The notes under the pieces: model-generated
The model's database searches: none
What the model was told of the DNA's origin: nothing
Seen by the model: the letters and a program-made list of their open reading frames with translations, nothing else
DNA from: a virus
Lineage: Duplodnaviria > Caudoviricetes
Virus record (IMG/VR): IMGVR_UViG_3300033069_001852
Length of the DNA stretch: 64,000 nucleotides
Reading direction: 5' to 3' (one strand)
Position numbers and translations under genes: made by a program
Shown: piece after piece, positions 1 to 64,000 of the stretch
Layout: the number at the start of each line of letters is the position of its first letter
How positions within the stretch are numbered: position 1 is the stretch's first letter

Positions 1-2
1 TT

Positions 3-2972
3 TGGAATAGCTCTAGCGTAATAACACTAATCAATACCAAACAGAGTAATTTAGAAACAGGTTCAACCATCCCATTTACTTCTAGTTGGGCAACCGATGT
101 TGTGAATGATCGAATGGTGGTAACAGGAAGCACATATCCAATTACCGCAAGTTGGGCTAATACGGCTAGTTTTTGGAACTCCGGCTCAGTCGTCACGTCA
201 ATTAATACCAAGCAGAATAATATTGCTACTGGGTCTATAGTTCCCTTTACATCTTCATGGGCGCAAAATTCTTTTTCTGCGTCCCTTGCTTTAGCCGCCA
301 ACGTAACCAGTCAAGCGATTTACTCCAGTCAATCTGTTTTCTCCACACAAAGCTTGTGGGCAACTAATTCTTTAAATGCTGTAAGCTCGAGCCGAGCCTC
401 TAGTTCATTAAGCGCGTCTTATGCGTTGACCGCGTCGTATGCCTTAAATGCCGGTGGTTCAGGAACGACTTTAAGCACAGGGAGTCTTTATCCGATAACG
501 GCCAGTCAAGCGGTCAGTTCTTCACGGGCAGTGAGTTCGGTGTCTGCTTCATATTCCCTAACCGCATCTTATTCGCTTAACGGCGGAGGATCCGGGACAA
601 CATTAAACACTGGAAGTTTATATCCCATCACCGCGAGCCAAGCCATTTCCGCTTCTTATGCGCCAGGGAATCCATCCATTTCCGCTTCTTATGCGACTTC
701 AGCGTCATATGCGTTATTTACCAGCACGGCCTTAACCGTTTCCGCATCGTGGGCTAGTCAATCCGCTTTTGCGCCAGTCATCTTTAGCAATGTTCAGGTA
801 ATCAATGGTCAGTTATTGATCCTAAGCACGGACACGAATACTTGGTATTCCCTTGGGGTCAGTGATGATGGTATGGGCTCGTATACGACTAATTTGACTC
901 CGACCACCAATACCGGAAGTTATTACGCCAGCGGCAGTTTTTATTACGCAACTATTACTAGTTCGGTTTCGGCGTCGTGGGCTTCCAGCTCCGTCTCAGC
1001 CTCCTATGCGTTAACGGCGTCCTATGCGCTTAACGGAGGAAGCGGTGGAGGTTCATCAATCTCTGCGTCCTGGGCATCTAGTTCCTTGAGCGCAAGCTAT
1101 GTTACTTCTTATCAATCATATGTTATTTTGGCCACCGGGTCGGGGAATTGGATTACTTGTAGTTTCGGAACTACAAATCAACAAGTCAATTTAACCACCG
1201 CGTTAGCCTATAACTTAACCCACAGTAATATTGCGCCAGCCAATCAAGTGGCTGACACGTCGCTTTACATCAGCCATTCCGCCAATGCGACCAGTTCGTT
1301 AAATTTCCCAAGTACATGGAAAAATATCGGCAGCGGTTGGCCTTCTACTATCGCTGGTAATACTGTCGCCGTTGTCTGGCTCCGTTCAATTAACGCAGGC
1401 ACGATCATTGGAACATATGGAGTATCAGGAAGCACTAGCACATCAAGTTATGTGTTAGTAACTTCATCAAGCTTTTCTTCAGCGTCTTTATCAGCAAGTT
1501 ATGCTTTAACTGCTTCCTACGCATTAAACGGGGGCGGAGCAGGAATAATCGCCGGGGGTTCTTACAATATCAGTTCTAGTTGGGCATCAGCCTCATTGAG
1601 CAGTTCATATTTAGCTCCGGGACAGACCTATAGTTTAATAATAACAAGTTCAACCAATTGGATCACCTGTAGTTTTGGAATCCCAAATCAAGTTGTAAAT
1701 TTACCGGCCGCATTAAATTATCGTTTTACCGCGAGTAACCTACCTATTACTGGTCAGGTAAACGATATAGCCCTATACATTAATCACTCTGCGGCTGGAT
1801 CTAGTTCACTTTCTTTCCCCACCAATTGGAAAAATGTTGGCGGAGGTTGGCCGGCAACTATTCAGTCGGGAACAGTCGGTGTTCTTTGGTTACGTGCCAT
1901 TGACACCTCTTCAATCGTTGGTTCCTTTAGTGTTTCTGGTAGCATCAATTCCTCGGCAAGTTATGCGTTAACAGCCTCTTATGCGTTAAACGGAGGCGGC
2001 GCAGGAACTTCATTGAATACTGGAAGTTTATATCCAATAACGGCCAGCTGGGCAAAAACTTCCAGCGCAGTCACCATTACGGATATCGGTAATCCCAACA
2101 CCGAATACGGCGTCGTTTTCGATGCCGGCACTGGTGGAAATTTAGCTCGCAACGGCGGAGGTACAAGCCTCTATTCCTTCAATCCTTCAACGGGTTCGTT
2201 TAAAGCTTCAGTTTTCATTGGCGACCTGACAGGAACTGCGGCACGAGCGACAACCGCGTCGATTCTTGTACCTAGCCAAAGTTACTCCCTAATAACAGTT
2301 GGGATTGGAAATAAAATTACTTGTAGTTTTAGTATTCCGAATCAAACCATAAGTTTGTCCACGGCTAGCATTTACAATTTTGTCGTTAGTGATTTACCAC
2401 CATCAAATATGGTATCAGATGTTGGGTTGTTTATCTCTCATTCCGCAGCCAGTTCTAGTTCCTTGGTTTTTCCGAGCAACTGGAAAAATATTGGTTCTGG
2501 TTGGCCGAGTAATATTGCAGGCGGAACGGTTGCGGTTCTTTGGTTACGTTCCATTGGCAATTCAATTATTGGGACCTATGGGGTGTCGGGAAGTTCAAGC
2601 GGAACGAGCAATTCTTCAAGTTCTAGTTCTACTTCTTCTTATTTACTATCATCTAACATTGGAGAGTATCGTTTCATATCAGCAAGCGCAAATGCTCTCA
2701 CCACTTCCTCTCTGTTTACGGTTCAAACCGCGAGTTATGATGGATGCTTTTTCAATTACATAGCCAAGGGTGGTTCCAATCGCCGAGCGGGAATTTTTAC
2801 TAGTATGTGGAGTGGTTCTTTAGTATCATTCAACGAAGTGCCCACGGCGGACTTGGGTGACGCATCGGCCTTGAATATAAATGTGGTTGTATCAGGACCA
2901 AATGTGGTATTCCAAGCAGAAAATTCGTCGGCGACAAATTATCAAATAAAAGCAAGCGTTACAAGCATGTAA
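3..2972 (+). CDS. Tail fibre / long Ser-Ala-Thr-rich virion fibre protein (5'-truncated by window edge)
   Basis: Frame is open from base 3 (WNSSSVITLINTKQ...). Repeated SASYALTASYALNGG and TGSLYPITASW motifs, plus three ~105-aa internal domain repeats. Lies upstream of the tail sheath. Confidence 0.7.
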   Translation, partial: WNSSSVITLINTKQSNLETGSTIPFTSSWATDVVNDRMVVTGSTYPITASWANTASFWNSGSVVTSINTKQNNIATGSIVPFTSSWAQNSFSASLALAANVTSQAIYSSQSVFSTQSLWATNSLNAVSSSRASSSLSASYALTASYALNAGGSGTTLSTGSLYPITASQAVSSSRAVSSVSASYSLTASYSLNGGGSGTTLNTGSLYPITASQAISASYAPGNPSISASYATSASYALFTSTALTVSASWASQSAFAPVIFSNVQVINGQLLILSTDTNTWYSLGVSDDGMGSYTTNLTPTTNTGSYYASGSFYYATITSSVSASWASSSVSASYALTASYALNGGSGGGSSISASWASSSLSASYVTSYQSYVILATGSGNWITCSFGTTNQQVNLTTALAYNLTHSNIAPANQVADTSLYISHSANATSSLNFPSTWKNIGSGWPSTIAGNTVAVVWLRSINAGTIIGTYGVSGSTSTSSYVLVTSSSFSSASLSASYALTASYALNGGGAGIIAGGSYNISSSWASASLSSSYLAPGQTYSLIITSSTNWITCSFGIPNQVVNLPAALNYRFTASNLPITGQVNDIALYINHSAAGSSSLSFPTNWKNVGGGWPATIQSGTVGVLWLRAIDTSSIVGSFSVSGSINSSASYALTASYALNGGGAGTSLNTGSLYPITASWAKTSSAVTITDIGNPNTEYGVVFDAGTGGNLARNGGGTSLYSFNPSTGSFKASVFIGDLTGTAARATTASILVPSQSYSLITVGIGNKITCSFSIPNQTISLSTASIYNFVVSDLPPSNMVSDVGLFISHSAASSSSLVFPSNWKNIGSGWPSNIAGGTVAVLWLRSIGNSIIGTYGVSGSSSGTSNSSSSSSTSSYLLSSNIGEYRFISASANALTTSSLFTVQTASYDGCFFNYIAKGGSNRRAGIFTSMWSGSLVSFNEVPTADLGDASALNINVVVSGPNVVFQAENSSATNYQIKASVTSM
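1111..2595 (+). repeat. Three ~105-aa domain repeats in the fibre protein (approx. 1111-1432, 1621-1945, 2275-2595)
   Basis: Each copy reads (N)xITCSF...NQ...HSA..SSL.FP..WKN(I/V)G.GWP..I...TV.V.WLR.I...G.(Y/F).VSGS. Confidence 0.85.
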
Positions 2973-3016
2973 TATTTTAATTAAAAATCCGAACATCGGA
3001 CTATGTATAATCAGTT

Positions 3017-3295
3017 ATGAATACCCCTATAAAAATATCCGGCGACGAACTCGCCGAAATAAAAATGTTACAGAACAAGGTCAGCCAAAAAGTCTTTGAG
3101 TTCGGCAATTTAGGAATTGAGAAAATTGAAATTGACCGAGCGGTCCAATCCTTTGTGGAAAAAGATAAAAAGTTAAGAGAAGAATGGGATGGTTTACAAA
3201 GGATGGAACGGGAATTTGTGAACAAACTTATCAAGAAATACGGGGAAGGCGACCTGGATCTAAAAGAAGGCACTTTCACCCCCTCACCAAAATAA
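3017..3295 (+). CDS. Small coiled-coil protein, possible fibre assembly chaperone
   Basis: Heptad-rich, ends KKYGEGDLDLKEGTF, directly follows the fibre gene. Confidence 0.5.
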   Translation: MNTPIKISGDELAEIKMLQNKVSQKVFEFGNLGIEKIEIDRAVQSFVEKDKKLREEWDGLQRMEREFVNKLIKKYGEGDLDLKEGTFTPSPK

Positions 3296-3361
3296 TGCGT
3301 ACGGTTCTTGGTGTTTTATTTCTATATTTATACGCCAATTAATAGTGTAGTAACTCCAGAT

Positions 3362-4333
3362 ATGTGTAACGAAAAATTATTAAACTTACCAACTTTAATG
3401 TCAGGTTCTAAAATGCGTATAAAATGGAATTCAAAAATTTCAGGGATTTATGCTTGGGTTAATGAATTAAATGGAAAAATGTATGTGGGACAAGCTACTA
3501 ATTTCTATAGGCGGATTTATGATGAAATGAATGGTTTTAAGAATAATAAGGATCAAAATCTTAAAAAACTTTACAACGCAGTAAAGAAATATGGAATTTC
3601 TAATTTCAGGGTAATTAAGTTGTTGGAGTCCCCCGTGGTTTATTTGAATAAGTTGGAATGTCTTCTTATAGGATATTACGATACAAAAGAAAAAGGTTAC
3701 AATTGTACGCTCGGTGGAGAAGGTAGTGTCAATCACATAGTAACCTCTGAACAAATAGAAAAACACAAACAAACTATGAACAAATACTGGAATGAGGATC
3801 GGAGAACTATCCATTCCAATAAAATGAAAATTTGGTTTAACTCTAAAACAATCCGTGACCAAGAACGTATGATATCTGGAAACGGCTGGTGGTTAAATCC
3901 AGAAATAAAGGAAAAACATCTCTCCAACACCAGATCATCAATGACTAGTCGCCGAGTGGAACAACAAAAATTATCATTGAAGAAGTTCTATAAAACGAAC
4001 AAAAATAAAAATTGTATGAATAGAGAAATAATCTCTCCGACGAATGATGTGGTAAAAATAAATGGATTGTGCTCGTTTTGTAAAATGTATAAAATAGGAA
4101 TGAAAGGTATCGTGCGTGTTATTCGTGGAGAACACAAACATTACAAAGGATGGCACATAGACCCAGGGTTTGTATATATGCCTAACGTGGAGTACGTGCG
4201 GGATAATTCTGGTAGAATTCATTCCTTTACATCCATTTCACAGTTCTGTAAGAACAATGGGATCGATAGGGGAAATTTGAGAAAAGTGTTAAATGGGATA
4301 GGTAATTCGTGTGGAGGATTTCAAAAATTATAA
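3362..4333 (+). CDS. GIY-YIG homing endonuclease
   Basis: SGIYAWVNELNGKMYVGQA..R and GYNCTLGGEG motifs; C-terminal NUMOD1-like repeats; AT-rich. Start uncertain (3308/3362/3398). Confidence 0.85.
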   Translation: MCNEKLLNLPTLMSGSKMRIKWNSKISGIYAWVNELNGKMYVGQATNFYRRIYDEMNGFKNNKDQNLKKLYNAVKKYGISNFRVIKLLESPVVYLNKLECLLIGYYDTKEKGYNCTLGGEGSVNHIVTSEQIEKHKQTMNKYWNEDRRTIHSNKMKIWFNSKTIRDQERMISGNGWWLNPEIKEKHLSNTRSSMTSRRVEQQKLSLKKFYKTNKNKNCMNREIISPTNDVVKINGLCSFCKMYKIGMKGIVRVIRGEHKHYKGWHIDPGFVYMPNVEYVRDNSGRIHSFTSISQFCKNNGIDRGNLRKVLNGIGNSCGGFQKL

Positions 4334-4362
4334 AAGAAAATATGTTTATGAATTTTTGAATA

Positions 4363-4370
4363 TATTTATA
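4363..4370 (+). promoter_or_regulatory. Putative late promoter TATTTATA (sheath)
   Basis: Motif recurs upstream of at least 15 genes in the window. Confidence 0.7.
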
Positions 4371-4402
4371 TTTAGTGGTAACCAAAAAGGAAAGATAATA
4401 CA

Positions 4403-7400
4403 ATGCCAATACAAGAAGGTGGAACATTTCAGCCGCACTCAAGGATCGTGAGTCCTGGAGTTTTTACGCGTGAATTTGATCAGAGCGGGATCGCCCAAGG
4501 CGTCCAAGATATCGGCGGAGTCGTCGTTGCCCCATTTCCTAAAGGTCCGGGGTTTTCTCCGACTCTTGTCCGTGATGTTGCCACACTGGAAGACCGCTTC
4601 GGCGTTGCCGACGGCACATTCTATGGCCCATATACGGCTAAGGAATACCTTTTGGAGCGGGGCTTGGTCACGGTTTGTCGCGTGGGCGCACTAACTGGCT
4701 ACCACCAGAAGTATCCTTTTGTCCTTTATGCGATAAAAGGTGAATATGACCGCAATATTGACAGCGGTTCTCTGTCTGTATCCGGTTCTGTTCTGTCGCT
4801 TTCCGATAGTCTGATCGCATCTTCTTCCGCCAACCTCAGCAATGTTTCTTCTGGAATTCTCTGGAATACAACCACGACGACGACCAGTGCGTCTTTTGTT
4901 TTTGTAACTGGATCGGTCCAAGTTAAAGGCGTTCCTTTTACTGCCACTTTTGTAAATGCGGCAGGTACTGGAACCAGTCCGTTCGGTACGGCGGCTAGTG
5001 GTTCATTGTATTACAATGGTCAGTCCGCCAATATCGGTTATCTATCGGCTACGACCGTAACCAATATTCTAATTTCAGTTAGCACCAGCAGTTTGAGTGG
5101 TAGTTCCGCTACGACCAGCAGTTTGATGAAGTATTTGTTGACCAATAGTGCGTTTTCTTCATCCTGGAATGGAACGGTCACCTTAGCTAGTGGTTCAGAT
5201 CCCTTCGATTATTCCGTCCAGAATCCTGTGTATTTGACTCAGGGCGGTATTCAAGCTATTTCTGGTGCTTGTGCGTCATATATTTACGGCATCAGCGGAA
5301 TCGTTTCGGGAGAATTCGGTGCGTATACCGGAACCTTTACTCCTAATGGCACGCCGACTTTTGATCCCTGTGCCAATGTTTGGACTTCCGGTAGTGCGGA
5401 TTACCGCGTTTTGGCGGTGTTGGGTGATACCCAGTATGGTGGTATTAACAGCAGCTTGGAAGCTCCTGGATTCAGTGGTTCTTCGATGACGACTGCGAGC
5501 CGGATTCAGAATTCTGTAACGATTCCAACAACTTACGATATCACTTTGAAATCCACCGATAGTTCCGCGACCATTGGCACGTATCGTGTTGATCTGGACG
5601 CGGCAAGCACCAAGTATATTTCCAATGTGTTTAGCGCCGATGCCACCGGCGGAGACCCTGACAAACAGGTCGCCGGTCAGAAAATTGAAGCCGCTTATTT
5701 GTATAAGTTCTTCGCCAATAGTTTGGCTACGGTTGCGGCAAACAAGAAAGATTGGTTCATTTCCGGAAGTGTTCTTCCTGATTATACCTTCGCGGGTGAA
5801 GCGCTTAAATTGGTGGATGATTATTCACTAAATTTAACGGAGGGCGATTCCCAATTCGCATTGACCAATGCGTCCACTCCGTGGGTCGTATCCCAGAAAA
5901 TTGCTCCGTGGCAGACGGGCAGCGCCGAAACGCGGTTCCGTTTGTTCAAAGTTCACACCTTAAGCGATGGTACCAACACTAATACCGATTACAAGATTGA
6001 AATATCCAACGTCAAGTTGTCCGGCACCGTCGCGGGTAGTGATTGGGGTTCTTTCACCCTCACGGTTCGCAAATACAGCGACACTGATAAGAAGCCGGTG
6101 ATTTTGGAATCTTTCCGTAATTGTAATCTTGATCCAACATCCGCAAATTATGTTGCTCGGCGGATTGGTAATGCTTATCGTTACATCGATTTCAATGGCA
6201 AAGTTCTTGAATTCGGCGATTTTAGCAACAACAGCCGTCACATTCGTATTGAAATGAATGGTGATGTTCTCCCGACCACCGCGGTGCCTTATGGTTTTGA
6301 AGCGTATTCCACGCCCATTAACAGTTCCGCGGGTCGTTGGATTCCGACGATGAAATACACCAAGGCTTCCGTGTATAGCGGCAATCCTGGAAAATATCCG
6401 TCCGGTATAACTTTTGATGACGCTCCGACCGGCGCCGATTCTGAATTGGCGAGCCTGTATCCCACCAGCTCGACTGGAATTGGGGCATCAGATGACAATA
6501 AGCAATACTTCGCTCCGTTGCCTGAATTTGGGGCTTATGGTAGCATTGGAGGTAATTCCGTGTTCGCCTTGGATGAAGTTATCACGGCCAACGGCGTCGG
6601 TTTCGGCAGTTTGTTAAGCGCCGCCTTAAGCGGTTCGGTTCCGGCTGAATATGATAGCGTCAACGAAAACACTTACACAAAGATGCGTAAGTTTGTATTC
6701 GGTTTCCAAGGTGGCTTTGATGGTCAGAGCCCCGCAATTCCGATTAATGTCGGCGCCGACATCACTGCGGGTAACACCCAGGGTTTGAATTGTGTCAATA
6801 GCACCTCCGCCGGGTCCATTGCTTACAAACAATGTATTGGCGCTTTGAGCAATGCGGATGAATTTGATATCAATCTGATTGTTGCTCCTGGCATTATTCA
6901 CCAATATCACAGCTATCTCACCAATTTGATCGTTGATATGTGTGAGCAGCGTGGTGATTGTTTCTACATTATGGATATTTACGCGGATGATGGTAACCCC
7001 AGCGCCGGACAAATTTCGGAAGTAGTAAGCTACGCCGCGCAGTTTGATACCAATTACGCCGCTGCTTATTATCCGTGGGTCAAGATTCTTGACACCAATA
7101 TCAATCAAATCGTAACGGTGCCGCCTTCCGTGGTGATGCCAGCCGTATACGCCGCGAATGATAAAGTGGCGGCCCCTTGGTTCGCGCCGGCCGGTTTGAA
7201 CCGGGGTGGAATTTCCAACGCCGTCGGCGTGACGGATCGGACGACGCATTCGGAACGGGATGATCTGTATGAGGGTAAGGTTAACCCCATTGCTATCTTC
7301 CCTGGAGAAGGCGTAGCTATCTGGGGTCAGAAGACTCTTCAGGACGCAGCGTCAGCAACGGACCGGATTAATGTGCGCCGGCTGTTAATTGACCTCAAAA

Positions 7401-7681
7401 AGTTCTTCGCTTCCACTTCGAAGTATCTTTTGTTTGAACAGAATACCTCCGCGACCCGGAATAAATTCCTGGCTATTGTCAATCCTTATATGGATTCCGT
7501 TAAACAACGGTCTGGTTTGTATAACTTCTTCGTCAAGATGGATGAGGAAACCAATACGGCAGATATCATTGATGAAAACATCTTGTATGGTAAGATCTAT
7601 ATTCAACCGACCAAAACGGTAGAATTCATCGTCTTGGACTTCAATATTTTGGCTAGTGGAGCGGTTTTTTCTAGCATTTAA
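4403..7681 (+). CDS. Contractile tail sheath protein (T4 gp18-like)
   Basis: VSPGVFTRE N-terminus; C-terminal YYPWV, PWFAPAGLNRG, NPI..FPG.G..IWGQKTLQ, RINVRRL, FEQN and IQPTKTVEFI motifs. Confidence 0.95.
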   Translation: MPIQEGGTFQPHSRIVSPGVFTREFDQSGIAQGVQDIGGVVVAPFPKGPGFSPTLVRDVATLEDRFGVADGTFYGPYTAKEYLLERGLVTVCRVGALTGYHQKYPFVLYAIKGEYDRNIDSGSLSVSGSVLSLSDSLIASSSANLSNVSSGILWNTTTTTTSASFVFVTGSVQVKGVPFTATFVNAAGTGTSPFGTAASGSLYYNGQSANIGYLSATTVTNILISVSTSSLSGSSATTSSLMKYLLTNSAFSSSWNGTVTLASGSDPFDYSVQNPVYLTQGGIQAISGACASYIYGISGIVSGEFGAYTGTFTPNGTPTFDPCANVWTSGSADYRVLAVLGDTQYGGINSSLEAPGFSGSSMTTASRIQNSVTIPTTYDITLKSTDSSATIGTYRVDLDAASTKYISNVFSADATGGDPDKQVAGQKIEAAYLYKFFANSLATVAANKKDWFISGSVLPDYTFAGEALKLVDDYSLNLTEGDSQFALTNASTPWVVSQKIAPWQTGSAETRFRLFKVHTLSDGTNTNTDYKIEISNVKLSGTVAGSDWGSFTLTVRKYSDTDKKPVILESFRNCNLDPTSANYVARRIGNAYRYIDFNGKVLEFGDFSNNSRHIRIEMNGDVLPTTAVPYGFEAYSTPINSSAGRWIPTMKYTKASVYSGNPGKYPSGITFDDAPTGADSELASLYPTSSTGIGASDDNKQYFAPLPEFGAYGSIGGNSVFALDEVITANGVGFGSLLSAALSGSVPAEYDSVNENTYTKMRKFVFGFQGGFDGQSPAIPINVGADITAGNTQGLNCVNSTSAGSIAYKQCIGALSNADEFDINLIVAPGIIHQYHSYLTNLIVDMCEQRGDCFYIMDIYADDGNPSAGQISEVVSYAAQFDTNYAAAYYPWVKILDTNINQIVTVPPSVVMPAVYAANDKVAAPWFAPAGLNRGGISNAVGVTDRTTHSERDDLYEGKVNPIAIFPGEGVAIWGQKTLQDAASATDRINVRRLLIDLKKFFASTSKYLLFEQNTSATRNKFLAIVNPYMDSVKQRSGLYNFFVKMDEETNTADIIDENILYGKIYIQPTKTVEFIVLDFNILASGAVFSSI

Positions 7682-7692
7682 TCAACAATTCA

Positions 7693-7719
7693 AAAGAGGC
7701 AGAAATGCCTCTTTCTTTT
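7693..7719 (+). terminator. Intrinsic terminator after sheath gene
   Basis: AAAGAGGCA-GAAA-TGCCTCTTT stem-loop followed by a T tract. Confidence 0.8.
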
Positions 7720-7762
7720 ATACATATAGGACAATAACATTCATTTAACAGGATAAAACACT

Positions 7763-8548
7763 ATGAACATTACAAAATTTGGAAATCCGATAGAGATTAA
7801 AAAAATATGTGAATGGACCAAAAAAGAATTCGTAGTTGATTGGAAGCATAGAAAACAAAGGTTTATCGATAAGATTTCTATGTATGCGTGGAGAAAATTC
7901 AATAATAGAGAAATAGCGATTTGTGGTGGGTGTGGAAAATTATTTGAAAGATGTAAAAGAATATCGGATTATAAAAAGAACTTACCCACACAATACTGCT
8001 CCCTTCACTGCTCATTATCATCAGATACAAAGAGGGAAAAATTAAGGAAGTGGGGATTGTCAGAAAAAAATCACTGGAATACAGAAAAATGTCAGAATAA
8101 GGTGAGGGCCACAAAATTAAAATTGTATGGTGATGTCAACTATAACAACAAAGAACAAACCAAAGAGACATGTTTGGAAAAGTATGGAGTACCGTTTGCG
8201 GTATACCTCCCACGATGTCAATCTAATGGAAAAAGAATATCAAAATTTCAAAAAAAAATATATCTAAATGTATTAAAAGATCATCCCGATGCTGTTCTGG
8301 AACACTATCTCCCGGATGTTAAGCGATTCGTGGATATATATGTTCCGTCTGAAAGGAGTGTTATCGAATGCCATGGGGATTACTGGCATTGTAATCCTAA
8401 AAAATGTAGAAAAGATTACTATAACAAATCGGTAAAAATGACAGCGGAAAAAATCTGGGACAAGGATGGGGCCAAGAGAAAATTGTTAGAAGCGGCTGGG
8501 TATGTGGTGTCCGTCGTGTGGGAAAATTCATTGAAAAAATTTAAATGA
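7763..8548 (+). CDS. Vsr/DUF559-like PD-(D/E)XK homing endonuclease
   Basis: Zn-binding CxxC modules, KETCLEKYGV repeat, VDIY...VIECHGDYWH and VVWE motifs. Confidence 0.75.
   Translation: MNITKFGNPIEIKKICEWTKKEFVVDWKHRKQRFIDKISMYAWRKFNNREIAICGGCGKLFERCKRISDYKKNLPTQYCSLHCSLSSDTKREKLRKWGLSEKNHWNTEKCQNKVRATKLKLYGDVNYNNKEQTKETCLEKYGVPFAVYLPRCQSNGKRISKFQKKIYLNVLKDHPDAVLEHYLPDVKRFVDIYVPSERSVIECHGDYWHCNPKKCRKDYYNKSVKMTAEKIWDKDGAKRKLLEAAGYVVSVVWENSLKKFK
8150..8187 (+). repeat. 38-bp perfect inverted repeat, copy 1 (partner 14456-14493)
   Basis: AAAGAACAAACCAAAGAGACATGTTTGGAAAAGTATGG; the exact reverse complement lies at 14456-14493. Confidence 0.9.
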
Positions 8549-8614
8549 TATATTGGGTCACGTGCGACTTAATAAAATAAGTTGGGTTTTTTATTGCCCA
8601 TTCCCAGTGGGTGA

Positions 8615-8622
8615 TATTTATA
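8615..8622 (+). promoter_or_regulatory. Putative late promoter TATTTATA
   Basis: 4 nt upstream of ATG 8627. Confidence 0.65.
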
Positions 8623-8626
8623 AACA

Positions 8627-9247
8627 ATGAAATTGGCTAAACTTTTAATGGAGAGTGAGACCGTAGGCAAAACCTTCGTCTCCGTGGATATTCAGCCAGA
8701 GTATGAAAACGGGTTCGACTTCCAATTGTACACCCTTGTAGAGTTTTTAAATACCCATTACGATGATATGGCTCAGTTGGTTTTCCTGTATAATGGTCAC
8801 GAGACCTTGGGCATGATAAGGGAGATGGATTATAAAATGTGGTGGTTGGAAAACGGTTTGCGGGAGGACATCGTTGACTCTGCCATATTTTATGATAAGG
8901 GCTATGCGTTTTTCCGCTATTGTATGGATAGTGGCTTGGATCACGATGTCACGGTAAATTTTATTAGATTCCTATACGAAAATGATATTCGGGATTCTCG
9001 GGAAATGGATCGGAATATGTGGGCGAAGTATCTGCGCCAATATCGTAGAACGGATAAGAAAGAAGCCCACGAATTACTGGCCAGTTCAGCGGATTGCGTA
9101 AACATTCCTGATTTGATGGATTTCATAAAACGCTTTTCCAACCTTGTTCTCACCGGTGGCGGCATTAATGAATGTCTGAAAGAAGTGGAAATTGCGCTTC
9201 AAGCCTTAAATAAATCTTACAAAATTTTCTCCAAATTTACATACTGA
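8627..9247 (+). CDS. Isochorismatase-like cysteine hydrolase fold protein with MKLAKLLME leader
   Basis: FVSVDIQ (DxQ) near the N-terminus and LVLTGGGINEC (G-x4-C nucleophile loop) near the C-terminus. Confidence 0.5.
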   Translation: MKLAKLLMESETVGKTFVSVDIQPEYENGFDFQLYTLVEFLNTHYDDMAQLVFLYNGHETLGMIREMDYKMWWLENGLREDIVDSAIFYDKGYAFFRYCMDSGLDHDVTVNFIRFLYENDIRDSREMDRNMWAKYLRQYRRTDKKEAHELLASSADCVNIPDLMDFIKRFSNLVLTGGGINECLKEVEIALQALNKSYKIFSKFTY

Positions 9248-9278
9248 ATAATTCATTCGATATTTATTGCTAGGGCTT

Positions 9279-9482
9279 ATGAAAGCGAGCAAAAATAACA
9301 GACCGACGCATGTTCCGTATAATGATAACGACCTTGAACATGTCTCTGCGGGGCCGGAGTATGGCCAAACCTGGCGGAACCGGAATCAGGTCTGGGCAGA
9401 ATTTGAGTCGGCGGAATATGCTGGTTGGGTTAACGAAATACAATCTGCGATTCTGAGAATAAGGCGAATCAGCTTTTTATGA
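9279..9482 (+). CDS. Small hypothetical protein
   Basis: ATG 10 nt after a TATTTATT box at 9261-9268. Confidence 0.4.
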   Translation: MKASKNNRPTHVPYNDNDLEHVSAGPEYGQTWRNRNQVWAEFESAEYAGWVNEIQSAILRIRRISFL

Positions 9483-9643
9483 CACGAAGACTAGGTACTT
9501 AAGTACTTTAAGCCCTGGTTGCTTTTAAGCTTGCTTTACACTGGGCTTGTTGCGCTTCTGGGCTTAAGTACATCATTTTTTTAAACCCTTGTCAACATTA
9601 TTCAATCTTATTTGGATATTTATATTCAGTCTGAATTTAAAAT

Positions 9644-10183
9644 ATGATATCCATTGTCCCACCCAATAGTCTGGCTAAAAAATATGACCGAATAATCTTC
9701 TGTGATTTAGACGGCGTGCTTGTCGATTTTAAACAAGGGGCATTAAATTTAGGCGTGGATATTGGCGGACAGGACAAACCGCACCCCAATGAGGACAAGC
9801 TTTGGCAGGCGGTTGATGCTTATGGTAAGGATAAATTTTTTGCTAATCTACCGTGGATGCCCGACGGCCAGCAACTCTGGCGTTTTATTAATGAAAATTT
9901 CTTGGATGTAAAAATTTTAACCGCATTGGGTAAGTCGGACAAAAAGGACAATCTGACTCGCAAGGGCAAAGGTGAATGGTTACAAAAAAACATTCCCGAG
10001 CTTCGTTTGCGGAACGTTCATATGGTCCCCAATAAACACGCCAAAAAACATTATGCTAGTCCAGGAGATGTCTTGATCGATGACACGGATATATGTATCA
10101 ATGAGTGGTTAACGAAGGGTGGAATCGGAATTTTACATAAAAATACCCAAGAAACAATACAGAGGCTGGCTAAATTAATATGA
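9644..10183 (+). CDS. HAD-superfamily 5'(3')-deoxyribonucleotidase (NT5C-like)
   Basis: FCDLDGVLVDF (motif I), ILTA (motif II), K..W, LIDD (motif IV), W...GGIGILH. Confidence 0.85.
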   Translation: MISIVPPNSLAKKYDRIIFCDLDGVLVDFKQGALNLGVDIGGQDKPHPNEDKLWQAVDAYGKDKFFANLPWMPDGQQLWRFINENFLDVKILTALGKSDKKDNLTRKGKGEWLQKNIPELRLRNVHMVPNKHAKKHYASPGDVLIDDTDICINEWLTKGGIGILHKNTQETIQRLAKLI

Positions 10184-11058
10184 ATAAATCAAATCTAAAA
10201 GAATTTGTCAAACGGACACTGGAAGCGATGGAAGACTTGACCAACATAAAAAAGAAACAATCTGGCGTCAGTCCCGATAAACTAAAACATTCTGGATGTC
10301 CGAAGTGTAAAAATCCAATGACCACATTGAATTCCACCAAACCGCCGATGTGGGGCTGCGACAAATGTAAACATACCTGGAAAGAAGCGGTCAATGAAAA
10401 CGACGAACCAATAAAAAGAGCATATTCTAAATACAAAGCGGTGTGTAGAAAATCCCCCTGGAAATTCGATGAAAAAAATATAGCTTCATTTGGAGTATTT
10501 AAAAAACACTACCTGAGTAAAAAAGACAAAGTAAATGAAGAGCACGGCGATGTCCATTATTGGGGTGCGCAACCAAAAGATAAAAATAGTAGTATCTCTA
10601 CGGGCTATAAAGGGACCGATCCGATAAAAACCCCTGTGACTGAGGCTGGTCAACCAAAAATGAGTCCTATGGATTTTGAGATTAAAAGGCGCGAAATCGA
10701 AAATATCCTTAATAAAGGCGGTCGACGCAACGCCGTCGTAGATTTTTTTGATCAAAAAGAAATTATAGACCTAACAGGCGATACGGATAAGGATGGCGCA
10801 ATTGTAATCCAACCAAACAAAGCTTTAGACATATATCGCGGGGGTATTTTTATCTACCCAACCCACTATGAGATTTTACTTAAACTTGTTGATGGTAAAA
10901 AGATTGATCTTCGTAAAGTAACGGATTGGGACCAGGTCAAGAAAACCATTCGTGGTTATAGCGGATTAAACGAATCCATCAATAACAAAGCGCTCCACCG
11001 ATTGGTTATCGAGGCGGCTAAAGAAGTCGTCGCGGAAAGTCGTAATAGGAAAAAATGA
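10180..11058 (+). CDS. Hypothetical protein, Zn ribbon, probable head-internal protein
   Basis: CPKC..CDKC; LKEFVKRTLE leader and repeated VNE/VTE/LNE segments. Confidence 0.55.
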   Translation: MNKSNLKEFVKRTLEAMEDLTNIKKKQSGVSPDKLKHSGCPKCKNPMTTLNSTKPPMWGCDKCKHTWKEAVNENDEPIKRAYSKYKAVCRKSPWKFDEKNIASFGVFKKHYLSKKDKVNEEHGDVHYWGAQPKDKNSSISTGYKGTDPIKTPVTEAGQPKMSPMDFEIKRREIENILNKGGRRNAVVDFFDQKEIIDLTGDTDKDGAIVIQPNKALDIYRGGIFIYPTHYEILLKLVDGKKIDLRKVTDWDQVKKTIRGYSGLNESINNKALHRLVIEAAKEVVAESRNRKK

Positions 11059-13271
11059 TACAATTCCGGATTTACAACAAACACCTTGACCAAAATCTCT
11101 GGAATGAGCAGAAAGAGCTTGATCCGGAGGTGCGGACTATTCTCCTGAAGATCGCTAAGGATTATTATGAGGGGAACAAAGAAATTGAAGGTGCGCTGGT
11201 CGACGCGTATATCGTCGGTTCCTCCGCAAATTACAATTGGACTCCGGATAGCGATATAGACTTACATCTGGTCGTTGACGCAAGTAAATTAGATTTGGAG
11301 GAGGAAACGGCCCGTTCATTATTCGAATTGATGGCCAATAAATGGAACCAAAATCACGCCATTAAAGTCAAAGGTCACAATCTTGAACTCTACATTCAGG
11401 ACATCAACCACAATGTGCGCTCTTCTGGAATTTATTCACTTACCACCGGCGAATGGGTAAAAGAACCCCATCCGGAAAAAGTGGAAATCGACGAAGAAAA
11501 TATTAAACAAAAATACCGGAATATGGTAGCCCGGATAGACAACGCCGTCCAGGAACAAAGCGTGGTCAAGATGAAGAAGGTGATGGAAGATTTACGGAAC
11601 CAACGCAACACCGGCCTTGCCCGCGCAGGTGAATTTAGCACGGAAAATATTGTTTTCAAGATGCTGCGTCGGTTTGGCAACATCGAAAAGTTAAAGAAGG
11701 CAACGCATCAGGTTTATGACCGGGAAATGACTCTGACGGAAGGCATTAAAAATCCCCACGATTTGATTATTGGTTACGTCACCCCCTCTTTAAAAGTAAA
11801 CGCAAAGGATTATTCCCAGATCAAGGGGCATACTGATTTTATTGATGTGAAGAGTTGGTATGGTGTCACCGCCTGGCGGTTCCGTCGTGATCTAAATTTA
11901 TTATTCTGGTGGAAACCGCATACGGGTGAGATTAGTCAAGATGAACGGGATACGGTCGTGGAATTTCTGGAACAGAAGTACAAAGCGCGTAACATCACTC
12001 AAAAATTTTTAGTTCCTGGGCCAGGTATGAATCAGGATAACTGGGACATTTCCCACGGCGTGAAAGAGACCCTTCAACAGGAGGAAGATGGGGGTCGGAT
12101 TAATCCCGATGATCTAATCGTTGGCTATATCGACAAAAATATGGAGATAAAATCCACCTCCAGTCGTATCGCCAAGACCCACGGACATTTCAGCGGTCAA
12201 TACTGGAATGGTCAGGATAGGACCATTGGCTGGCGCTTCCGCAAAGATTTAGGAGTATTATACTGGTGGGATGGTGACCCGGATGATCGTTCGGTGAGTA
12301 ATGCCGACCGGCTGGCGGTGTTAGATTACCTGCGTGAAAAATATCATTTCACGGGACCAATTCAACAAAAAATCATTACCATCGGTGATAACGATACCCG
12401 GGACGATAAACGAAGAGCCCACGGGGTGTTTGAAATGGCCGATTTACAGCTAAAAGGTAAAACTCCCTATGCGGGGGAAGTGCGGCTTAAAGATTTGCCG
12501 ATTGAAGCCGCCAAAGAAAACATTGTGGTTTTTCGCAACGACAAGGAAACCTTTTTCCCCGCCGGATTTACCTTGGTTTATTTCATGGATTCTGACCAAG
12601 CCGTTCAAGCCATTAAAACCGGCGGCATTCCCTACCTTATGGTGCCCCGTGGGACATTTTATTCCGGCGGCTCACCAATCACCGACATCTGGAAGAAAAA
12701 ATTTCAAAAACCAGGTACCGAACATATCATTGGTGTATTAGAAGGCGTAAGCAATGACCAGGAAATTTTCGTGGATATGCTTACCGTCCGGCCACATTGG
12801 CAAAGAAATCACGTCGCCACACGGATGCTTAATCAGTTAAAAACAATGTTCCCCAACGCACAAGTTAAAACTTCCGGCCAGACGGCGACCGGTGAAAAAT
12901 TTTTTAGTGCGCTGAAAGAAGAGGATACCAACCCTAATCGCAGCTTTACATGGATAACCGGATTAACCAACGACAATTTAGAATCGGTTTCCGAAAAATA
13001 TAGCGGGCACATCAACAATGTTACCCATCAAAAACTTCAAATAAAAAATTCGCAGAAATTTCCTACGGGGCATACAATTGCCTGGCGCTATGTTTATGAT
13101 GGCGACTTCATAAATTTTTGGAATTCACCCTCTGCCGATCAAACGGAAGAAATTTACTCCCACCTTAAACAAAAATACGGAATTACGCCCAAACGCAATG
13201 TCATCATACCGTCCCACAAACATATGTTTACGCCGCGGACAGATGAGCCGCTTGCGGAGCTTGCGGTTTAG
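11055..13271 (+). CDS. Multidomain protein: Pol-beta-type nucleotidyltransferase + three repeats of an unknown domain + GNAT acetyltransferase
   Basis: IVGSSANYNW..DSDIDLHL (GS...DxD) with a downstream ELY; repeats G......WR(F/Y)..D....(F/Y)W...L.QKY; VDMLTVRPHWQRNHVATRML (GNAT motif A) and QT..GEKFF. Confidence 0.75.
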   Translation: MIQFRIYNKHLDQNLWNEQKELDPEVRTILLKIAKDYYEGNKEIEGALVDAYIVGSSANYNWTPDSDIDLHLVVDASKLDLEEETARSLFELMANKWNQNHAIKVKGHNLELYIQDINHNVRSSGIYSLTTGEWVKEPHPEKVEIDEENIKQKYRNMVARIDNAVQEQSVVKMKKVMEDLRNQRNTGLARAGEFSTENIVFKMLRRFGNIEKLKKATHQVYDREMTLTEGIKNPHDLIIGYVTPSLKVNAKDYSQIKGHTDFIDVKSWYGVTAWRFRRDLNLLFWWKPHTGEISQDERDTVVEFLEQKYKARNITQKFLVPGPGMNQDNWDISHGVKETLQQEEDGGRINPDDLIVGYIDKNMEIKSTSSRIAKTHGHFSGQYWNGQDRTIGWRFRKDLGVLYWWDGDPDDRSVSNADRLAVLDYLREKYHFTGPIQQKIITIGDNDTRDDKRRAHGVFEMADLQLKGKTPYAGEVRLKDLPIEAAKENIVVFRNDKETFFPAGFTLVYFMDSDQAVQAIKTGGIPYLMVPRGTFYSGGSPITDIWKKKFQKPGTEHIIGVLEGVSNDQEIFVDMLTVRPHWQRNHVATRMLNQLKTMFPNAQVKTSGQTATGEKFFSALKEEDTNPNRSFTWITGLTNDNLESVSEKYSGHINNVTHQKLQIKNSQKFPTGHTIAWRYVYDGDFINFWNSPSADQTEEIYSHLKQKYGITPKRNVIIPSHKHMFTPRTDEPLAELAV

Positions 13272-14838
13272 TTGAGTGCCAAACCCACTTGGTATTGCCA
13301 CAATCCCAGATTCGGTCAAACCCAGCCGCCTGCATGTTCCCCCACTCCGTCAACGCAGGGTTAAAATTACTTAACACCTTTTTCAATTTGTGTTTTTGAA
13401 ATGACATACGATTTTTCGAAGTGGCATAATTGCCCATAATGTAGAAATAATTTGGGCTAGTATTATGCGAAAACAAGAATCCTAATTGAACGTATAAATT
13501 TCCTGTAAAAAATCGCCTGTCGCTGTAAGAGACGATGCTTTTCGGTTTAAAATTATTGATAAAGTGATTAAATAATTTACCGGCACTGCCAATGACACTG
13601 GTATCCAATTTATTACAGAACCTAGACATCTCCCACTCCACTTTCTTATCAAACCGGGATTTGCAAAATGTCATTAACGATACCAATTCATTTTTACTAT
13701 ATAAACCAAACCGAAGGGACGATATATCCTTTCCCTGTAAATGATTGTTTACAAGAAATAAATCACTTTCATTTTTTGGAACCGGACGGATAACGCATTT
13801 TCGCCCAAAAACTTTTTGGTTTTGATGGCGGGAAAAAAGATTCTTTAAAATAGATTTTATGATCGATTGTTTAAATTTCCATTCGTCTTCCCATATCTGT
13901 AACAACCTAATGCCATTCAACAAACAACGTTTCATTTTATTTAAATGGTATACCTTATTTTTTCCGCCAATACACTCACTGTGCCAATATAACCCATTAC
14001 ACTCAATGGCTAGTTTGAGTTTTGGAATATAGATATCCAATTCTTTTGGACTTAAAATTGTTCTATCATCAATGGCAATGTCAATCTCCGGTCCCAACAA
14101 TTCCGTGACATAATCCACGATTTCTTTTTGGAAAAATGACATGCCATTTTTATCACACGTTGGACATATCGGCCCCTTTCCATTGCTGATGAAATATTCC
14201 GACTTGTAATTACACCGTTTACACTTAAACGGATATTTTTTATTAAACGCCTTTGTAACTCCGGAGTACTCATCTAAACCGAACAGAGGTTCAAAATTTA
14301 CGAACCGCTCGTGATCCATAAATTTAGAAAACATATTTTTGTTATGGACCAATTTAAACTGTCGTGTTTTGGAGGGGTGATCGACTCCGTATTTCCTTAT
14401 ACAGGTATTTTGACTTTTCAAACGATATGCTTCAGTATTTAGAAAACTGGAAACGCCATACTTTTCCAAACATGTCTCTTTGGTTTGTTCTTTATTGTTA
14501 TAATTTTCGTCACCGTATCTGGCCGATAGTGTTTTCTTGGTTTTATCCTTATGATCGGACATTTTCCCAGGATGATCCACCCCATGTTTATTCAACATCG
14601 ACTGTTTGAACCTTTCTTGGGTTTGTGTAGTTTGCATGGGATGATGGCCACCATAACGAAGATCGTGAATTTCTTTTTGACTAGCCGCCATTTTCGCCAA
14701 TGTATCAGGATGTTTCTGTGCACATGCCTTACTACAGAACCGTTGGACATTTCGCTTGTAGAAGGATACGGAAAATGTTTTTTGGCAAGTTAGACATGTT
14801 TTTTCAACAAAGTCAGGATTTAGTTTTGGTCGCCCCAT
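13228..14838 (-). CDS. Hef-like homing endonuclease (KYGV repeats + PD-(D/E)XK) with C-terminal Mom-like GNAT domain
   Basis: KYGVDHP repeats; ELDIYIP..KLAIECNGLYWHS, IWEDEW; C-terminal NHLQG, ELVSLMTF, WEMSRFC, IVSYSDRR..G.LY..LGF, RIWDCG. Confidence 0.8.
   Translation of the reverse strand: MGRPKLNPDFVEKTCLTCQKTFSVSFYKRNVQRFCSKACAQKHPDTLAKMAASQKEIHDLRYGGHHPMQTTQTQERFKQSMLNKHGVDHPGKMSDHKDKTKKTLSARYGDENYNNKEQTKETCLEKYGVSSFLNTEAYRLKSQNTCIRKYGVDHPSKTRQFKLVHNKNMFSKFMDHERFVNFEPLFGLDEYSGVTKAFNKKYPFKCKRCNYKSEYFISNGKGPICPTCDKNGMSFFQKEIVDYVTELLGPEIDIAIDDRTILSPKELDIYIPKLKLAIECNGLYWHSECIGGKNKVYHLNKMKRCLLNGIRLLQIWEDEWKFKQSIIKSILKNLFSRHQNQKVFGRKCVIRPVPKNESDLFLVNNHLQGKDISSLRFGLYSKNELVSLMTFCKSRFDKKVEWEMSRFCNKLDTSVIGSAGKLFNHFINNFKPKSIVSYSDRRFFTGNLYVQLGFLFSHNTSPNYFYIMGNYATSKNRMSFQKHKLKKVLSNFNPALTEWGNMQAAGFDRIWDCGNTKWVWHSTKPQAPQAAHLSAA
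14456..14493 (-). repeat. 38-bp perfect inverted repeat, copy 2 (partner 8150-8187)
   Basis: Exact reverse complement of 8150-8187. Confidence 0.9.
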
Positions 14839-14915
14839 ATAATATTCTTTCTGTTCAAATGTGTCTATCTATATATAGATTATCCAAAGGGATACGACAA
14901 TATTTTATATTCGGA

Positions 14916-14923
14916 TATTTATT
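14916..14923 (+). promoter_or_regulatory. Putative late promoter TATTTATT (tail tube)
   Basis: Recurrent motif. Confidence 0.65.
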
Positions 14924-14962
14924 AACTAAGGATGACAAACATTCAAAACAAAGGAAAATTTT

Positions 14963-15454
14963 ATGACCGAACTAATTAATCCAAATGAGATATTCTGGAC
15001 TGCCTTCGAACCAAAAGTGAAGAACAGGTTCATTATGTATCTTGACGGTGTCCCCGCTTTCACTATTCGTAAGACTGACCGCCCAAAGGTACAGAGCGAA
15101 AAGAAAGCTCTGGACCACATCAACACCCAGCGTTATTACAAGGGCAAGACCACTTGGCAAGATATGACGATGGAACTTTACGACCCTATTGTCCCGTCCG
15201 CCGCGCAAGCCGTGATGGAATGGATTCGGCTTTCTCACGAAAGCGTAACGGGCCGCGATGGTTATCAGGACTTCTACAAGAAGGATGTCACCATCAACGT
15301 TTTGGGTCCCGTCGGTGATAAAGTGGAAGAGTGGGTTCTCAAAGGGGCCTTCCCGATTGCCGCAGACTTTCAAGATGTTGATTGGCAGGACAGCGGCGAT
15401 CCACTGGGCATTACGGTCACCCTCAGTATTGACTACGCAATTCTACAATACTGA
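14963..15454 (+). CDS. Tail tube protein (T4 gp19-like)
   Basis: FEPK..NRF, GKTTW, LYDPI.PS.AQAVMEW, GRDGY..FYKKD, GD.VEEW.LKGAFP, LSIDYA; 163 aa. Confidence 0.92.
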   Translation: MTELINPNEIFWTAFEPKVKNRFIMYLDGVPAFTIRKTDRPKVQSEKKALDHINTQRYYKGKTTWQDMTMELYDPIVPSAAQAVMEWIRLSHESVTGRDGYQDFYKKDVTINVLGPVGDKVEEWVLKGAFPIAADFQDVDWQDSGDPLGITVTLSIDYAILQY

Positions 15455-15483
15455 TATCCAATAAACACGGATATTTCAAATTT

Positions 15484-15520
15484 CTCCTTACTACTAAACC
15501 TGGTAAGGAGATTTTTATTT
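15484..15520 (+). terminator. Intrinsic terminator after tail tube
   Basis: CTCCTTAC...GTAAGGAG stem followed by ATTTTTATTT. Confidence 0.65.
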
Positions 15521-15545
15521 ATGCGCATCCAATCCGCGGGAGTTA

Positions 15546-15553
15546 TATTTATT
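15546..15553 (+). promoter_or_regulatory. Putative late promoter TATTTATT (ART-like array)
   Basis: Between the tube terminator and ATG 15570. Confidence 0.65.
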
Positions 15554-15569
15554 CTCATACTCTAGTCTT

Positions 15570-16580
15570 ATGTCCATTATTAGATTAAAACCGATAGTTG
15601 AAGCTACCTTGTCTGAAAAAACTGCTTTTGGCAGTCGCTCTGGCCAGAAATCCCTTCGCCGGTTTGAGGTTAAATCGGAAGTTTTCCAACGGCTTTTAAA
15701 TGGACCTTTCAAAAACTATTCCCACCGTGAGCTACCGGAATATGAAAAAATATATCGGCTCGCTGAAAAACGCCGTAGCAAATCCAGAGGCGCTCCTGTG
15801 GAATATGAAATCATTGTGCCCCGTAAATCAGAACGCAGCTCAAAGGATTCCTGGAATACCTACACGGTATTGTTGAGTAAATTGCCTAGTTGGGCCGGCT
15901 GGCCCAAGCGTTCCCATTCCGTGATATTTTTCGTTGGGTCGATTAAGACGGATACCCAGTATGGGAGTCATATTTATAGGCTTATCCCCAAGAACGGGGC
16001 GAAAATTGCGGTGTCCACTCACCACGACATTTTAGAGCCGCCCGCCTGGCCTCACATGCGCCAACTCTTGTCCCGGAATGGTCAATTCATTGATATCACC
16101 GTGCTTTGTCAATTACTTGGTCGCATGATCAGTTGGGCGCAGGTGGCTAAAAAATATAAAGACAAAGCTCCGAACGTGTTCGGCAGCGACTTAAATGACC
16201 TTAAATCTCAAAATTTAAATAATTGGGTTATGAATGTGCGGTTAGAAAATTATGCTAAACTCATAAAACTTTTGGATGCTTCCCTAAACCAAAAAACCCT
16301 GCCCCAAATTAAAAACGCCTTGGACAGCGCTTTTACCAACTCCCCGTTGGGGGAATGGCAAAAAAATAGATTCTTGGAGTATAAGGAAACTTTTGAATTT
16401 TATGCTAATTTGGTGGAGAAATATGGCGGCTGGGAAAACTTATTGAGTGAAGCGTTGGATCCGGTTAAAAATGGTTTCGAACTGATGACGGCAGAGAATG
16501 TCCGCCCCAACCATAATAAATCGTGTGAGGCCTGGACCGATGACGCGTGTTTGATGAAATATGACAAGGGGAATTTTTAA
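15570..16580 (+). CDS. ADP-ribosyltransferase-fold paralogue 1 (divergent)
   Basis: Shares LPSW..WPKRS.S, YG, P.NGAKI, L.P..NGF and EAWTD with the next three ORFs; has IYRL in place of YRG and lacks the central Ser. Confidence 0.5.
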   Translation: MSIIRLKPIVEATLSEKTAFGSRSGQKSLRRFEVKSEVFQRLLNGPFKNYSHRELPEYEKIYRLAEKRRSKSRGAPVEYEIIVPRKSERSSKDSWNTYTVLLSKLPSWAGWPKRSHSVIFFVGSIKTDTQYGSHIYRLIPKNGAKIAVSTHHDILEPPAWPHMRQLLSRNGQFIDITVLCQLLGRMISWAQVAKKYKDKAPNVFGSDLNDLKSQNLNNWVMNVRLENYAKLIKLLDASLNQKTLPQIKNALDSAFTNSPLGEWQKNRFLEYKETFEFYANLVEKYGGWENLLSEALDPVKNGFELMTAENVRPNHNKSCEAWTDDACLMKYDKGNF

Positions 16581-17455
16581 TGTTAAAACTGTCCAACATT
16601 TTGACGGAGACGACCAGACGGAGCCAGAAGATTCGCAAACCCATCTTTATGAATGCTTTGGTCCGGGGTCAATTCTCTTCTGCTTATAACAAAATGTTGG
16701 AGGGACGGAGGATCTATCGGGGCATAACCGGTAGTGCGGAATGGCCTTATTGGATTGTCAAACCAGGCTCCGCGGAGCGCAAATCACGCAATACTTCCAA
16801 TTTTTATACCGGCTTGATTGATAACTTACCAAGTTGGAAAAACTACCCCAAACGCAGCCGTAGTATCATATGTTCTACCGGACGTGGTGGAGCAGCTTCG
16901 TTTGGTAATGTTCTGGATGTCTTTCCAAAAAATGGAGCCAAAATTGGCATTTGTTCAGCGGAAGATTTCTGGTTATCCTTCCCGGCCACCCACACGCGGC
17001 TTGATCTTCAGGACATGTCCTATTTCAACGCGTATTTCATTTCTATTTTTTACCAAGCCTCTCACAAGCTTTCGCATCTAGCCTCCGAACTGACGGATAA
17101 AACTTATCCCGCATTTATCAAGCTTGCGAATGAGTTGATTAACAAAGAAAAATACATTGAAACGATTAACATTCAGAGGTCGGTAGACCGTTTACCTTAC
17201 GGCGTATCTTCGGATATGTTGGTGAAGGATGTCCGGTTTAATTTTAACAACGATTGGGAAAAATACTTTGATGAATTGTTGAATCCTGAAATTAACGGCT
17301 TTGTGATTACTACGATTGAAGATTACCAAATACCAACCGATTCCGCCAGCGACATCGAAATTTGGACAGACGCACCTTCACTAATGATTAGCCATCACCA
17401 TCAACAGGAATTATTTTCCTCCGATCTTGCGGCTCGGCCTGGAGGCACGATATGA
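16580..17455 (+). CDS. ADP-ribosyltransferase-fold paralogue 2
   Basis: IYRG ... SIICSTGRGGAASFG ... DIEIWTD gives an R-S-E-like triad; MLKLSNILTE leader. Confidence 0.6.
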   Translation: MLKLSNILTETTRRSQKIRKPIFMNALVRGQFSSAYNKMLEGRRIYRGITGSAEWPYWIVKPGSAERKSRNTSNFYTGLIDNLPSWKNYPKRSRSIICSTGRGGAASFGNVLDVFPKNGAKIGICSAEDFWLSFPATHTRLDLQDMSYFNAYFISIFYQASHKLSHLASELTDKTYPAFIKLANELINKEKYIETINIQRSVDRLPYGVSSDMLVKDVRFNFNNDWEKYFDELLNPEINGFVITTIEDYQIPTDSASDIEIWTDAPSLMISHHHQQELFSSDLAARPGGTI

Positions 17456-18429
17456 TAAAACTCTCTTACTTGTTAATGGAAGATGAGAATGAGCGTGATC
17501 CCAGCTTGAGGAAGTCTCGGGAAATCCCGGTCACTGCCGCCATTAACATCTTACGCACCCAGTGTACGGAAGCGGTAAAACTATTCAGTGAGCACCCAGC
17601 GGGAACCGGTTTATACCGTGGTTATCGGAGTGATAATTATTGTTTGGAAATTGACCCAACAACCCGGGAACGAACGGGCAGCCGCAACTTATATAACGCA
17701 TTAACTTCCATTTTACCGTCCTGGTCAGAATTCCCCCAGCGTAGCCATTCCGTGATGTTCAGTCCGACTCCGGAAATCGCCAAGGTTTATGGTAAAATTT
17801 ATTGGTTATTTCCTTTTGACCAATCGTCGATTGCGCATTGTAATAACCGTGATTGTTGGTATTCTTTTGAATACGCTACCAAGAGGCTCGGTAGGGGGAT
17901 TAGCAGTATTGATTATGTCATGGATTTATTTTCAATACTGATCGCATATTCAGTGATTTCAACACGGAAAGATATTGATGGGAATTATTATTTCAATACT
18001 AAAGTGGGCAAGCATTTCACCAAACGTGAATATACGGTTTCAAATGCGCAAGCCTTGTTGAAAGAGATGAAACGTATTACTCCCGCAATTTTAAAGCTTT
18101 GTCAGAAAGAAATTGACAAACCAAAAAAGGATTTTGAAATCGTCGGCATATGCGGGGATATCCTTAAAAATTTTAAAGGGGATTGGGTGGAATACTTCGA
18201 TTTACTATTAAGTCCGGAAAACAATAAAATAGGTTTGACAACTATTTCCGAAACCGTGAAGTTTCCCCGGGTGGAAATGTGGACGACCGGAAAATGTATT
18301 ATGGTTAACCCCCAGACCGATTTTAACTTTTACAACCTTGGCGACACTTCAATCTGCGGCACATTTTTTAAACATAATATTCAGGTGGCGAAAACCGCCG
18401 GTGCCATCCACCTAATGGGGATTCCATGA
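17452..18429 (+). CDS. ADP-ribosyltransferase-fold paralogue 3
   Basis: LYRG ... SVMFSPTPEIAKVYG ... VEMWT; MIKLSYLLME leader. Confidence 0.6.
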   Translation: MIKLSYLLMEDENERDPSLRKSREIPVTAAINILRTQCTEAVKLFSEHPAGTGLYRGYRSDNYCLEIDPTTRERTGSRNLYNALTSILPSWSEFPQRSHSVMFSPTPEIAKVYGKIYWLFPFDQSSIAHCNNRDCWYSFEYATKRLGRGISSIDYVMDLFSILIAYSVISTRKDIDGNYYFNTKVGKHFTKREYTVSNAQALLKEMKRITPAILKLCQKEIDKPKKDFEIVGICGDILKNFKGDWVEYFDLLLSPENNKIGLTTISETVKFPRVEMWTTGKCIMVNPQTDFNFYNLGDTSICGTFFKHNIQVAKTAGAIHLMGIP

Positions 18430-19253
18430 TAAAACTTTCTCAACTATTGAATGAGTCGGATAATGTGGCAGGCGGCCCCCGGACAAAACAGATCGCCAGT
18501 GCCGCAGCAGGACAGAAACTTCTGATCCATAAAGCTTCAGCCGCTCTAGAAGCTGCCCGCCGGGATTGTGGAATTTACCGTGGGGTGAAAACCCTACCCA
18601 ATGAATATGCGGCCTACCGTTTTGTCCGGCCCGCTAAAGCTTATCGCATGGCTAAAAACACAACCAATTTTACCAATGCGGTGTTGGATGTTATTCCAAG
18701 CTGGAAGTCTTGGCCCAAGCGCAGTCAGAGCATCGTCTGTTCCAATGCGCCCGACCGCGCCGGCGGCTATGGTATAACCTTTGGGGTTTTTCCTTTTAAC
18801 GGAGCTAAGATCGGAATCAGTTCCGATGCGGATTTCTGGATGTCTTTCGAAAGGTTAAATGATCGTTTGGGTTGGGATGTCGCCACCTTCAACGATCAGA
18901 TGGCCATTGCCCTAGAGGGGATAGGGATATATGAAGATTTGGAGCGGATACTACCGCGGGGAATACAAAAAATCTTTAATCACATTGACAGCAAATTTAT
19001 ATTGTACCCCAATTTTTTCGAAAACCTTTTTGCTTCAAGTTCCTATCGCAGCCGTGACCCTATATTAAAGGACATGGCCAAATATATGACTGAAGGCGCA
19101 GAGAAATATTTTGACGAATTACTAAATCCTGAGGCGAACGGTTTTAAATTAGTCACCATTGAAGAATACGATTTGAGTCAGTATCCAGCAATGGAGGTCT
19201 GGACCGATAGTCCGGCTCTATTAATTGATCGCAAGGTGGTGGCTTTACCTTAA
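18426..19253 (+). CDS. ADP-ribosyltransferase-fold paralogue 4
   Basis: IYRG ... SIVCSNAPDRAGGYG ... MEVWTD; MIKLSQLLNE leader. Confidence 0.6.
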   Translation: MIKLSQLLNESDNVAGGPRTKQIASAAAGQKLLIHKASAALEAARRDCGIYRGVKTLPNEYAAYRFVRPAKAYRMAKNTTNFTNAVLDVIPSWKSWPKRSQSIVCSNAPDRAGGYGITFGVFPFNGAKIGISSDADFWMSFERLNDRLGWDVATFNDQMAIALEGIGIYEDLERILPRGIQKIFNHIDSKFILYPNFFENLFASSSYRSRDPILKDMAKYMTEGAEKYFDELLNPEANGFKLVTIEEYDLSQYPAMEVWTDSPALLIDRKVVALP

Positions 19254-19272
19254 TATTTGTATATTTATGTCT

Positions 19273-19995
19273 ATGGTAAAACTAGCGGAATTGGTGATGA
19301 ATGAGTCGGTTTATGACAAGGGACTATTTAAAGCGGTCTTTTTCGGCGGGCTTCCCGGAGCCGGCAAGTCCTACACCATACAAAATATCTCTGATGGCAA
19401 TATTGAACCCCGGATCGTCAATTTTGACAAGTATGCGGAATTTCTGGGCAAACAATTGGACATCAAAGATGTCGGAGGTTATGTGGATAAGACCTTCATT
19501 GACCGGACTAAGCGCATGACGATCAATCAACTTTCCCTGTATGTTAATGGAATGTTGCCCTTGTTCGTGGATAGTACAAGCAATAAGATTAACCGTGCAG
19601 TTTATCGGGATGGTTTGTTGAAAATGTTTGGTTATGACACCGCTATGGTTTGGGTCAATACTTCACTGGAGACTGCGATTAAACGAATTCAAAAACGGGA
19701 TCGTTCAGTCCCTATTCCTTTTGTCAAGGCGGTATTCAAGAATATGGAAGAGAATAAAGCCTACTACAAAAGCCATTTTGAAATGTTCGTTGAGGTTAAT
19801 AATGACGAAGGCGAATTGACCGATAAAGTCATTACCGACGCATACAAAAAAGTATCGGGATTTTTTAAAACGGAAGTGGGTAACCCCACCGGCCGCCGCA
19901 ATTACCAAGCGGCTAAAGCATCTTCCGGCTATTTGGTGCCTCAGGTTTACCGTGATATAAACAAAATCAAGAGCAAGTTAGTCAATTGGTATTGA
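19273..19995 (+). CDS. P-loop kinase (zeta-toxin/AAA_33/PNK-like)
   Basis: FKAVFFGGLPGAGKS Walker A, VNFD, FVDST, VNTSLETAIKR...RDR lid; start reassigned to MVKLAELVMNE. Confidence 0.8.
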   Translation: MVKLAELVMNESVYDKGLFKAVFFGGLPGAGKSYTIQNISDGNIEPRIVNFDKYAEFLGKQLDIKDVGGYVDKTFIDRTKRMTINQLSLYVNGMLPLFVDSTSNKINRAVYRDGLLKMFGYDTAMVWVNTSLETAIKRIQKRDRSVPIPFVKAVFKNMEENKAYYKSHFEMFVEVNNDEGELTDKVITDAYKKVSGFFKTEVGNPTGRRNYQAAKASSGYLVPQVYRDINKIKSKLVNWY

Positions 19996-20009
19996 TATTT
20001 ATACATTAC

Positions 20010-20321
20010 ATGAATTTTGCGCAATTAAAAACGATGATCAAAGCAATCCTCAATGAAGCAATTGATGGGTTTGTTTTTCACGATCATCCCGAAGCCGCAA
20101 CGGGCGATGGCTTCAACGTCCCAACGGATGTGAAATATAATAGCATTTATCTAGGCACGCTGGTTTCCAAGCCGGATGGTTATGAAATTGCGTATCTGGA
20201 CACACCTAAAGGCAAACAAAAAATTTCCAGCAATAAACAGAATAAATTTAAATCCAAGAACGCCGCGGCGGAAAAACTTCATGAGATTTGGCGTTTGGTC
20301 AGAAACAAAGGACTATTTTAA
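20010..20321 (+). CDS. Hypothetical protein with LKTMIKAILNE leader
   Basis: ATG 6 nt after TATTTATA (19996-20003). Confidence 0.6.
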   Translation: MNFAQLKTMIKAILNEAIDGFVFHDHPEAATGDGFNVPTDVKYNSIYLGTLVSKPDGYEIAYLDTPKGKQKISSNKQNKFKSKNAAAEKLHEIWRLVRNKGLF

Positions 20322-20322
20322 T

Positions 20323-21246
20323 ATGAATACAATTGGTATCCTCCCCGGGCGTTTTCAACCGCCGCATCGGGGGCACTTGGAAGCTTACAAACACGCCGTT
20401 CAGATCGTGGGTAAGAACAACGCATATGTTGCGACTTCTGACAAAATCGATCCGATTAAATCACCTTTGAATTTCAGAGAGAAGCAACAGATTTGGACGC
20501 GGCATGGGGTGCCAATTGATAAAGTTGTAAAGGTTACCAATCCCTATAAGTCGGAAGAAATCACGCATAAATTCAATCCCAAACAAACGGCGGCAATTTT
20601 CTTTCTTTCCCAGAAAGACGCCGCTAGGATTCCATTTAAAAACGCCGCGGGGCAACCCTCATATTTTCAACCCTATAAAGGTAATGAAGATAAACTTCAA
20701 CCTATTTCCGAACACGGTTATATCGCCGTAACTCCGACTTTTAAAATTGACGGTAAAAACATCTCCGGAACGGTAGTGCGTGAAGGCCTGGGATCGGCTA
20801 AATACAGCGAATCGCAAAAACGCAAACTCTTCCAATGGATCTTTGGTTGGTTTGATATGGCTCTGTTTGAATTGTTGGTGGATAAATTCACCGCCGCGGA
20901 ACAGGATAAAAACAAACCCGTCACTCCGATTAATGAGGTCCACCAAAGATTGAAAGAATATCTGAAGGGAATCATCCGAGAATTAACCTTTTCTGTGCCT
21001 AGTGTTGAGCCCGATGTTTCCGCCGATCCTAAAAAACCCACAACCATAACCGACCCCACGGCCGAAAAAGATCCAGATCAGGAACGAAAAGATCGGGAAA
21101 TGTCACGGCGAAAATTGGAATTGATAAAAAAGAAACGTCAATTCCAAGATAGTCAAAAGAACTGGCGCACAAAGGGGGTTGAACAGGACAAACGCGATAT
21201 CCGGGCCACCGATGCGGAAATCGCTGATTTGCGCTCCCAGATATAA
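20323..21246 (+). CDS. HIGH-motif nucleotidyltransferase (cytidylyltransferase/NMNAT-like) with charged C-terminal tail
   Basis: ILPGRFQPPHRGH, SPLNFREK, ISGTVVRE; start reassigned to MNTIG. Confidence 0.8.
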   Translation: MNTIGILPGRFQPPHRGHLEAYKHAVQIVGKNNAYVATSDKIDPIKSPLNFREKQQIWTRHGVPIDKVVKVTNPYKSEEITHKFNPKQTAAIFFLSQKDAARIPFKNAAGQPSYFQPYKGNEDKLQPISEHGYIAVTPTFKIDGKNISGTVVREGLGSAKYSESQKRKLFQWIFGWFDMALFELLVDKFTAAEQDKNKPVTPINEVHQRLKEYLKGIIRELTFSVPSVEPDVSADPKKPTTITDPTAEKDPDQERKDREMSRRKLELIKKKRQFQDSQKNWRTKGVEQDKRDIRATDAEIADLRSQI

Positions 21247-21304
21247 TATTCCAAAAATATTGGGCCGGGCCTACTTATAGGAAAGGTTAACAATCCAATA
21301 TTTT

Positions 21305-22138
21305 ATGAGCGAAGGCAAAATCCCCCTACGCCGAACTTCAGGTCCAACTGATCCGGCCCAAGCTAAAGAACAACCACGGTACCCGACCGATACCATTTCC
21401 CTTCCCACTAAGGGCTGGTTTTATCCCGAAAATACCCCCCTGGCCACGGGCGAGGTAGAGATCAAGCAAATGACTGCGCGGGAAGAGGATATCCTTGCCA
21501 ATCAGGATTTAATCCGCCGTGGTAAAGTTCTAGATAAACTACTCCAATCACTATTGATTGATAAGAATATAAATCCTGAGGACATTTTAATTCCCGATAA
21601 GAATGCCATCTTTATTGCTATTCGCCGCTTTGCTTATGGCGACAACTATTCCGTCAATGTCACTTGCCCCCAATGTGGCGTGAAATCCCGGGTTGATATC
21701 AATTTGGCCGAATTAAAGGATAAAGAAATTGATCTTTCTCTTTTACCACGTTGGAAGAATAATTTTACATTTGTGCTTCCAAAAGCGGGAACGGTATTGA
21801 CATACAAACTATTAAATCAGAAGGATGAGGACGATATTGAGCGAGAAATCACTGCATTACGTAAAGTGAATAAGGAAGCTTCCAGTGAAGTCACCACCCG
21901 CTTGAAATACGTTATCACCGCGATTGATGGTAATCCGGACAAAGATCGGATTAGAAAATTTGTGGATGAAGAATTTTTAGCCGTGGATGCTCGGGCGTTC
22001 AGAAATTCTATGAAGGCTAACACCCCGGACATTGACATGCAATTTGATTTCAAATGTTCCAATTCCAGATGCGAACACGAAAGGAGGATGGATATCCCTG
22101 TGGGAGCCTCCTTTCTATGGATTGACATTGAGTCCTGA
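21305..22138 (+). CDS. Baseplate hub / tail assembly chaperone (T4 gp26-like)
   Basis: LPTKG.FYP, MTAREEDIL, D.NAIFIAIR..AYG..Y, CPQC, D.RAFR; lies upstream of the tape measure gene. Confidence 0.8.
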   Translation: MSEGKIPLRRTSGPTDPAQAKEQPRYPTDTISLPTKGWFYPENTPLATGEVEIKQMTAREEDILANQDLIRRGKVLDKLLQSLLIDKNINPEDILIPDKNAIFIAIRRFAYGDNYSVNVTCPQCGVKSRVDINLAELKDKEIDLSLLPRWKNNFTFVLPKAGTVLTYKLLNQKDEDDIEREITALRKVNKEASSEVTTRLKYVITAIDGNPDKDRIRKFVDEEFLAVDARAFRNSMKANTPDIDMQFDFKCSNSRCEHERRMDIPVGASFLWIDIES

Positions 22139-22349
22139 AGATAGGATCCGGGTTCACACGGATATTCATCAACTTTGTTATTATGGCGGCGGAGGTTTTA
22201 CTCCGGGGGAAATCTATGAAATGCCTATTTTTCTTCGTTACTTCCATTTAAAACAATTATCCAAAACCAAAGAAGCCGAAGTCGCTTCACAACAGGGTGG
22301 CGAAGAGGCTAAACCAACGCCCAAGAAAATCCAACCAAAACCCTTCTAA
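22113..22349 (+). CDS. Frameshift extension of the chaperone (+1 frame; FYGLT...GGGGFT..EIYEMP..LR)
   Basis: Overlaps the end of the gp26-like ORF in the +1 frame with no convincing own ATG; TCC TTT CTA at 22109-22117. Confidence 0.65.
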   Translation, partial: FYGLTLSPEDRIRVHTDIHQLCYYGGGGFTPGEIYEMPIFLRYFHLKQLSKTKEAEVASQQGGEEAKPTPKKIQPKPF

Positions 22350-22355
22350 GCCCCA

Positions 22356-22363
22356 TATTTATA
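22356..22363 (+). promoter_or_regulatory. Putative late promoter TATTTATA (tape measure)
   Basis: Recurrent motif in a 40-bp intergenic gap. Confidence 0.7.
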
Positions 22364-22389
22364 CTTTGACCCATCAATAGGTATAATAC

Positions 22390-24651
22390 ATGGCAACACT
22401 AGACCCTAAATCATTAGAGGCCGCTAAAGATCACGCTAAAGAAATTGAAAAACTTCTTGGCTCCAGCGCCGAAAGCGTGGATGTCCTAAATGAGAATTTC
22501 AACCTCACCGTTGAATTGTTGAAAAAAATGCGGGACACGCTCGGCGACTCCGATGAGGAGTTAATTAAATTCGGAAATAATATCCTTTCCAATCTCACCA
22601 AGGAAACCACGATTGAAGGCAAAATTTTAGCCACGAAACAAGCCCAGTCAGATATTTTACGTCAGATGGTAAAATCAGGAATAAGTTTAGTGGACAGCGG
22701 CGGCGAATTGTCAATTCAAGGAAAATTTCTTTCTTCCATCATGCAGCAGGCGGCTAAGGCGCAAGCGGAACAAAGTTCTAATTTTATCCGCCAGGTATTT
22801 TTCAGTGAACGCTTTAATCGGAATTATGCGCAAGCCTTCGGGATCGCAAAAAAACTTCCCAGTCATATGACTGCCGCCGGCAATGCGATGGCAAAATTAC
22901 CCATCATCGGCAGTATTACATCCAAGGTTCTGACCGGTCTTGGCTCTAAACTAGCGCTTATGGGAGTTCCGGTCATCGGTTGGATAACCACCGCGATTCT
23001 TTTAGCGGTTGATCTTGGTAAGGAGATTCTTGAAGTTTTTAAACAAGCCGACGAAGCGGGGACTAAATTCCGGATGACGGTGGGTTTTATTCGAAAAAAT
23101 ACCGTGGCAATTGACGAAGACGCTCGTAGGATCGCCATTGATTTCGCAACGGTCGGAGCCACTTTTGATCTGGCCTATAATAGCGTAACGGCCATTATGA
23201 CGACGATGGGATCGTTGGTTGGTTATTCTAAAGGCTTGGTGGAAACCGGAACTATTTTTGCCGCCCAACTTGGAGTTTCCGCGGAAAAGAGCATGGTCAC
23301 CCTGAAAGCGTTTGCGCAAATTTCCCGCTCCACTATGGCCGCCCAGCGCAATATGTTGGGGTTTGTCGCACGCTTATCACAAGCCGGCGGCACCAATTTA
23401 AATGAAGTGATGAGCGACATCGCAGAATTTTCCCAATCCAATTACCGTTTCATGAAGGGCACCACATCAGAATTGATCAAAGCGACGGTGGAAGCCCGTC
23501 GGATGGGAACTTCTCTGGCCAGCGTCGGTAAATCTGCCAATTCATTATTAAATTTCACCCAAAGCATCAATGACGAAATGGAAGCCAGTGTTTTATTGGG
23601 TCGGTCAATTGATCTTCAGAGGGCTAGGAGCCTATCCTATGCCGGCGACCTGGCGGGCCTAAACAAGGAAATTTTACGCCTTGCTCAGGCTGCGGATTTC
23701 GAAAACATGGATCCGTTTCAAATGCAGGCCTTTGCTAAAGCCGTCGGCCTGGCCGAATCAGAAATCAGCAAAATGTTGGTCGCTTCCCGCGACCAAGAAG
23801 AACAAAATCGTTTGCTAGCTAAAGACCCCTCCTTGAAAGCTCGGGTGGAAGAATATCGTAAAATATTAGCCGCGTCAGAGAAGACCACGAAAAATCTTGG
23901 TCAACAATACCTCCTAGACCTCCAACGGGAAGCGAATCAAACTCGCATGTTAGCCATCCAACAACAATGGACGGCGTTAACCCAAAAAATTGCGGAAGAA
24001 TGGTTGCCGGTGATTGACACAATGTTGAAAGCTATCGTCCCCGTTATCAATGTTATCTCCAAGGCTATCCAGATCGCGATGAAACCAATAACTGATCTGG
24101 CTAAGATCTATAGTGGAATTTCTAAATTGATGAATACCCAGAATCCGGAGGACTATTCGAAGGGGTGGGAATTAGCGGCCGATGGGGTAAAACACCATTT
24201 ACTAGGTTCAATGACGGGCGTTTATGATTTTATCGCTAATCTGTTTAAAGCAAATTCCCCACACCGTTTGGGGCAGATGTATGTAGATGGTTTTACCAAA
24301 GCAGCACCCTTGGTGGAAAAATCACTTACTACTTCGATGACCCGAGCCGCAGCAAGTACCGCGGATATTTTGAGTGGTATGGGATTGGAGCCGGTCGGAG
24401 ATAATGCCCCGCCAGGTATGGGTACAATTGCCCCCATCGCGCAACGACCGAAAAGTGTTCAGGACTTTTCCAATATGGCTACGGATAGCACAATCATGAA
24501 AGTTGTGGATTCCATTAATCGTTTGCGAGAAGATATGCTTAGTGGTAAATTGGGAGCCAATGTTCGACTCGATAGTCAAATCTTAGCGGAGTCTACCAAA
24601 CGGGCTACTGATTTTAGAGGTGGTTATGGCACAAACAACGCTCGCGCTTAA
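22390..24651 (+). CDS. Tape measure protein
   Basis: Long Ala-rich helical protein; LLNF..SI..E.EASVLLGR.I.L.RAR and FQ.QAFAKAVG; follows the chaperone genes. Confidence 0.8.
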   Translation: MATLDPKSLEAAKDHAKEIEKLLGSSAESVDVLNENFNLTVELLKKMRDTLGDSDEELIKFGNNILSNLTKETTIEGKILATKQAQSDILRQMVKSGISLVDSGGELSIQGKFLSSIMQQAAKAQAEQSSNFIRQVFFSERFNRNYAQAFGIAKKLPSHMTAAGNAMAKLPIIGSITSKVLTGLGSKLALMGVPVIGWITTAILLAVDLGKEILEVFKQADEAGTKFRMTVGFIRKNTVAIDEDARRIAIDFATVGATFDLAYNSVTAIMTTMGSLVGYSKGLVETGTIFAAQLGVSAEKSMVTLKAFAQISRSTMAAQRNMLGFVARLSQAGGTNLNEVMSDIAEFSQSNYRFMKGTTSELIKATVEARRMGTSLASVGKSANSLLNFTQSINDEMEASVLLGRSIDLQRARSLSYAGDLAGLNKEILRLAQAADFENMDPFQMQAFAKAVGLAESEISKMLVASRDQEEQNRLLAKDPSLKARVEEYRKILAASEKTTKNLGQQYLLDLQREANQTRMLAIQQQWTALTQKIAEEWLPVIDTMLKAIVPVINVISKAIQIAMKPITDLAKIYSGISKLMNTQNPEDYSKGWELAADGVKHHLLGSMTGVYDFIANLFKANSPHRLGQMYVDGFTKAAPLVEKSLTTSMTRAAASTADILSGMGLEPVGDNAPPGMGTIAPIAQRPKSVQDFSNMATDSTIMKVVDSINRLREDMLSGKLGANVRLDSQILAESTKRATDFRGGYGTNNARA

Positions 24652-24654
24652 TTT

Positions 24655-26580
24655 ATGGCAAATACAACAAGCAATGGAACAGGAAACAGTTTAATTGGCG
24701 CACCAACTCTTGTGCGTATTCCGCCAAATTATCCCGTCGAACCAATGCCGGGTAAAGTGGAACAATTGTTGGAATATAATCAGTCTGCGTTGTATCACTA
24801 CCCTTCTCCATTCACCAGTAATACTAACCTATTGCGCTTCGGTCGGGAACAACCTTATATCTATCGGTATATTGATAACCCGAATAAATCTTCCCTACCG
24901 CCGATCCCCGCTAAGTATAAGAATATTGAGTCAATTATTCCCCTCCGGGCCGGCGCCGATGACATCATGCGCATGTCATATTACTTGTTTGGTGGACGCG
25001 GCGTCCAGTTTATAACTACACAATTTTTACTCCAGGCTCAGCAGCCGTTCGATGAGACTGCGGTTTATAATCCAGCGGAGGTTTTGAGCGCGACCGCAAG
25101 TCCGCTGTCCCTGGGGATCATTCCCATGCCCCAACGCCACATCAACATCAGTAGTGGAGTTTTGGGGGCCTTAGCTAGTATCATCGGTATAAACATTAGC
25201 AATGGCAATACCGCACCCCCAAGTTCCGTTGGTCAGGACGCCTTACCGAAGATTGGCGCCGCCGATGGTAAAGGTTTGTTACGCGCTGCCACTGCGAATA
25301 AAGCTGTCGGCATTCTCCATGTCAAATTCCCCGCGGGTGGCGAACCCAGCCCGAAATCAGGAATCTGGAGCACAATTGGGAAAAGTATTCTAACCACCGC
25401 CGCGGATAGCATAAAAGTATTTCTTAAACCAATATTTCCTTTGCGGCAGAAGGGAGTAAAATACCGGGGTGATGAAATTGCCTATGGTCTAATGCGTAGT
25501 GATGCCGCCGGGCGTTTTACATCTTACAATAAAGATGAAGTAGCCATATCCATCTTTGACATTCGCCGTGAGGGGGTAAAGGTTTTAAACAACAATCGCG
25601 TTTATCGAGCACTGAATGGTGACAAGGTTTTATCCCAATATAATCAAAAAACTCCACTTGTATCGGAATATGATAATTCAACCTCCAAGGTTCCGGTCGT
25701 GGATACTTCCATCATCGGCAATCGTAATCTCCGCATGGTGCGAGCAGGCGCCGGCGATGGTCTCAATCAAATCGGCGTCCTCACAAAAGGTTCAGCGAAT
25801 TCTGACGGCGTCCCTATTAAAAACGTGCCTATGAATTATGTCGGATGGGAAACCTGGCGCCCCTACCAAGACGACCTCATCGCTTTCTTTTTCTATGATG
25901 TGATTAATGAGAAATACATACCATTCCGAGCAACCGTAAAAGGGATCAATGATACAACGGCGGCGCACTGGGATGAACTTCGATTTATCGGCCGGGCCGA
26001 CCAGGTCTATACTTACAATGGATTTGTTCGTTCGCTCGCTTTCCAGTTTAGCGTGGTGGTGACCAGTCTTGAAGATTTGTTACCCACCTGGCAAAAGATA
26101 AATTATATGAAGACCTCATTGAAGCCCGCGGGTTATACTCTGAGTGGCACGCGCCAGTACAATCGCTTTATGATTCCGCCCATGTTTATGCTTACCGTGG
26201 GGGATATGTATAAATACCAACCAATCGTCATAACTAATCTAACCATAAACATTCCGGAAAATGCGAACTGGGAGACCTTAAACGAAAACAATTCCACAAC
26301 TTGGGAATACCTCCACGATAGTATCCACGCGGATAGCAGTTTCGTGGGAAAATACGCGCAGTTGCCGAAAGAAGTTGATATCTCAGTGACATGTAACTTG
26401 CTCGAAAAAGATCGGGCTGAAGTCGCGAGTGTAGATTTCGGCCATGCGCCGAAAGACGAGGCGGGAAATTTCATCATCGGCGATTCAACCAAACCTTACC
26501 TCCCCGCGCCAAATAAATTTTCCAAAACAATAAATCCCGCATATGAAGGGGATGTCAATCCACAACCCACCATGGCATGA
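24655..26580 (+). CDS. Baseplate / tail-tube initiator-like protein
   Basis: C-terminal IPFRAT.KGI.D...A.W....IGRAD.VY.Y.GF.R and LTVGDMY..QP; position after the tape measure gene. Confidence 0.6.
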   Translation: MANTTSNGTGNSLIGAPTLVRIPPNYPVEPMPGKVEQLLEYNQSALYHYPSPFTSNTNLLRFGREQPYIYRYIDNPNKSSLPPIPAKYKNIESIIPLRAGADDIMRMSYYLFGGRGVQFITTQFLLQAQQPFDETAVYNPAEVLSATASPLSLGIIPMPQRHINISSGVLGALASIIGINISNGNTAPPSSVGQDALPKIGAADGKGLLRAATANKAVGILHVKFPAGGEPSPKSGIWSTIGKSILTTAADSIKVFLKPIFPLRQKGVKYRGDEIAYGLMRSDAAGRFTSYNKDEVAISIFDIRREGVKVLNNNRVYRALNGDKVLSQYNQKTPLVSEYDNSTSKVPVVDTSIIGNRNLRMVRAGAGDGLNQIGVLTKGSANSDGVPIKNVPMNYVGWETWRPYQDDLIAFFFYDVINEKYIPFRATVKGINDTTAAHWDELRFIGRADQVYTYNGFVRSLAFQFSVVVTSLEDLLPTWQKINYMKTSLKPAGYTLSGTRQYNRFMIPPMFMLTVGDMYKYQPIVITNLTINIPENANWETLNENNSTTWEYLHDSIHADSSFVGKYAQLPKEVDISVTCNLLEKDRAEVASVDFGHAPKDEAGNFIIGDSTKPYLPAPNKFSKTINPAYEGDVNPQPTMA

Positions 26581-26876
26581 AACGATACAATTCAACCAAA
26601 CAAAAAGAACGATGGGATGGAAAACGGGTTTATGGGATTACCTATTATCCAACCATTACCCATAATCAGAGCGATGTATTTGTCATAAGTTCCGCCGGCG
26701 ATTATTTAGACAGTTTAGCTAACAAGTATTATAACGATCCTACGCTTTGGTGGGTTATCGCTTTGGCTAATAATATCGGCAAAGGGCGCTTGAGCGTGCC
26801 ACCAGGATTACAATTGCGAATCCCCATGGATATCAATCAAATAGTAAGCAATTTCAATAATTTAAACCGAAAATAA
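26577..26876 (+). CDS. LysM-like baseplate protein (gp53/tail X-like)
   Basis: GDYLDSLANKYYNDPTLWWVIALANN...G.QLRIP. Confidence 0.8.
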   Translation: MKRYNSTKQKERWDGKRVYGITYYPTITHNQSDVFVISSAGDYLDSLANKYYNDPTLWWVIALANNIGKGRLSVPPGLQLRIPMDINQIVSNFNNLNRK

Positions 26877-26879
26877 GTT

Positions 26880-29576
26880 ATGATTTTACCTAACATCATT
26901 CCATGGGAACCTAGTCACGTCCCGATGGAGTTACAGGAAGAATTGGCCCGCAGACGCCAAAACATTTCCCTCAATTACTCCCCCATTAAAACTTCATGGC
27001 AGAATGGGGATTGGAAAAAATATACCGGGCCAATGTCGGCTTGGATCAGAGTTTGTTCCAACGGTCGGGGCCGGCCTGAGTATGACATTCAACCAACCCC
27101 CACAGCCAGGCCGGCGAGTAGTGATCAAGAATTTCAATTTCACCCGGATGTCTTCCGTCACAAACGATTTATATTTTCGAGCGGCAAGGATTTTGAATCA
27201 ACCTATGGTTTTAAACGCACCGGCGAATCTCCCCAATCACAGATCATTGGTTATATGCCCAATGGGATGCCGCATGTCATTGATAATAGTCGCACCGCGG
27301 AATATCCAATTCATGTTCCGGCGCCAGAAGTAACGCGGGTGGAAATGACGATTCAAAAGGAACTGCTCCGCAGGGCAACGATTGAATGGGTATGTTTTTC
27401 ATGGAAACAACTGGAGTATATGACTCCTTATTTCTTGGTTCCAGGAATTACATGTATGGTGGAGATGGGTTGGAATCATTTTAATCCAAAGTCACTAGTC
27501 GATCTCACCAATGACAATACCATGCGTTCATTGTGGGAAAATCCTTATCCATTATACACCAACAACATTATCGATTCAAACGGTAACTATGATGTCATCT
27601 ATGGAATGATTACCAATTTCAACTGGTCCGTGGATGGGAATAATCGTTATACATGTACAACTGAAATCACTTCGAAAAACCGGTTGTATGCGGGTCTTCC
27701 TGTAAACTCTGAACTTTTTGTTCGGGATTTAAAGAATAAAAAAGAGCCAGCGAAGACGACGGGTAACCTGGCGGAATTTCTCAACGATACTCAATTGGTC
27801 CACGATTTTAGACAACTGGCCCGTTTGGGAACATCGAAATTTTTTAAATCACAATCACCCACGCCTCCTTCGACTAATCCAACACCATCGACAATTAGCT
27901 TTGGTTTGTCCCCGGCGCTCACACAACAGATTCCTAATAACAAACCCTCTAGCTTAGTCGCACCCACAACCATCGAATCCGCTTTTTTCAAAGATGTTTA
28001 TGATCGAGCCCTAAGCATCCCCGACGCAGAAAAAAGACAATTGAAGCTTTCGTATTTATACGGGGTCTTTGACGGGCGTGATACAACCGAAACGGATACG
28101 GGAAAAACCCCAAGCAAAAATCAAGCCGATTTTGATCAAGGTACTGCGACCGATGACACGACTTGGTTTAGTATGGGGTTATTATCAACCTTAATCAATC
28201 TCTTTTCCGACCGGGCGTCATTAACGGATAAATCGTCGATGTTTGAATTGGACCTGGATGATGTTATTATCGGCGCCCACCCCAATTTAATATCCGCCAA
28301 CGGACATGTTATGTTGGTGCCGAATTTTGAATCCCCCAAATTTTTTTGGGGCCGACGTGGCTTACATACGGCTTACGGGAGAACATCAGAAAAGGCCACC
28401 GACTTCGGCGACCCAGATTATTACAATCAATATGTTCAAGCATACAAATCCGACCGGAAGGCGGATGTGACCTTACAAACCGTCTTAAACCAGAAAGAAG
28501 CCGCCCGGGACGATATTGATTTATGGATTAATCGCAATGTTTACCGGCTTAATCCACCCTCCATTCAAAGTTCAGAGGATCCCGTTTATGTTGTACCGGA
28601 AAAAGGCAGTCGGTCATTTCCCAATCGGAAAATTCCTGAAGCCAGTCCGTGTGGTTATCTTCGTGATATCTATTTCAACGTGGCGCAATTCAAGAGTATT
28701 CTCAAAAACAATCAATTTGTTAAAAGTTATTATGATTTGGTCCAAGGCATAATCCAGGACTTGAACGCCGCGAGCGCAAATTTTTGGAATTTACAGATGT
28801 GCGACAATGGCTTGGGTAAATGGACAATTATTGATGCTAACTTCGTCAGCGCACGGAATGGCAAACAAGGTAAAGTTTTGACCTTCGACATGCACGATGC
28901 CAACAACATCGTTAAAGCTTTTAAGTTTCGGCCGCAAATGTCCGACGCACAGACGAATCGGGTTTTGTATGGGGAAATTTCCAATCCAAAAAGCCAGTTC
29001 TACTCCAAGGAGGAAGTGGAGAGTCTTAATTTCTCTTACAAAGACACATACCTTTACAACGATGCTGATGCTTATAACAAATCATACACTTCCGCTAATA
29101 TAAGATTTGAAGAAGTTTGGAAAATGATACTGGAACAAATCCAAGTCGTTGACCAAGACGCATCCGATACTTTTCAAATGAAAATTCAAAGGGATTTATA
29201 CCCCAACTTGGAAACCAAGGATAATCCACAAAAGAAATTTCGTTATTTGAAATTGTCCCTCCCCGCCGCCAAGGGGCAAAGCATCCTGCGGAAGTTATTG
29301 GATGATAATGATTTTGAAAAGAATTCCAAATACTGCGCTATTCAACCAGGAATAAATGCGGAAATTACTATTCAGGGTTTGGGCGGTCTTCGAACATTTC
29401 AGTGTTTTTTGATTAAAAATCTACCCAATCCCTATTCCCATAAAGATGTTATTTTTCAAATCTTGAATGTTATGGATCATATCGAATCTGGCAACTGGGA
29501 GACAACAATTGTCGCTGGCCTCCGTCCATTACGTGGTTACATAAAAAATGCTCTGAGTCTAAATACGGTGACATAA
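26880..29576 (+). CDS. Baseplate hub-like structural protein
   Basis: LRRATIEW.C, YFLVPG..C.VE.GWN, GNYD...G.ITNFNWS; C-terminal EITIQGLGG..F.I....D.I....WETTI. Confidence 0.6.
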   Translation: MILPNIIPWEPSHVPMELQEELARRRQNISLNYSPIKTSWQNGDWKKYTGPMSAWIRVCSNGRGRPEYDIQPTPTARPASSDQEFQFHPDVFRHKRFIFSSGKDFESTYGFKRTGESPQSQIIGYMPNGMPHVIDNSRTAEYPIHVPAPEVTRVEMTIQKELLRRATIEWVCFSWKQLEYMTPYFLVPGITCMVEMGWNHFNPKSLVDLTNDNTMRSLWENPYPLYTNNIIDSNGNYDVIYGMITNFNWSVDGNNRYTCTTEITSKNRLYAGLPVNSELFVRDLKNKKEPAKTTGNLAEFLNDTQLVHDFRQLARLGTSKFFKSQSPTPPSTNPTPSTISFGLSPALTQQIPNNKPSSLVAPTTIESAFFKDVYDRALSIPDAEKRQLKLSYLYGVFDGRDTTETDTGKTPSKNQADFDQGTATDDTTWFSMGLLSTLINLFSDRASLTDKSSMFELDLDDVIIGAHPNLISANGHVMLVPNFESPKFFWGRRGLHTAYGRTSEKATDFGDPDYYNQYVQAYKSDRKADVTLQTVLNQKEAARDDIDLWINRNVYRLNPPSIQSSEDPVYVVPEKGSRSFPNRKIPEASPCGYLRDIYFNVAQFKSILKNNQFVKSYYDLVQGIIQDLNAASANFWNLQMCDNGLGKWTIIDANFVSARNGKQGKVLTFDMHDANNIVKAFKFRPQMSDAQTNRVLYGEISNPKSQFYSKEEVESLNFSYKDTYLYNDADAYNKSYTSANIRFEEVWKMILEQIQVVDQDASDTFQMKIQRDLYPNLETKDNPQKKFRYLKLSLPAAKGQSILRKLLDDNDFEKNSKYCAIQPGINAEITIQGLGGLRTFQCFLIKNLPNPYSHKDVIFQILNVMDHIESGNWETTIVAGLRPLRGYIKNALSLNTVT

Positions 29577-29580
29577 TAAA

Positions 29581-29609
29581 TTGATCCAACCAATCTGTCG
29601 TGGTATGGT
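29581..29609 (+). promoter_or_regulatory. Sigma70-like early promoter
   Basis: TTGATC-N17-TATGGT with an extended -10 TG; ATG follows at 29618. Confidence 0.5.
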
Positions 29610-29617
29610 ACCGCGAT

Positions 29618-30997
29618 ATGATTGAAAATAAAGAAAGTTATGAAGATTTCTACAAAGAAATTGAAAATCACGATCTTATTTTACACATTGTCCCAGCCGA
29701 ACCCCATTTTCACGCTGCCGTTTGTCAACCAATTGCTGCGTTTGTGTATGATGTTCAGACTAAGCGGAGTTATTCCATTTCTTTTAATCACCCGGATATA
29801 GACTTCAAATTACCGGCGCAAGAATTTGCGCAGCGGATTGTAAAGCAAAATAACCGCATATGGGCGATGGATAAGAAGAGTCTGATTCAGACCCTTCCAG
29901 TCGATGGAATATATGATATTAACCTTGTCCGATTTCTTAAAAATAACTCTACATTTGACTATCAGACGGAAACTCCGGCCCATAACCTCCTTGAGCGATT
30001 TTATCCTGATCGGAGGAATTTAAACCGAATTATACCTTTGGTTAAACATAAGGAGATATTTGACGGAATGGTGGCAAGTTGTGTGGAAATGATCAAAACG
30101 GCGGAAATTGATCCAGCCTACAATAAAGTCAACACGATTATTCTTGAAACCCTAGCCGAATTGGAGCAAAATGGCATTTGTATAGATAAGCCTCTGTTTG
30201 ATAAATGTTTCGGGGTGCGGACTCACCCAGCCGGCGAACTAAACGTAGTGTATAGTCAATATAATCCATACACGTCAACCGGCCGCCCAAGTAATCGTTT
30301 CGATGGTGTCAATTACGCGGCTTTGAAAAAAGATGACGGCTGCCGGCGATGTTTTGTTTCACGGCACAATGTTGGCGTGACGAAACGAATGGCCGGAAAA
30401 ATGTTGCTGATTGATTATTCCGCATTTCACCCCCGCATTATTTCCTATCTGATTGGGTTTAAATTGCCCGTGACGATGGATATTTATCAATATCTGGGTG
30501 AGTTATACTTTAACAAAAAGATCCTCAATGCCTACGATATTGATGAAGCTAAAAAACTCACCTTCCGTCAACTCTACGGCGGCGTCGAGAAACAATACGA
30601 ACACATAAAGTATTTTAACCGGCTTAAAGGTTTTGTCGACACCCATTGGAATTTTTTCTGTGCTCACGGTTTCGTTGAAACTCCCATTTTTCAAAGGCGA
30701 ATTACCACCGAACACATTAAAGACCCCAATCCCAATAAGCTGTTTAACTATATCCTTCAGGCAACGGAGACGGAGATTGCGATTCCGGTCATCTTTCAAC
30801 TTAACCATTTTCTGAGAAAACGTCAGTCGAAGGCTATTTTATACACCTACGATTCGGTTTTGTTTGATTTTTGCCGGGATGATGAAAAGGACACTCTTCA
30901 AGGAATTGTTGAGATTATGTGTAAAAATAATCATTTTCCTATTAAGATGTATGTGGGGAATGATTACGCGAACCTTAATCAAATTCCTATTTCTTAA
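29618..30997 (+). CDS. Divergent family-A DNA polymerase
   Basis: TSTGRPSN, IDYSAFHPR (motif A), AKKLTFRQLYGG (motif B), NYILQATE, YTYDS (motif C variant). Confidence 0.8.
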   Translation: MIENKESYEDFYKEIENHDLILHIVPAEPHFHAAVCQPIAAFVYDVQTKRSYSISFNHPDIDFKLPAQEFAQRIVKQNNRIWAMDKKSLIQTLPVDGIYDINLVRFLKNNSTFDYQTETPAHNLLERFYPDRRNLNRIIPLVKHKEIFDGMVASCVEMIKTAEIDPAYNKVNTIILETLAELEQNGICIDKPLFDKCFGVRTHPAGELNVVYSQYNPYTSTGRPSNRFDGVNYAALKKDDGCRRCFVSRHNVGVTKRMAGKMLLIDYSAFHPRIISYLIGFKLPVTMDIYQYLGELYFNKKILNAYDIDEAKKLTFRQLYGGVEKQYEHIKYFNRLKGFVDTHWNFFCAHGFVETPIFQRRITTEHIKDPNPNKLFNYILQATETEIAIPVIFQLNHFLRKRQSKAILYTYDSVLFDFCRDDEKDTLQGIVEIMCKNNHFPIKMYVGNDYANLNQIPIS

Positions 30998-31010
30998 CCC
31001 AAGTCCTCCA

Positions 31011-31018
31011 TATTTATA
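31011..31018 (+). promoter_or_regulatory. Putative late promoter TATTTATA
   Basis: Recurrent motif in a 33-bp gap. Confidence 0.65.
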
Positions 31019-31030
31019 CTTATCTATGGT

Positions 31031-32647
31031 ATGATAATGGAGAAGTTTCTAAAAGATGTTATTCTGGAAGTATCAATGCGCTTGCCTTGTGGGGGCGCAT
31101 TTCTTGATTTTCACGATGACAACCATTTGGTCCTGATCGAAGCGGCCTTACAACAACGGGGGCTTTCGTCAGAACAATCTAATGCTGTCCTTCAACAATT
31201 AGCGGAGAAGGATAATCAAAAAAACAACCTGACCCACAGCGACATTTCCACATTAAAAATGTTGGGGCTGCGCTTAAAATCCGAATCGGAGTATCAGTCA
31301 TTAAAGCTGAATGAAGTGGATGTGGAATCGGTAACTTTTACCACGGGCGGCGCGCACCGGATTTTTGAAGAGGCAACGGTAAAATTTAAAAAACTTTACG
31401 CCTATATCCGTTCTCAATCGACGGTGTATATCACGGTGGCCGGTTCGATCAACAAGATGCGTTCCGCAGACAACATCCGAATTTGTCAGTGGGGGCCTTC
31501 CCGGGGTCCTGGTTCAGCGAACTATAACCAAATCGTCGCGGTTTTCAGTTTGATCAAACAATTTCCCGCCATATTACAGGTGAGCACAAATTTACCCCAG
31601 GGTATTAATTATGAGATGCAAAAAGTGGAGGAGTTAAACGACATTTTACAAAAATCAGCCACCCCTTCTCACTTGTATATCTACAAAGATAAAAAAATTG
31701 TTCCGATGCATGTTATGGCGCGCAGTGCGGCTAAAGTTACTGGCGTCGGCAAAGCCGACATCGCATTGGAGAATGAACGAAAAGAGGAAGTATTTTGGAT
31801 CTCTTATAAAAACGGAGACTATTTTGGTAAACAAGGCCAAGTGTTGTTATCCGTCCCTTTTCAACAATACGGTTCGTTACAAGGTTTGTATGATAGCGGT
31901 TTTACCGACCGACCGCTTGCGAGTGATAAGGATGTTCCAGGAAAAGAAATCCAACGGCTTATCAACATTTTTATCAAAGCGATGATGGTCAAGGCAGGTT
32001 TAAACAAATATACGATTAAAAATGCGGTACGCATTGATGCTAAAAAGAAAGATGTCCTCATTTATGTGGAGGGGAATAAGCTTGTAACTATTGGACCCAA
32101 CCATCCAATGTATGATCTTGTGGGTGACCCGGTCATTTTGAAAAAGATGGCAAAGAATGTAAGAAAAGAAGGCAAGTTGAATTTACATTTTTTCCTTCAA
32201 GGAACCCCGGAATTTTATTTTGATATGATGAAAGATTCGGAGATAATGGATCGTGAAACCCTGAACACCATCTCAGGGAAATCAATCTATGGCACAGATT
32301 TTTTTGTTGGTAATAACCGTTTCGGCCGTGAAAACATAAATATGCTTTTACAAACGAGTCGGAAATTGATTATCCAATCCCATAATGCCGCGGGGGAGTC
32401 GGATGGTTTAGTGTTAAGAACAGACGAACAGGGGCACATTCTTATGAATCCAAACCTACCCTCAGCGATCACGGATGAATTGGAACAGGTTATTGATGTG
32501 TATCTGCCTGTTCTTTTTACCCGTTTTACTCGCAACGAAGGCTTTAAATGGACGGATGAAACTGGAAAAAATATGATTTTCGGCGGCCGCTTTCTTATCC
32601 TCCCCAAGGGAAAGATGCCATCGAAGGCAATTGAGGTAAATTTATGA
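31031..32647 (+). CDS. Hypothetical protein with PD-(D/E)XK-like nuclease motif
   Basis: GINYE...GKADIAL.......WISYK...FQQYG; N-terminal domain shared with 33029. Confidence 0.45.
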   Translation: MIMEKFLKDVILEVSMRLPCGGAFLDFHDDNHLVLIEAALQQRGLSSEQSNAVLQQLAEKDNQKNNLTHSDISTLKMLGLRLKSESEYQSLKLNEVDVESVTFTTGGAHRIFEEATVKFKKLYAYIRSQSTVYITVAGSINKMRSADNIRICQWGPSRGPGSANYNQIVAVFSLIKQFPAILQVSTNLPQGINYEMQKVEELNDILQKSATPSHLYIYKDKKIVPMHVMARSAAKVTGVGKADIALENERKEEVFWISYKNGDYFGKQGQVLLSVPFQQYGSLQGLYDSGFTDRPLASDKDVPGKEIQRLINIFIKAMMVKAGLNKYTIKNAVRIDAKKKDVLIYVEGNKLVTIGPNHPMYDLVGDPVILKKMAKNVRKEGKLNLHFFLQGTPEFYFDMMKDSEIMDRETLNTISGKSIYGTDFFVGNNRFGRENINMLLQTSRKLIIQSHNAAGESDGLVLRTDEQGHILMNPNLPSAITDELEQVIDVYLPVLFTRFTRNEGFKWTDETGKNMIFGGRFLILPKGKMPSKAIEVNL

Positions 32648-33027
32648 AAAAAACCATTACACTAACGCAACTGAAGAAGTTGATCAAAGAATGTATAACT
32701 CAGGTAATTAAGGAAAAATCTCAAGATGAAATTCCACGCTGGGCGGGAGGAATTATCTCTCAAGTACAAACCATATTTTCTATTGGCGGCCGGCAAGATA
32801 TTGAGTATGTGTATAGGCCCGAAAATCAATATTTAGGTTTTTACAATCTCATAGGATCGGATGTTCGTTTAATTCATTTGCGGCCGGTGTATAGAATAGA
32901 TGATAGCAAATTTACAATTCCCCCAGGAACTATTTTTGACTTGTATATGGTCACCGCGCATGGAGATATAAATAAAGAAGACGTTAAATGGAATGAGGTC
33001 CTGAAACTTTTCAGAGGTCATAAGTAA
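32644..33027 (+). CDS. Hypothetical protein with LKKLIKECI..VIKE leader
   Basis: Overlapping start/stop with neighbour; leader motif. Confidence 0.6.
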   Translation: MKKTITLTQLKKLIKECITQVIKEKSQDEIPRWAGGIISQVQTIFSIGGRQDIEYVYRPENQYLGFYNLIGSDVRLIHLRPVYRIDDSKFTIPPGTIFDLYMVTAHGDINKEDVKWNEVLKLFRGHK

Positions 33028-33028
33028 T

Positions 33029-33916
33029 ATGAATACATTAATGGAAAAACTGCTGAATAATGTGTGTCTGGATGAACGCATTGATACGGGTACATTTGAT
33101 ATCGCAAACAATGACCATATTGATGTCATGCGTGAATATCTGGTCAACCGTGGAATCGAAGAGAATCAAGCGGTCGCTTTTACAAATCGGGTGGTTGAGG
33201 GGGGCAAGCATCCCGAACGCCAGGCTTATAATAAAAATGGTATTTTGGTGACCTTTCCCACTCCCCAACACAAGCAAAACGCAATTCGCCGCGGCACCCA
33301 TTTTGAAAAAGATCCAACCAAAGGCAAACCCAATCTTTTCGGGCCTGGTCCTGACGGTAAACCCCGCCGCGGGCCCGGTCGTCCCGCCAAAGACGATGCG
33401 GAAAAAGCTTCCGGCGAATACACTCCCCCGGCCGAAGGCGGTGGGCAATCAATAACTCCCCAAGGCGACGTATCCACTTTACCAGTCTCAGGAACCAGTT
33501 CGGATTCTGCGCCGGCGCCCGGAGATACCGCGGTCACGATGTCGGCGCCCGAAGCGCCAGGTGAGTCTGGGCCCACCGAACCCGCCGAACAAGGGCCTCC
33601 GGATGTTTTGCCCGCCAAACCACCACAAGAAAAAGAGCAGGATCGTAAGGCGATTCAACAAATGATGGCCGCAAAAAATACAGGCCTGGGCTCGCCGTTG
33701 AATACCGAACCAACTCCGGTTGCGAAAGATCCTGAGAATGACAAGACGATCAATGAAACGAAAGTGGCAATGAAAAATATGTTAAAACAGAATGATTACT
33801 TGTTAGATCGAATCGCTGCGTTTGCTTTGGAACACACGGAGATTCCTCTATGTTATGATATCATTGCGGAATTACAATGTCGGAATCCAAATGGAATTGG
33901 TTATCGTAATATCTAA
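33029..33916 (+). CDS. Hypothetical Pro/Gly-rich protein
   Basis: N-terminal G..D....DH...L..RG domain like 31031; low-complexity middle. Confidence 0.6.
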   Translation: MNTLMEKLLNNVCLDERIDTGTFDIANNDHIDVMREYLVNRGIEENQAVAFTNRVVEGGKHPERQAYNKNGILVTFPTPQHKQNAIRRGTHFEKDPTKGKPNLFGPGPDGKPRRGPGRPAKDDAEKASGEYTPPAEGGGQSITPQGDVSTLPVSGTSSDSAPAPGDTAVTMSAPEAPGESGPTEPAEQGPPDVLPAKPPQEKEQDRKAIQQMMAAKNTGLGSPLNTEPTPVAKDPENDKTINETKVAMKNMLKQNDYLLDRIAAFALEHTEIPLCYDIIAELQCRNPNGIGYRNI

Positions 33917-33924
33917 AATCAACT

Positions 33925-34323
33925 ATGAACGATATCCGGCAGTTGCTTTGTACTTTTTCCGAAATTAAGACCTTTAAAGAAATTGTCAATGACATTAAAG
34001 TTTTTTACGCTATCCCCCACGCTAAATTTTTTGTCTTCAATAACACCAAAGTACCTCAGGAAATCTACATAACTTATAATGTCCTCTCACCACTGGGCAA
34101 GGAACTACCAAAATTTCCCAACACCATTTCCATCCACCGTAAAAAACAGACAAATACGCTTTATACCTTGAATGCGATGAATCAGATCATCCGCGATGAG
34201 AATAATGGTGTCTTTGATAAAAACCATATGGTCCACTGGGAACATTACCAGAATTCTCTGATAATAACCGGCGATGTCAGTATAAGAATCATCTCCCTGG
34301 CGATTCATGATATTTTAAGTTGA
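33925..34323 (+). CDS. Conserved hypothetical phage protein upstream of SSB
   Basis: QLLCTF, ITYN and IHRKKQTNTLYTLNAMN motifs. Confidence 0.6.
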   Translation: MNDIRQLLCTFSEIKTFKEIVNDIKVFYAIPHAKFFVFNNTKVPQEIYITYNVLSPLGKELPKFPNTISIHRKKQTNTLYTLNAMNQIIRDENNGVFDKNHMVHWEHYQNSLIITGDVSIRIISLAIHDILS

Positions 34324-34431
34324 GACTTGGCGTTTTCTGCTTTAGAATAGTACTTATGAGTAAGATCAAGAAGTGCTTAATAGTTACGGATTGATTACTT
34401 ACTTAAACAAATTATTACTTAGGAGAAAATT

Positions 34432-35298
34432 ATGGACATTAGCAAAGTTAAACAGCGTTTGAATTCACTTCGCAACAAAGACAAGAAATCAGACCTTATC
34501 TGGAAACCCGCCCCCGGCAAACAAACGGTACGAATTGTACCTTACACCCACAACGATCAAAACCCTTTTATCGAACTCAAGTTTCACTATAACTTGAACG
34601 GTAAAACCTTCCTCAGCCCTGACACCTTCAACAAGCCAGACCCGATTGTTGAATTCGCTAATAAGCTCAAAAAGAGCGGCGACAAGGAAGAGTGGCAATT
34701 CGCACGCAAGCTTGAACCCAAGATGCGGACATTCTGCCCCGTGATTGTGCGTGGTAAGGAAAAGGAAGGCGTCAAATTCTGGGGCTTTGGTAAGCAAGTG
34801 TATCAAGCTATTCTTTCTTATATTGCGGATCCGGATTACGGCGATATTACCGATCCAGTCAACGGACGGGACATTGTTGTTGAGTTCCGCACTGCGGAAG
34901 AAACTGGAAAGAGTTTTCCGGAAACCACCATCCGCCCGAAGCCCAATCAGACTCCGGCAGTTACGGACGACCTCAAGGATACCCTGGATGACCAAAGCGA
35001 TATTCTTGAATTGTTTGAATTGCCAACCTATGACGACCTCAAAGTAGCCATGGATACTTGGTTGAATGAAGGCGCAGTGGAGGAAACTGATGTAGTTGCC
35101 GCAGATGGAACTACTACGACCGTCTCCGTATCAACCGCCCCCGCGTCACTTGCTAAGAACAAGCCAGTAACCACCCCAGCCCCCGCTGCGGTTGAAGCTC
35201 TTGTTGAAAAGCCAGTTGAGGCAACGCCGGCGAAAAACACCGGAAAAGAAAATATGGAATCCGTAATGAAAGATTTCGATAAACTGTTCGAAAGTTAA
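34432..35298 (+). CDS. Single-stranded DNA-binding protein (T4 gp32-like)
   Basis: WKP..GKQTVRIVPY, NPF.E..FHY, GVKFWGFGK, DYGDITDP..GRD; acidic tail ending DFDKLF. Confidence 0.88.
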   Translation: MDISKVKQRLNSLRNKDKKSDLIWKPAPGKQTVRIVPYTHNDQNPFIELKFHYNLNGKTFLSPDTFNKPDPIVEFANKLKKSGDKEEWQFARKLEPKMRTFCPVIVRGKEKEGVKFWGFGKQVYQAILSYIADPDYGDITDPVNGRDIVVEFRTAEETGKSFPETTIRPKPNQTPAVTDDLKDTLDDQSDILELFELPTYDDLKVAMDTWLNEGAVEETDVVAADGTTTTVSVSTAPASLAKNKPVTTPAPAAVEALVEKPVEATPAKNTGKENMESVMKDFDKLFES

Positions 35299-35369
35299 TC
35301 ATTAAAACTAATTGGAAGAGTACCTGAAATATGGTACTCTTCCTTTTAATCTCAACCAAGGATTTTATT

Positions 35370-36527
35370 ATGGCAAAAAAACCATCGGTTCACGTCGAAC
35401 ATTCGGCGGCAAAAATTGATCGCGACGATTTAGCTTCTCTCATCAAAGATTCTCTTAATAATGCGCAGAAGGATAAGGGTAAAGTTGCGCATTTTCTTGA
35501 TGAACAGGATGATCCGTCTCTGATCAGCGACTGGGTCTCAACCGGTTCCACTTTTTTAGATCTCGCAATTTCTAATCGCCCTAACGGAGGTCTTCCCGTC
35601 GGCCGCATCATCGAATTGAACGGCCTTGAATCGACTGGTAAAAGTTTGGTGTGTGCGCATTTATGCGCTGAAACGCAAAAGAAAAATGGAGTCGCCATTT
35701 ATTTGGATACGGAAAGCGCCGCGGCGCCGGAGTTCTGGAAAGCGTTGGGGGTTAAATTGGAAAATCTTGTTTACGTCCGCCCCTACACCATCGAAGAAGT
35801 TTTTGAATACGTGGAAAGAATTATTGCGAAGGTTCGGGCTTCGAGCCGTGATAGGTTAATAACTATTATCATTGATAGTATCGCAGGTGCAACGACGGAA
35901 AAAGAAGCAGAGTCAGAACATGGCGTGGATGGGTATAATACCGCAAAAGCCCTTATTATTGGTAAGGCAATGCGCCGAATTACTGATGTTATTGAAAAGC
36001 AACGCATACTTCTGGTGGTCACAAACCAATTGCGCGTCAATATGAACGCCATGGCGTTTGGAGACAAGTATATCACTCCCGGTGGTAAAGGTTTACCCTA
36101 CGCAGCCTCGGTGCGTGTTCGTTTAGCTTCAATGAAGAAACTCAAGAAAGGCGACGACACAATCGGCGTTCGTTGTAAATGTACAGTGGTAAAAAACCGC
36201 ATGGGCCCACCGGCACGCAAAGCTGAATTTGATATCTTTTTTGATTCCGGTATTCAAGACCGCAAGAGTTGGTTGGAATTTTTGAAGGAACAGAAAGTGG
36301 CCAGCAACACGGCCGGGGTTTATAACATAAAGATGCCGAGTGGGAATTATAAACTTACCGTCTCTGAATTCGCGGCGAAGTTAAATGAAGACGCCGCTTT
36401 CAAAGATGAAATATACAATTACATCTGTGAGAAACAGATTATGATATATCGTGATCCCACGGCGAAAATTGATGAAGACATAACTGAGTCCGAAGAAGAA
36501 TCGGAAGTTGGTACATCAGAAGAATAA
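35370..36527 (+). CDS. uvsX: RecA/UvsX recombinase
   Basis: GGLPVGRIIELNGLESTGKS, YLDTE, IIDSIA, TNQLR, TPGGKGLPY.ASVR, KNRMGPP. Confidence 0.93.
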   Translation: MAKKPSVHVEHSAAKIDRDDLASLIKDSLNNAQKDKGKVAHFLDEQDDPSLISDWVSTGSTFLDLAISNRPNGGLPVGRIIELNGLESTGKSLVCAHLCAETQKKNGVAIYLDTESAAAPEFWKALGVKLENLVYVRPYTIEEVFEYVERIIAKVRASSRDRLITIIIDSIAGATTEKEAESEHGVDGYNTAKALIIGKAMRRITDVIEKQRILLVVTNQLRVNMNAMAFGDKYITPGGKGLPYAASVRVRLASMKKLKKGDDTIGVRCKCTVVKNRMGPPARKAEFDIFFDSGIQDRKSWLEFLKEQKVASNTAGVYNIKMPSGNYKLTVSEFAAKLNEDAAFKDEIYNYICEKQIMIYRDPTAKIDEDITESEEESEVGTSEE

Positions 36528-36577
36528 CATCGCTGAAAGACAATCGGCTCGTAATATTATAGAACACTGATAATGAT

Positions 36578-36877
36578 ATGAAATGGATTAGCCCTAATTA
36601 TCTGGGTTGGTTATTGCTCATTATCAGTGTTCTTTTAATATTGATTCCCAACCTTCCCATTTATCCGATTGTTTTCACTTTTCTTCTGTCCGTCGGCATG
36701 GGAATACTCACAATTAAGAGAAAAATGAAAGGGCAGGGAATTGGAATTTTAGTTGGGAATTTGATCATCTTACCCTTTGTACTTTTAGTATTATGGGTAA
36801 CATTTATCAAGTTTGAGGCCAGTGTGGTTTTTTCAAAACAAAAAGCCACTAACCATGTAGAAAGTATAAGCAAATGA
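36578..36877 (+). CDS. Small membrane protein
   Basis: Three hydrophobic segments. Confidence 0.55.
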   Translation: MKWISPNYLGWLLLIISVLLILIPNLPIYPIVFTFLLSVGMGILTIKRKMKGQGIGILVGNLIILPFVLLVLWVTFIKFEASVVFSKQKATNHVESISK

Positions 36878-37227
36878 AAATTAGAACAGGATTCGTAAGT
36901 AATAGTAGTTCAAGCTCCTTTGTGGTTCTAGGGGTAAAAATGGATAAAGCAACTTCCGAAAAATTAAAAAAGCTATGTCCGCCGAACAAAGAAGAAAAGG
37001 CGGATGACGGTCTGTGGTGGGAAAGACTCTCAGAAGAATTGGGATTGGAAGTCATCTACAATGAACCACATTGTCTGATTGGTGAGCCGTTGGCCAGTGG
37101 CGACGATTATATGGAAGAGTGTGAATATGACATTAAAGAAATTGAAAAGAAAGCTAAAACAATTCAGGCAGCTTTAAAGGGAATAGATGTTCCTGTCAAA
37201 TTACTGATGGGAACACGTCCCTCATAA
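36874..37227 (+). CDS. Hypothetical protein of the MKIRxGFVSNSSSSSF family
   Basis: Characteristic N-terminal motif MKIRTGFVSNSSSSSFVV. Confidence 0.65.
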   Translation: MKIRTGFVSNSSSSSFVVLGVKMDKATSEKLKKLCPPNKEEKADDGLWWERLSEELGLEVIYNEPHCLIGEPLASGDDYMEECEYDIKEIEKKAKTIQAALKGIDVPVKLLMGTRPS

Positions 37228-37231
37228 AATT

Positions 37232-38305
37232 ATGGATGTCGGCGGCAATGATAGAAAGAAATTGTTTAGTCTCTTTTCTGGTTTACAGGGTGAGATTAAA
37301 AAGGCGCATGAGCTAGGTGTGAGCGGGGCGACTAAAAATGAAGTATTATTGGTTGATGGTTACAATACTTTCATTCGCTGTTTCGCCGCGATCCCGACTC
37401 TGAATGATAATGGTCTTCATACCGGAGGCGTATCCGGTTTTTTGAAATCGGTCGGCTATGCTATAAAACTTATACAGCCGGATCGATGTATTATTGTCTT
37501 TGACGGTCCCGGTGGTTCAATGTATCGCCGAAAAATCTTTCCGGAATACAAAGCGCACCGAAAAACCAAAGTGCGTTTAAATCGTATTTATGAGGACAAT
37601 CATACCGATCTAGGTTCGGAGGATCAAGCCTTAAAACGCCAACTTCAGCGTACTGTGGCCTATTTACATAATCTTCCAGTTAACATGTTATCATTGGATA
37701 ATGTGGAGGCGGACGATACTATGGCTTTCTGCTCACATTATCTTCAGGAAAGCAATATCAATATCATGAGCGCAGATAAAGATTTTTTGCAGTTGGTTAG
37801 TGATCGGGTGAAGGTATGGAGCCCTAGCAAAAAACGATTCTACGGCCCATCTGAAGTCGTGTCGGAATATGGTATTCACCCATACAACTTTGCAATTTTC
37901 CGAGCCTTAGATGGCGATGTATCCGATAACATTCCAGGTATTCCAGGATGTGGATTAAAAACCATCATTAAAGCGTTTCCTTTTTTAATTGAACCACGCA
38001 AGGTTCTTTTGGAAGAGATTTATAAATATTGTGAAGTTAATCGGACCAAACTTAAGATTTACGAAAAGGTTTTGGCCGACAAGCCAACGGTTGAACGCAA
38101 TTATGAATTAATGCAATTACATGAAACGCAGTTAACTACCCATGCCCAGGTTCATGTTATGGATATTCTAAACAATCCGGTACCGAAAATGAACCGCATA
38201 GAATTCTCCAAACTTATAACGGAGGACCGGATGTGGAATAACATTCCCAATTATCAAATTTGGTTGAATGAGGTATTTGGCAAGCTCAACAATTTTGTAA
38301 AATGA
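37232..38305 (+). CDS. 5'-3' exonuclease / flap endonuclease (T4 RNase H-like)
   Basis: LLVDGYN, VFDG, YKAHR, EADD, SADKDFLQL, GDVSDNIPG..G.G.KT. Confidence 0.92.
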   Translation: MDVGGNDRKKLFSLFSGLQGEIKKAHELGVSGATKNEVLLVDGYNTFIRCFAAIPTLNDNGLHTGGVSGFLKSVGYAIKLIQPDRCIIVFDGPGGSMYRRKIFPEYKAHRKTKVRLNRIYEDNHTDLGSEDQALKRQLQRTVAYLHNLPVNMLSLDNVEADDTMAFCSHYLQESNINIMSADKDFLQLVSDRVKVWSPSKKRFYGPSEVVSEYGIHPYNFAIFRALDGDVSDNIPGIPGCGLKTIIKAFPFLIEPRKVLLEEIYKYCEVNRTKLKIYEKVLADKPTVERNYELMQLHETQLTTHAQVHVMDILNNPVPKMNRIEFSKLITEDRMWNNIPNYQIWLNEVFGKLNNFVK

Positions 38306-38306
38306 T

Positions 38307-38585
38307 ATGGAACCGCGGCTCTTGCCCCCATTTTCATATACTACGACCACCTCAATCAATACTTCATTTGACACTGAAGTCGATCTGACTATGAAACAAA
38401 CCGCTAAAAATAAATTGATGTCACAATTGGATCCTGTTAAATGGCATGATTTGGAGGATGACAGCATTATAATGGTTGGAATAAAAAAGGAAATGGAAAC
38501 AAAAACATGCCAAACGACTTTGGGAGATTTAAAGCGGCATATTCTCAATGAGATACTGGAAGAATTAAGGGGTAGAAAAAGTTAA
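38307..38585 (+). CDS. Hypothetical protein
   Basis: ORF between the exonuclease and helicase genes. Confidence 0.45.
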   Translation: MEPRLLPPFSYTTTTSINTSFDTEVDLTMKQTAKNKLMSQLDPVKWHDLEDDSIIMVGIKKEMETKTCQTTLGDLKRHILNEILEELRGRKS

Positions 38586-38654
38586 AGTGGTATTATTTCT
38601 GTATAAGAAATTTACTTGGACCAGTTTTCTCCGTACACTATACCCACAATAACT

Positions 38655-40052
38655 ATGCAAGTTGACAACCTAAAAAAATACGGAGCTGAGTTTCAGACGA
38701 AATGTGTCTCCACTTTACTCGCGGACAAATCATTCGTTGAACGCATTTATGAAATCCTTGAACCCAAGGTTTTTGAATCGGATGCTAATCAGTGGATCGT
38801 CGAAGAGATAAAAACTTATTTCATGCAATATAAATCACTACCGACTCCGGCAGTGTTTAAATTTAAAATGGATGAGTTGACCAAGGGGATCTCTGATAAC
38901 AAAAGGGCAGAATTGCTCAAATCTGGAATTGTAACGCAATTACGTGCCATTTATCAAAAGACGACGGAAAGTGATATGAAATTCATCCAGGATGAATTTT
39001 TAACTTTCTGTATAAATCAATCGATGAAAAATGCGGTTTTGGAAAGCGCGGACTTGGTAAAGGCAGGTGAGTATGCGAAAATTCGCACGGTTATCGAAAC
39101 CGCCCTAAAGGCCGGGATGGAAAAGGATTTGGGGCATGATTATGTTAATGATGTAGAGTCCAGATTAAGCGATGCGGCTCGGAGTTGTATCAAGACTAAT
39201 ATTCCGACGATTGATGAATTGTTGGATGGGGGTTTAGGTAAGGGTGAGCTTGGATTTATTATCGGCCCCGCTGGTTCAGGAAAATCTTGGGTGCTTTCAC
39301 GTTTTGGTTCTGAGGCGATTCGTCAAGGTAAGAATGTGCTTCATTTTACGATGGAATTGAACCAGAGTTATACGGGTTTACGTTATGATTCTTGTTTTAC
39401 GGGAATTGAATTTCAGGACGTACGCAAACATCCTGAGCGCGTCCGGGATAATGTCAAAGAGGTTCAGTCCCGCTTAAACATAAAATACTTTCCAATGTAC
39501 AGTGTTTCCCCTGGATCGCTTAAAATGTATGTGGATCGTTATCAGATGTTAACGAATAAAGCCATTGATCTTATTATTGTTGACTACGCAGATTTGCTCC
39601 GCCCAGAAGTTAGTCAGAAAAATTCTAATTCATACCACGATGGAGGCTCAATTTTTGGTGAACTACGTGGAGTAGCAGGCGAATTACAGATCCCGATTTG
39701 GACAGCATCCCAGGCAAACCGTGGTGGTTATGACCAGGACATTGTTGAAGCTCAACACGTTGCGGATAGTTTTAAGAAAATTATGATTGGGGATTTTATC
39801 ATGAGTATCGCCCGCAAGCGGGAGGATAAAGTTCATAGTATCGCTCGTTTCCACATTGCGAAAAATCGTTTTGGCCCTGACGGGATGACCTTCCCCGCGG
39901 AATTTAATACGGACTGCGGCCGTTTGGTTATGTTTGATCCCGGTTCCCGGGAAGGGATCGAAATTCAAAACAAAATGGGGGATGGTGAGAATGCTACGAA
40001 AAATCTTATCAAGAGCCGTTGGAATAGAAATAAAACAAATGCGGAAGAATGA
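38655..40052 (+). CDS. Replicative DnaB-family helicase (T4 gp41-like)
   Basis: GPAGSGKS, HFTMEL, IIVDYADLL, WTASQANR, KNRFGPDG. Confidence 0.92.
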   Translation: MQVDNLKKYGAEFQTKCVSTLLADKSFVERIYEILEPKVFESDANQWIVEEIKTYFMQYKSLPTPAVFKFKMDELTKGISDNKRAELLKSGIVTQLRAIYQKTTESDMKFIQDEFLTFCINQSMKNAVLESADLVKAGEYAKIRTVIETALKAGMEKDLGHDYVNDVESRLSDAARSCIKTNIPTIDELLDGGLGKGELGFIIGPAGSGKSWVLSRFGSEAIRQGKNVLHFTMELNQSYTGLRYDSCFTGIEFQDVRKHPERVRDNVKEVQSRLNIKYFPMYSVSPGSLKMYVDRYQMLTNKAIDLIIVDYADLLRPEVSQKNSNSYHDGGSIFGELRGVAGELQIPIWTASQANRGGYDQDIVEAQHVADSFKKIMIGDFIMSIARKREDKVHSIARFHIAKNRFGPDGMTFPAEFNTDCGRLVMFDPGSREGIEIQNKMGDGENATKNLIKSRWNRNKTNAEE

Positions 40053-40189
40053 TTTGTTGTATGTATAGGGTCACGGAGAAAACCCGTTAAAAAAATTTTA
40101 AAAAAGTTAGTCGTCGGACTACTTCTAGCCATTTTGTAAAGTAGTTATATCTACCAAAAAACAAAACGCTCCAAGAGGCTTCGAAAACT

Positions 40190-42850
40190 ATGGAAGAAAA
40201 AACTGAAACTGAAGTTATGATGGATGATATTAAAACGCGATACGAACAGGTAAAAACCCAAACCACTGAGGAATATTTCGGTGGGAATAAATTTTCAATA
40301 GATGCTTTCAATAAAAAGTATTCTTCCGTGGATGGAGAAACCTATGTGCAGGCCCTAAAACGGGTCTGCGACTACATTGGCTCCGTGGAAAAAACCCAAA
40401 AGCTAAAAGACTATTGGTCCGCTCGTTGGTTTGATGAAATTTATAATGATTGGTGGCACCCCGCCGGGTCGATTATGCAGGGCGCAGGATCTGGCCGCAA
40501 GATAAGCTTAGCCAACTGCACGACCACTTCTCTGGGCGCACAACGGGACGATGAGGAATGGGATAATTTGGAAAGCATCATTAAAAACAATGCGTATACC
40601 ATCGCAAAGTGTGCTGCCTACCGTCAAGGTTTGGGTTGTGATTTTTCACGTTTGCGTCCCGCCGGGATGACCCTTCTCAACTCCGCCAATGTATCCACGG
40701 GCGCCGTTCACTGGATGAAGTTTACCGATGGCATTGGTTATTTTGTCGGTCAAAAGGGCAGAATTCCTGCGATGTTGTTTAGTCTTAATATCAAGCATCC
40801 TGACATTGAAAAATTTATCACGGTTAAGAAGGATTATACGCAAATTCAAAACGCCAACATCTCTGTCCAAATCACGGATGATTTTTATGCGGCCGTGGAA
40901 AATAATAAGGAATGGGAATTGTTGTTTGAAACGCCCGCTGTTACCAAAGGTGATAAAATTTGGATCGATGTTCACAGCATTGATGCTGATAGCAAACAAG
41001 ACGGTCGGACTAACCGTTGGTATAAAATCGCAACACATGACAAGAAAAAGGAAAAGTTTTCCCGTGTGGTCAAGGCCCGTGATTTGATGGAACTGATTGC
41101 GAAAAACATGTCCGAAAATGCGGAACCAGGAATTCAGAATATTGATGTGGCTAGGAAATGGTCTAATTCCGATCATTTATACGATCCCAAAGATGAATAT
41201 GACTCCCGAATCCTTTCTACCAATGCGTGTTCGGAACAATACTTGTCCCGAGAAAGTCTATGCGTGTTGGCGTCAGCAAATATGGGGCGTTTCTCAACGA
41301 TGCCTGAAATCTTTATTAAGCAATTGGAGAGGATTGGGGTCTCAATTAATCGTTTCCTTGACAATGTTAATGAATGTGAACTCAAGTATCAAACCTATGC
41401 CACTCCCCACCAAAGGTTAGCCATTGAAAAACTTCGTCGAACAGGCGCCGGAATCACCAACATCTGTGCGTGGTTATTTAAACAGAATTTGATCTATGGA
41501 ACGCCGGAAGGCAATGCGGCCACCGAGGATTTTCTCAAGTATTATAACTATTGGTTGTATATCGGCTCGGAAAAACTGGGTGAAGAAAAGGGAAATTTTG
41601 GTTTGTTTGATGCGAAGAAGTGGAAAACGGCGCCGTTTGTTTCAGCGATCATTGAAGAATCGAAAAACATTGCTAAACTTTACAAGACTCCGGTTTTGAC
41701 GGGCGAAACCGCACGTAATATAACTTGTAGTTCGATTGCGCCGACGGGAACGTTATCACTTATGTTCCGTGAACTGGTTATGAGCTATGGGGTTGAACCT
41801 GCTTTTTTCCTGTATTATTGGAAGCGCACTCGTATGGGTGGTAAATACGAATATTATTTCAATGTGCCCCGGGTTGTACGTGAGGTTTACGAACGTGCCG
41901 GCGTTCCAATTCCGATGAAGAGCGATACCATCCAGGACGATTGGGAAGGGCGGATGGGTAAACAACTAGCGGAATATATTGACCGACATAAAGAAAAGGT
42001 TGGTTTTAAATTCAAAGACTCCACGCAAATCGATCCCCACGACAAGTTGGATCTTATGGCTCGAGCGATGAAATGGGTGGATAGTAGCATTTCCACGACC
42101 TATATGTTGCCGGAAGGCTCGAATTGGAAGGATGTCCAAAAATTCATCTTGGAAGCCCATAAGAAGGGGGTAAAATCTTTAGCCGCTTTTCCGGACAAGA
42201 AAATGTATGGAATCGTCAGCCAGATTTCTTTCAAGGACTTAGCTTTCAAGTTGAAAAAGGAAAACATCGACATTCACCATCAGAACTTTTCGGATGATGA
42301 ATTGAAGGCATTGAACCTGTCCCGTGAAGTAATCCAAAAACCAACTTTCTCATCACCAAGACGGTTGGATGTATTGGATGCGGATATTCACGTCGTCACC
42401 GTTAAGGGGGAAAAATTTGTAATTGTCTTGGGCGTCCAGAATGGTGAACCTTATGAAATCTTCGGCGGGCACCTCAATGGCCTGGGGATAAAAACCAATT
42501 ATAAGAAGGGTAAGATCATCAAGGTTCGGAAAGGGCAATACGCATTGGAATTCGACGACATCTATATTGAGGATTTCAGTAAACAATTCACCCCCACCGA
42601 ACAAATTCTGTTCCGGATGACTTCCACCAGCCTTCGGCATGGAGTACCGATTAAATTCTTGGTTGAACAATTACAAAAAGCAACGGAGGACATCACTTCA
42701 ATGGCGTCCGCTGCTGGACGTGTCTTGAAGAAATATATCAAGGATGGTGAAGAGGTTTGTGGTCAAACCTGTCCGTCCTGTGGCCAAGCGGTCATTTACA
42801 TCGACGGTTGTGTCAGTTGCCCTAATTGTTCTTGGAGTAAGTGTTCATAA
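40190..42850 (+). CDS. nrdJ: Class II (B12-dependent) ribonucleotide reductase
   Basis: SLANC, NANISV, AEPG, TNACSEQ, C.LAS.N, RRTGAG, SIAPTGTLS; C-terminal PYEIF/LRHG domain and CPSC..GC..C..C.WSKC. Confidence 0.9.
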   Translation: MEEKTETEVMMDDIKTRYEQVKTQTTEEYFGGNKFSIDAFNKKYSSVDGETYVQALKRVCDYIGSVEKTQKLKDYWSARWFDEIYNDWWHPAGSIMQGAGSGRKISLANCTTTSLGAQRDDEEWDNLESIIKNNAYTIAKCAAYRQGLGCDFSRLRPAGMTLLNSANVSTGAVHWMKFTDGIGYFVGQKGRIPAMLFSLNIKHPDIEKFITVKKDYTQIQNANISVQITDDFYAAVENNKEWELLFETPAVTKGDKIWIDVHSIDADSKQDGRTNRWYKIATHDKKKEKFSRVVKARDLMELIAKNMSENAEPGIQNIDVARKWSNSDHLYDPKDEYDSRILSTNACSEQYLSRESLCVLASANMGRFSTMPEIFIKQLERIGVSINRFLDNVNECELKYQTYATPHQRLAIEKLRRTGAGITNICAWLFKQNLIYGTPEGNAATEDFLKYYNYWLYIGSEKLGEEKGNFGLFDAKKWKTAPFVSAIIEESKNIAKLYKTPVLTGETARNITCSSIAPTGTLSLMFRELVMSYGVEPAFFLYYWKRTRMGGKYEYYFNVPRVVREVYERAGVPIPMKSDTIQDDWEGRMGKQLAEYIDRHKEKVGFKFKDSTQIDPHDKLDLMARAMKWVDSSISTTYMLPEGSNWKDVQKFILEAHKKGVKSLAAFPDKKMYGIVSQISFKDLAFKLKKENIDIHHQNFSDDELKALNLSREVIQKPTFSSPRRLDVLDADIHVVTVKGEKFVIVLGVQNGEPYEIFGGHLNGLGIKTNYKKGKIIKVRKGQYALEFDDIYIEDFSKQFTPTEQILFRMTSTSLRHGVPIKFLVEQLQKATEDITSMASAAGRVLKKYIKDGEEVCGQTCPSCGQAVIYIDGCVSCPNCSWSKCS

Positions 42851-42867
42851 TAGTAGGTATTCTACAT

Positions 42868-42906
42868 AATCCCTGTTGCTAATCAAATAGCCGCAGGGAT
42901 TTTTTG
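42868..42906 (+). terminator. Intrinsic terminator after nrdJ
   Basis: AATCCCTG...CAGGGATT stem followed by a T tract. Confidence 0.7.
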
Positions 42907-43033
42907 TTTAGAACCTGTTGGTCACGAAGTAATTACCTCTTTAAAAATGGTTTACCGCACCCAAATAAAAACTATTTTACATTTACAAATCAATATTTAT
43001 AAACAGAATAGCCAACTTTAAATAAGATACATC

Positions 43034-43738
43034 ATGAGACGACATAATTCGCCCCCGCCAAGTCAAAGAGAATCCACTCACCTTGAACCCCGTGTAGCCA
43101 AACTTGAAGTCGGTTTAGATCGTTTAACCCAGGATGTAGGCGATTTAGTGTCAGTCGTAAGAACCCAGGGGTCGCAGATGGAAGCGGAGATCCAAAAACT
43201 GGTCGTGGCGGTGACGCAAGCCTCCGGCCCAAGAAAAACGGACTGGTCGGTGATTATAAGCTCGGTTTTATTGATTATGGCTATCGGCTCAGCCGTTTTC
43301 TGGCCGCTTCAACAAACCTCCCAGGAAAGTAAACAGGCTATCACGTCATTAACTCAAGAAATCAGTGCGCATAAATCTTTGGATAATCACCCCGTCGGCG
43401 CGGCGCTAATCCAACGACTGGAAGAGCAGATTGCTTTACATGTCGCCAATAATGAAAAAGAGAATAAAAATATTATTGAAATAACGAGCGCCGAACTTTC
43501 TCGATCAGAGGCAAAGTCCTCAGAAAAAGTAGCGGATGCGCTGGCCGCCCGGCAATTACAATTGGATGGGATTATCTCAAAGCAAGAGGTTTTCAATGAG
43601 AAATTATTTGCTCGGGTTCTAAGTTTAGAACAGATAAATCGTGAACGCACAGATAAAGATTTAGAAGAGTTACGTCAGTGGCGAGTAAATGCTATGGTGG
43701 GTAAACTAAAAGTCCCCTCTGATCAGGCCCCTAGATAA
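43034..43738 (+). CDS. Coiled-coil protein with one transmembrane segment
   Basis: WSVIISSVLLIMAIGSAVFWP hydrophobic helix; TATTTATA box upstream. Confidence 0.6.
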   Translation: MRRHNSPPPSQRESTHLEPRVAKLEVGLDRLTQDVGDLVSVVRTQGSQMEAEIQKLVVAVTQASGPRKTDWSVIISSVLLIMAIGSAVFWPLQQTSQESKQAITSLTQEISAHKSLDNHPVGAALIQRLEEQIALHVANNEKENKNIIEITSAELSRSEAKSSEKVADALAARQLQLDGIISKQEVFNEKLFARVLSLEQINRERTDKDLEELRQWRVNAMVGKLKVPSDQAPR

Positions 43739-43744
43739 TTATAA

Positions 43745-43773
43745 TTGATCATTTTCTTCATAACGGTTATAAT
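43745..43773 (+). promoter_or_regulatory. Sigma70-like early promoter
   Basis: TTGATC-N17-TATAAT; ATG at 43782. Confidence 0.65.
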
Positions 43774-43781
43774 TGTGGTCT

Positions 43782-44555
43782 ATGGTGGAACCGTATTTTG
43801 ACCCGAGCCGAATATCTTTAAAAGAAATATCCAAATCCGTTGCGAAGGATATGATTATAAAGTATCATTATTCGCATAAATGGACTTTATGCCGAATTGC
43901 TTATGGGATTTATCACCGCACGGATTCTGAAGCGGATTTCTTTAACGCAAAAAATGAGAATCTAATCGGAGTGGTAGTTTACGGCCAACCCGTTGGACGC
44001 TCCGCCGCGGCAAGCATTTCCACCACCATTGATATCAGTGAAGTCTTTGAATTGACGCGCTTATTTGTCCACGATGGTTACGGAAAGAACATTGAGAGTT
44101 ATTGTATTGCGCAAAGTTTGAAAAAAGTCAAACAAGATTTCTCTCATTTACAAGCCATTATCAGTTACGCCGACGGCGAACAAGGTCACCGTGGAATAAT
44201 CTACCAAGCTACGGGATTCCAATATCAAGGCAACTCTTCGTTAGCTTTAATGCCTAATTATTCCGTATCAATGGTCCCGGCGCCATATAAATGGATTCAT
44301 TCCCGGACGATATCATCCAATTATGGTTCTCACAATGTTGAACACTTAAAAAGCCGAATCGGTAAAACCTTCTGGCGGAAGAAAGAGTCAGCCAAACACC
44401 GATATGTTTATTTACTTGGCAATAAAGTTGAAAAGAAAAAAATCTTAGCCAACTTGAAACACCCTTTTCTACCGTATCCTAAAAATTCTACTCACACTGA
44501 TGAAATTGAGGAAGTCGTCGTAACGGAAACTGCCGGAAATTTGTTTTTTAACTAA
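43782..44555 (+). CDS. Mom-family DNA-modifying acetyltransferase (copy 1)
   Basis: HYSH, LIGVVVYGQP, ELTRL, NIESYCI, IISYADGEQGHRGIIYQATGF.Y.G, KHRYVY. Confidence 0.8.
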   Translation: MVEPYFDPSRISLKEISKSVAKDMIIKYHYSHKWTLCRIAYGIYHRTDSEADFFNAKNENLIGVVVYGQPVGRSAAASISTTIDISEVFELTRLFVHDGYGKNIESYCIAQSLKKVKQDFSHLQAIISYADGEQGHRGIIYQATGFQYQGNSSLALMPNYSVSMVPAPYKWIHSRTISSNYGSHNVEHLKSRIGKTFWRKKESAKHRYVYLLGNKVEKKKILANLKHPFLPYPKNSTHTDEIEEVVVTETAGNLFFN

Positions 44556-44563
44556 CCAGTCTA

Positions 44564-44571
44564 TATTTATT
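44564..44571 (+). promoter_or_regulatory. Putative late promoter TATTTATT (Mom copy 2)
   Basis: 4 nt upstream of ATG 44576. Confidence 0.65.
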
Positions 44572-44575
44572 GGGA

Positions 44576-45601
44576 ATGAGATTGGTTGAATTAATACTAG
44601 AGGGGTTAGAACAAGATTATTACATCAAAAAGACCACCGATTCTGAGGTAAAAGAATTGCTTTTGCGTGGTCACTATCTTGGGGCTTGGCCATTCGCGGG
44701 GTCACAATACAAAGACTATATCTATGGTATCTACCTCAAGCGCGCCGCTAAGCAATTACATTTAACCTCACCTCCGGAAGGCCAAGAACCGCCGAGTGAC
44801 GACGCGCTTATCGGTTGTATTGTTTATGGCTTTCCAGAATTTCATGCCTCTTCCTATGTTTCCAAGTGGCTTCGGACCTTGTTAAACCCCGATGAATCAA
44901 TCGAAGATATCTACCAAAATATCCGGGCCATCATTGAAAAAGACAAAGAGGAAGAGATTAAGGCCCAACAACGTGGTTATCCTTTTAAATCTAAAGCCCG
45001 CGTCATCATCCATAACATTCTTAATGCGACCAATGTTCAAGACAATCAGATTTTGGAATTGAAGAGATTGTATATCCTTCCAGAAATGGATTTAAAAAAC
45101 ATTGAGTCGTTTGCCATTGGTAAAGGCAATAAGGCAATTTTCGATAACAATCCCAATATTCAAGCGATTGTGTCTTTTTCTGATTCTCGGGTTGGTCACC
45201 ACGGCGGCGTTTATCAAGCGACGAACGCTTTGTACGCGGGTATTAATAAACCGGGACTCCACCGATATATCTACCCCCGGGATACTCTAGCGGCCACCAT
45301 CAAAAAGTATCAGAAACGATATGATGATCTTGTTTTTCAATATCCCAAACAACAACCGGGAAAAGAAGAACCCGAACAAGACATCAACTACTACGGGTTG
45401 GATATTTCTAAACGTGAAAAAATCGTTGTCCGCTATTTAAAAGGTATTCTTCCGCAACTGGACGATGAAACCTTAAAAGATGCGATCAATAAAGTATTGG
45501 ATATGATTGAAAAATCCCCCCAGAAGACCTTCCAGTTTAAAGAAATCAAGGAAATGGTCATTTCCGAACTCTTGGTTGAGTATATTCTCCAACGTAAATA
45601 A
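44576..45601 (+). CDS. Mom-family acetyltransferase (copy 2) with MRLVELILE leader
   Basis: HYLG, LIGCIVYG.P, ELKRL, NIESFAI, IVSFSD..VGHHGGVYQATN..Y.G, HRYIY. Confidence 0.75.
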   Translation: MRLVELILEGLEQDYYIKKTTDSEVKELLLRGHYLGAWPFAGSQYKDYIYGIYLKRAAKQLHLTSPPEGQEPPSDDALIGCIVYGFPEFHASSYVSKWLRTLLNPDESIEDIYQNIRAIIEKDKEEEIKAQQRGYPFKSKARVIIHNILNATNVQDNQILELKRLYILPEMDLKNIESFAIGKGNKAIFDNNPNIQAIVSFSDSRVGHHGGVYQATNALYAGINKPGLHRYIYPRDTLAATIKKYQKRYDDLVFQYPKQQPGKEEPEQDINYYGLDISKREKIVVRYLKGILPQLDDETLKDAINKVLDMIEKSPQKTFQFKEIKEMVISELLVEYILQRK

Positions 45602-45678
45602 TTCATTATTGGAAACCCATTTTTCATCAATTGTCTAATATTTATAAGTGACCTACTATCCACATTAAAAGGACAATT

Positions 45679-46548
45679 ATGAACGATGCTAAGCAATCAT
45701 TTAAACAACTTGTGAGTACCTGCCTTCATGAGGTAAAACAGGAACGAGCTCAGAAGTTGAAGCTGCGGGAAGAACTAAAACGATACGTCCGTGGCGTCCT
45801 CAAAGAGGTGATTGCGGGCCCGGACGCGGTGGAACAGGATAAGGATGAGACGGAGAAAATCAATAAAGGTTTTGCCAAGGATGGTCACCAACCCGCCGAA
45901 GATTCCAATGACCAACAAGTTCAAGAGCTTACCAAAATCGTTCACGGTATCAATCAAGACTTCAATGTTCATCGGGAAAACGAAGGCGTAACAGGGGCTT
46001 ATACCAGCGGCAAACGCAGCTATATTATCGTGGACGCGGGCGAACTTTTCTCCATCCGGATCAAAGAGCGCTGGGAAAATAATTTTGACATTGAAGCTTT
46101 TACGCACGGAGTGGACCGTGTTTTTGCGTTGGGTTTGAATTGGGCCCAGGTCAAAGCGTTCGTCAAGGCGAATTTTTCCGAAAAGTCAAAGAGCTATGTC
46201 CAGAAAGCCAAAGCTAAAGTAGATGGTAACCGTGAGGATCAAACCGCGAAGGCGGATAAAGATTTGCCCCAGACCGATGTTTTGAAAAACCGTGGGGAGA
46301 AGAACAATGGCGCTGACGCCAAACTCAAGACCACGAAAAAAGATGATATGGATTTTAAGCAAGATGCGGTAGAAAAAGATGAGGATCAACCATCTGCGCC
46401 AATGAAACCAGTTGTCAAAAAACCCACCGATAGTCCGGAAACCAAGAATAAGGCCAAGGATCAGAAGGAAACCGACAAGGTTAAACCACCGAAACATAAA
46501 AACGATGATGAATTGGTTAAAAAGATGGCCGGTAAGAAAAGGGATTGA
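45679..46548 (+). CDS. Highly charged (K/D-rich) hypothetical protein, probable head-internal protein
   Basis: LKRYVRGVLKE segment; TATTTATA box at 45639. Confidence 0.6.
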   Translation: MNDAKQSFKQLVSTCLHEVKQERAQKLKLREELKRYVRGVLKEVIAGPDAVEQDKDETEKINKGFAKDGHQPAEDSNDQQVQELTKIVHGINQDFNVHRENEGVTGAYTSGKRSYIIVDAGELFSIRIKERWENNFDIEAFTHGVDRVFALGLNWAQVKAFVKANFSEKSKSYVQKAKAKVDGNREDQTAKADKDLPQTDVLKNRGEKNNGADAKLKTTKKDDMDFKQDAVEKDEDQPSAPMKPVVKKPTDSPETKNKAKDQKETDKVKPPKHKNDDELVKKMAGKKRD

Positions 46549-46550
46549 CG

Positions 46551-47093
46551 ATGAAAAAACTTTTTGAAAATGTGGGTGGTAATCAATTCAAAGTATCCCG
46601 TGTCAACGAATCCAGTGATATATGTCCGGAATGTAATGGTAGTGGTGAGGGACCCGCCGATGGAACCCGCTGTCAAACTTGTAAGGGATCAGGCCGTGAA
46701 TCCAACTCTGGAAGCGACAAAGACAACGATTTTGCCGCGGATATAGATATTGACACCGACCCCAAAAAAGACCGGTCCGGGATGGATGAAACTGCTCCAA
46801 AGCAAAGGGCCTTAAAGGGTACAAAACACCCAATAATTCGTTATGATAAAGGAAATGGAGCTGCTCCTGAAGTATCTCCGTTGGCTGACGATCTTGTCAC
46901 TGGCGATGAATTTTTGGAAGGTATTATCGGTTGGATGAAAACCAATCCCAATGGAAAGATTATTATAGAACATTCCATCAGTGATCCAAAAAAAGTATCT
47001 TCTAAAAAACCCACAAAATCAACCTCCGGTGGATGGGAACATTATAGGGAACCAGGAAGAGATCATATTCCAGAAACCCCATACGGAGAATAA
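46551..47093 (+). CDS. Hypothetical protein with DnaJ-type Zn finger
   Basis: CPECNGSG...CQTCKGSG; MKKLFE start. Confidence 0.6.
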   Translation: MKKLFENVGGNQFKVSRVNESSDICPECNGSGEGPADGTRCQTCKGSGRESNSGSDKDNDFAADIDIDTDPKKDRSGMDETAPKQRALKGTKHPIIRYDKGNGAAPEVSPLADDLVTGDEFLEGIIGWMKTNPNGKIIIEHSISDPKKVSSKKPTKSTSGGWEHYREPGRDHIPETPYGE

Positions 47094-47119
47094 TCTCCTA
47101 CCAATCAACAACTTACAAC

Positions 47120-47145
47120 AAGACTCCCGAAAGGGAGTCTTTTTT
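47120..47145 (+). terminator. Intrinsic terminator
   Basis: AAGACTCCC-GAAA-GGGAGTCTT followed by a T tract. Confidence 0.85.
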
Positions 47146-47146
47146 A

Positions 47147-47174
47147 TTGACTTCTTATAAGACTATGGTACTAT
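47147..47174 (+). promoter_or_regulatory. Sigma70-like early promoter
   Basis: TTGACT-N16-TACTAT with an extended TG; ATG at 47185. Confidence 0.55.
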
Positions 47175-47184
47175 TGTCCTCACA

Positions 47185-48174
47185 ATGAACGACACCAATA
47201 CAATAACTCAATTAAAAAATATGGCCGACATCGATGTAACCAAGTTTCTTGAAGACTGCGAGTCTTTGAAACCTAACACGCTCATTTTGGACCCACTACG
47301 TTGGAAGTACCTGGTCCGCTCCGTCCTCCGGGGCAAAAATGTTATGATGCAGGGTCCGGCCCGTTGTGGTAAAACCAAAGCGGCTCAAGCCATCGCCAAG
47401 GCGCTTAATCGTGAGGATAAGTTTTTCATTTTCAACCTTGGTTCAACCCAAGACGCCCGCGCCGCTTTGATCGGCAACACATTCTTCCGGAAGGAGTCCG
47501 GGACAATTTTCAACCAATCTCCGTTCGCTAAAGCAATCCAAGTTCCCAACGCCATCATCCTACTGGACGAATTGTCCCGGGGTCACCACGATGCGTGGAA
47601 CATTTTGATGCCCGTCCTTGACCCGACCCAGCGAACAATGCGTCTTGATGAAGCCGATGAAAATGCCTTCATCCGGGTAGCTGATGGGGTGACGTTCATT
47701 GCCACCGCCAATGTCGGTAACGAGTACACAGCTACCCGTCAGATGGACAAAGCCCTGACCCTCCGTTTCCCCACCACCATTGAAATGCAACTTTTGAATG
47801 AGGAACAGGAAATGACTCTCCTGGATGCCCTGTATCCCGGAACTTCAGACGAGACCAAAATTCTCTATCGCCGGGTTTGTAAAATCGCAGAACATACCCG
47901 GATGCAAGTTAAGAAGGCGGATGCTCGGCTGGAAACATTCATCCCTACCGGTACGGTTATTGAATGTGCGGAGCTCATCAATGATGGATTTTCACTCAAG
48001 GAAATCGCGGAAATGGTCATTTACCCCAACTACTCCGAAGAGGGTGGGATGGAAAGTCAGCGCACTTACATTAAACAACTTGTCCAGAAATATCTGGACG
48101 AAGATTCATCCAAGGTAAAAAATCCGATGACGGACCCGGAGCCTGATGATGAGACGGAAGAAGTTCCGTTCTAA
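47185..48174 (+). CDS. MoxR/CbbQ-type AAA+ ATPase
   Basis: GPARCGKT, ILLDELSR, FIATANVG..Y....MDKAL..RF. Confidence 0.88.
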   Translation: MNDTNTITQLKNMADIDVTKFLEDCESLKPNTLILDPLRWKYLVRSVLRGKNVMMQGPARCGKTKAAQAIAKALNREDKFFIFNLGSTQDARAALIGNTFFRKESGTIFNQSPFAKAIQVPNAIILLDELSRGHHDAWNILMPVLDPTQRTMRLDEADENAFIRVADGVTFIATANVGNEYTATRQMDKALTLRFPTTIEMQLLNEEQEMTLLDALYPGTSDETKILYRRVCKIAEHTRMQVKKADARLETFIPTGTVIECAELINDGFSLKEIAEMVIYPNYSEEGGMESQRTYIKQLVQKYLDEDSSKVKNPMTDPEPDDETEEVPF

Positions 48175-48280
48175 TAGAAGTAAAAATGTTCGCCTCTTTT
48201 ATACGAATGGGTTGGGACGGTAAACTCCGTCCTGACCCTGACGCAATACCCTAAGAATTTTTCAAAACTTATAAAATAAA

Positions 48281-50374
48281 ATGTCAAAGACAAAACAAGT
48301 AGCCCAGTCGGCCAAAAAGCTAATTTCCGATTTTTGGTTGGGCGATCACGAGATCCCCGATATCGAAACGGTCGGCGGTTTCGATCTTACTAAAAATGGA
48401 AAGTTTGAGGGTGGCTACGATCAAAAAATCATCGAATTGGCCAGTGCTCGTCGAGCCATCGGTAATTTCGTTTCCATTCTTACGAACCAGGATATTCCAG
48501 TCGTGTTTGCGGAACTAGGGTTTGCTCCCGGAGCCACCGATGGGAAAAAAGTAATTCTGTCCACCAGTATCACCAAACGGGATGATTTCGACTGGGGCGT
48601 TGGCCTTGCCCTCCACGAAGGCAGTCACATTGTCCTTACGGACATGAATTATTTCAATACTTTGCGTAAACAAATTCCCAAGGAAATTGTCGAAGCGGCA
48701 GAACAGAAAGGCATTAACCGCGATCAGATTTGTATGTTCTGTAAATTTATGTTCAATTATATCGAAGATCGGTATATTGATACCTATGTGTATGACACGG
48801 CGCCTGGTTACCGTGGATATTACTCTGCTTTATACAATAAGTTTTTCCACAGCCCGGAAATGACCACCGCACTCAAGTCAAAGGGTTGGAGAATCCCCAC
48901 TTTGGCCTCCTATGAGATGCGCATCGTCAATATGACAAACCCGGCGAGCGATCCCAAAGCCTTGCCCGCGCTCGAAGAAATATTCAAGATGGTTGATGTT
49001 AAGGATATTCGTCGGTTAAAAGCGACGAAGGACCGCCTTGAACTTTCTTTCAAACTTGTATCCCGGGTGCTCACCGAAGTTAATTCGGATGCACAAAAGA
49101 AACAGAACGAAGAACAAAATCGCCGGGCCAAGAAAGGCAAAGGGACTCGGGACACGATTAGCAAAATTCTTGACATTCTTGATTCCGAAAAACAAAAGGA
49201 AAAGGGACAATCCAAAGTTGATGATGTCGTCGGAGGCGAAGACGGTTCTGGCCAAGCCGGTGATTACACCGATGACATTGGCGATCACGGTTTGTCAGAT
49301 AAAGACCTGAAACGGATTCTTAAAGCGATTGAAAAGCAGAGAGATTTCTTGCAGGGTAAAATTGACAAACGTACCATCACAGAAGATGAGAAGAAATTGC
49401 TTCAAGCCATTGAAGAGGCAGGCATCCACATTGTTCAAATTTCAAATCCCACGGAGGGAACAGGAGTCCCCAAGGTGGATTGTATTATTGTCAAAAAATT
49501 GACACGCCAATTGATTGACTCAGGAGTTATCCCAATGTGTTCGAAAAGAAGTACCTTTTCCAATAAAGCCGCGAGTCACGAAATGGTTGCGACGGTGAAT
49601 AAAGGTATAACCATCGGCACAATGTTGGGAAAAAAGCTGGCCATCCGTCGCGAAGAAAATGTGGCTAAATTTAGCCGCCGTCGGGAAGGTAAGATCGACC
49701 GCAGAATTCTCGCCGGCATCGGCGCGGGCTTGGAAGATATTTTCTATAATATCAAGACGGATAAATTTGGCAAAGCGAATCTCCACATTACTATCGATTC
49801 GAGTAGTTCGATGCAGAGTATGAACAAATGGGGACCCACAATGATTTGTGTGGTTGCCATTTGTAAAGCCGCATCGATGATTACAAATCTCCGCGTTTCG
49901 GTTAGTTTCCGAGCCACCATATCGTCTAATTCAGCGGGGGAACGCCCCTATATCGTATTGGCTTACGACTCCGAAGTGGATAAATTTGAAAAGGTCAAAC
50001 AACTTTTCCCGTTTTTGACCCCATCCGGATGTACGCCTGAGGGTTTAGCTATGGAAGCTACGATTAAGTCATTTATCAGCAAAACCTTGGATGGTTCTGA
50101 ATATTTTTTCCTGAACCTCTCCGACGGCGAGCCTTATTATACTGGCAACGGCGTTCATTATTCTGGAGATATTGCTATCCGCCACACCAAAGGAGTAATT
50201 GATAAATTGCGTAAAAATGGTTTGCGGATTTTGAGTTATTTCATTTCCGAAAGTAGTCAAGACACCCATTCTTCAGAATTTCGAAGAATGTATGGTAAGG
50301 AATCTAAATTTATTAATGTCACCAACGTCTGCGAAATTGCTCGCACGATGAATGAAATGTTCTTGAGAAAATAA
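48281..50374 (+). CDS. vWA-domain protein with N-terminal HExxH metallopeptidase-like domain (AAA partner)
   Basis: ATDGK..I, LHEGSH, NYIED.YI; MIDAS IDSSSSM, TPEG, LSDGEP. Confidence 0.85.
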   Translation: MSKTKQVAQSAKKLISDFWLGDHEIPDIETVGGFDLTKNGKFEGGYDQKIIELASARRAIGNFVSILTNQDIPVVFAELGFAPGATDGKKVILSTSITKRDDFDWGVGLALHEGSHIVLTDMNYFNTLRKQIPKEIVEAAEQKGINRDQICMFCKFMFNYIEDRYIDTYVYDTAPGYRGYYSALYNKFFHSPEMTTALKSKGWRIPTLASYEMRIVNMTNPASDPKALPALEEIFKMVDVKDIRRLKATKDRLELSFKLVSRVLTEVNSDAQKKQNEEQNRRAKKGKGTRDTISKILDILDSEKQKEKGQSKVDDVVGGEDGSGQAGDYTDDIGDHGLSDKDLKRILKAIEKQRDFLQGKIDKRTITEDEKKLLQAIEEAGIHIVQISNPTEGTGVPKVDCIIVKKLTRQLIDSGVIPMCSKRSTFSNKAASHEMVATVNKGITIGTMLGKKLAIRREENVAKFSRRREGKIDRRILAGIGAGLEDIFYNIKTDKFGKANLHITIDSSSSMQSMNKWGPTMICVVAICKAASMITNLRVSVSFRATISSNSAGERPYIVLAYDSEVDKFEKVKQLFPFLTPSGCTPEGLAMEATIKSFISKTLDGSEYFFLNLSDGEPYYTGNGVHYSGDIAIRHTKGVIDKLRKNGLRILSYFISESSQDTHSSEFRRMYGKESKFINVTNVCEIARTMNEMFLRK

Positions 50375-50378
50375 CAGG

Positions 50379-50407
50379 TTGACAAAGATATTCTAATAGT
50401 GTACATT
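50379..50407 (+). promoter_or_regulatory. Sigma70-like promoter
   Basis: TTGACA-N17-TACATT. Confidence 0.6.
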
Positions 50408-50456
50408 ATATACTACGCTAAAGGAACAGCAGAGAAACACACAGAAAGTAAAAAAT

Positions 50457-50867
50457 ATGGATAAAAAAACCTCCCGAAAAAACAACACAGGTCAAGTCGT
50501 AAACTATCCCGATGGGGATAAGTTTTGGACAATTAAAGATTTACATAAGCTCAACCCCCAGTTTGGGCCGGAGATAACCTTGAGAGTTCGGCTCGCCAAG
50601 GCAATCAAACTGACGAAGACCGTAGCGGTCATCGGCGATAAAATGAATTCGCATGGCCGCCCGGAAATGGTATGTGCGGTTTGTCAAAAGGATGGTAAGG
50701 TTAAGGCATCCACGATTGCGGCAGCTAAGGCGGCGGGAATTCGCTGCGGCGAACCAACCCAGACCGTGGTTACAAACATCAATCCCACGGCGACAAAAAC
50801 GTCGGCCGACGCCCAACCTACGGTTAATATCAACCCGGCGGTGTCTAATAAGACCGTCACGGTATAA
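50457..50867 (+). CDS. Hypothetical protein (possible winged-helix DNA-binding)
   Basis: WTIKDL...ITLRVRL...G....GRP; has its own promoter and terminator. Confidence 0.55.
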   Translation: MDKKTSRKNNTGQVVNYPDGDKFWTIKDLHKLNPQFGPEITLRVRLAKAIKLTKTVAVIGDKMNSHGRPEMVCAVCQKDGKVKASTIAAAKAAGIRCGEPTQTVVTNINPTATKTSADAQPTVNINPAVSNKTVTV

Positions 50868-50885
50868 TCACAGATCGCTTAATTC

Positions 50886-50913
50886 AGAGGCGCCTTCGGG
50901 CGCCTCTTTTTTT
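50886..50913 (+). terminator. Intrinsic terminator
   Basis: AGAGGCGCC-TTCG-GGCGCCTCT followed by a T tract. Confidence 0.88.
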
Positions 50914-50917
50914 GCCC

Positions 50918-51103
50918 TCAAGAAAGCCGGATAGTGAATTCGACAATTTCAAACCTATCTCTATCTAATTCACTCAATTCAAATTGCATGTCCAACACAC
51001 TATAATCTAAACTGACCGAAATGAGCTCATCAGTCTGTTCGTCGTAAATCGCGTATATGACTTGGCCTTTGTTTTTATTGGGATGCTTTGACCGGCGTTT
51101 CAT
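50918..51103 (-). CDS. Small hypothetical protein
   Basis: MKRRSKH start; overlaps the upstream minus-strand ORF. Confidence 0.45.
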   Translation of the reverse strand: MKRRSKHPNKNKGQVIYAIYDEQTDELISVSLDYSVLDMQFELSELDRDRFEIVEFTIRLS

Positions 51104-51350
51104 TTTTTCCTGAGTATTTTTGATTATGCGGATTGTAAAAAGTCGCATGATCGATGTCTGGTTTATAGTAAACAACCGTGACATTTTTTGTCAGGTGAGT
51201 AATCGTGCTCATAACAAGGTTTCGGCTTCCATATGCGATGGGAATATCCATATCCGCATCAAATAGAGCATATTTTATCTGGCCTTTGCTATTTTTAAAT
51301 TCAAATACATGATATAATAATGTTTCTGGATTGATTCTTTTGAGTGGCAT
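51075..51350 (-). CDS. Hypothetical protein
   Basis: ORF divergent from the DUF4338 gene. Confidence 0.5.
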   Translation of the reverse strand: MPLKRINPETLLYHVFEFKNSKGQIKYALFDADMDIPIAYGSRNLVMSTITHLTKNVTVVYYKPDIDHATFYNPHNQKYSGKNETPVKASQ

Positions 51351-51360
51351 ATGGTATAAT
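51331..51360 (+). promoter_or_regulatory. Sigma70-like promoter
   Basis: TTGATT-N18-TATAAT with an extended TG; ATG at 51368. Confidence 0.55.
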
Positions 51361-51367
51361 CATAAGT

Positions 51368-52573
51368 ATGAATCAAATAGAGACGATCAATCAATTTTTC
51401 ACAGGAAACAATTTGGAGTTCGACTTCGCGGCCGAGAAAACAGCCCTCGTAAAAAACTTGACTTGGTTGAAAAGTTTGGATGTCACTGAAGCTACCCTTT
51501 ATAAGAAATGGGAAGAGATTCAAATTTACAAGGATTTATATAATCAAGCCGCCAGCGTCAAACCTCTTATCTGGCGTCCCACTGATATAAACGATGAGAA
51601 GAAAACGATTCAAGAAATAGAAGAACTCAATCCCACCTTGGTTCCCGTAAATGTCGATAACACGGACTGGATGACAATGCGCATTTTCTGCCATACCGCT
51701 GAATTTAATCAATCCCCCGGACGGTATATGAAATTTATTGTCACTGATGGAAACAATAATACTTTCGGTGAAGTACCACGATATCTTGGGTTTATCGCCG
51801 TGGCTAGTGATGTTATTACTATCAAGTGCCGCGATGATTACATCGGTTGGACAAACGCACATCGGGTAAAAGACAAGCTAATCGGACATTCCGCAATCGG
51901 AACATGCGTGGCACCGACGCAGCCGTTTGGTTACAATTTTTTAGGCGGAAAACTTACCGCGGCGCTGACCGTGAGTAAAGCGGTCCGTGATCGTTGGCAG
52001 GAATTATACCACGAACTTCTAGTGGGTATGTCCGTCACATCGCTGTATGGTTCATTTAGTCAATATACAAATTTAAAATGGTGGCGGGATTGCGGTAAGT
52101 CCGCCGGTAAGATTTTACTTAAACCCGATGAGAAACATTATCAGATCTGGCATGAATGGTTGAAGAAAAACCGATCCGAACAATATGTCAAGGCCATGAC
52201 GCAAAAGGAAGGCATCTCCGGCCCGGTAACCAGTTCAAAACTAAGAATTTTATCGATGATTTTTGATGTCGTGGATTTGAAACTTAAAAATTATACGCAT
52301 GGCTTTGAACGCGGAGTGTACTATTCGATGTTTTATGAAAATGGCCGAGACTTCTTTCAGAAGAAGATAAAGGAAGATCAACTGATTATGAAAAAATTAT
52401 ATCAGGATGATTTAAACGCCATAATGGAATATTGGCGCCCGCGCGCAATTGAACGATATAAGAAATTGAAAGCCGCCGGTAAATTAAAAGCGGATGTATT
52501 ATTTTATTCCGATATGATCGATATGCCCTATGAAGAAGCGAAAAAACGCTTTTTACCTGATGTGGGGAGATAA
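51368..52573 (+). CDS. DUF4338/DruA-like (Mom-related GNAT) protein
   Basis: SPGR..KFIV.D, YLGFI..ASD....RD.YIGW, PTQPFGYNFLGGKL.A.L, TSLYG..SQY. Confidence 0.7.
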   Translation: MNQIETINQFFTGNNLEFDFAAEKTALVKNLTWLKSLDVTEATLYKKWEEIQIYKDLYNQAASVKPLIWRPTDINDEKKTIQEIEELNPTLVPVNVDNTDWMTMRIFCHTAEFNQSPGRYMKFIVTDGNNNTFGEVPRYLGFIAVASDVITIKCRDDYIGWTNAHRVKDKLIGHSAIGTCVAPTQPFGYNFLGGKLTAALTVSKAVRDRWQELYHELLVGMSVTSLYGSFSQYTNLKWWRDCGKSAGKILLKPDEKHYQIWHEWLKKNRSEQYVKAMTQKEGISGPVTSSKLRILSMIFDVVDLKLKNYTHGFERGVYYSMFYENGRDFFQKKIKEDQLIMKKLYQDDLNAIMEYWRPRAIERYKKLKAAGKLKADVLFYSDMIDMPYEEAKKRFLPDVGR

Positions 52574-52660
52574 AATAATTAGGAGTTATGCGTGAAATTC
52601 TGTATACTATACGCATAACAATGTGAGAACATTGTCAAAACAAAAAAGGAAAATCAAGTT

Positions 52661-52873
52661 ATGGTTACAAGAAAAAATGTAAAGAATCGGACAGCGTATG
52701 TTGGTAATGTTACACCATCGGGCCTCGGAATGTTTTACTCCGTACCGCTCAAGGGCGCAAAAGTTGCTCAGCGTTTGACGATTCGCTCAGGTAAGACTTC
52801 AATCAACCTGAGTGGAAGTCAAGTTCGTTCATTGACCCGTGTCATTAGCACGGCGCAACGCCTTGCTCGCTAA
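52661..52873 (+). CDS. Small basic protein
   Basis: AAGGA upstream and its own terminator downstream. Confidence 0.6.
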   Translation: MVTRKNVKNRTAYVGNVTPSGLGMFYSVPLKGAKVAQRLTIRSGKTSINLSGSQVRSLTRVISTAQRLAR

Positions 52874-52893
52874 TCGATAAAATCGATATTGTA

Positions 52894-52925
52894 GAGAGGG
52901 GGCCGAAGCCCCCTCTCACTTTTTA
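52894..52925 (+). terminator. Intrinsic terminator
   Basis: GAGAGGGGGC-CGAA-GCCCCCTCTC followed by ACTTTTT. Confidence 0.8.
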
Positions 52926-52928
52926 GTT

Positions 52929-53087
52929 ATGGGAAAAACCTTTCGGAAGAATTCCAACCACAACAAGTTCGCTCGGCGTGATTCCGTCGCCAAAGAGAAA
53001 TTTGTCAAAAAGTTTTTACAGCCGGCCCATAAAAAATCCCGCCCGGATGCCCTGCCAAAAGATGTAAAATTTCCTGAGAATGATTAA
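52929..53087 (+). CDS. Small basic protein (52 aa, not in the ORF track)
   Basis: MGKTFRKNSNHNKFARRD...FPEND*; fills the gap between the terminator and the next ORF. Confidence 0.5.
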   Translation: MGKTFRKNSNHNKFARRDSVAKEKFVKKFLQPAHKKSRPDALPKDVKFPEND

Positions 53088-53328
53088 TATTTTTGTCATT
53101 TGTTTTTGTAGCTTGACCATCGGAGTATGTGTGTATACTCTATGGAAGATTCGTTTTATCGCCACCAACACGGTCGATAACCGAAAAGATATTCATGCGT
53201 TAAACGCACACGACAAACAATTGTTATCATATATCAAACAACTAAACGGAGAATTACAGAATGCCAAAAAAACTCTATGGAAAGCCGACAAGCGGAGCCG
53301 GCTCCCAATCCAATCCGGAAAGCAATAA
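53080..53328 (+). CDS. Small membrane-anchored hypothetical protein
   Basis: N-terminal hydrophobic helix plus coiled coil. Confidence 0.4.
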   Translation: MINIFVICFCSLTIGVCVYTLWKIRFIATNTVDNRKDIHALNAHDKQLLSYIKQLNGELQNAKKTLWKADKRSRLPIQSGKQ

Positions 53329-53788
53329 AACGATTGGTTTGTTTGATCACATTAAGCACATACAATATGTGCGGGATCCTCACTATTACGAAAACCTTTC
53401 CGATCCTGACCGCAAAACCTTTAGTATTTTTATGATTCTGCGCGGGCTTTCAATGAATCCCGCCTTCGTTGAATACGCCGCTTACCTTTATCGTTTCTTG
53501 GATATCATCCCGCCGGCCCAATTCTATAAAATTCTCATAGATTTATATCCCCGCCATCAATACAAAGAATTTCACAGATGGATTAAAGCTAAAAAATCTA
53601 AAGATGGCGAAGCGGCTAAGAAATTCGATAAAATCGTGGATTGTCTTGTGAAAAAATACGAGATTCCAGATAAAGAGGCCCGGGCTTATGTTCAAATATT
53701 TTGCTCAGATAAAGTTGGCAAGACCGCTTTAGCGGAGATTATTCGGGGATATGGCTTTACGGATAAAGAAGTCGGGGATATGGTATGA
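53261..53788 (+). CDS. Clamp-loader small subunit-like protein (T4 gp62-like)
   Basis: LFDHIK.I...YY..LS..DRKTFS.FMI.R.LSM...FY..L...WIK.KK pattern. Confidence 0.55.
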   Translation: MPKKLYGKPTSGAGSQSNPESNKTIGLFDHIKHIQYVRDPHYYENLSDPDRKTFSIFMILRGLSMNPAFVEYAAYLYRFLDIIPPAQFYKILIDLYPRHQYKEFHRWIKAKKSKDGEAAKKFDKIVDCLVKKYEIPDKEARAYVQIFCSDKVGKTALAEIIRGYGFTDKEVGDMV

Positions 53789-53997
53789 ATTGGTTTAAAA
53801 AGAAAGAACGGGAAAAACGGTGGCAAGTGATTTTTAATCCGACCCAAGACATTTCGACATATGAACTAGCCCGTTGCTTAAAATGGTATATCTTGGTGTT
53901 GTCTCACCCTCAAATAGATGGGAAAAGTTTAAAGAAAAGATTCGACGAATCCCTACCAGACAATATAAAACGACATTTCGATTGGAGTGAATTATGA
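53785..53997 (+). CDS. Hypothetical protein
   Basis: Overlapping start/stop coupling on both sides. Confidence 0.5.
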   Translation: MNWFKKKEREKRWQVIFNPTQDISTYELARCLKWYILVLSHPQIDGKSLKKRFDESLPDNIKRHFDWSEL

Positions 53998-54413
53998 GTG
54001 AATCAAAAAAAACTAAAGCGTGGGATGCGGTCAAAGATTCTGGCATCCGGGAAGAGTTTAAAACAGGATCAAAACGTGATACGAGCATAGCGAAGGGTCG
54101 TTACGACCTGTTACCTTTTTATGCGATCCACCGGCTGGCCAGAGTGTATGAGAACGGTGCGGTGAAATATGGCCCATCGAACTGGAGATTGGGGCAACCG
54201 TGTAGTCGATATCTAAATTCTGCCTTACGACACTTAATGAAAGGCGGCGCTGGGTGGACTGATGAGGACCACTTCGCTCAAGCGATGTGGAATATTGCGG
54301 GTATCATCGAAACTCAGAAAATGGTGGAATTGGGAAAACTTGATAAATCCCTTGATGATTTAACAGCATTCACACCAGAATGGGAGGAAAGCGAAAAACC
54401 TCCGATAAAATAA
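53994..54413 (+). CDS. dATP/dGTP diphosphohydrolase-like (DUF5664) protein
   Basis: KGRYDLLP, GAVKYG..NW..G, SALRHL, EDHFAQAMWN. Confidence 0.8.
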   Translation: MSESKKTKAWDAVKDSGIREEFKTGSKRDTSIAKGRYDLLPFYAIHRLARVYENGAVKYGPSNWRLGQPCSRYLNSALRHLMKGGAGWTDEDHFAQAMWNIAGIIETQKMVELGKLDKSLDDLTAFTPEWEESEKPPIK

Positions 54414-54430
54414 CTTACAATTTCCAACTT

Positions 54431-54458
54431 ACCCCGCCTATAGAGGTGGGGATTTTTT
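54431..54458 (+). terminator. Intrinsic terminator
   Basis: CCCCGCCT-ATAG-AGGTGGGG followed by ATTTTTT. Confidence 0.7.
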
Positions 54459-54514
54459 ATGCCTTTTTCCGTAGTTTTTTCCGTGTTTTTGTATGTCGAG
54501 TTATATGTATTCAT

Positions 54515-54676
54515 ATGGGAAGATTTAAAAAATACAAAACGGACAAGCAAAAAGAAGAAGCTAAAAAAAGGTGGGATCATGAATACTATATGCGAAATAA
54601 AAAACGAATTGATGCGCGAGCAAAAGAAAGATACCATAAAAAGATTTTATGTCTATCATCTGATCGATCCGGCTGA
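54515..54676 (+). CDS. Small basic protein preceding the homing endonuclease
   Basis: MGRFKKYKTDKQKEEAKKRW..EYY.RNK; TATGTATT box just upstream. Confidence 0.45.
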   Translation: MGRFKKYKTDKQKEEAKKRWDHEYYMRNKKRIDARAKERYHKKILCLSSDRSG

Positions 54677-55358
54677 TAATCTTCCTTTTTATGTTGGAAA
54701 GGGGACAAAGTGGAGAATGTATAGGCACGAATCGGATGTTATTAATGGGAAAATTCCGAACGGAGGGACAAATATCATATTGTTTAGAAGAATAAATGAA
54801 ATTTTGGAAACAGGAAAAAGAGTAGTTTATCGAAAGGTATATGAACAACTTTCAAACGATGAAGCCAAAAACAAAGAAAAACATCAAATAAAAAAATTAA
54901 AAGAGGATGGGATTGTACTATGTAATTGTACTGAGGGTGGAGATGATAGACCAAGCAGAGAAGAAATAGGAAAAAGACATTCTTTAATTATGATGGGACA
55001 TAAAGTTACGGATGAAACGAAAAAGAAAATGTCCATAGGCTTTTGGAGAAACCGTAGAAAACCGTATTGGGATTACATAAAAGAGAAAAGTTATTCGTCA
55101 GGTTTCCACTTGTTTTGGAAGGGAAAGGCCCGCAGCATAGAAAATAAAGAACGTTGCGCACAATCAAAACTCGGAGAAAAAAATCCAATGTACAAAAAAG
55201 TCCCCGACAATATAATTCTATTTATCGTAAATTCTAGCGTGATTGATGGAATTTCTTACAGAGACATAAAGCCTATGGTATTAAAACAATTTGGTTATAA
55301 TTTAAGTTGTAACAAAATTGGAAAATTATTATCTCTACAACCTCACAATATCACATAA
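54612..55358 (+). CDS. GIY-YIG family homing endonuclease with NUMOD3-like repeats
   Basis: FYVYHLIDP....PFYVGKG...R...H, E...I, LCN.TEGG, HKVTDETKKKMS, GEKNPMY; start uncertain. Confidence 0.8.
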   Translation: MREQKKDTIKRFYVYHLIDPADNLPFYVGKGTKWRMYRHESDVINGKIPNGGTNIILFRRINEILETGKRVVYRKVYEQLSNDEAKNKEKHQIKKLKEDGIVLCNCTEGGDDRPSREEIGKRHSLIMMGHKVTDETKKKMSIGFWRNRRKPYWDYIKEKSYSSGFHLFWKGKARSIENKERCAQSKLGEKNPMYKKVPDNIILFIVNSSVIDGISYRDIKPMVLKQFGYNLSCNKIGKLLSLQPHNIT

Positions 55359-56077
55359 TGAGTTTTCTCTCATATAATTGTAATGGTGATGTATTTCTTG
55401 AATTCGTAGATTCTCCGACGAAGATGAAATTGTTTAGAGATAATATCAACAATTTTCATTCCTATCGCAAATACACCGATTCCCCCACAAGAAATATTAG
55501 ATATAATATCTATGAAACAAAAAGCGGAAATAATATTGGATCTGTTGGTTTATCTAGTGCAGTAATATCGGTCGCCGTGAGAGACAAATATATCGGGTGG
55601 GATCGAGTGATTAAAATGAAAAATTTATGTCATTTGGCTAATAATTCTCGCTTCGTGTTAGTTGGAGAAAGAATAACTATAAAAAATGTTGGTAGTATGA
55701 CATTAAAACAATTGAGGATTGATGGTGCTAAAAAATGGAAAGAAAGATATGGCGATGATCTTATAATGTTAGAAACATTCGTTGAGCCGGATAGACATAA
55801 GAAACATAACGGACAAAAAAAAAGAAACGGCGCAATTTATCTTTCCGATAATTGGATCGAAATAGGAAGCACGGTTGGGAGTTCGTTTAAGAAAGCTCCA
55901 TTGTTACTTTGGCAAAAAGAAACAGGATTACGAGGAGAATTAGCTAGAAAAGATCCAGTGGCGGCAATGGAAAAATATGGTTATGGTGGAAAACAATATA
56001 TTATTACCAAGTCCCCTATTAAGACAATGTTTATTAAACCATTGGTAGCGAACTGGAAAGAATATTTGTTATTATGA
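55358..56077 (+). CDS. DUF4338-like (Mom-related GNAT) protein, second type
   Basis: FHSY, RDKYIGW, LANNSRF, W..RYG....LETFV, G.IY..DNW..IG.T.G. Confidence 0.72.
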   Translation: MSFLSYNCNGDVFLEFVDSPTKMKLFRDNINNFHSYRKYTDSPTRNIRYNIYETKSGNNIGSVGLSSAVISVAVRDKYIGWDRVIKMKNLCHLANNSRFVLVGERITIKNVGSMTLKQLRIDGAKKWKERYGDDLIMLETFVEPDRHKKHNGQKKRNGAIYLSDNWIEIGSTVGSSFKKAPLLLWQKETGLRGELARKDPVAAMEKYGYGGKQYIITKSPIKTMFIKPLVANWKEYLLL

Positions 56078-56730
56078 ATCACGAAACCGAAGAACAAAGA
56101 CAAAATCGCTTGTGGGAATGGTATCGAATTTTTAATGGCTTTGATTTGAAATTTGAATGGTTTCCTGAAGTCGTCGTGACTGAAGCTTTAGTAGACAACA
56201 TATATAACCAATTAATTTCATTAAAAAACAATCTTAATGTATTTTTTCTTCCTGGAGACAGAGATAAAAAACTATGGGAAGCTTGTTTTCCGCAACGAAA
56301 AGAAATTCAAGAAAAAAATCGGTTATCATATAAAAAAACCGAAGATTACACATTTGTCGATTACCATGGGACGGGAATGCATCACGACGATCACATTATT
56401 GGCAAGTTCACTGAAGCCAATAAAAATGTTTATGGGTATATTGACCCAAAAATACCTGATGTTTTTGTTAAAATACAAATAGAAGATAGATTTCAATCGT
56501 TACCGCTGCGAGCCTATGGATTGCATGTGGGATTGGATTGTGATTTTACAAAATTTAAACCAAACGAGGATGTAATGAATTTCAAACATGAAATCGAATC
56601 GTGCAAACTCAAAGGATTATATTTCCGGGAATTGGATAATTCTAATAATGCCGATAATAGTCTGTCAAATTATTACGGCTTGCGTGGCTTGGGAATGTTT
56701 ATTTATGTGCCAGGCAGAGCCTATTACTAA
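56074..56730 (+). CDS. Hypothetical protein
   Basis: Coupled ORF; no motif recognised. Confidence 0.5.
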   Translation: MNHETEEQRQNRLWEWYRIFNGFDLKFEWFPEVVVTEALVDNIYNQLISLKNNLNVFFLPGDRDKKLWEACFPQRKEIQEKNRLSYKKTEDYTFVDYHGTGMHHDDHIIGKFTEANKNVYGYIDPKIPDVFVKIQIEDRFQSLPLRAYGLHVGLDCDFTKFKPNEDVMNFKHEIESCKLKGLYFRELDNSNNADNSLSNYYGLRGLGMFIYVPGRAYY

Positions 56731-56738
56731 TATTATTT

Positions 56739-56996
56739 ATGAATCTTGGAGAATTGAAAGCATCATTAAGTCGTATGAGTCCTGATCTTGATGAGTGTGA
56801 GGTAATGTTATTAACGATGAGTTCAAAAAGCAAAGAACAACACGATTTATTAGCATTTACTTCATACGTTGTCATTAAGGACCGGGAAAACCCCATATTT
56901 ATGATGGGCTCTCATAAGGCGGCCTTAAAAATGTTTAAGGATGGTAGATTGAAGTATTCGGACGGTACCATTCCTGACCCAAAAGACCTTGGGTAA
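56739..56996 (+). CDS. Hypothetical protein
   Basis: Short ORF continuing the operon. Confidence 0.5.
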   Translation: MNLGELKASLSRMSPDLDECEVMLLTMSSKSKEQHDLLAFTSYVVIKDRENPIFMMGSHKAALKMFKDGRLKYSDGTIPDPKDLG

Positions 56997-57092
56997 GCTG
57001 CTTTTAGGCTTATTATTGTAATTCAAATCCCGCTCAATATACCATTTTGACCTCTTTTTGGTATTCCGACCTCATTCCAGACATAAATCGTA

Positions 57093-57100
57093 TATTTATA
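57093..57100 (+). promoter_or_regulatory. Putative late promoter TATTTATA (amidoligase)
   Basis: 4 nt upstream of ATG 57105. Confidence 0.65.
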
Positions 57101-57104
57101 CGGT

Positions 57105-58520
57105 ATGATTCGTTTGAAAGAAATAGTCCCCTTTAATAAAACCGACGCGGTTGAGAAGGGATTGAGTAAGAAATATCGTGATCTTGCCGCCGGCACTTTT
57201 GGCTTGGATATCGAATTTCATACCGCTTCATCAGATGACGACTTTGACCCCAGCGATTATATTGACGAATTTGTCAGAGAAGTATCCCGTAGTCATAGTA
57301 GTATGGATGAATATTATGATTGGTTGAACGACCAGCGTGAATGGGATAATCGCAGATATCGGGGAGATAACTGGGATGATTCTCACGGACCGGAGGATGA
57401 AGATAACTGGCTAAAATATCATCCCGACCCCGAGCGATCTGATTATTCAGAAGGGCCCGATGGCGATTCTTTGTTTGATCAGGCTCGGGATGAGTGGTTG
57501 GATGATCGCCGGCGGATCGAACGCTCTTATAGTTCGTGGGAATCCCGTGACCGGGAAGATTATGTCCACGAATGGTTCAGCGAAAAAATCTCCGATGGGA
57601 CATGGAGTGATTATGTTGAAGCTCCCATTGTCGACCGCAGGGTAGACGATCAGGCAATAGTAGATACTGATGATTACATCGAATCGCTAACGGGCCAACC
57701 CGGTTCTAAATCGGGTTGGGAGGTGGGTGAAGACGGCGCGGATATAATGGAAATTCGGACGCCGCCGATGACCTACACTCCGGAAAATCTTTCCCTTTTG
57801 TCCAAGGTCATGTCTTATTGTTATAAGAATTATGAAGCTGCCGGTGATACATCGGCGCACGTTCATATTGGGATGGAAAAAGACTCCACGATTTTCGACT
57901 TATTAGCCGCAACGACTTTGGTCGATGAAAAAGCGATCCAAAAGGATATTAGCGCGGACCGGGAACTAGAACAATTTGCGGCCTTAGCGGATGCCATTCA
58001 TAACAAAATCATAGATGCTATTGACAACTTTTTACATCAACGGGAAATGGAAATTTCTCAAATGATTGGGAAGTCTTTCACGGTTCCAAATGAGCAACTA
58101 AAAACCTACATAAAAAACGCAGTAAGTCGATACTCAGGAACCAACATTCAGTCATTTTTTAGACACCAAACTTTGGAATTTAGATATTTTAGTTCCCAAA
58201 TTGCGCCTCATATGGGGAAATTTGAACAATGGATAAAATACTTTATGTTAATTGCGAAGATCGCACGTAGTCGGAACCAATTCACCATCGGTAAAACTAA
58301 ACCATATCCGCTTGCCTTTACCCGGGAAGGCAAGGGAATGACGAAAATTACTATTCTGGATGAAAAAGGTAAAATGCCAAAGGCGACAGGAATGCCGTCG
58401 GATCATTTGCGCTCACAACCACCTGATCCGGGAGCCGAAGAGAAGAAAATTCAGGCTATGTTAAAGAAAAAAGCGCATGAACCTAACCAACCTGAATTAC
58501 AATTTTCTAAACTGCCTTAA
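57105..58520 (+). CDS. Putative amidoligase (COOH-NH2 ligase type 2) with acidic insertion
   Basis: TFGLDIEF, W....D....EIRTP, SAHVHIG, RY...N, TLEFRYF; MIRLKE leader with TATTTATA 4 nt upstream. Confidence 0.7.
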   Translation: MIRLKEIVPFNKTDAVEKGLSKKYRDLAAGTFGLDIEFHTASSDDDFDPSDYIDEFVREVSRSHSSMDEYYDWLNDQREWDNRRYRGDNWDDSHGPEDEDNWLKYHPDPERSDYSEGPDGDSLFDQARDEWLDDRRRIERSYSSWESRDREDYVHEWFSEKISDGTWSDYVEAPIVDRRVDDQAIVDTDDYIESLTGQPGSKSGWEVGEDGADIMEIRTPPMTYTPENLSLLSKVMSYCYKNYEAAGDTSAHVHIGMEKDSTIFDLLAATTLVDEKAIQKDISADRELEQFAALADAIHNKIIDAIDNFLHQREMEISQMIGKSFTVPNEQLKTYIKNAVSRYSGTNIQSFFRHQTLEFRYFSSQIAPHMGKFEQWIKYFMLIAKIARSRNQFTIGKTKPYPLAFTREGKGMTKITILDEKGKMPKATGMPSDHLRSQPPDPGAEEKKIQAMLKKKAHEPNQPELQFSKLP

Positions 58521-58810
58521 CGCGTGATGGTTCGCAAATAGGTATGAGTCTCTTGGCGAAAACAAATGGCTAAGTCTGGTAAGCGTTGGAATAACAGAGT
58601 GATGCTGGCCGCATCCAGATTCCGGACCGATTCCTCATAAATAGCTTTACAACGATTGTAAATCGCCACACGATTTTTTTGTTTTTCACAATTACAATTG
58701 TAATTGTATTCGTCGACGCAGGCCATGAAACTTCTCCCTCCTGAGATTTGATCGACCAATCCAGTCCGGGCCAATAGATGATAATACTGAGTTACATTAT
58801 TGATGTCCAT
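58517..58810 (-). CDS. Hypothetical protein
   Basis: Last ORF of the minus-strand operon. Confidence 0.5.
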   Translation of the reverse strand: MDINNVTQYYHLLARTGLVDQISGGRSFMACVDEYNYNCNCEKQKNRVAIYNRCKAIYEESVRNLDAASITLLFQRLPDLAICFRQETHTYLRTITR

Positions 58811-59151
58811 TAGATATCCAGGAGTTTACAAACAATCCCATAACCCACCAAGCCGCCCAGCATCAAAGGCGCAGTCATAATTAATGATGAATTTAGACCC
58901 AGACCAAAGGCAATCCAGAACGATGTACAGATTGGGCAGGTTATTAACCGAATGAAGAAGTATTGCTGATAATTTTTCCTCAAAAAATGAATGTAGGTTA
59001 TAGTCATATCATTTTGTTTTTCTGCCTCATATTCGGAAGCCAACTGCCGGGCAATGCGAAAAACTTTTGAATACTCATACCAGACTTCGGTTTTGAACCA
59101 TAGTAACAACACCATTGAAATGATAGAACTACCAACAAAAAGGCAAATCAT
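58810..59151 (-). CDS. Small membrane protein (DUF1360-like)
   Basis: LITCPICTSFW motif and hydrophobic helices. Confidence 0.55.
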   Translation of the reverse strand: MICLFVGSSIISMVLLLWFKTEVWYEYSKVFRIARQLASEYEAEKQNDMTITYIHFLRKNYQQYFFIRLITCPICTSFWIAFGLGLNSSLIMTAPLMLGGLVGYGIVCKLLDI

Positions 59152-60044
59152 AATATTGAAAATTTTGTATCGTCGACGGGCGGGTTGGTAACGACGATTT
59201 TTTTAGTTATGTCCGGAAATTGTTTTTGGAAAGATTCAACTTCTTTGTAAGATGCGGGGTGAATAAAGGCGCCCCACTTATCAATAAAGCGTTTGATTTC
59301 AATCGCGTCATTTTGTTGTCGAACGACTTCCTTGGCTTTGTTTTCTTCAGTCCACCACTCAATCCCACGACTACTGGTACATGAAAAGTGATAGACCATC
59401 GCATCCCAACATTGGATCAGTTCACAACGGTTCAAACATAAACGTAACGCAATATCACTATCCTCGCGGGATTTTTTAAAACTTACATCATGTCCGCCGA
59501 TGTCCAACCAAACGTGCTTATAGAGCGTGAACGGAGCAAAAAAGTAATTGGTTAATTTATTAATGTCCTTTTTCTGTTCGGAGAATTGAAGAAAGTCTTC
59601 ATACTTGAAATCGTTGGGCACGATCCCAAAGTTCCGCACATAATTCACAGGATTATCAAATTGAGCATGAAGAGGTGGTTCCACGCGGGTACTACAAAGA
59701 ATGACATTGTCCGTCAAATGCGTGAGAATTTTTTTGTCATAATCTAAACACACGATCATATCTGACTGGATATAACTGACAATGGGAGTTTTAGCGAATT
59801 TAAACATCCAATTTATATTCCCCGCGTAACCAACCGGATCCCCGTTATTTTTAACGATGGTCAGATTGGGAAATATTTCCTTTTGAGAAGTCAACATCTC
59901 AACGGTTTGTTGATTATCACTATCCACAAATATCAGAAGGTCGTGGAAATTGATATCGATACCATTCAATAACGATTGGAGGAGCAATTCCAAATAGGGC
60001 CGTTCATTCCGGGAGGTATTAATACAAAACGTGATTTTCTCCAT
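59148..60044 (-). CDS. Glycosyltransferase family 2
   Basis: ITFCI, IFVD, IQSDM (DxD-like), IGGHD..F....EDSD...R, VYHF...S. Confidence 0.82.
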   Translation of the reverse strand: MEKITFCINTSRNERPYLELLLQSLLNGIDINFHDLLIFVDSDNQQTVEMLTSQKEIFPNLTIVKNNGDPVGYAGNINWMFKFAKTPIVSYIQSDMIVCLDYDKKILTHLTDNVILCSTRVEPPLHAQFDNPVNYVRNFGIVPNDFKYEDFLQFSEQKKDINKLTNYFFAPFTLYKHVWLDIGGHDVSFKKSREDSDIALRLCLNRCELIQCWDAMVYHFSCTSSRGIEWWTEENKAKEVVRQQNDAIEIKRFIDKWGAFIHPASYKEVESFQKQFPDITKKIVVTNPPVDDTKFSIL

Positions 60045-60047
60045 AGC

Positions 60048-60878
60048 TTATGTAAGATTTTTTACCATCCTTCGAATGCCTTCCTGTAAACCCAATAAAG
60101 GAACTCCCATCTGACGTAACCGTTCTCCGTCTCCAGTATACACCGGATGTTGGGGGGAATAATCATACATAAATTCTATGTCGCGGCTGACATTCATTTC
60201 TTTCTGAATCATGTCGGCGATTTCACCAAGACAGAACTTATCAGTATAGACCATGTTTATATTATCATCCCCTCCAAATTTTAAAAAATGGTCAACCGCC
60301 GCGGCGAGGTCGTCGATGTAAAAGAAATCCATCTTCTTATTGGAATATACTTGAATCGGCAAGCCGGCTTTCAGGCGAAGAACAGACCGCTTTATGAAAC
60401 GATTGACATTTTCATCTTCTCCAAAACAACCAAACAAACGAAAAACACAACCACTATCCAATTCTGATAAAGTTCTCCGGGAGATGATATTTTTGGATAA
60501 CCCGTACAATTCTGTAGGCCATCGATTCCAAATCTCACTTTCGGATATATCTTCAACGGAACGAAACCTATCAAATTCGGCGCCGGAACCTATGATTATA
60601 ACAATTGGGTTTTTGAATCGTGAAGCATCCTTTATGTTATCGAACATTTTCATGTTTTCCACAAAATCGTCATATCTCACGCTATCCGTTCCGCCTACGT
60701 TTGCGGCGTGAATAATGACATTTGGTTCCAGATCATTTATTTGATTGTATGAGGATACAAAATCGGTTAAATCCAGTTCCTGATGGGTAGGTGCGAACAC
60801 TTCATAACCAAAGCTAGTTAATAATCGCTTTAGATTTCTCCCAATAAAACCGCCGCCTCCTGTTATAAGAATCTTCAT
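60048..60878 (-). CDS. NAD-dependent sugar epimerase/reductase (extended SDR)
   Basis: ILITGGGGFIG, IHAANVGG, YGLSK (YxxxK), RLFGCFG. Confidence 0.88.
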   Translation of the reverse strand: MKILITGGGGFIGRNLKRLLTSFGYEVFAPTHQELDLTDFVSSYNQINDLEPNVIIHAANVGGTDSVRYDDFVENMKMFDNIKDASRFKNPIVIIIGSGAEFDRFRSVEDISESEIWNRWPTELYGLSKNIISRRTLSELDSGCVFRLFGCFGEDENVNRFIKRSVLRLKAGLPIQVYSNKKMDFFYIDDLAAAVDHFLKFGGDDNINMVYTDKFCLGEIADMIQKEMNVSRDIEFMYDYSPQHPVYTGDGERLRQMGVPLLGLQEGIRRMVKNLT

Positions 60879-60887
60879 TGTTTTATC

Positions 60888-61064
60888 TTATTTTTCACAA
60901 CGGGTTAACAATTCCGGCTCCGTGAGATATTCTAGTTTCCGGGCCTTTCCTGTCCAGGCTACCTGTTTATGTTTACATTTTTTACAACATCGTGAATGAG
61001 ACACTTGGTAATTGACACAATGACTTAACCAACCTGACATTTTATGTGATGTGTGAGTTTTCAT
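60888..61064 (-). CDS. Small hypothetical Cys-rich protein
   Basis: Fills the operon gap; CCKKC. Confidence 0.3.
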   Translation of the reverse strand: MKTHTSHKMSGWLSHCVNYQVSHSRCCKKCKHKQVAWTGKARKLEYLTEPELLTRCEK

Positions 61065-61065
61065 A

Positions 61066-61593
61066 TCATTTACCGTAATCCGGATTCTCAACCAAAATTG
61101 TACTCAGATCAGTATCATACAACGCATAGCGGTAATACGTAAGAATGTCCTGTGGTTCTTCGAGCCGCAAAATGTTTATGTTCTTACACATGGACCGAAA
61201 CGCGTCGGTGAAATCACCTTTATGTTGGTCTTGGGGGTCAACAGGAATAACACTCCCGACCGCGACCCGAATAATAACTTTGGGTTGGAATTCGCCATTC
61301 GACATCAAAGCTAATTTGTCAAGATGATTGACAATCTGATCGGTTGCGTTGATCATGAAATTCCACCGTGGGTAAACTGATATCGGAATCTTTCCTGTCA
61401 ATGATAGGCCGGTAGAAATTCCCATTTGAAGATTTTCCGCAACGGGCATTTCATATTTCTTTATATCGGGAACATTGACGAAGGAATCGAACATCCCCGT
61501 TCCGGGATATACGACGGCCTGGCCGATGAAGATGGTATCGGGGTGTTCGGCTAACATTTCCATTGCTTTTTTTAGTTGTTCGGAGTAGTTCAT
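61066..61593 (-). CDS. TPP-enzyme E1-beta/transketolase pyrimidine-binding subunit (short form)
   Basis: FIGQ.V, EMPVAEN.QMG...GL, P...F...A.DQIVNH, QH. Confidence 0.85.
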   Translation of the reverse strand: MNYSEQLKKAMEMLAEHPDTIFIGQAVVYPGTGMFDSFVNVPDIKKYEMPVAENLQMGISTGLSLTGKIPISVYPRWNFMINATDQIVNHLDKLALMSNGEFQPKVIIRVAVGSVIPVDPQDQHKGDFTDAFRSMCKNINILRLEEPQDILTYYRYALYDTDLSTILVENPDYGK

Positions 61594-62450
61594 AATTTTT
61601 TGTGGGTTTCCTTGTGGCAACATTCACACAATGTTATTCCTGATATTTTTTTGTTTATATGATAATCCGTAATCAAATCCCTCAACGATAATTTTTCTTT
61701 AAATGTCATGTTTTCAATGTCTACATTTTTAGTTAATTTGTGATAGATATCAGATAATTTTTCAGCATCGTGATGTACTTGTAATTTTTTCGTATTTCCA
61801 CATTCTGTACATTTAAATCCATCCCTGATGAGAATAGGATATTTCCACTCTTTATACAACTTTCTATCAGCATATATTAACTGAATAAGTTTAGAATATC
61901 CGCCCTTCCATCCCGGATGTCGTTTTCCGTAATATACTTTATATTTTCCTGACGCGTATGCGTCTGTTTTTGTTTTAGATATTTTCTTTCTAACCCAATC
62001 TAATTTCCCCACATTATCTACCCCATATTTATCGAAGACAACTTTTTCACGGCTCGCCTTCATCCGTTTAATAGTCTCTGGAGTATGATGTTTACCCTTC
62101 ATACTAGCATACTTCAACTTAATCTCAGGATGGTCGATTAATGTTTGTTTTTTCTTTTCTTGGCCTTTTTCAATCCACTCTTTTTTTGGATGTCTCCATG
62201 GATTATTTTCACTCAAATTTCGGAGTCTTGTTTTTTCTCTATTTCTGGCTCCGTCTTTACTCCATATCCAATTTAGAGATGCTTTTCTTTTTTTCTCAAT
62301 AGTTTCGGGCGAATATACTCCAGTTTTCCCTTTTAACCACGGAATTTGACATGTTTGCTTACAATATTTCCTTTTTCGTCCTGCGATTGTGTCCGGAACT
62401 TCGAATTTATTTTTACATCCATCGCATATTTTTTTTATTTTTGGTTTCAT
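61590..62450 (-). CDS. HNH homing endonuclease with NUMOD3 repeats, inserted between the E1 subunits
   Basis: KGKHHTPET, RDGFKCTECG...LQVHH...GITLCECCHKETH. Confidence 0.85.
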   Translation of the reverse strand: MKPKIKKICDGCKNKFEVPDTIAGRKRKYCKQTCQIPWLKGKTGVYSPETIEKKRKASLNWIWSKDGARNREKTRLRNLSENNPWRHPKKEWIEKGQEKKKQTLIDHPEIKLKYASMKGKHHTPETIKRMKASREKVVFDKYGVDNVGKLDWVRKKISKTKTDAYASGKYKVYYGKRHPGWKGGYSKLIQLIYADRKLYKEWKYPILIRDGFKCTECGNTKKLQVHHDAEKLSDIYHKLTKNVDIENMTFKEKLSLRDLITDYHINKKISGITLCECCHKETHKKL

Positions 62451-62499
62451 ATAGTTTCCAATACCAGTATGTGGTTATCTATAAGTATGATCCAAAAAC

Positions 62500-63150
62500 T
62501 CAAAAAGTTACTCTAATTCCAGCGCCGGCGTGGGGGTACTTGGTATTCTTATATTGATAGATTGTGATCTTATCATCCGGAAATTCAGCCACGCCAATTA
62601 AACCATTTGACTTGGTAGCATAGTGACTTGCGGGATGCAATCTACCCCAGATAGCATAGGTCGGAGTAAGAACTGATAACCCATTGTCTTCAATTACCCA
62701 CGTAATCGGTAAATCATTTACTAGACTAAAACGATGAGCTTCATTCCAGTTACCAGTCGCAGCGGACATATCGCCAACAAAGCACCAGACATGATTTCCC
62801 GTCTTGTTCAATTTTTCTCCCCACGCTAAACCGGCAGCAATAGACGGGATGCCGCCCACGATTGCGCTACTAACCACCTTCTGTTCTTTGAAACATAATG
62901 CGATGGACTTACCTTGTAAAATCCGCTCCTTTAGAATGTCCTTGGGGACGCCTTTCAATAGACATTGATAATGGCTGCGCCAGGTACAACAGACCCAGTC
63001 CCCTTCCTTTACCTTCTCAAAGATCTTGAGCATCTTATCTTCATTATCGCTGTATAAATGGATTGGGGCTCGAATTTGTTTGTTATTGAAACAATTGCCG
63101 ATGTCGGTCTCAAAATCAATCAATTCTTGTGCGGTGATGTTAGTTATCAT
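62500..63150 (-). CDS. TPP-dependent dehydrogenase E1-alpha-like subunit (short form)
   Basis: PIHL, WRSHY..L.KG, SAIVGG, FVGD...G...E...IEDN (TPP-binding motif). Confidence 0.85.
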   Translation of the reverse strand: MITNITAQELIDFETDIGNCFNNKQIRAPIHLYSDNEDKMLKIFEKVKEGDWVCCTWRSHYQCLLKGVPKDILKERILQGKSIALCFKEQKVVSSAIVGGIPSIAAGLAWGEKLNKTGNHVWCFVGDMSAATGNWNEAHRFSLVNDLPITWVIEDNGLSVLTPTYAIWGRLHPASHYATKSNGLIGVAEFPDDKITIYQYKNTKYPHAGAGIRVTF

Positions 63151-63536
63151 ATTTTTTGTTTTAATTGTTCCATATACGACAGAACAAATTCGGCTTCACT
63201 ATCGCAAGCAATTCCATCTGACAAATTTTTGTAGAGTCGGTAGTTCAGGATGGAATATTCGCCGAAATCTTCAAACAACCATTCCATGCCAATATTCGGA
63301 GCCTTGGCTGCGCCTTCTTCGGTGTCATAGATCCTCCGCACAATCGGAAGAATACAACCAGCGAAAAACCCTTCCTGACCAATCTTCTCATCAACTTCCT
63401 TCATGTAATCGTTCTTATTACCAGTCAAAAGATCAACGGCTTTCTGTAAAGAAATAGCACATTTACATTTGTTGAAGTCATCCAATTGATCTAAAAGATG
63501 AGTCTTTTCCCATTTTTCTACTAATATATTTTTCAT
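63147..63536 (-). CDS. Small protein resembling the N-terminus of T4-like major capsid protein
   Basis: LVEKWEKTHLLDQL......CA..L and FAG.ILPIVRRIY. Confidence 0.45.
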   Translation of the reverse strand: MKNILVEKWEKTHLLDQLDDFNKCKCAISLQKAVDLLTGNKNDYMKEVDEKIGQEGFFAGCILPIVRRIYDTEEGAAKAPNIGMEWLFEDFGEYSILNYRLYKNLSDGIACDSEAEFVLSYMEQLKQKI

Positions 63537-63859
63537 ATTAATTTTCTATTCATACACATTGCTTTCCATCGGTAGAAATTGAACAATTTAAGTTTTACCA
63601 TCAACCATAGAAATGTCATTTTTACATTCCACCACAATTCATCTAGCCATTGTCTAAATTTTTTAAAACGAATTCGTTTTGGTAATCCAATGGATTTGGC
63701 TGATTTCTTTGATATTTTTAGAAGGTCGTCTTCAGTTAATGGGATAATATCAGTCCTGTGAGGCACCCAAACATCTTCCACCATATTTTGAAGATTGAAA
63801 CGGAGCTTATAATCATCTTGGCTTCCTGATGGATCTATTTTAAATACTTTTTTTACCAT
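63533..63859 (-). CDS. Hypothetical protein
   Basis: Coupled ORF in the minus-strand operon. Confidence 0.45.
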   Translation of the reverse strand: MVKKVFKIDPSGSQDDYKLRFNLQNMVEDVWVPHRTDIIPLTEDDLLKISKKSAKSIGLPKRIRFKKFRQWLDELWWNVKMTFLWLMVKLKLFNFYRWKAMCMNRKLI

Positions 63860-63999
63860 ATGAAATTTTTCTTGTAATATTCTACTATACTTGGCAGCTC
63901 ATTGTCAAAGGTTGCTTTTGGCGCCCAACCCAATGTTTTAAGCTTGGAATCATCCAAGCTATAACGTACATCTTGCCCGGTTCGGGAATAAGTCAGATC
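63853..63999 (-). CDS. C-terminus of dTDP-glucose 4,6-dehydratase-like SDR (gene continues beyond the window)
   Basis: Own translation: ...SRTGQDVRYSLDDSKLKTLGWAPKATFDNELPSIVEYYKKNFIW*, matching the RmlB R.G.D.RY..D..K...LGW.P pattern. Confidence 0.75.
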   Translation of the reverse strand, partial: DLTYSRTGQDVRYSLDDSKLKTLGWAPKATFDNELPSIVEYYKKNFIW

Positions 64000-64000
64000 G

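Follow-up and report, generated by a model that had tools for sequence, protein, structure and literature searches.

A series of genes in the window, the whole stretch of 64,000 nucleotides of phage DNA that was analysed, begins with a short leader that is very likely a capsid targeting sequence (CTS) of the T4 internal-protein type, expressed late and trimmed by protease, with its cargo delivered along with the DNA. The tagged proteins probably reach the host together with the genome, after being loaded into the phage head and losing the leader to its protease. A head-loading role had been proposed in an earlier sequence-only reading and is supported by the match to the T4 CTS, the statistics, conservation and modularity of the tag, its fixed junction with the cargo, co-occurrence with a Peptidase_S77 protease in relatives, and tagged homologues in the virions of cultured relatives (the Atu_ph07 virion proteome and RsoM2USA ORF89). 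The mechanism itself is already known from T4; here it probably recurs in a new lineage and with more cargo.

The DNA comes from a river phage that has not been cultured and is a distant relative of T4; its genes are designated by their start coordinates (Table 1). The leader takes the form M-x-(K/R)-L-x-x-(L/I)-(L/V)-x-E at the start of 8627, 16580, 17452, 18426, 31031 and 44576, while degenerate, short or long forms are seen in 15570, 19273, 57105, 32644 and perhaps 20010. All leaders listed in the sequence-only reading are indeed present. Its description of the carriers as unrelated proteins has to be restricted, since 15570, 16580, 17452 and 18426 are paralogues; it holds for the others. 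We regard 10180 and 46551 as doubtful, their PSSM scores not exceeding background, although by analogy with 57105 MKKLFE of 46551 might represent a short leader; 20010, with a PSSM score below significance, is kept as a possible member. As had also been claimed, the tag is absent from the tail and replication proteins of the window (sheath, tube, baseplate hub, SSB, UvsX, exonuclease, helicase and RNR). The tagged genes sit among tail and replication genes, and head genes are not adjacent.

Table 1. Tagged and candidate genes of the window, with the boxes preceding them and the tail sheath and tube genes.
Feature	Position	Strand	Leader	Box or operon	Support
ATATTTATA box	4362..4370	+		33 nt upstream of tail sheath gene 4403-7681	
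Tagged putative cargo gene, 206 aa	8627..9247	+	MKLAKLLME (nt 8627-8653)	ATATTTATA at 8614-8622, 4 nt before ATG	PSSM 12.8
Zn-ribbon protein, doubtful member	10180..11058	+	MNKSNLKEFVKRTLE	Inner gene of 9644 operon	PSSM -0.4, not above background; Pfam
Same box as before sheath (ATATTTATA)	14915..14922	+		40 nt upstream of tail tube gene 14963-15454	
ART-fold paralogue 1	15570..16580	+	MSIIRLKPIVE..TLSE (degenerate)	15545-15552, heading operon 15570-19253	Paralogy, alignment
ART-fold paralogue 2	16580..17455	+	MLKLSNILTE (nt 16580-16609)	Inner gene	Strict regex match
ART-fold paralogue 3	17452..18429	+	MIKLSYLLME	Inner gene	Paralogy, strict regex, PSSM
ART-fold paralogue 4	18426..19253	+	MIKLSQLLNE	Inner gene	Paralogy, strict regex, PSSM
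P-loop kinase (AAA_33 / zeta-toxin-like)	19273..19995	+	MVKLAELVMNE (one extra residue)	19261-19268, 4 nt before ATG	PF13671, E 1.3e-7
103-aa ORF	20010..20321	+	MNFAQLKTMIKAILNE (possible long leader)	19995-20003	PSSM not significant
Tagged 538-aa protein	31031..32647	+	MIMEKFLKDVILE	31010-31018	PSSM 10.1
127-aa protein	32644..33027	+	MKKTITLTQLKKLIKE..VIKE (long, two-site)	Inner gene of 31031 operon	PSSM 5.4, p=0.006
Tagged Mom-like protein, 341 aa	44576..45601	+	MRLVELILE	44563-44570, 5 nt before ATG	PF25680, E 2.4e-20; strict regex match
Doubtful member	46551..47093	+	MKKLFE		Not above PSSM background
Tagged amidoligase, 471 aa	57105..58520	+	MIRLKE (6 residues)	57092-57100, 4 nt before ATG	PF12224 (Amidoligase_2), E 4.6e-13

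The shared leader proved to be real. A strict regular expression, M.{0,1}[KR][LF]..[LIV][LIV].E, has 5 matches in the window, each of them beginning at the initial Met of an ORF, and its core has 0 internal occurrences over ~21,000 internal positions; a looser expression yields 7 N-terminal matches in the window vs 0.27 expected. We also scored 65 window proteins, at 16 positions each, with an ungapped PSSM trained solely on the tags of the relative LR756508. This matrix recovers 8627, 17452, 18426, 31031, 44576, 16580 and 32644, each with p<0.007, as well as 57105 (p=0.0135, 65 proteins). Being ungapped, it misses 15570, whose leader lacks one residue, and 19273, whose leader has one too many; the former is accepted as tagged on account of its paralogy with tagged genes, and the latter because its RsoM2USA orthologue bears a canonical tag. 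The 19 sequences of the family alignment all have E10, and nearly all have L8. As four tagged genes are paralogues, the likeness might be put down to whole-gene common descent or to chance; this has a negligible probability, as outside the ART family similarity does not extend past the leader, Pfam domains and folds differ, internal occurrences are nil and the same domain is found with and without the leader. For 8627, 19273, 31031, 44576 and 57105 chance and paralogy are ruled out by the leader-only similarity, the PSSM and the 0 internal occurrences.

The modularity of the leader is apparent in the family of 8627, where it is present, absent or swapped for a whole domain. The family comprises 973 homologues and, among the 120 listed, 79 have the leader and 18 have none. 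A hydrophobic-x-Glu lies 8-14 residues before the VDIQ motif in 147 of 167 distinct N-terminal regions; of the other regions, 18 lack a leader and 2 possess one without any hydrophobic-x-Glu site. A whole extra domain takes the place of the leader in 14 regions, and 13 of these have hydrophobic-x-Glu at the joint, with differing flanking residues. The amidoligase family displays the same modularity: MIRLKE of 57105 abuts the conserved mature start IVPF, while homologues carry full leaders (MIKLKQLVNE, MISFKDILLE) before the same (I/V)(V/I)P(F/Y), which validates the short leader. The junction, fixed even behind a whole domain, and the invariant leader Glu point to processing.

Most of the enzyme labels in the sequence-only reading stood (ART, P-loop kinase, cysteine hydrolase, Mom-like and Amidoligase_2), while a tagged nuclease was not found in the window. 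The 8627 product has an isochorismatase-like cysteine-hydrolase fold, with VIA-align Z scores of 8.3-9.8 to 21 isochorismatase, nicotinamidase and cysteine-hydrolase structures, and D21, K91 and C183 are invariant in its family. In the AlphaFold model of 16580 (pLDDT 91.8), the leader forms a helix of low confidence that stands apart from the rest of the protein, and the best VIA matches of the model are ART-fold proteins (Arr, Z 6.0; diphtheria toxin, 4.8; PARPs; Tpt1). The ART label thus holds by fold (Z <=6.0) and by the R/S/E pattern conserved in the family; at the sequence level, neither Alt/VIP2 nor any Pfam ART family matches. The kinase 19273 is 46% identical to RsoM2USA ORF254, which begins MTTFKEYLLE, and its kinase domain is also found inside the Atu_ph07 virion protein gp53. 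For 31031 no Pfam or NCBIfam family was matched; small ORFs beside the LR756508 protease gene have long leaders similar to that of 32644. Two neighbours are untagged, namely a separate NMNAT-like gene (20320-21246) downstream of 20010 and a Mom paralogue (43773-44555).

The ATATTTAT box occurs 19 times on the + strand of the window vs 2.8 expected, and its complement twice. For 14 of these 19 boxes a start follows within 47 nt, among them the starts of the sheath, the tube and a 753-aa gene at 22390. We read the box as a late/structural promoter because the same ATATTTATA box precedes the sheath gene. The claim that almost all tagged genes lie behind it applies directly to only 7 of the 13 listed, the other 6 being inner genes of box-headed operons. 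The box ends 3-7 nt before the ATG in five tagged genes, a spacing that recurs in relatives, and AAA codons are frequent at positions 2-3, so that the likeness could in principle arise from constraints at the 5' terminus of late mRNAs that are leaderless or nearly so (initiation region, downstream box). We regard this as extremely unlikely: the box-less inner operon genes 16580, 17452 and 18426 are tagged, whereas the sheath, the tube, 43034 and 45679 lie behind the box yet are untagged. Furthermore, the Leu and Glu codons differ synonymously between tags, and the tag is retained in LR756508, where the box is missing, and in RsoM2USA and Atu_ph07, the upstream DNA of all three being unrelated. 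The synonymous variation and the box-less tag of LR756508 indicate that conservation acts at the protein level.

In T4, the first 10 residues of the CTS suffice, targeting requires residues 4 and 7, and processing requires residues 8 and 10 (PMC9026906). The window tag is likewise N-terminal and ~10 residues long, hydrophobic or aromatic at 4 and 7, hydrophobic at 8 and Glu at 10; its conserved positions are thus the determinants mapped in T4. Both are borne by otherwise unrelated, late-expressed carriers, and a gp21-type protease and virion presence are found in relatives. T4 IPII and IPIII start with MKTYQEFIAE, IPI with MKTFKEFTS and Alt with MELITELFDE, and a graded series runs from MIKLSYLLME in the window through MKFKNLLFE in LR756508 and MKTFKQFLSE in RsoM2USA to T4. 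The consensus differs, however, being (K/R)-L-x-x-L-L-x-E in the window vs K-T-Y-Q-E-F-I-A-E in T4. Two further differences from T4 are the existence of short (6 aa) and long (16-24 aa) leaders and, in relatives, of fusions in which whole domains meet at the same junction. The cargo consists mostly of 200-540-aa enzymes, in contrast to the small basic proteins of T4, and ~10 genes are tagged in 64 kb here and 22-28 in LR756508, vs three IPs in T4.

In LR756508, 22 genes fit the strict expression of the window, all at the first Met, vs 0.37 expected, and tag variants head genes in RsoM2USA and Atu_ph07. Matching Atu_ph07 ORFs to virion proteins identified by MS (Table S5, PMC6102473) by mass to 0.01 kDa and gene order, we found 20 of 23 tag-bearing ORF starts in the virion list, against a baseline of 140/714 (20%; binomial p ~1e-12, or 4e-5 with paralogues collapsed), a list from virions only PEG-purified that holds likely contaminants (RNR, a RecA-like protein, SSB). 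The tagged proteins include gp53-63, homologues of 16580, with gp55/56 among them. Since the Atu_ph07 tag is shorter (M-K/R-W-x-Q-L-x-E), its equivalence to the window tag is something we in part infer. In RsoM2USA, the ten most abundant virion bands include tagged ORF89 (MKTFKQFLSE). All three relatives, RsoM2USA, LR756508 and Atu_ph07, encode a T4 gp21-type protease (Peptidase_S77), as do 15 of 18 large IMG/VR contigs with the 8627 family (12 of the 13 that are >=90% complete). This co-occurrence and the virion enrichment would be left unexplained if the leader were a recognition peptide for another machine, whether read by a modifying enzyme, directing proteins to the membrane or to secretion, or marking them for degradation. 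Amphipathic helices at the N-terminus are admittedly generic, but the leader shows neither a hydrophobic core nor a site for signal peptidase, and no conserved candidate partner enzyme lies beside the tagged genes in the window, making such a role highly unlikely.

T4 Alt is an ADP-ribosyltransferase that is packaged in the head and injected, its N-terminal propeptide being cleaved by gp21. As in Alt, whose leader lies behind TATAAATA, the window ARTs combine an ART fold, a late promoter and a 10-residue leader ending in Glu, and their homologues occur in the virions of a relative (Atu_ph07 gp53-63); unlike Alt, a single 682-aa protein, they are four diverged paralogues of 275-336 aa. Proteomics gives presence in virion preparations only, and the gene arrays adjoin tail and neck genes; the leader might then act as a virion-incorporation signal that binds a component of the head or of another virion part and is neither cleaved nor injected, the proteins staying as structural or decoration components or being degraded in the head, without reaching the host. 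We consider this unlikely, given the invariant Glu at the leader end, the fixed hydrophobic-x-Glu junction, enzyme cargo (ART fold, kinase, hydrolase) with no obvious structural role, and Alt as a direct precedent for injection.

Under the preferred CTS reading, the tagged genes would be transcribed late from the ATATTTAT(A) box that is found upstream of sheath and tube as well. The first ~10 residues would form a short amphipathic helix, docking the protein through hydrophobic positions 4 and 7 onto the scaffolding core during prohead assembly. A gp21-type Peptidase_S77 would then cut after the Glu of (L/I/V)-x-E at positions 8-10 and leave the mature enzyme free within the head. T4 IPI-III and Alt leave the head with the DNA at infection, and the window cargo would be expected to do the same. 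The predicted cargo comprises the four ART-fold paralogues, the isochorismatase-like cysteine hydrolase, the P-loop kinase, the Mom-like protein, the amidoligase and two or three proteins without assigned function; acting in the host, these may serve in takeover or anti-defence.

In phiKZ, 201phi2-1 and SPN3US, many head-internal proteins are cut after Glu by a gp21-related protease and then ejected (PMC5694885, PMC7411985). Unlike the window tag, these giant phages have (S/A/G)-x-E sites and propeptides mostly >100 aa, and they do not share a 10-residue address starting at residue 1. Iyer et al. 2022 (PMC9503650) predicted that myoviruses deliver NAD/ADP-ribose enzymes (ARTs, Macro, Nudix) from the head; in the sections of that paper considered here, the window ART family is not named and the prediction builds on MuF/portal-domain fusions and gene neighbourhood, as opposed to an N-terminal tag. 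Finally, the tagged genes of the window are dispersed, as are ipI-III and alt in T4.

The N-termini quoted in the sequence-only reading were confirmed at their window coordinates, and the clearest cases served to define a strict pattern, M.{0,1}[KR][LF]..[LIV][LIV].E. Five genes match it, each from the initial Met of its reading frame: 8627 (isochorismatase-like hydrolase), 16580, 17452 and 18426 (three of four ART-fold paralogues) and 44576 (Mom-like). The core of the pattern has no other occurrence in the ~21,000 residues of window ORFs of at least 100 aa. A looser pattern gave 7 N-terminal matches where 0.27 were expected. Because circularity was to be avoided, a 10-column PSSM was trained solely on tags of the relative LR756508, and the first 16 positions of 65 window proteins were scored against internal positions. 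This returned p<0.007 each for 8627, 17452, 18426, 31031, 44576, 16580 and 32644, and p=0.0135 for the amidoligase 57105; none of the tail and replication proteins scores, as had been claimed, and 10180 and 46551, listed earlier as tag bearers, do not rise above background. The leader is 9-11 residues long and begins at residue 1 in 8627, 16580, 17452, 18426, 44576 and the P-loop kinase 19273. This kinase, with one residue extra, was accepted because its RsoM2USA orthologue bears a canonical tag, and the fourth ART-fold gene, 15570, one residue short, on the strength of its paralogy to tagged genes; the ORF 20010 is a possible bearer.

The tagged proteins had been described as unrelated. This fails for the four genes at 15570-19253, which are paralogues and so not independent; the rest are unrelated outside the leader: BLASTP detected no similarity when 8627, 19273, 31031, 44576, 57105 and the ART family were compared, and their domains or folds are distinct. 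The leader is found on at least six independent protein families, and that it is a product of paralogy or chance is, given this dissimilarity, the least probable of the explanations considered. Conservation of the tag is at the protein level, not the nucleotide level: Leu and Glu codons vary freely between window tags, and inner operon genes are tagged without any box upstream. A constraint on the mRNA is highly improbable as the origin of the tag, since synonymous codons vary in this way and LR756508 keeps the tag although the DNA upstream is quite different.

A late promoter had been proposed in front of almost all tagged genes. The ATATTTAT box does head all seven tagged transcription units, but the inner genes of operons lack a box of their own. 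It occurs in 19 copies on the plus strand (2.8 expected) and only twice as its complement, 14 of the copies lie at most 47 nt from a start codon, and it also precedes the sheath gene, the tube gene and the 753-aa gene 22390. From the genes that it accompanies we infer that the box is a late or structural promoter; it differs from TATAAATA, the late promoter of T4. Only 3-7 nt separate the end of the ATATTTAT(A) box from the ATG in five tagged genes (see table), and the same spacing is found upstream of homologues on unrelated IMG/VR contigs (L084, L085, L126, L150), which suggests leaderless or near-leaderless late mRNAs behind the ATATTTATA box.

Head-loading by a capsid targeting sequence (CTS) is textbook T4 biology, and our finding extends this principle and involves no new mechanism. 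In T4, the first 10 residues of IPIII are enough for packaging, with residues 4 and 7 mainly governing targeting and residues 8 and 10 processing; T-even phages show CTS-like leaders on varied proteins, and reviews propose that T4-like phages use such leaders to package a variety of proteins (PMC9026906). The conserved positions of the window tags are exactly 4 (L/F), 7 (L/I), 8 (L/V/I) and 10 (E); at the first two of these T4 has Y and F. Aligning 19 ART-family members of four phages shows E10 without exception and L8 in almost every sequence. The T4 proteins themselves start with MKTYQEFIAE (IPII and IPIII), MKTFKEFTS...ITE (IPI) and MELITELFDE (Alt, behind TATAAATA). Relatives bridge the window and T4 consensus: the tags MKTFKQFLSE, MKTFKLFLSE and MTTFKEYLTE of RsoM2USA are almost the T4 IPI leader, and LR756508 has tags such as MKFKNLLFE and MLKLKDLIKE. 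In Atu_ph07 the tag is shorter, M-(K/R)-W-x-Q-L-x-E, and heads both arrayed 16580 homologues and other proteins. In LR756508, 22 genes match the window-derived strict pattern, all at the first Met (0.37 expected), and such a leader starts most of 46 metagenomic homologues of 16580.

In the family of 8627 (973 homologues), we examined 167 distinct N-terminal regions. In 147 of them a hydrophobic-x-Glu occurs, its Glu 8-14 residues (mode 10) ahead of the conserved VDIQ motif. Since 18 regions are leaderless and 2 have a leader without this site, the fixed-distance hydrophobic-x-Glu is present in 147 of 149 leader-bearing N-termini. A whole extra domain (GNAT-like, HExxH-like or nucleotidyltransferase-like) replaces the leader in 14 of the 167, and hydrophobic-x-Glu is found at the joint in 13 of these fusions despite differing flanking residues. 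The amidoligase family follows the same pattern: its mature start reads (I/V)(V/I)P(F/Y), and in front of it homologues have full leaders where the window gene has the short MIRLKE. An address removed by a protease would be predicted to form just such a separable N-terminal module, with a Glu always closing it at a fixed point. Fusions of this kind, at loci L084, L085, L107, L113, L118, L119, L123, L137, L138 and L150, have the 8627-type hydrolase domain as their C-terminal module, joined through a hydrophobic-x-Glu at an unchanged distance from VDIQ, and look like candidate cargo polyproteins. The window's only strong internal tag-like match, RLKDLPIE (residues 477-484, PSSM 12.1), stands between the two modules of a nucleotidyltransferase and weak GNAT protein (see table) and may be the protease joint of a two-part cargo.

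Peptidase_S77, the T4 gp21-type prohead protease, is encoded in all three complete relatives (RsoM2USA, LR756508 and Atu_ph07). Of 18 large IMG/VR contigs bearing the 8627 family, 15 encode it as well; among the 13 with a completeness of 90% or more, 12 do. It is very unlikely that the tag serves as a recognition peptide for some other machine; the co-occurrence with Peptidase_S77, the fixed junction, the BLASTP dissimilarity and the lack of internal occurrences jointly argue against such a role, as they do against an mRNA-level constraint and against paralogy or chance. Besides, the Peptidase_S77 genes of LR756508 (L005/L006) and of the IMG/VR contig G014 hold an insertion of ~330 aa in a single continuous frame, the interrupted frames being 576 and 651 aa long; the insertion may represent either an intein or an additional domain.

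In Atu_ph07 virions, 140 of 714 gene products have been detected by ESI-MS/MS (Table S5, PMC6102473). Our scan of the whole Atu_ph07 genome gave 23 tag-bearing ORF starts, 20 of which match a virion protein of that table (PMC6102473), a list that was obtained from PEG-purified particles and includes probable contaminants. The matching used predicted mass to 0.01 kDa and the rise of gp numbers with genome position, the numbering being checked against the record, and the tagged virion proteins are gp43, gp53-63, gp381, gp407/408, gp482, gp487, gp548, gp561 and gp672. Against the 20% baseline the enrichment has p ~1e-12, or 4e-5 with the ART paralogues counted once. The gp53 entry, with 31 unique peptides, also contains an orthologue of the window kinase 19273. 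In RsoM2USA, ORF89 (MKTFKQFLSE, 253 aa) is among the ten most abundant virion bands by LC-MS/MS. The virion lists could also be read as a signal for incorporation without cleavage or delivery, to which we give a small chance. It is probable that the tag is a T4-type CTS with a role in both targeting and cleavage. The leader would dock the cargo to the prohead core, the S77 protease would cut after the leader Glu, and the cleaved cargo would stay inside the head until it is ejected with the DNA, ejection and effects on the host being postulated by analogy with IPI-III and Alt.

The four paralogues among this cargo had been named ARTs. In the model of 16580 (pLDDT 91.8) the leader is a detached helix, and ART-fold proteins fill almost all of the top VIA-align rows, but with Z of only 3-6 (Arr 6.0, diphtheria toxin 4.8, PARP16 4.2; also PARPs, Tpt1, cholix toxin and exotoxin A). 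R47-G48, R92, S95 and E260, corresponding to the Arg aromatic-R-G, the Ser motif and the catalytic Glu, are invariant across 19 sequences of the family; in a set of 42, full invariance holds for E260 and R92, and R47 and S93 come close to it. By sequence, there was no Pfam, NCBIfam or PDB-sequence match, phrog_12810 (unknown function) being the sole hit, and a profile search against PDB sequences gave noise only. Foldseek against the PDB returned nothing for this model or that of 8627, and the wide VIA-align search alone was informative. The name agrees with the R/S/E pattern and with a fold resemblance at modest Z, but no sequence match with a curated ART family backs it; with moderate confidence, we read the four paralogues as having a divergent ART fold.

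Other assignments of the sequence-only reading were upheld. For 8627, called a cysteine hydrolase, VIA-align gave an isochorismatase-like fold (Z 8.3-9.8), the best 21 rows all being isochorismatase-like cysteine hydrolases; D21, K91 and C183, an Asp-Lys-Cys triad, are invariant in 43 sequences of the family, and no Pfam match was obtained at sequence level. Similarly, 19273 is an AAA_33 or zeta-like P-loop kinase, 44576 has a Mom-like domain and 57105 is an Amidoligase_2 protein. No tagged nuclease, as had been listed, was found in the window, and the tagged ORFs 31031 and 32644 gave no protein family match; like 20010, they received no functional assignment. A tagged NMNAT was considered and rejected, the 103-aa, possibly tagged ORF 20010 and the NMNAT-like 20320 being separate genes in separate frames. 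The latter, an untagged NMN/NaMN adenylyltransferase-like gene, directly follows the ART-fold array and the kinase, and with the nicotinamidase-like 8627 it makes up an NAD-centred gene set. Two Mom-like genes are adjacent, the first untagged with a complete Mom domain and the second tagged with a partial domain and its own box.

Should the tag function as it does in T4, genome sequence would directly reveal which proteins a phage delivers with its DNA, in a clade seen almost exclusively in metagenomes, and candidate enzymes for host takeover and anti-defence could be listed at once. The rule is testable at once in cultured relatives, since the published Atu_ph07 proteome, with 20 of 23 tagged ORFs in virions, fits the prediction. 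CTS fusions, a T4 tool for protein packaging, would be extended to further phage chassis. Tentatively, the tag might label the proteins injected by a very large clade of T4-superfamily phages, most of them uncultured. In this phage it would mark an NAD/ADP-ribose-centred kit, with cassette-exchanged cargo and leaderless late mRNAs. It is possible, if doubtful, that this kit consists of the four ART-fold paralogues, nicotinamidase-like hydrolase, kinase, Mom-like protein and amidoligase; and, on an equally speculative footing, that it acts on host targets or defences before phage gene expression and is exchanged at the protease junction. Iyer et al. 2022 (PMC9503650) predicted head-packaged ARTs on other grounds. 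In the open literature that we searched, we came across no account of this tag for the lineage of LR756508, RsoM2USA or Atu_ph07, and none of how well it fits the Atu_ph07 proteome.

Coordinates of features in the window and of two protease genes elsewhere
Feature	Coordinates	Sequence	Remarks
Homing-endonuclease gene (GIY-YIG/HNH types)	3308-4333	window	one of three
Tail sheath	4403-7681	window	1092 aa; best matches Microcystis phage Mel-JY01 and 484-kb uncultured phage LR756508
Homing-endonuclease gene (GIY-YIG/HNH types)	7763-8548	window	one of three
Box-to-ATG stretch	8614-8627	window	
Nucleotidyltransferase + weak GNAT protein	11055-13271	window	738 aa
Homing-endonuclease gene (GIY-YIG/HNH types)	13228-14838	window	one of three; minus strand
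Tail tube	14963	window	
Box-to-ATG stretch	19261-19273	window	
Box-to-ATG stretch	19995-20010	window	
NMN/NaMN adenylyltransferase-like gene	20320-21246	window	untagged
Baseplate hub	21305	window	
Mom-like gene, complete domain	43773-44555	window	untagged
Box-to-ATG stretch	44563-44576	window	
Mom-like gene, partial domain	44576-45601	window	tagged
Protein matching Druantia DruA domain	51344-52573	window	409 aa
Box-to-ATG stretch	57092-57105	window	
Peptidase_S77 gene	156507-158102	LR756508	~330-aa insertion
Peptidase_S77 gene	214260-215930	IMG/VR G014	~330-aa insertion

The window belongs to an uncultured myovirus that is a distant T4 relative, and its gene order is syntenic with that of LR756508. 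A contig of 185,113 bp carries its proteins. Besides the tail genes it encodes a gp32-like SSB, UvsX, an exonuclease, a DnaB-type helicase and RNR; no head genes lie within the 64 kb. Megablast of 20 kb against the phage reference collection found no near-identical phage, a single-protein scan of viral_contigs with 16580 gave no match, and an exact 28-mer of the window does not occur in metagenome_contigs. Nor did 57105 or 8627 hit any cultured phage in tblastn. In a sequencing-run search, the window DNA was present in riverine metagenome runs (share 0.83); one wastewater RNA run had a share of only 0.07, which is no evidence of expression. The three homing-endonuclease genes are scattered among the sheath, cargo and tube genes, one of them being the sole minus-strand gene of the late region. 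Finally, the 409-aa phage protein listed in the table matches the Druantia DruA domain (PF14236) with E 5e-13.

Follow-up and report, generated by a model that had tools for sequence, protein, structure and literature searches.

Phage T4 fills its head with enzymatic and anti-defence cargo (IPI-III and Alt), whose members are single units that shed short propeptides. Alt is trimmed at both ends, and cutting at several sites is known for the T4 scaffold proteins, the fragments of which are discarded. In RNA viruses, polyproteins are resolved by a viral protease that frees the products. The T4 prohead protease gp21 cleaves after L/I-X-E and the capsid-targeting sequence is made of 10 residues (PMC9026906), which agrees with the cutting after Glu that a sequence-only reading of the locus described here had ascribed to gp21-type proteases. 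In the giant phages phiKZ, 201phi2-1 and SPN3US, a diverged gp21 homologue cleaves numerous head proteins after Glu, sometimes at multiple sites, and the host receives the ejected cargo (PMC5694885, PMC9026906). As far as we searched these papers, an enzyme string freed from one precursor is not described there, and the word 'polyprotein' was absent from every paper that matched at least three of the five terms searched. In phage polyvalent proteins, domain release has been proposed to occur via an embedded zincin-like peptidase, MPTase (Iyer et al. 2017; PMC5512222). Pol-beta nucleotidyltransferases and GNATs both belong to their listed domain classes (PMC5512222), as the same reading had stated.

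The locus examined here lies in a stretch of 64,000 nucleotides of Caudoviricetes DNA (IMG/VR record IMGVR_UViG_3300033069_001852; hereafter the window). An uninterrupted ORF of 738 residues (11055-13271, + strand) encodes five folded modules in one chain (Table 1), so that at least two unrelated conflict-type domains, namely a nucleotidyltransferase (NT), a GNAT-like module and three copies of a domain named the WR repeat (R1 to R3), are united in a single polypeptide. With the polyvalent proteins (PMC5512222), it shares the many unrelated conflict-type domains, their extensive shuffling and a late or structural gene neighbourhood. In polyvalent proteins the embedded peptidase is frequent, not obligatory; in the family described here it is absent, and motifs of the prohead-protease type are present at each junction. 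On balance, we lean towards the view that this ORF, from a large T4-related phage, encodes a cargo polyprotein built like beads on a string, which would be cut in the prohead and whose products would be injected.

Table 1. Features of the polyprotein gene and of the operon that contains it (window positions)
Feature	Position	Strand	Evidence or remark
TATTTATA box, candidate late-promoter element	9617..9624	+	20 nt 5' of the operon's first gene
5'-3' deoxyribonucleotidase, operon gene 1	9644..10183	+	phrog_2643 1.8e-32
292-aa zinc-ribbon ORF, stop overlapping the polyprotein start codon (AAAAAATGA)	10180..11058	+	PF14311 4e-05
Module 1, residues 1-229: Pol-beta nucleotidyltransferase and helical bundle, end TLTE	11055..11741	+	PF22600, PF01909, phrog_36119
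Junction site 1: L227-T228-E229	11733..11741	+	coil right after helix 209-225; block pLDDT dip to 69
Module 2, residues 230-338: WR repeat R1, end HGVKE	11742..12068	+	profile match 1.9e-24
Junction site 2: V336-K337-E338	12060..12068	+	linker 339-349 (pLDDT <50) directly after
Module 3, residues 339-460: linker and WR repeat R2, end HGVFE	12069..12434	+	profile match 7.6e-21
Junction site 3: V458-F459-E460	12426..12434	+	immediately 5' of M461-A462, GNAT-like module
Module 4, residues 461-622: GNAT-like acetyltransferase module, end ALKE	12435..12920	+	phrog_3082, Atlas
Junction site 4: L620-K621-E622	12912..12920	+	end of helix 611-621; then linker 623-631, pLDDT <50
Module 5, residues 623-738: WR repeat R3 and disordered tail	12921..13268	+	profile match 4.1e-20
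Possible fifth site: L733-A734-E735	13251..13259	+	3 residues from the C-terminus, tail 721-738 pLDDT <50

The sequence-only reading had proposed that the modules are separated by [LV]-x-E sites. LTE at the end of the nucleotidyltransferase and LKE at the end of the GNAT-containing module, followed by repeat 3, lie exactly where it had placed them; the two motifs in between are also present at module ends, but the ranges given for them hold only VKE and VFE, the complete HGVKE (residues 334-338) covering 12054-12068 and the complete HGVFE (residues 456-460) covering 12420-12434. The concern that the Glu sites might fall inside folded domains is not borne out by the AlphaFold model, in which they are located at helix ends and all four (LTE229, VKE338, VFE460 and LKE622) adjoin predicted low-pLDDT linkers. 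The low-confidence segments are 339-349, 442-459, 623-631 and 721-738, with a dip at 221-230; at the third junction, the stretch 442-459 gives way to a pLDDT of 89 from residue 461 onward. The whole-chain pTM of 0.46, taken together with these disordered linkers, is compatible with independent beads and does not point to domains held in a fixed arrangement. The protein contains 15 [ILV]xE triplets and a site lies within ±2 residues of a random position about 8.5% of the time, so that the presence of one at four of four boundaries is expected by chance with a probability of ∼5e-5. The candidate fifth site has a counterpart in one relative (P0005), which displays SIAE at the position matching LAE735. 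Searches of the 738-residue protein against Pfam (E up to 1) and PHROGs (E up to 0.1) revealed no peptidase family.

The comparison with relatives makes the junction motif far stronger than a single protein could. More than 250 shuffled relatives obey the same junction rule and reshuffle their modules exactly at these junctions, as in P0013 and P0036, where NT is directly followed by the GNAT-like module; in the commonest architecture, between one and four R copies stand behind NT (81 copies in 47 proteins). At the junction before the GNAT-like module, Glu at P1 together with I/L/V/M at P3 occurs in 40 of 40 proteins against a background of 8.5%, and the 35 unique contexts of this junction yield 3.8 bits at P1 and 2.7 bits at P3. 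Two further modules, GxGxGIP and GFDPTSxGPN, which have no Pfam or PHROG family, are preceded by E in 31/32 proteins and by D/E in 23/24 proteins, respectively. Complete R copies in relatives end with H-x-[IV]-x-E / [ILVM]xE in 33 of 41 cases, and internal NT modules are preceded by AIAE. The NT end carries [ILVM]xE in 118 of 162 fused modules (73%) versus 25 of 65 stand-alone ones (38%), a difference with a Fisher value of 2e-6 when phylogeny is ignored. The motif is therefore partly intrinsic to the domains, given these stand-alone NTs and the fact that the His of the R motif belongs to the last helix. On the C-terminal side of the GNAT-like module, only 30% of relatives have the motif where extrapolation would place it.

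The enzymatic modules differ in how firmly they can be named. The nucleotidyltransferase recognised by the sequence-only reading is well founded, with PF22600 (29.3 bits versus a cut-off of 27) and PF01909 (22.8 versus 21) both above their cut-offs and a match to phrog_36119 at 1e-39. The motif hG[GS]...DxD and a third acidic residue are found as G55-S56, D67, D69 and E111, which are at least 90% conserved among 59 sequences. This module is modelled with a pLDDT >90 and its nearest fold is the aminoglycoside adenylyltransferase AAD(9) (6xz0; Foldseek E 1.3e-4). The acetyltransferase assignment is more tentative: Atlas language-model features give look-alikes at 0.95 (190 shared) with the ten best matches all GNAT, and phrog_3082 matches at 8e-5, but Pfam Acetyltransf_1 stays below its cut-off (E 0.009, score 16.8 versus 20.7). 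PDB sequence-profile searches were uninformative both with the whole alignment and with the GNAT-like module, for which the GNAT protein RibT appeared at an E of 0.25 only. The module contains the invariant block IPYLMVP.GTF.SGG.PITDIWKKKFQ.PGTEH; the stretch that aligns with acetyl-CoA motif A (R/Q-x-x-G-x-G/A) reads QRNHVA, with the glycines missing, and R124 and N125 (numbering of the first sequence in the alignment; protein residues 584-585) are invariant. In a wide VIA run on the 738-residue model, the matches came mainly from the helical bundle 142-228 rather than from this module.

The three repeats with their common motifs NP..I.G, H, WR[FY], W and L..KY, which had been noticed by eye, are visible in alignments and connected by pairwise BLASTP (E of 2e-19 for R1/R2, 3e-4 for R1/R3 and 5e-4 for R2/R3). 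The profile search that had been suggested as a check recovers all three copies (2e-24, 8e-21 and 4e-20) and nothing else in the window. The WR domain had been declared outside recognised families, and indeed it belongs to no Pfam or PHROG family; its predicted fold, however, resembles that of gelsolin. R1 is modelled with a pLDDT of 88.6 and a pTM of 0.83, and VIA aligns the predicted fold with fragmin F2-F3 (Z 7.4, 97 residues, rmsd 3.5), fragmin F3 (Z 7.3), and ProGel and adseverin (Z 6.4), in a top 20 made nearly entirely of gelsolin-family chains, with the reservation that a Z below 8 can reflect a common arrangement only. Foldseek gives gelsolin-family E values of 2e-3 for the single R1 domain and 2e-8 for the whole model (six-repeat gelsolin, villin). 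Pfam searches with R1 and 41 family members gave no match, gelsolin included, and R1 is only 4-15% identical to gelsolin domains; the BFVD structure search with R1 gave no match at E <1e-3 and the Atlas feature search no usable one. The WR repeat is thus an uncatalogued family with a confidently predicted fold that appears gelsolin-like, at a Z of about 7. Like the gelsolin-homology domains of gelsolin, villin, fragmin and Asgard archaeal gelsolins, it measures ∼100-120 residues and is used in tandem; unlike in them, the conserved G, H, WR[YF], W and H are peculiar to the WR family, and sequence similarity between the two is lacking. Gelsolin is not mentioned in the text of PMC5512222. An exhaustive profile search among 1.84 billion clustered proteins returned 143 representatives of the family; such a search was required, a word-based one for short R1-R2 proteins having found a single example. 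Giant profile matches (>2000 residues), which cover profile positions 54-85 only, were rejected as members; they comprise two polyvalent-like proteins with a GNAT and a lectin/PA14 protein, so that match is probably spurious.

Stand-alone forms of the same modules carry leaders in the style of the 10-residue amphipathic leaders of T4. Stand-alone R proteins begin with MIKLKSLLLE, MINLKQLILE or MIKLKEILFE, and the GNAT-first proteins P0093 and P0094 have leaders of 17 and 10 residues that end with LSE and LYE directly before the module-initial MP, so that leaders on stand-alone WR and GNAT-first proteins span 10-17 residues and end with [LI]-x-E. The T4 record lists the propeptides MAKINELLRE (gp24), MELITELFDE (Alt) and MLKEQLIAE (gp22), and neighbouring genes of the window (ORFs 8627, with MKLAKLLME, 16580, 17452, 18426 and 15570) show a leader of the same type. 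In giant phages, the motif is S/A/G-X-E and propeptides exceed 100 residues, whereas the family described here has I/L/V at P3 as in T4 and leaders of ∼10 residues. The polyprotein itself has no leader: its start, MIQFRIYN, is already part of the NT domain and no [ILVM]xE occurs in the first 30 residues. This speaks against the proposed entry into the prohead. Most NT-first relatives likewise begin within the NT domain, with no capsid-targeting leader, and the homologue at locus L005 has its own N-terminal leader, MNKDLKKLIDDSLNE.

The gene is the last of a three-gene operon with starts at 9644, 10180 and 11055. Taken together, the TATTTATA octamer found upstream and its complement have 15 occurrences where 4.7 would be expected, a count reached in none of 100 shuffles; twelve copies are on the + strand in the same orientation, several of them just 5' of + strand gene starts, including that of the tail sheath gene. 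The polyprotein gene sits between the genes for the tail sheath (phrog_23, 1e-68) and the tail tube (phrog_4542), a position also observed in those IMG/VR relatives in which both of these neighbours are present. Its ATG overlaps the upstream stop as ATGA. The protein is also encoded on a 185-kb contig. The capsid module and the protease gene fall outside the window; the closest isolate, Microcystis phage Mel-JY01, encodes an S77 protease (PF03420, 6e-30) and a gp23-type capsid protein. PF03420 gave no match in the related IMG/VR fragments G001 and G002, whose completeness is 15-22%, but as the controls stayed silent too, this negative is uninformative.

These data can be read in other ways. 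The chain could remain uncut as a multidomain enzyme, intact in the cytoplasm, in which the nucleotidyltransferase and the GNAT modify one class of substrate (small molecule, tRNA or host protein), the WR domains serve for binding or as spacers, and [ILV]-x-E represents ordinary domain-end residues co-shuffled with the modules. This is a possibility worth keeping in mind, albeit a rather unlikely one. It would account for the lack of a leader on the polyprotein although tagged neighbours exist, for the motif at the end of more than a third of stand-alone NTs, and for the prevalence of NT followed by R copies, which could mean functional cooperation; the resemblance of NT to AAD(9) also fits, with the existing bifunctional ANT-AAC resistance enzymes as a precedent. 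However, if the motif were purely structural, one would not expect five unrelated folds to have it in common, nor its near invariance before the GNAT-like and GxGxGIP modules, the upstream sequences of which are quite different, nor its exchange for T4-like leaders when a module becomes N-terminal. The apparent absence of a fixed inter-domain assembly in the model also argues against an integrated enzyme.

Cutting could alternatively take place at these sites without the prohead protease acting in the head, by a Glu-specific protease of the host or another one of the phage in the cytoplasm, only after injection, or by the WR domain itself, which would use its conserved His and terminal Glu to cut itself off. 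The missing leader suits processing outside the head, and the R domain does possess an invariant His and an invariant Arg besides its conserved C-terminal H-x-[IV]-x-E. Nevertheless, the same motif marks junctions with no adjacent R (NT followed by the GNAT-like module in P0013 and P0036, as well as the GxGxGIP junctions), the polyprotein searches yielded no peptidase domain, and motif and leaders correspond specifically to those of T4 heads, making this explanation improbable. Finally, the targeting problem would be solved if ribosomes slipping by -1 at the run of A's in AGG AAA AAA TGA (11047-11058) fused the 292-residue ORF to the polyprotein in a leader-bearing precursor of ∼1030 residues. 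The upstream ORF begins with the leader-like MNKSNLKE, the polyprotein lies in the -1 frame with respect to it, the stop comes directly after six A's, so that slippage of tRNA-Lys at AAA-TGA would carry translation on into ATG ATA CAA, and the L005 homologue bears a leader of its own. However, ATGA overlaps are typical of ordinary translational coupling, and neither the 370 collected relatives nor loci L004-L007 contain a homologue of the upstream ORF. This fusion was rejected for want of comparative support and we deem it very improbable.

We thus return to the prohead, where, in our assessment, cleavage of the junctions by the S77 protease is somewhat favoured. For packaging, cleavage, injection and targets, we infer the following course. 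The gene, in an operon between those for tail sheath and tail tube, is probably expressed late, and the 85-kDa chain would enter the prohead, where a T4 gp21-type (S77) protease would cut after Glu229, Glu338, Glu460 and Glu622, perhaps also after Glu735. This would yield a nucleotidyltransferase of 27 kDa, a GNAT-like acetyltransferase of 18 kDa and three gelsolin-fold WR domains of 13-14 kDa, which would reach the host together with the DNA for an early role, the most plausible one being covalent modification of host defence or takeover targets. By sequence, the polyprotein is likened to the T4 head cargo; in contrast to those single units, it would release up to five folded modules. A broader version, in which such polyproteins form a widespread, hitherto undescribed cargo system of large T4-related phages and the WR domains are genuine gelsolin relatives that bind actin-like filaments of the host (MreB, FtsA, ParM) after injection, appears quite improbable; to our knowledge, the likely hosts have no actin. 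If the junctions are cut, the processing of a modular enzyme string in the manner of the prohead would extend two known ideas, the T4 cargo and the polyvalent proteins, and bring capsid-targeted cargo and polyvalent proteins under one mechanism, with a protease of structural maturation also releasing a modular set of injected effectors. In that case, [ILV]-x-E between folded modules could serve as an annotation rule that would predict the mature products of phage proteins now lacking annotation, in their hundreds. Besides, the WR repeat is a new domain family whose units of 12-14 kDa can be tested individually, and leaders and junctions might be exploited for loading several proteins at fixed stoichiometry into engineered capsids.

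In S-H34 and MC09, a tblastn match continued past the stop of a stand-alone NTase into the following gene; a split NT-R pair was dismissed there since the R profile misses the next ORF (E >1). The deoxyribonucleotidase encoded by the first gene of the operon is found elsewhere as the C-terminal module of the homologue P0119 and, in L004-L006, directly 5' of the polyvalent gene.

The predicted structure of the polyprotein, the 738-aa product of an uninterrupted ORF in the window (11055-13271, +), bears directly on a sequence-only reading of this DNA, according to which its modules are separated by [LV]-x-E sites and released by the prohead protease inside the head. The full-length AlphaFold model (mean pLDDT 79, pTM 0.46) consists of five well-folded units, with low confidence at 339-349, 442-459, 623-631 and the tail 721-738 and a dip at 221-230. 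In this model, E229 comes after the last helix (209-225) of the nucleotidyltransferase module (NT), E338 ends the last helix of the first repeat (R1) at the start of the first linker, the second low-confidence stretch runs up to E460, with the confident GNAT-like module (G) directly after it, and E622 ends helix 611-621. Since the sites sit at helix ends or in linkers, none falls inside a folded domain. The motif residues LTE (227-229) and LKE (620-622) are where that reading had placed them; HGVKE (334-338) and HGVFE (456-460) are likewise correct as residues, but the coordinates it gave span VKE and VFE alone.

The module assignments of that reading held to different degrees. The three repeats are genuine (BLASTP E 2e-19 for R1/R2, 3e-4 for R1/R3 and 5e-4 for R2/R3), and a profile from family members recovers all of them at 2e-24 to 4e-20, with no other match in the window. 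The NT module exceeds the cut-offs of two Pfam families, PF22600 and PF01909, matches phrog_36119 at 1e-39 and resembles both the aminoglycoside adenylyltransferase AAD(9) (E 1.3e-4) and minimal archaeal NTases (Z 7.5). For the GNAT assignment, Pfam gives no score above cut-off (E 0.009), yet language-model look-alikes favor it (0.95), the ten best matches being all GNAT and mostly viral. Within this module, a block of about 35 residues (IPYLMVP.GTF.SGG.PITDIWKKKFQ.PGTEH; around residues 526-560, 12630-12740) is invariant in seven diverse members. Its conservation is far above that of the rest of the module, it is partly low-confidence in the model and unusual for a GNAT, and it may be a substrate-binding insert.

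As a by-product, the analysis revealed that the WR repeat represents an uncatalogued domain family. PHROG matches of the polyprotein are confined to the NT and GNAT modules, with none over the repeats, and none of the 41 members checked has a Pfam family. Searched exhaustively with a profile, 1.84 billion representatives yielded 143 members, among them stand-alone proteins 83-160 residues long, many starting with MIKLKSLLLE, MINLKQLILE, MIKLKEILFE or MLIRQLLLE. Modeled alone with the 41 family members, R1 reached a pLDDT of 88.6 and a pTM of 0.83, and its best structural neighbors are all gelsolin-family domains: fragmin F2-F3 (Z 7.4, 97 residues, rmsd 3.5), fragmin F3 (Z 7.3), and ProGel and adseverin (Z 6.4). 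Foldseek gave 2e-3 for a single repeat; with the whole chain, six-repeat gelsolin and villin matched at 2e-8. Because Z values of this size are those for which the tool warns of a mere common arrangement, and because the repeat has no sequence similarity to gelsolin-family domains, we call the predicted fold gelsolin-like and take no position on homology.

The junctions themselves are best seen in the 166 multidomain relatives found among 5.8 billion proteins, in which the five modules shuffle freely at exactly the boundaries of the polyprotein: NT is followed directly by G in two homologues (P0013 and P0036) and by one to four repeats in many others, with 81 repeat copies in 47 proteins. The NT module ends at [ST]-[VIL]-x-[ED], beyond which sequences diverge completely, and AIAE precedes internal NT modules. 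Glutamate precedes the G module, with I/L/V/M at P3, in 40/40 cases (background 8.5%); the information content over 35 unique contexts is 3.8 bits at P1 and 2.7 bits at P3, with P2 and P5 variable. Similarly, H-x-[IV]-x-E ends 33 of the 41 complete repeat copies, E lies directly before the GxGxGIPExDRL module in 31/32, and D or E, with V/I/L at P3, before the GFDPTSxGPN module in 23/24. In place of a junction, N-terminal modules carry a short leader with the same motif at its end, as in homologues P0094 (MEFKNWLLYE) and P0093 (17 residues, ending ILSE), where the initial MP of the G module follows at once. The two recurrent modules counted above, found in homologues P0008-P0039 and P0041-P0082 and starting G[FYV]G[AS]GIPExDRL and GFDPTSxGPN, are without annotation and have the same x-x-E/D junction before each.

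This motif recalls the T4 head, where gp21 recognizes L/I-X-E and cuts after Glu, and where capsid-targeting sequences of 10-20 residues bring internal proteins and Alt into the prohead (PMC9026906; PMC5694885). In the T4 record, gp24 starts MAKINELLRE, Alt MELITELFDE and gp22 MLKEQLIAE; in gp23, the propeptide closes with FLTE, and AEIGG follows. In the window, unrelated ORFs in 8627-9247, 15570-19253, 44576-45601 and 57105-58520 carry near-identical leaders, about 10 residues long and with [ILM]-x-E at the end, for instance ORFs 8627 (MKLAKLLME), 16580 (MLKLSNILTE), 17452 (MIKLSYLLME), 18426 (MIKLSQLLNE) and 15570; MSIIRLKPIVE, MRLVELILE and MIRLKE are further leaders of this set. All of them look like T4 capsid-targeting sequences.

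We consider it somewhat probable that the polyprotein is a cargo chain, which a T4-type prohead protease would cleave to release an NTase of 26.8 kDa, a GNAT-like enzyme of 18.2 kDa and three WR domains of 12.8, 14.2 and 13.4 kDa, the modules then being delivered together with the DNA. The chief alternative, that the enzyme stays intact as a multidomain protein and the motifs simply mark domain ends, seems rather unlikely to us. That cleavage takes place elsewhere, or is self-inflicted, is improbable. Several observations count against the cargo reading. The NT-end motif is not purely junctional: an [ILVM]xE end is carried by 118/162 fused NT modules but still by 25/65 stand-alone NT proteins (Fisher 2e-6, uncorrected for relatedness), the latter often having 1-3 residues after it. 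Six cultured-phage NTases end at the NT boundary, and only that of DSL-LC02 has Glu at the equivalent position. On the C-side of the G module, only 30% of relatives show the motif where extrapolation places it; if the next module is GxGxGIP, the E comes a few residues later.

The polyprotein itself has no leader and starts inside the NT domain, as do most NT-first relatives, a further point against its entry into the prohead. Its start codon ATG and the stop codon of a 292-aa ORF upstream overlap (AAAAAATGA); that ORF ends AGG AAA AAA TGA (11047-11058), with the ATG inside in the -1 frame. A -1 slip on this A-run could join that leader-like ORF to the polyprotein, but it finds no comparative support among relatives and is very improbable. 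Returning to the cargo chain, polyvalent proteins that include NTase and GNAT domains have been described; for these, release by an embedded metallopeptidase has been proposed (PMC5512222), a domain that the polyprotein family lacks. In a full-text search, the ten papers with three or more of the terms prohead protease, polyprotein, ejection proteins, giant phage and inner body made no use of 'polyprotein', and no paper combined gelsolin-like, bacteriophage and phage-encoded.

Positions of the tail genes that flank the polyprotein gene and of the octamer copies upstream of genes
Feature	Coordinates	Strand	Remark
Tail sheath gene	4403-7681		polyprotein gene between sheath and tube
Tail tube gene	14963-15454		polyprotein gene between sheath and tube
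TATTTATA copies upstream of genes	4363, 8615, 9617, 19996, 22356, 31011, 42994, 45639, 57093	+	

The polyprotein ORF closes an operon of three overlapping genes, after a 5'-3' deoxyribonucleotidase (9644) and a zinc-ribbon ORF (10180), and its last 44 bases (13228-13271) overlap, tail to tail, a converging gene for a 536-aa homing endonuclease (- strand). The closest isolate is Microcystis phage Mel-JY01, with 42% identity in the sheath; its sheath and tube genes lie side by side, and upstream of them it encodes a gp23-type capsid protein and an S77 prohead protease (PF03420, 6e-30). Among four related IMG/VR contigs, those with both flanking genes also have a homologue between sheath and tube. 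CheckV completeness of 15-22% for two of these contigs, of 51-82 kb, suggests a very large genome. The window contains no capsid module. A 129-aa ORF (63147-63536, -), far from any capsid gene, shows a weak match (33% over 67 residues, E 7e-4) to the major capsid protein of Mel-JY01 at its residues 25-86.

The octamer TATAAATA/TATTTATA is over-represented in the window (15 found versus 4.7 expected, complement counted in), and 12 of the 15 copies read TATTTATA on the + strand. The nine tabulated copies lie 5-33 nt upstream of + strand gene starts, preceding the sheath gene and the polyprotein operon among others. This octamer is a possible late-promoter box, in an orientation reverse of that of T4. 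Finally, the deoxyribonucleotidase (9644-10183) appears sometimes as a gene and sometimes as a module, since it lies directly upstream of the polyvalent gene in three related loci (L004, 368-883; L005, 3749-4261; L006, 8800-9306) and another polyvalent homologue, P0119, has it as its C-terminal module.
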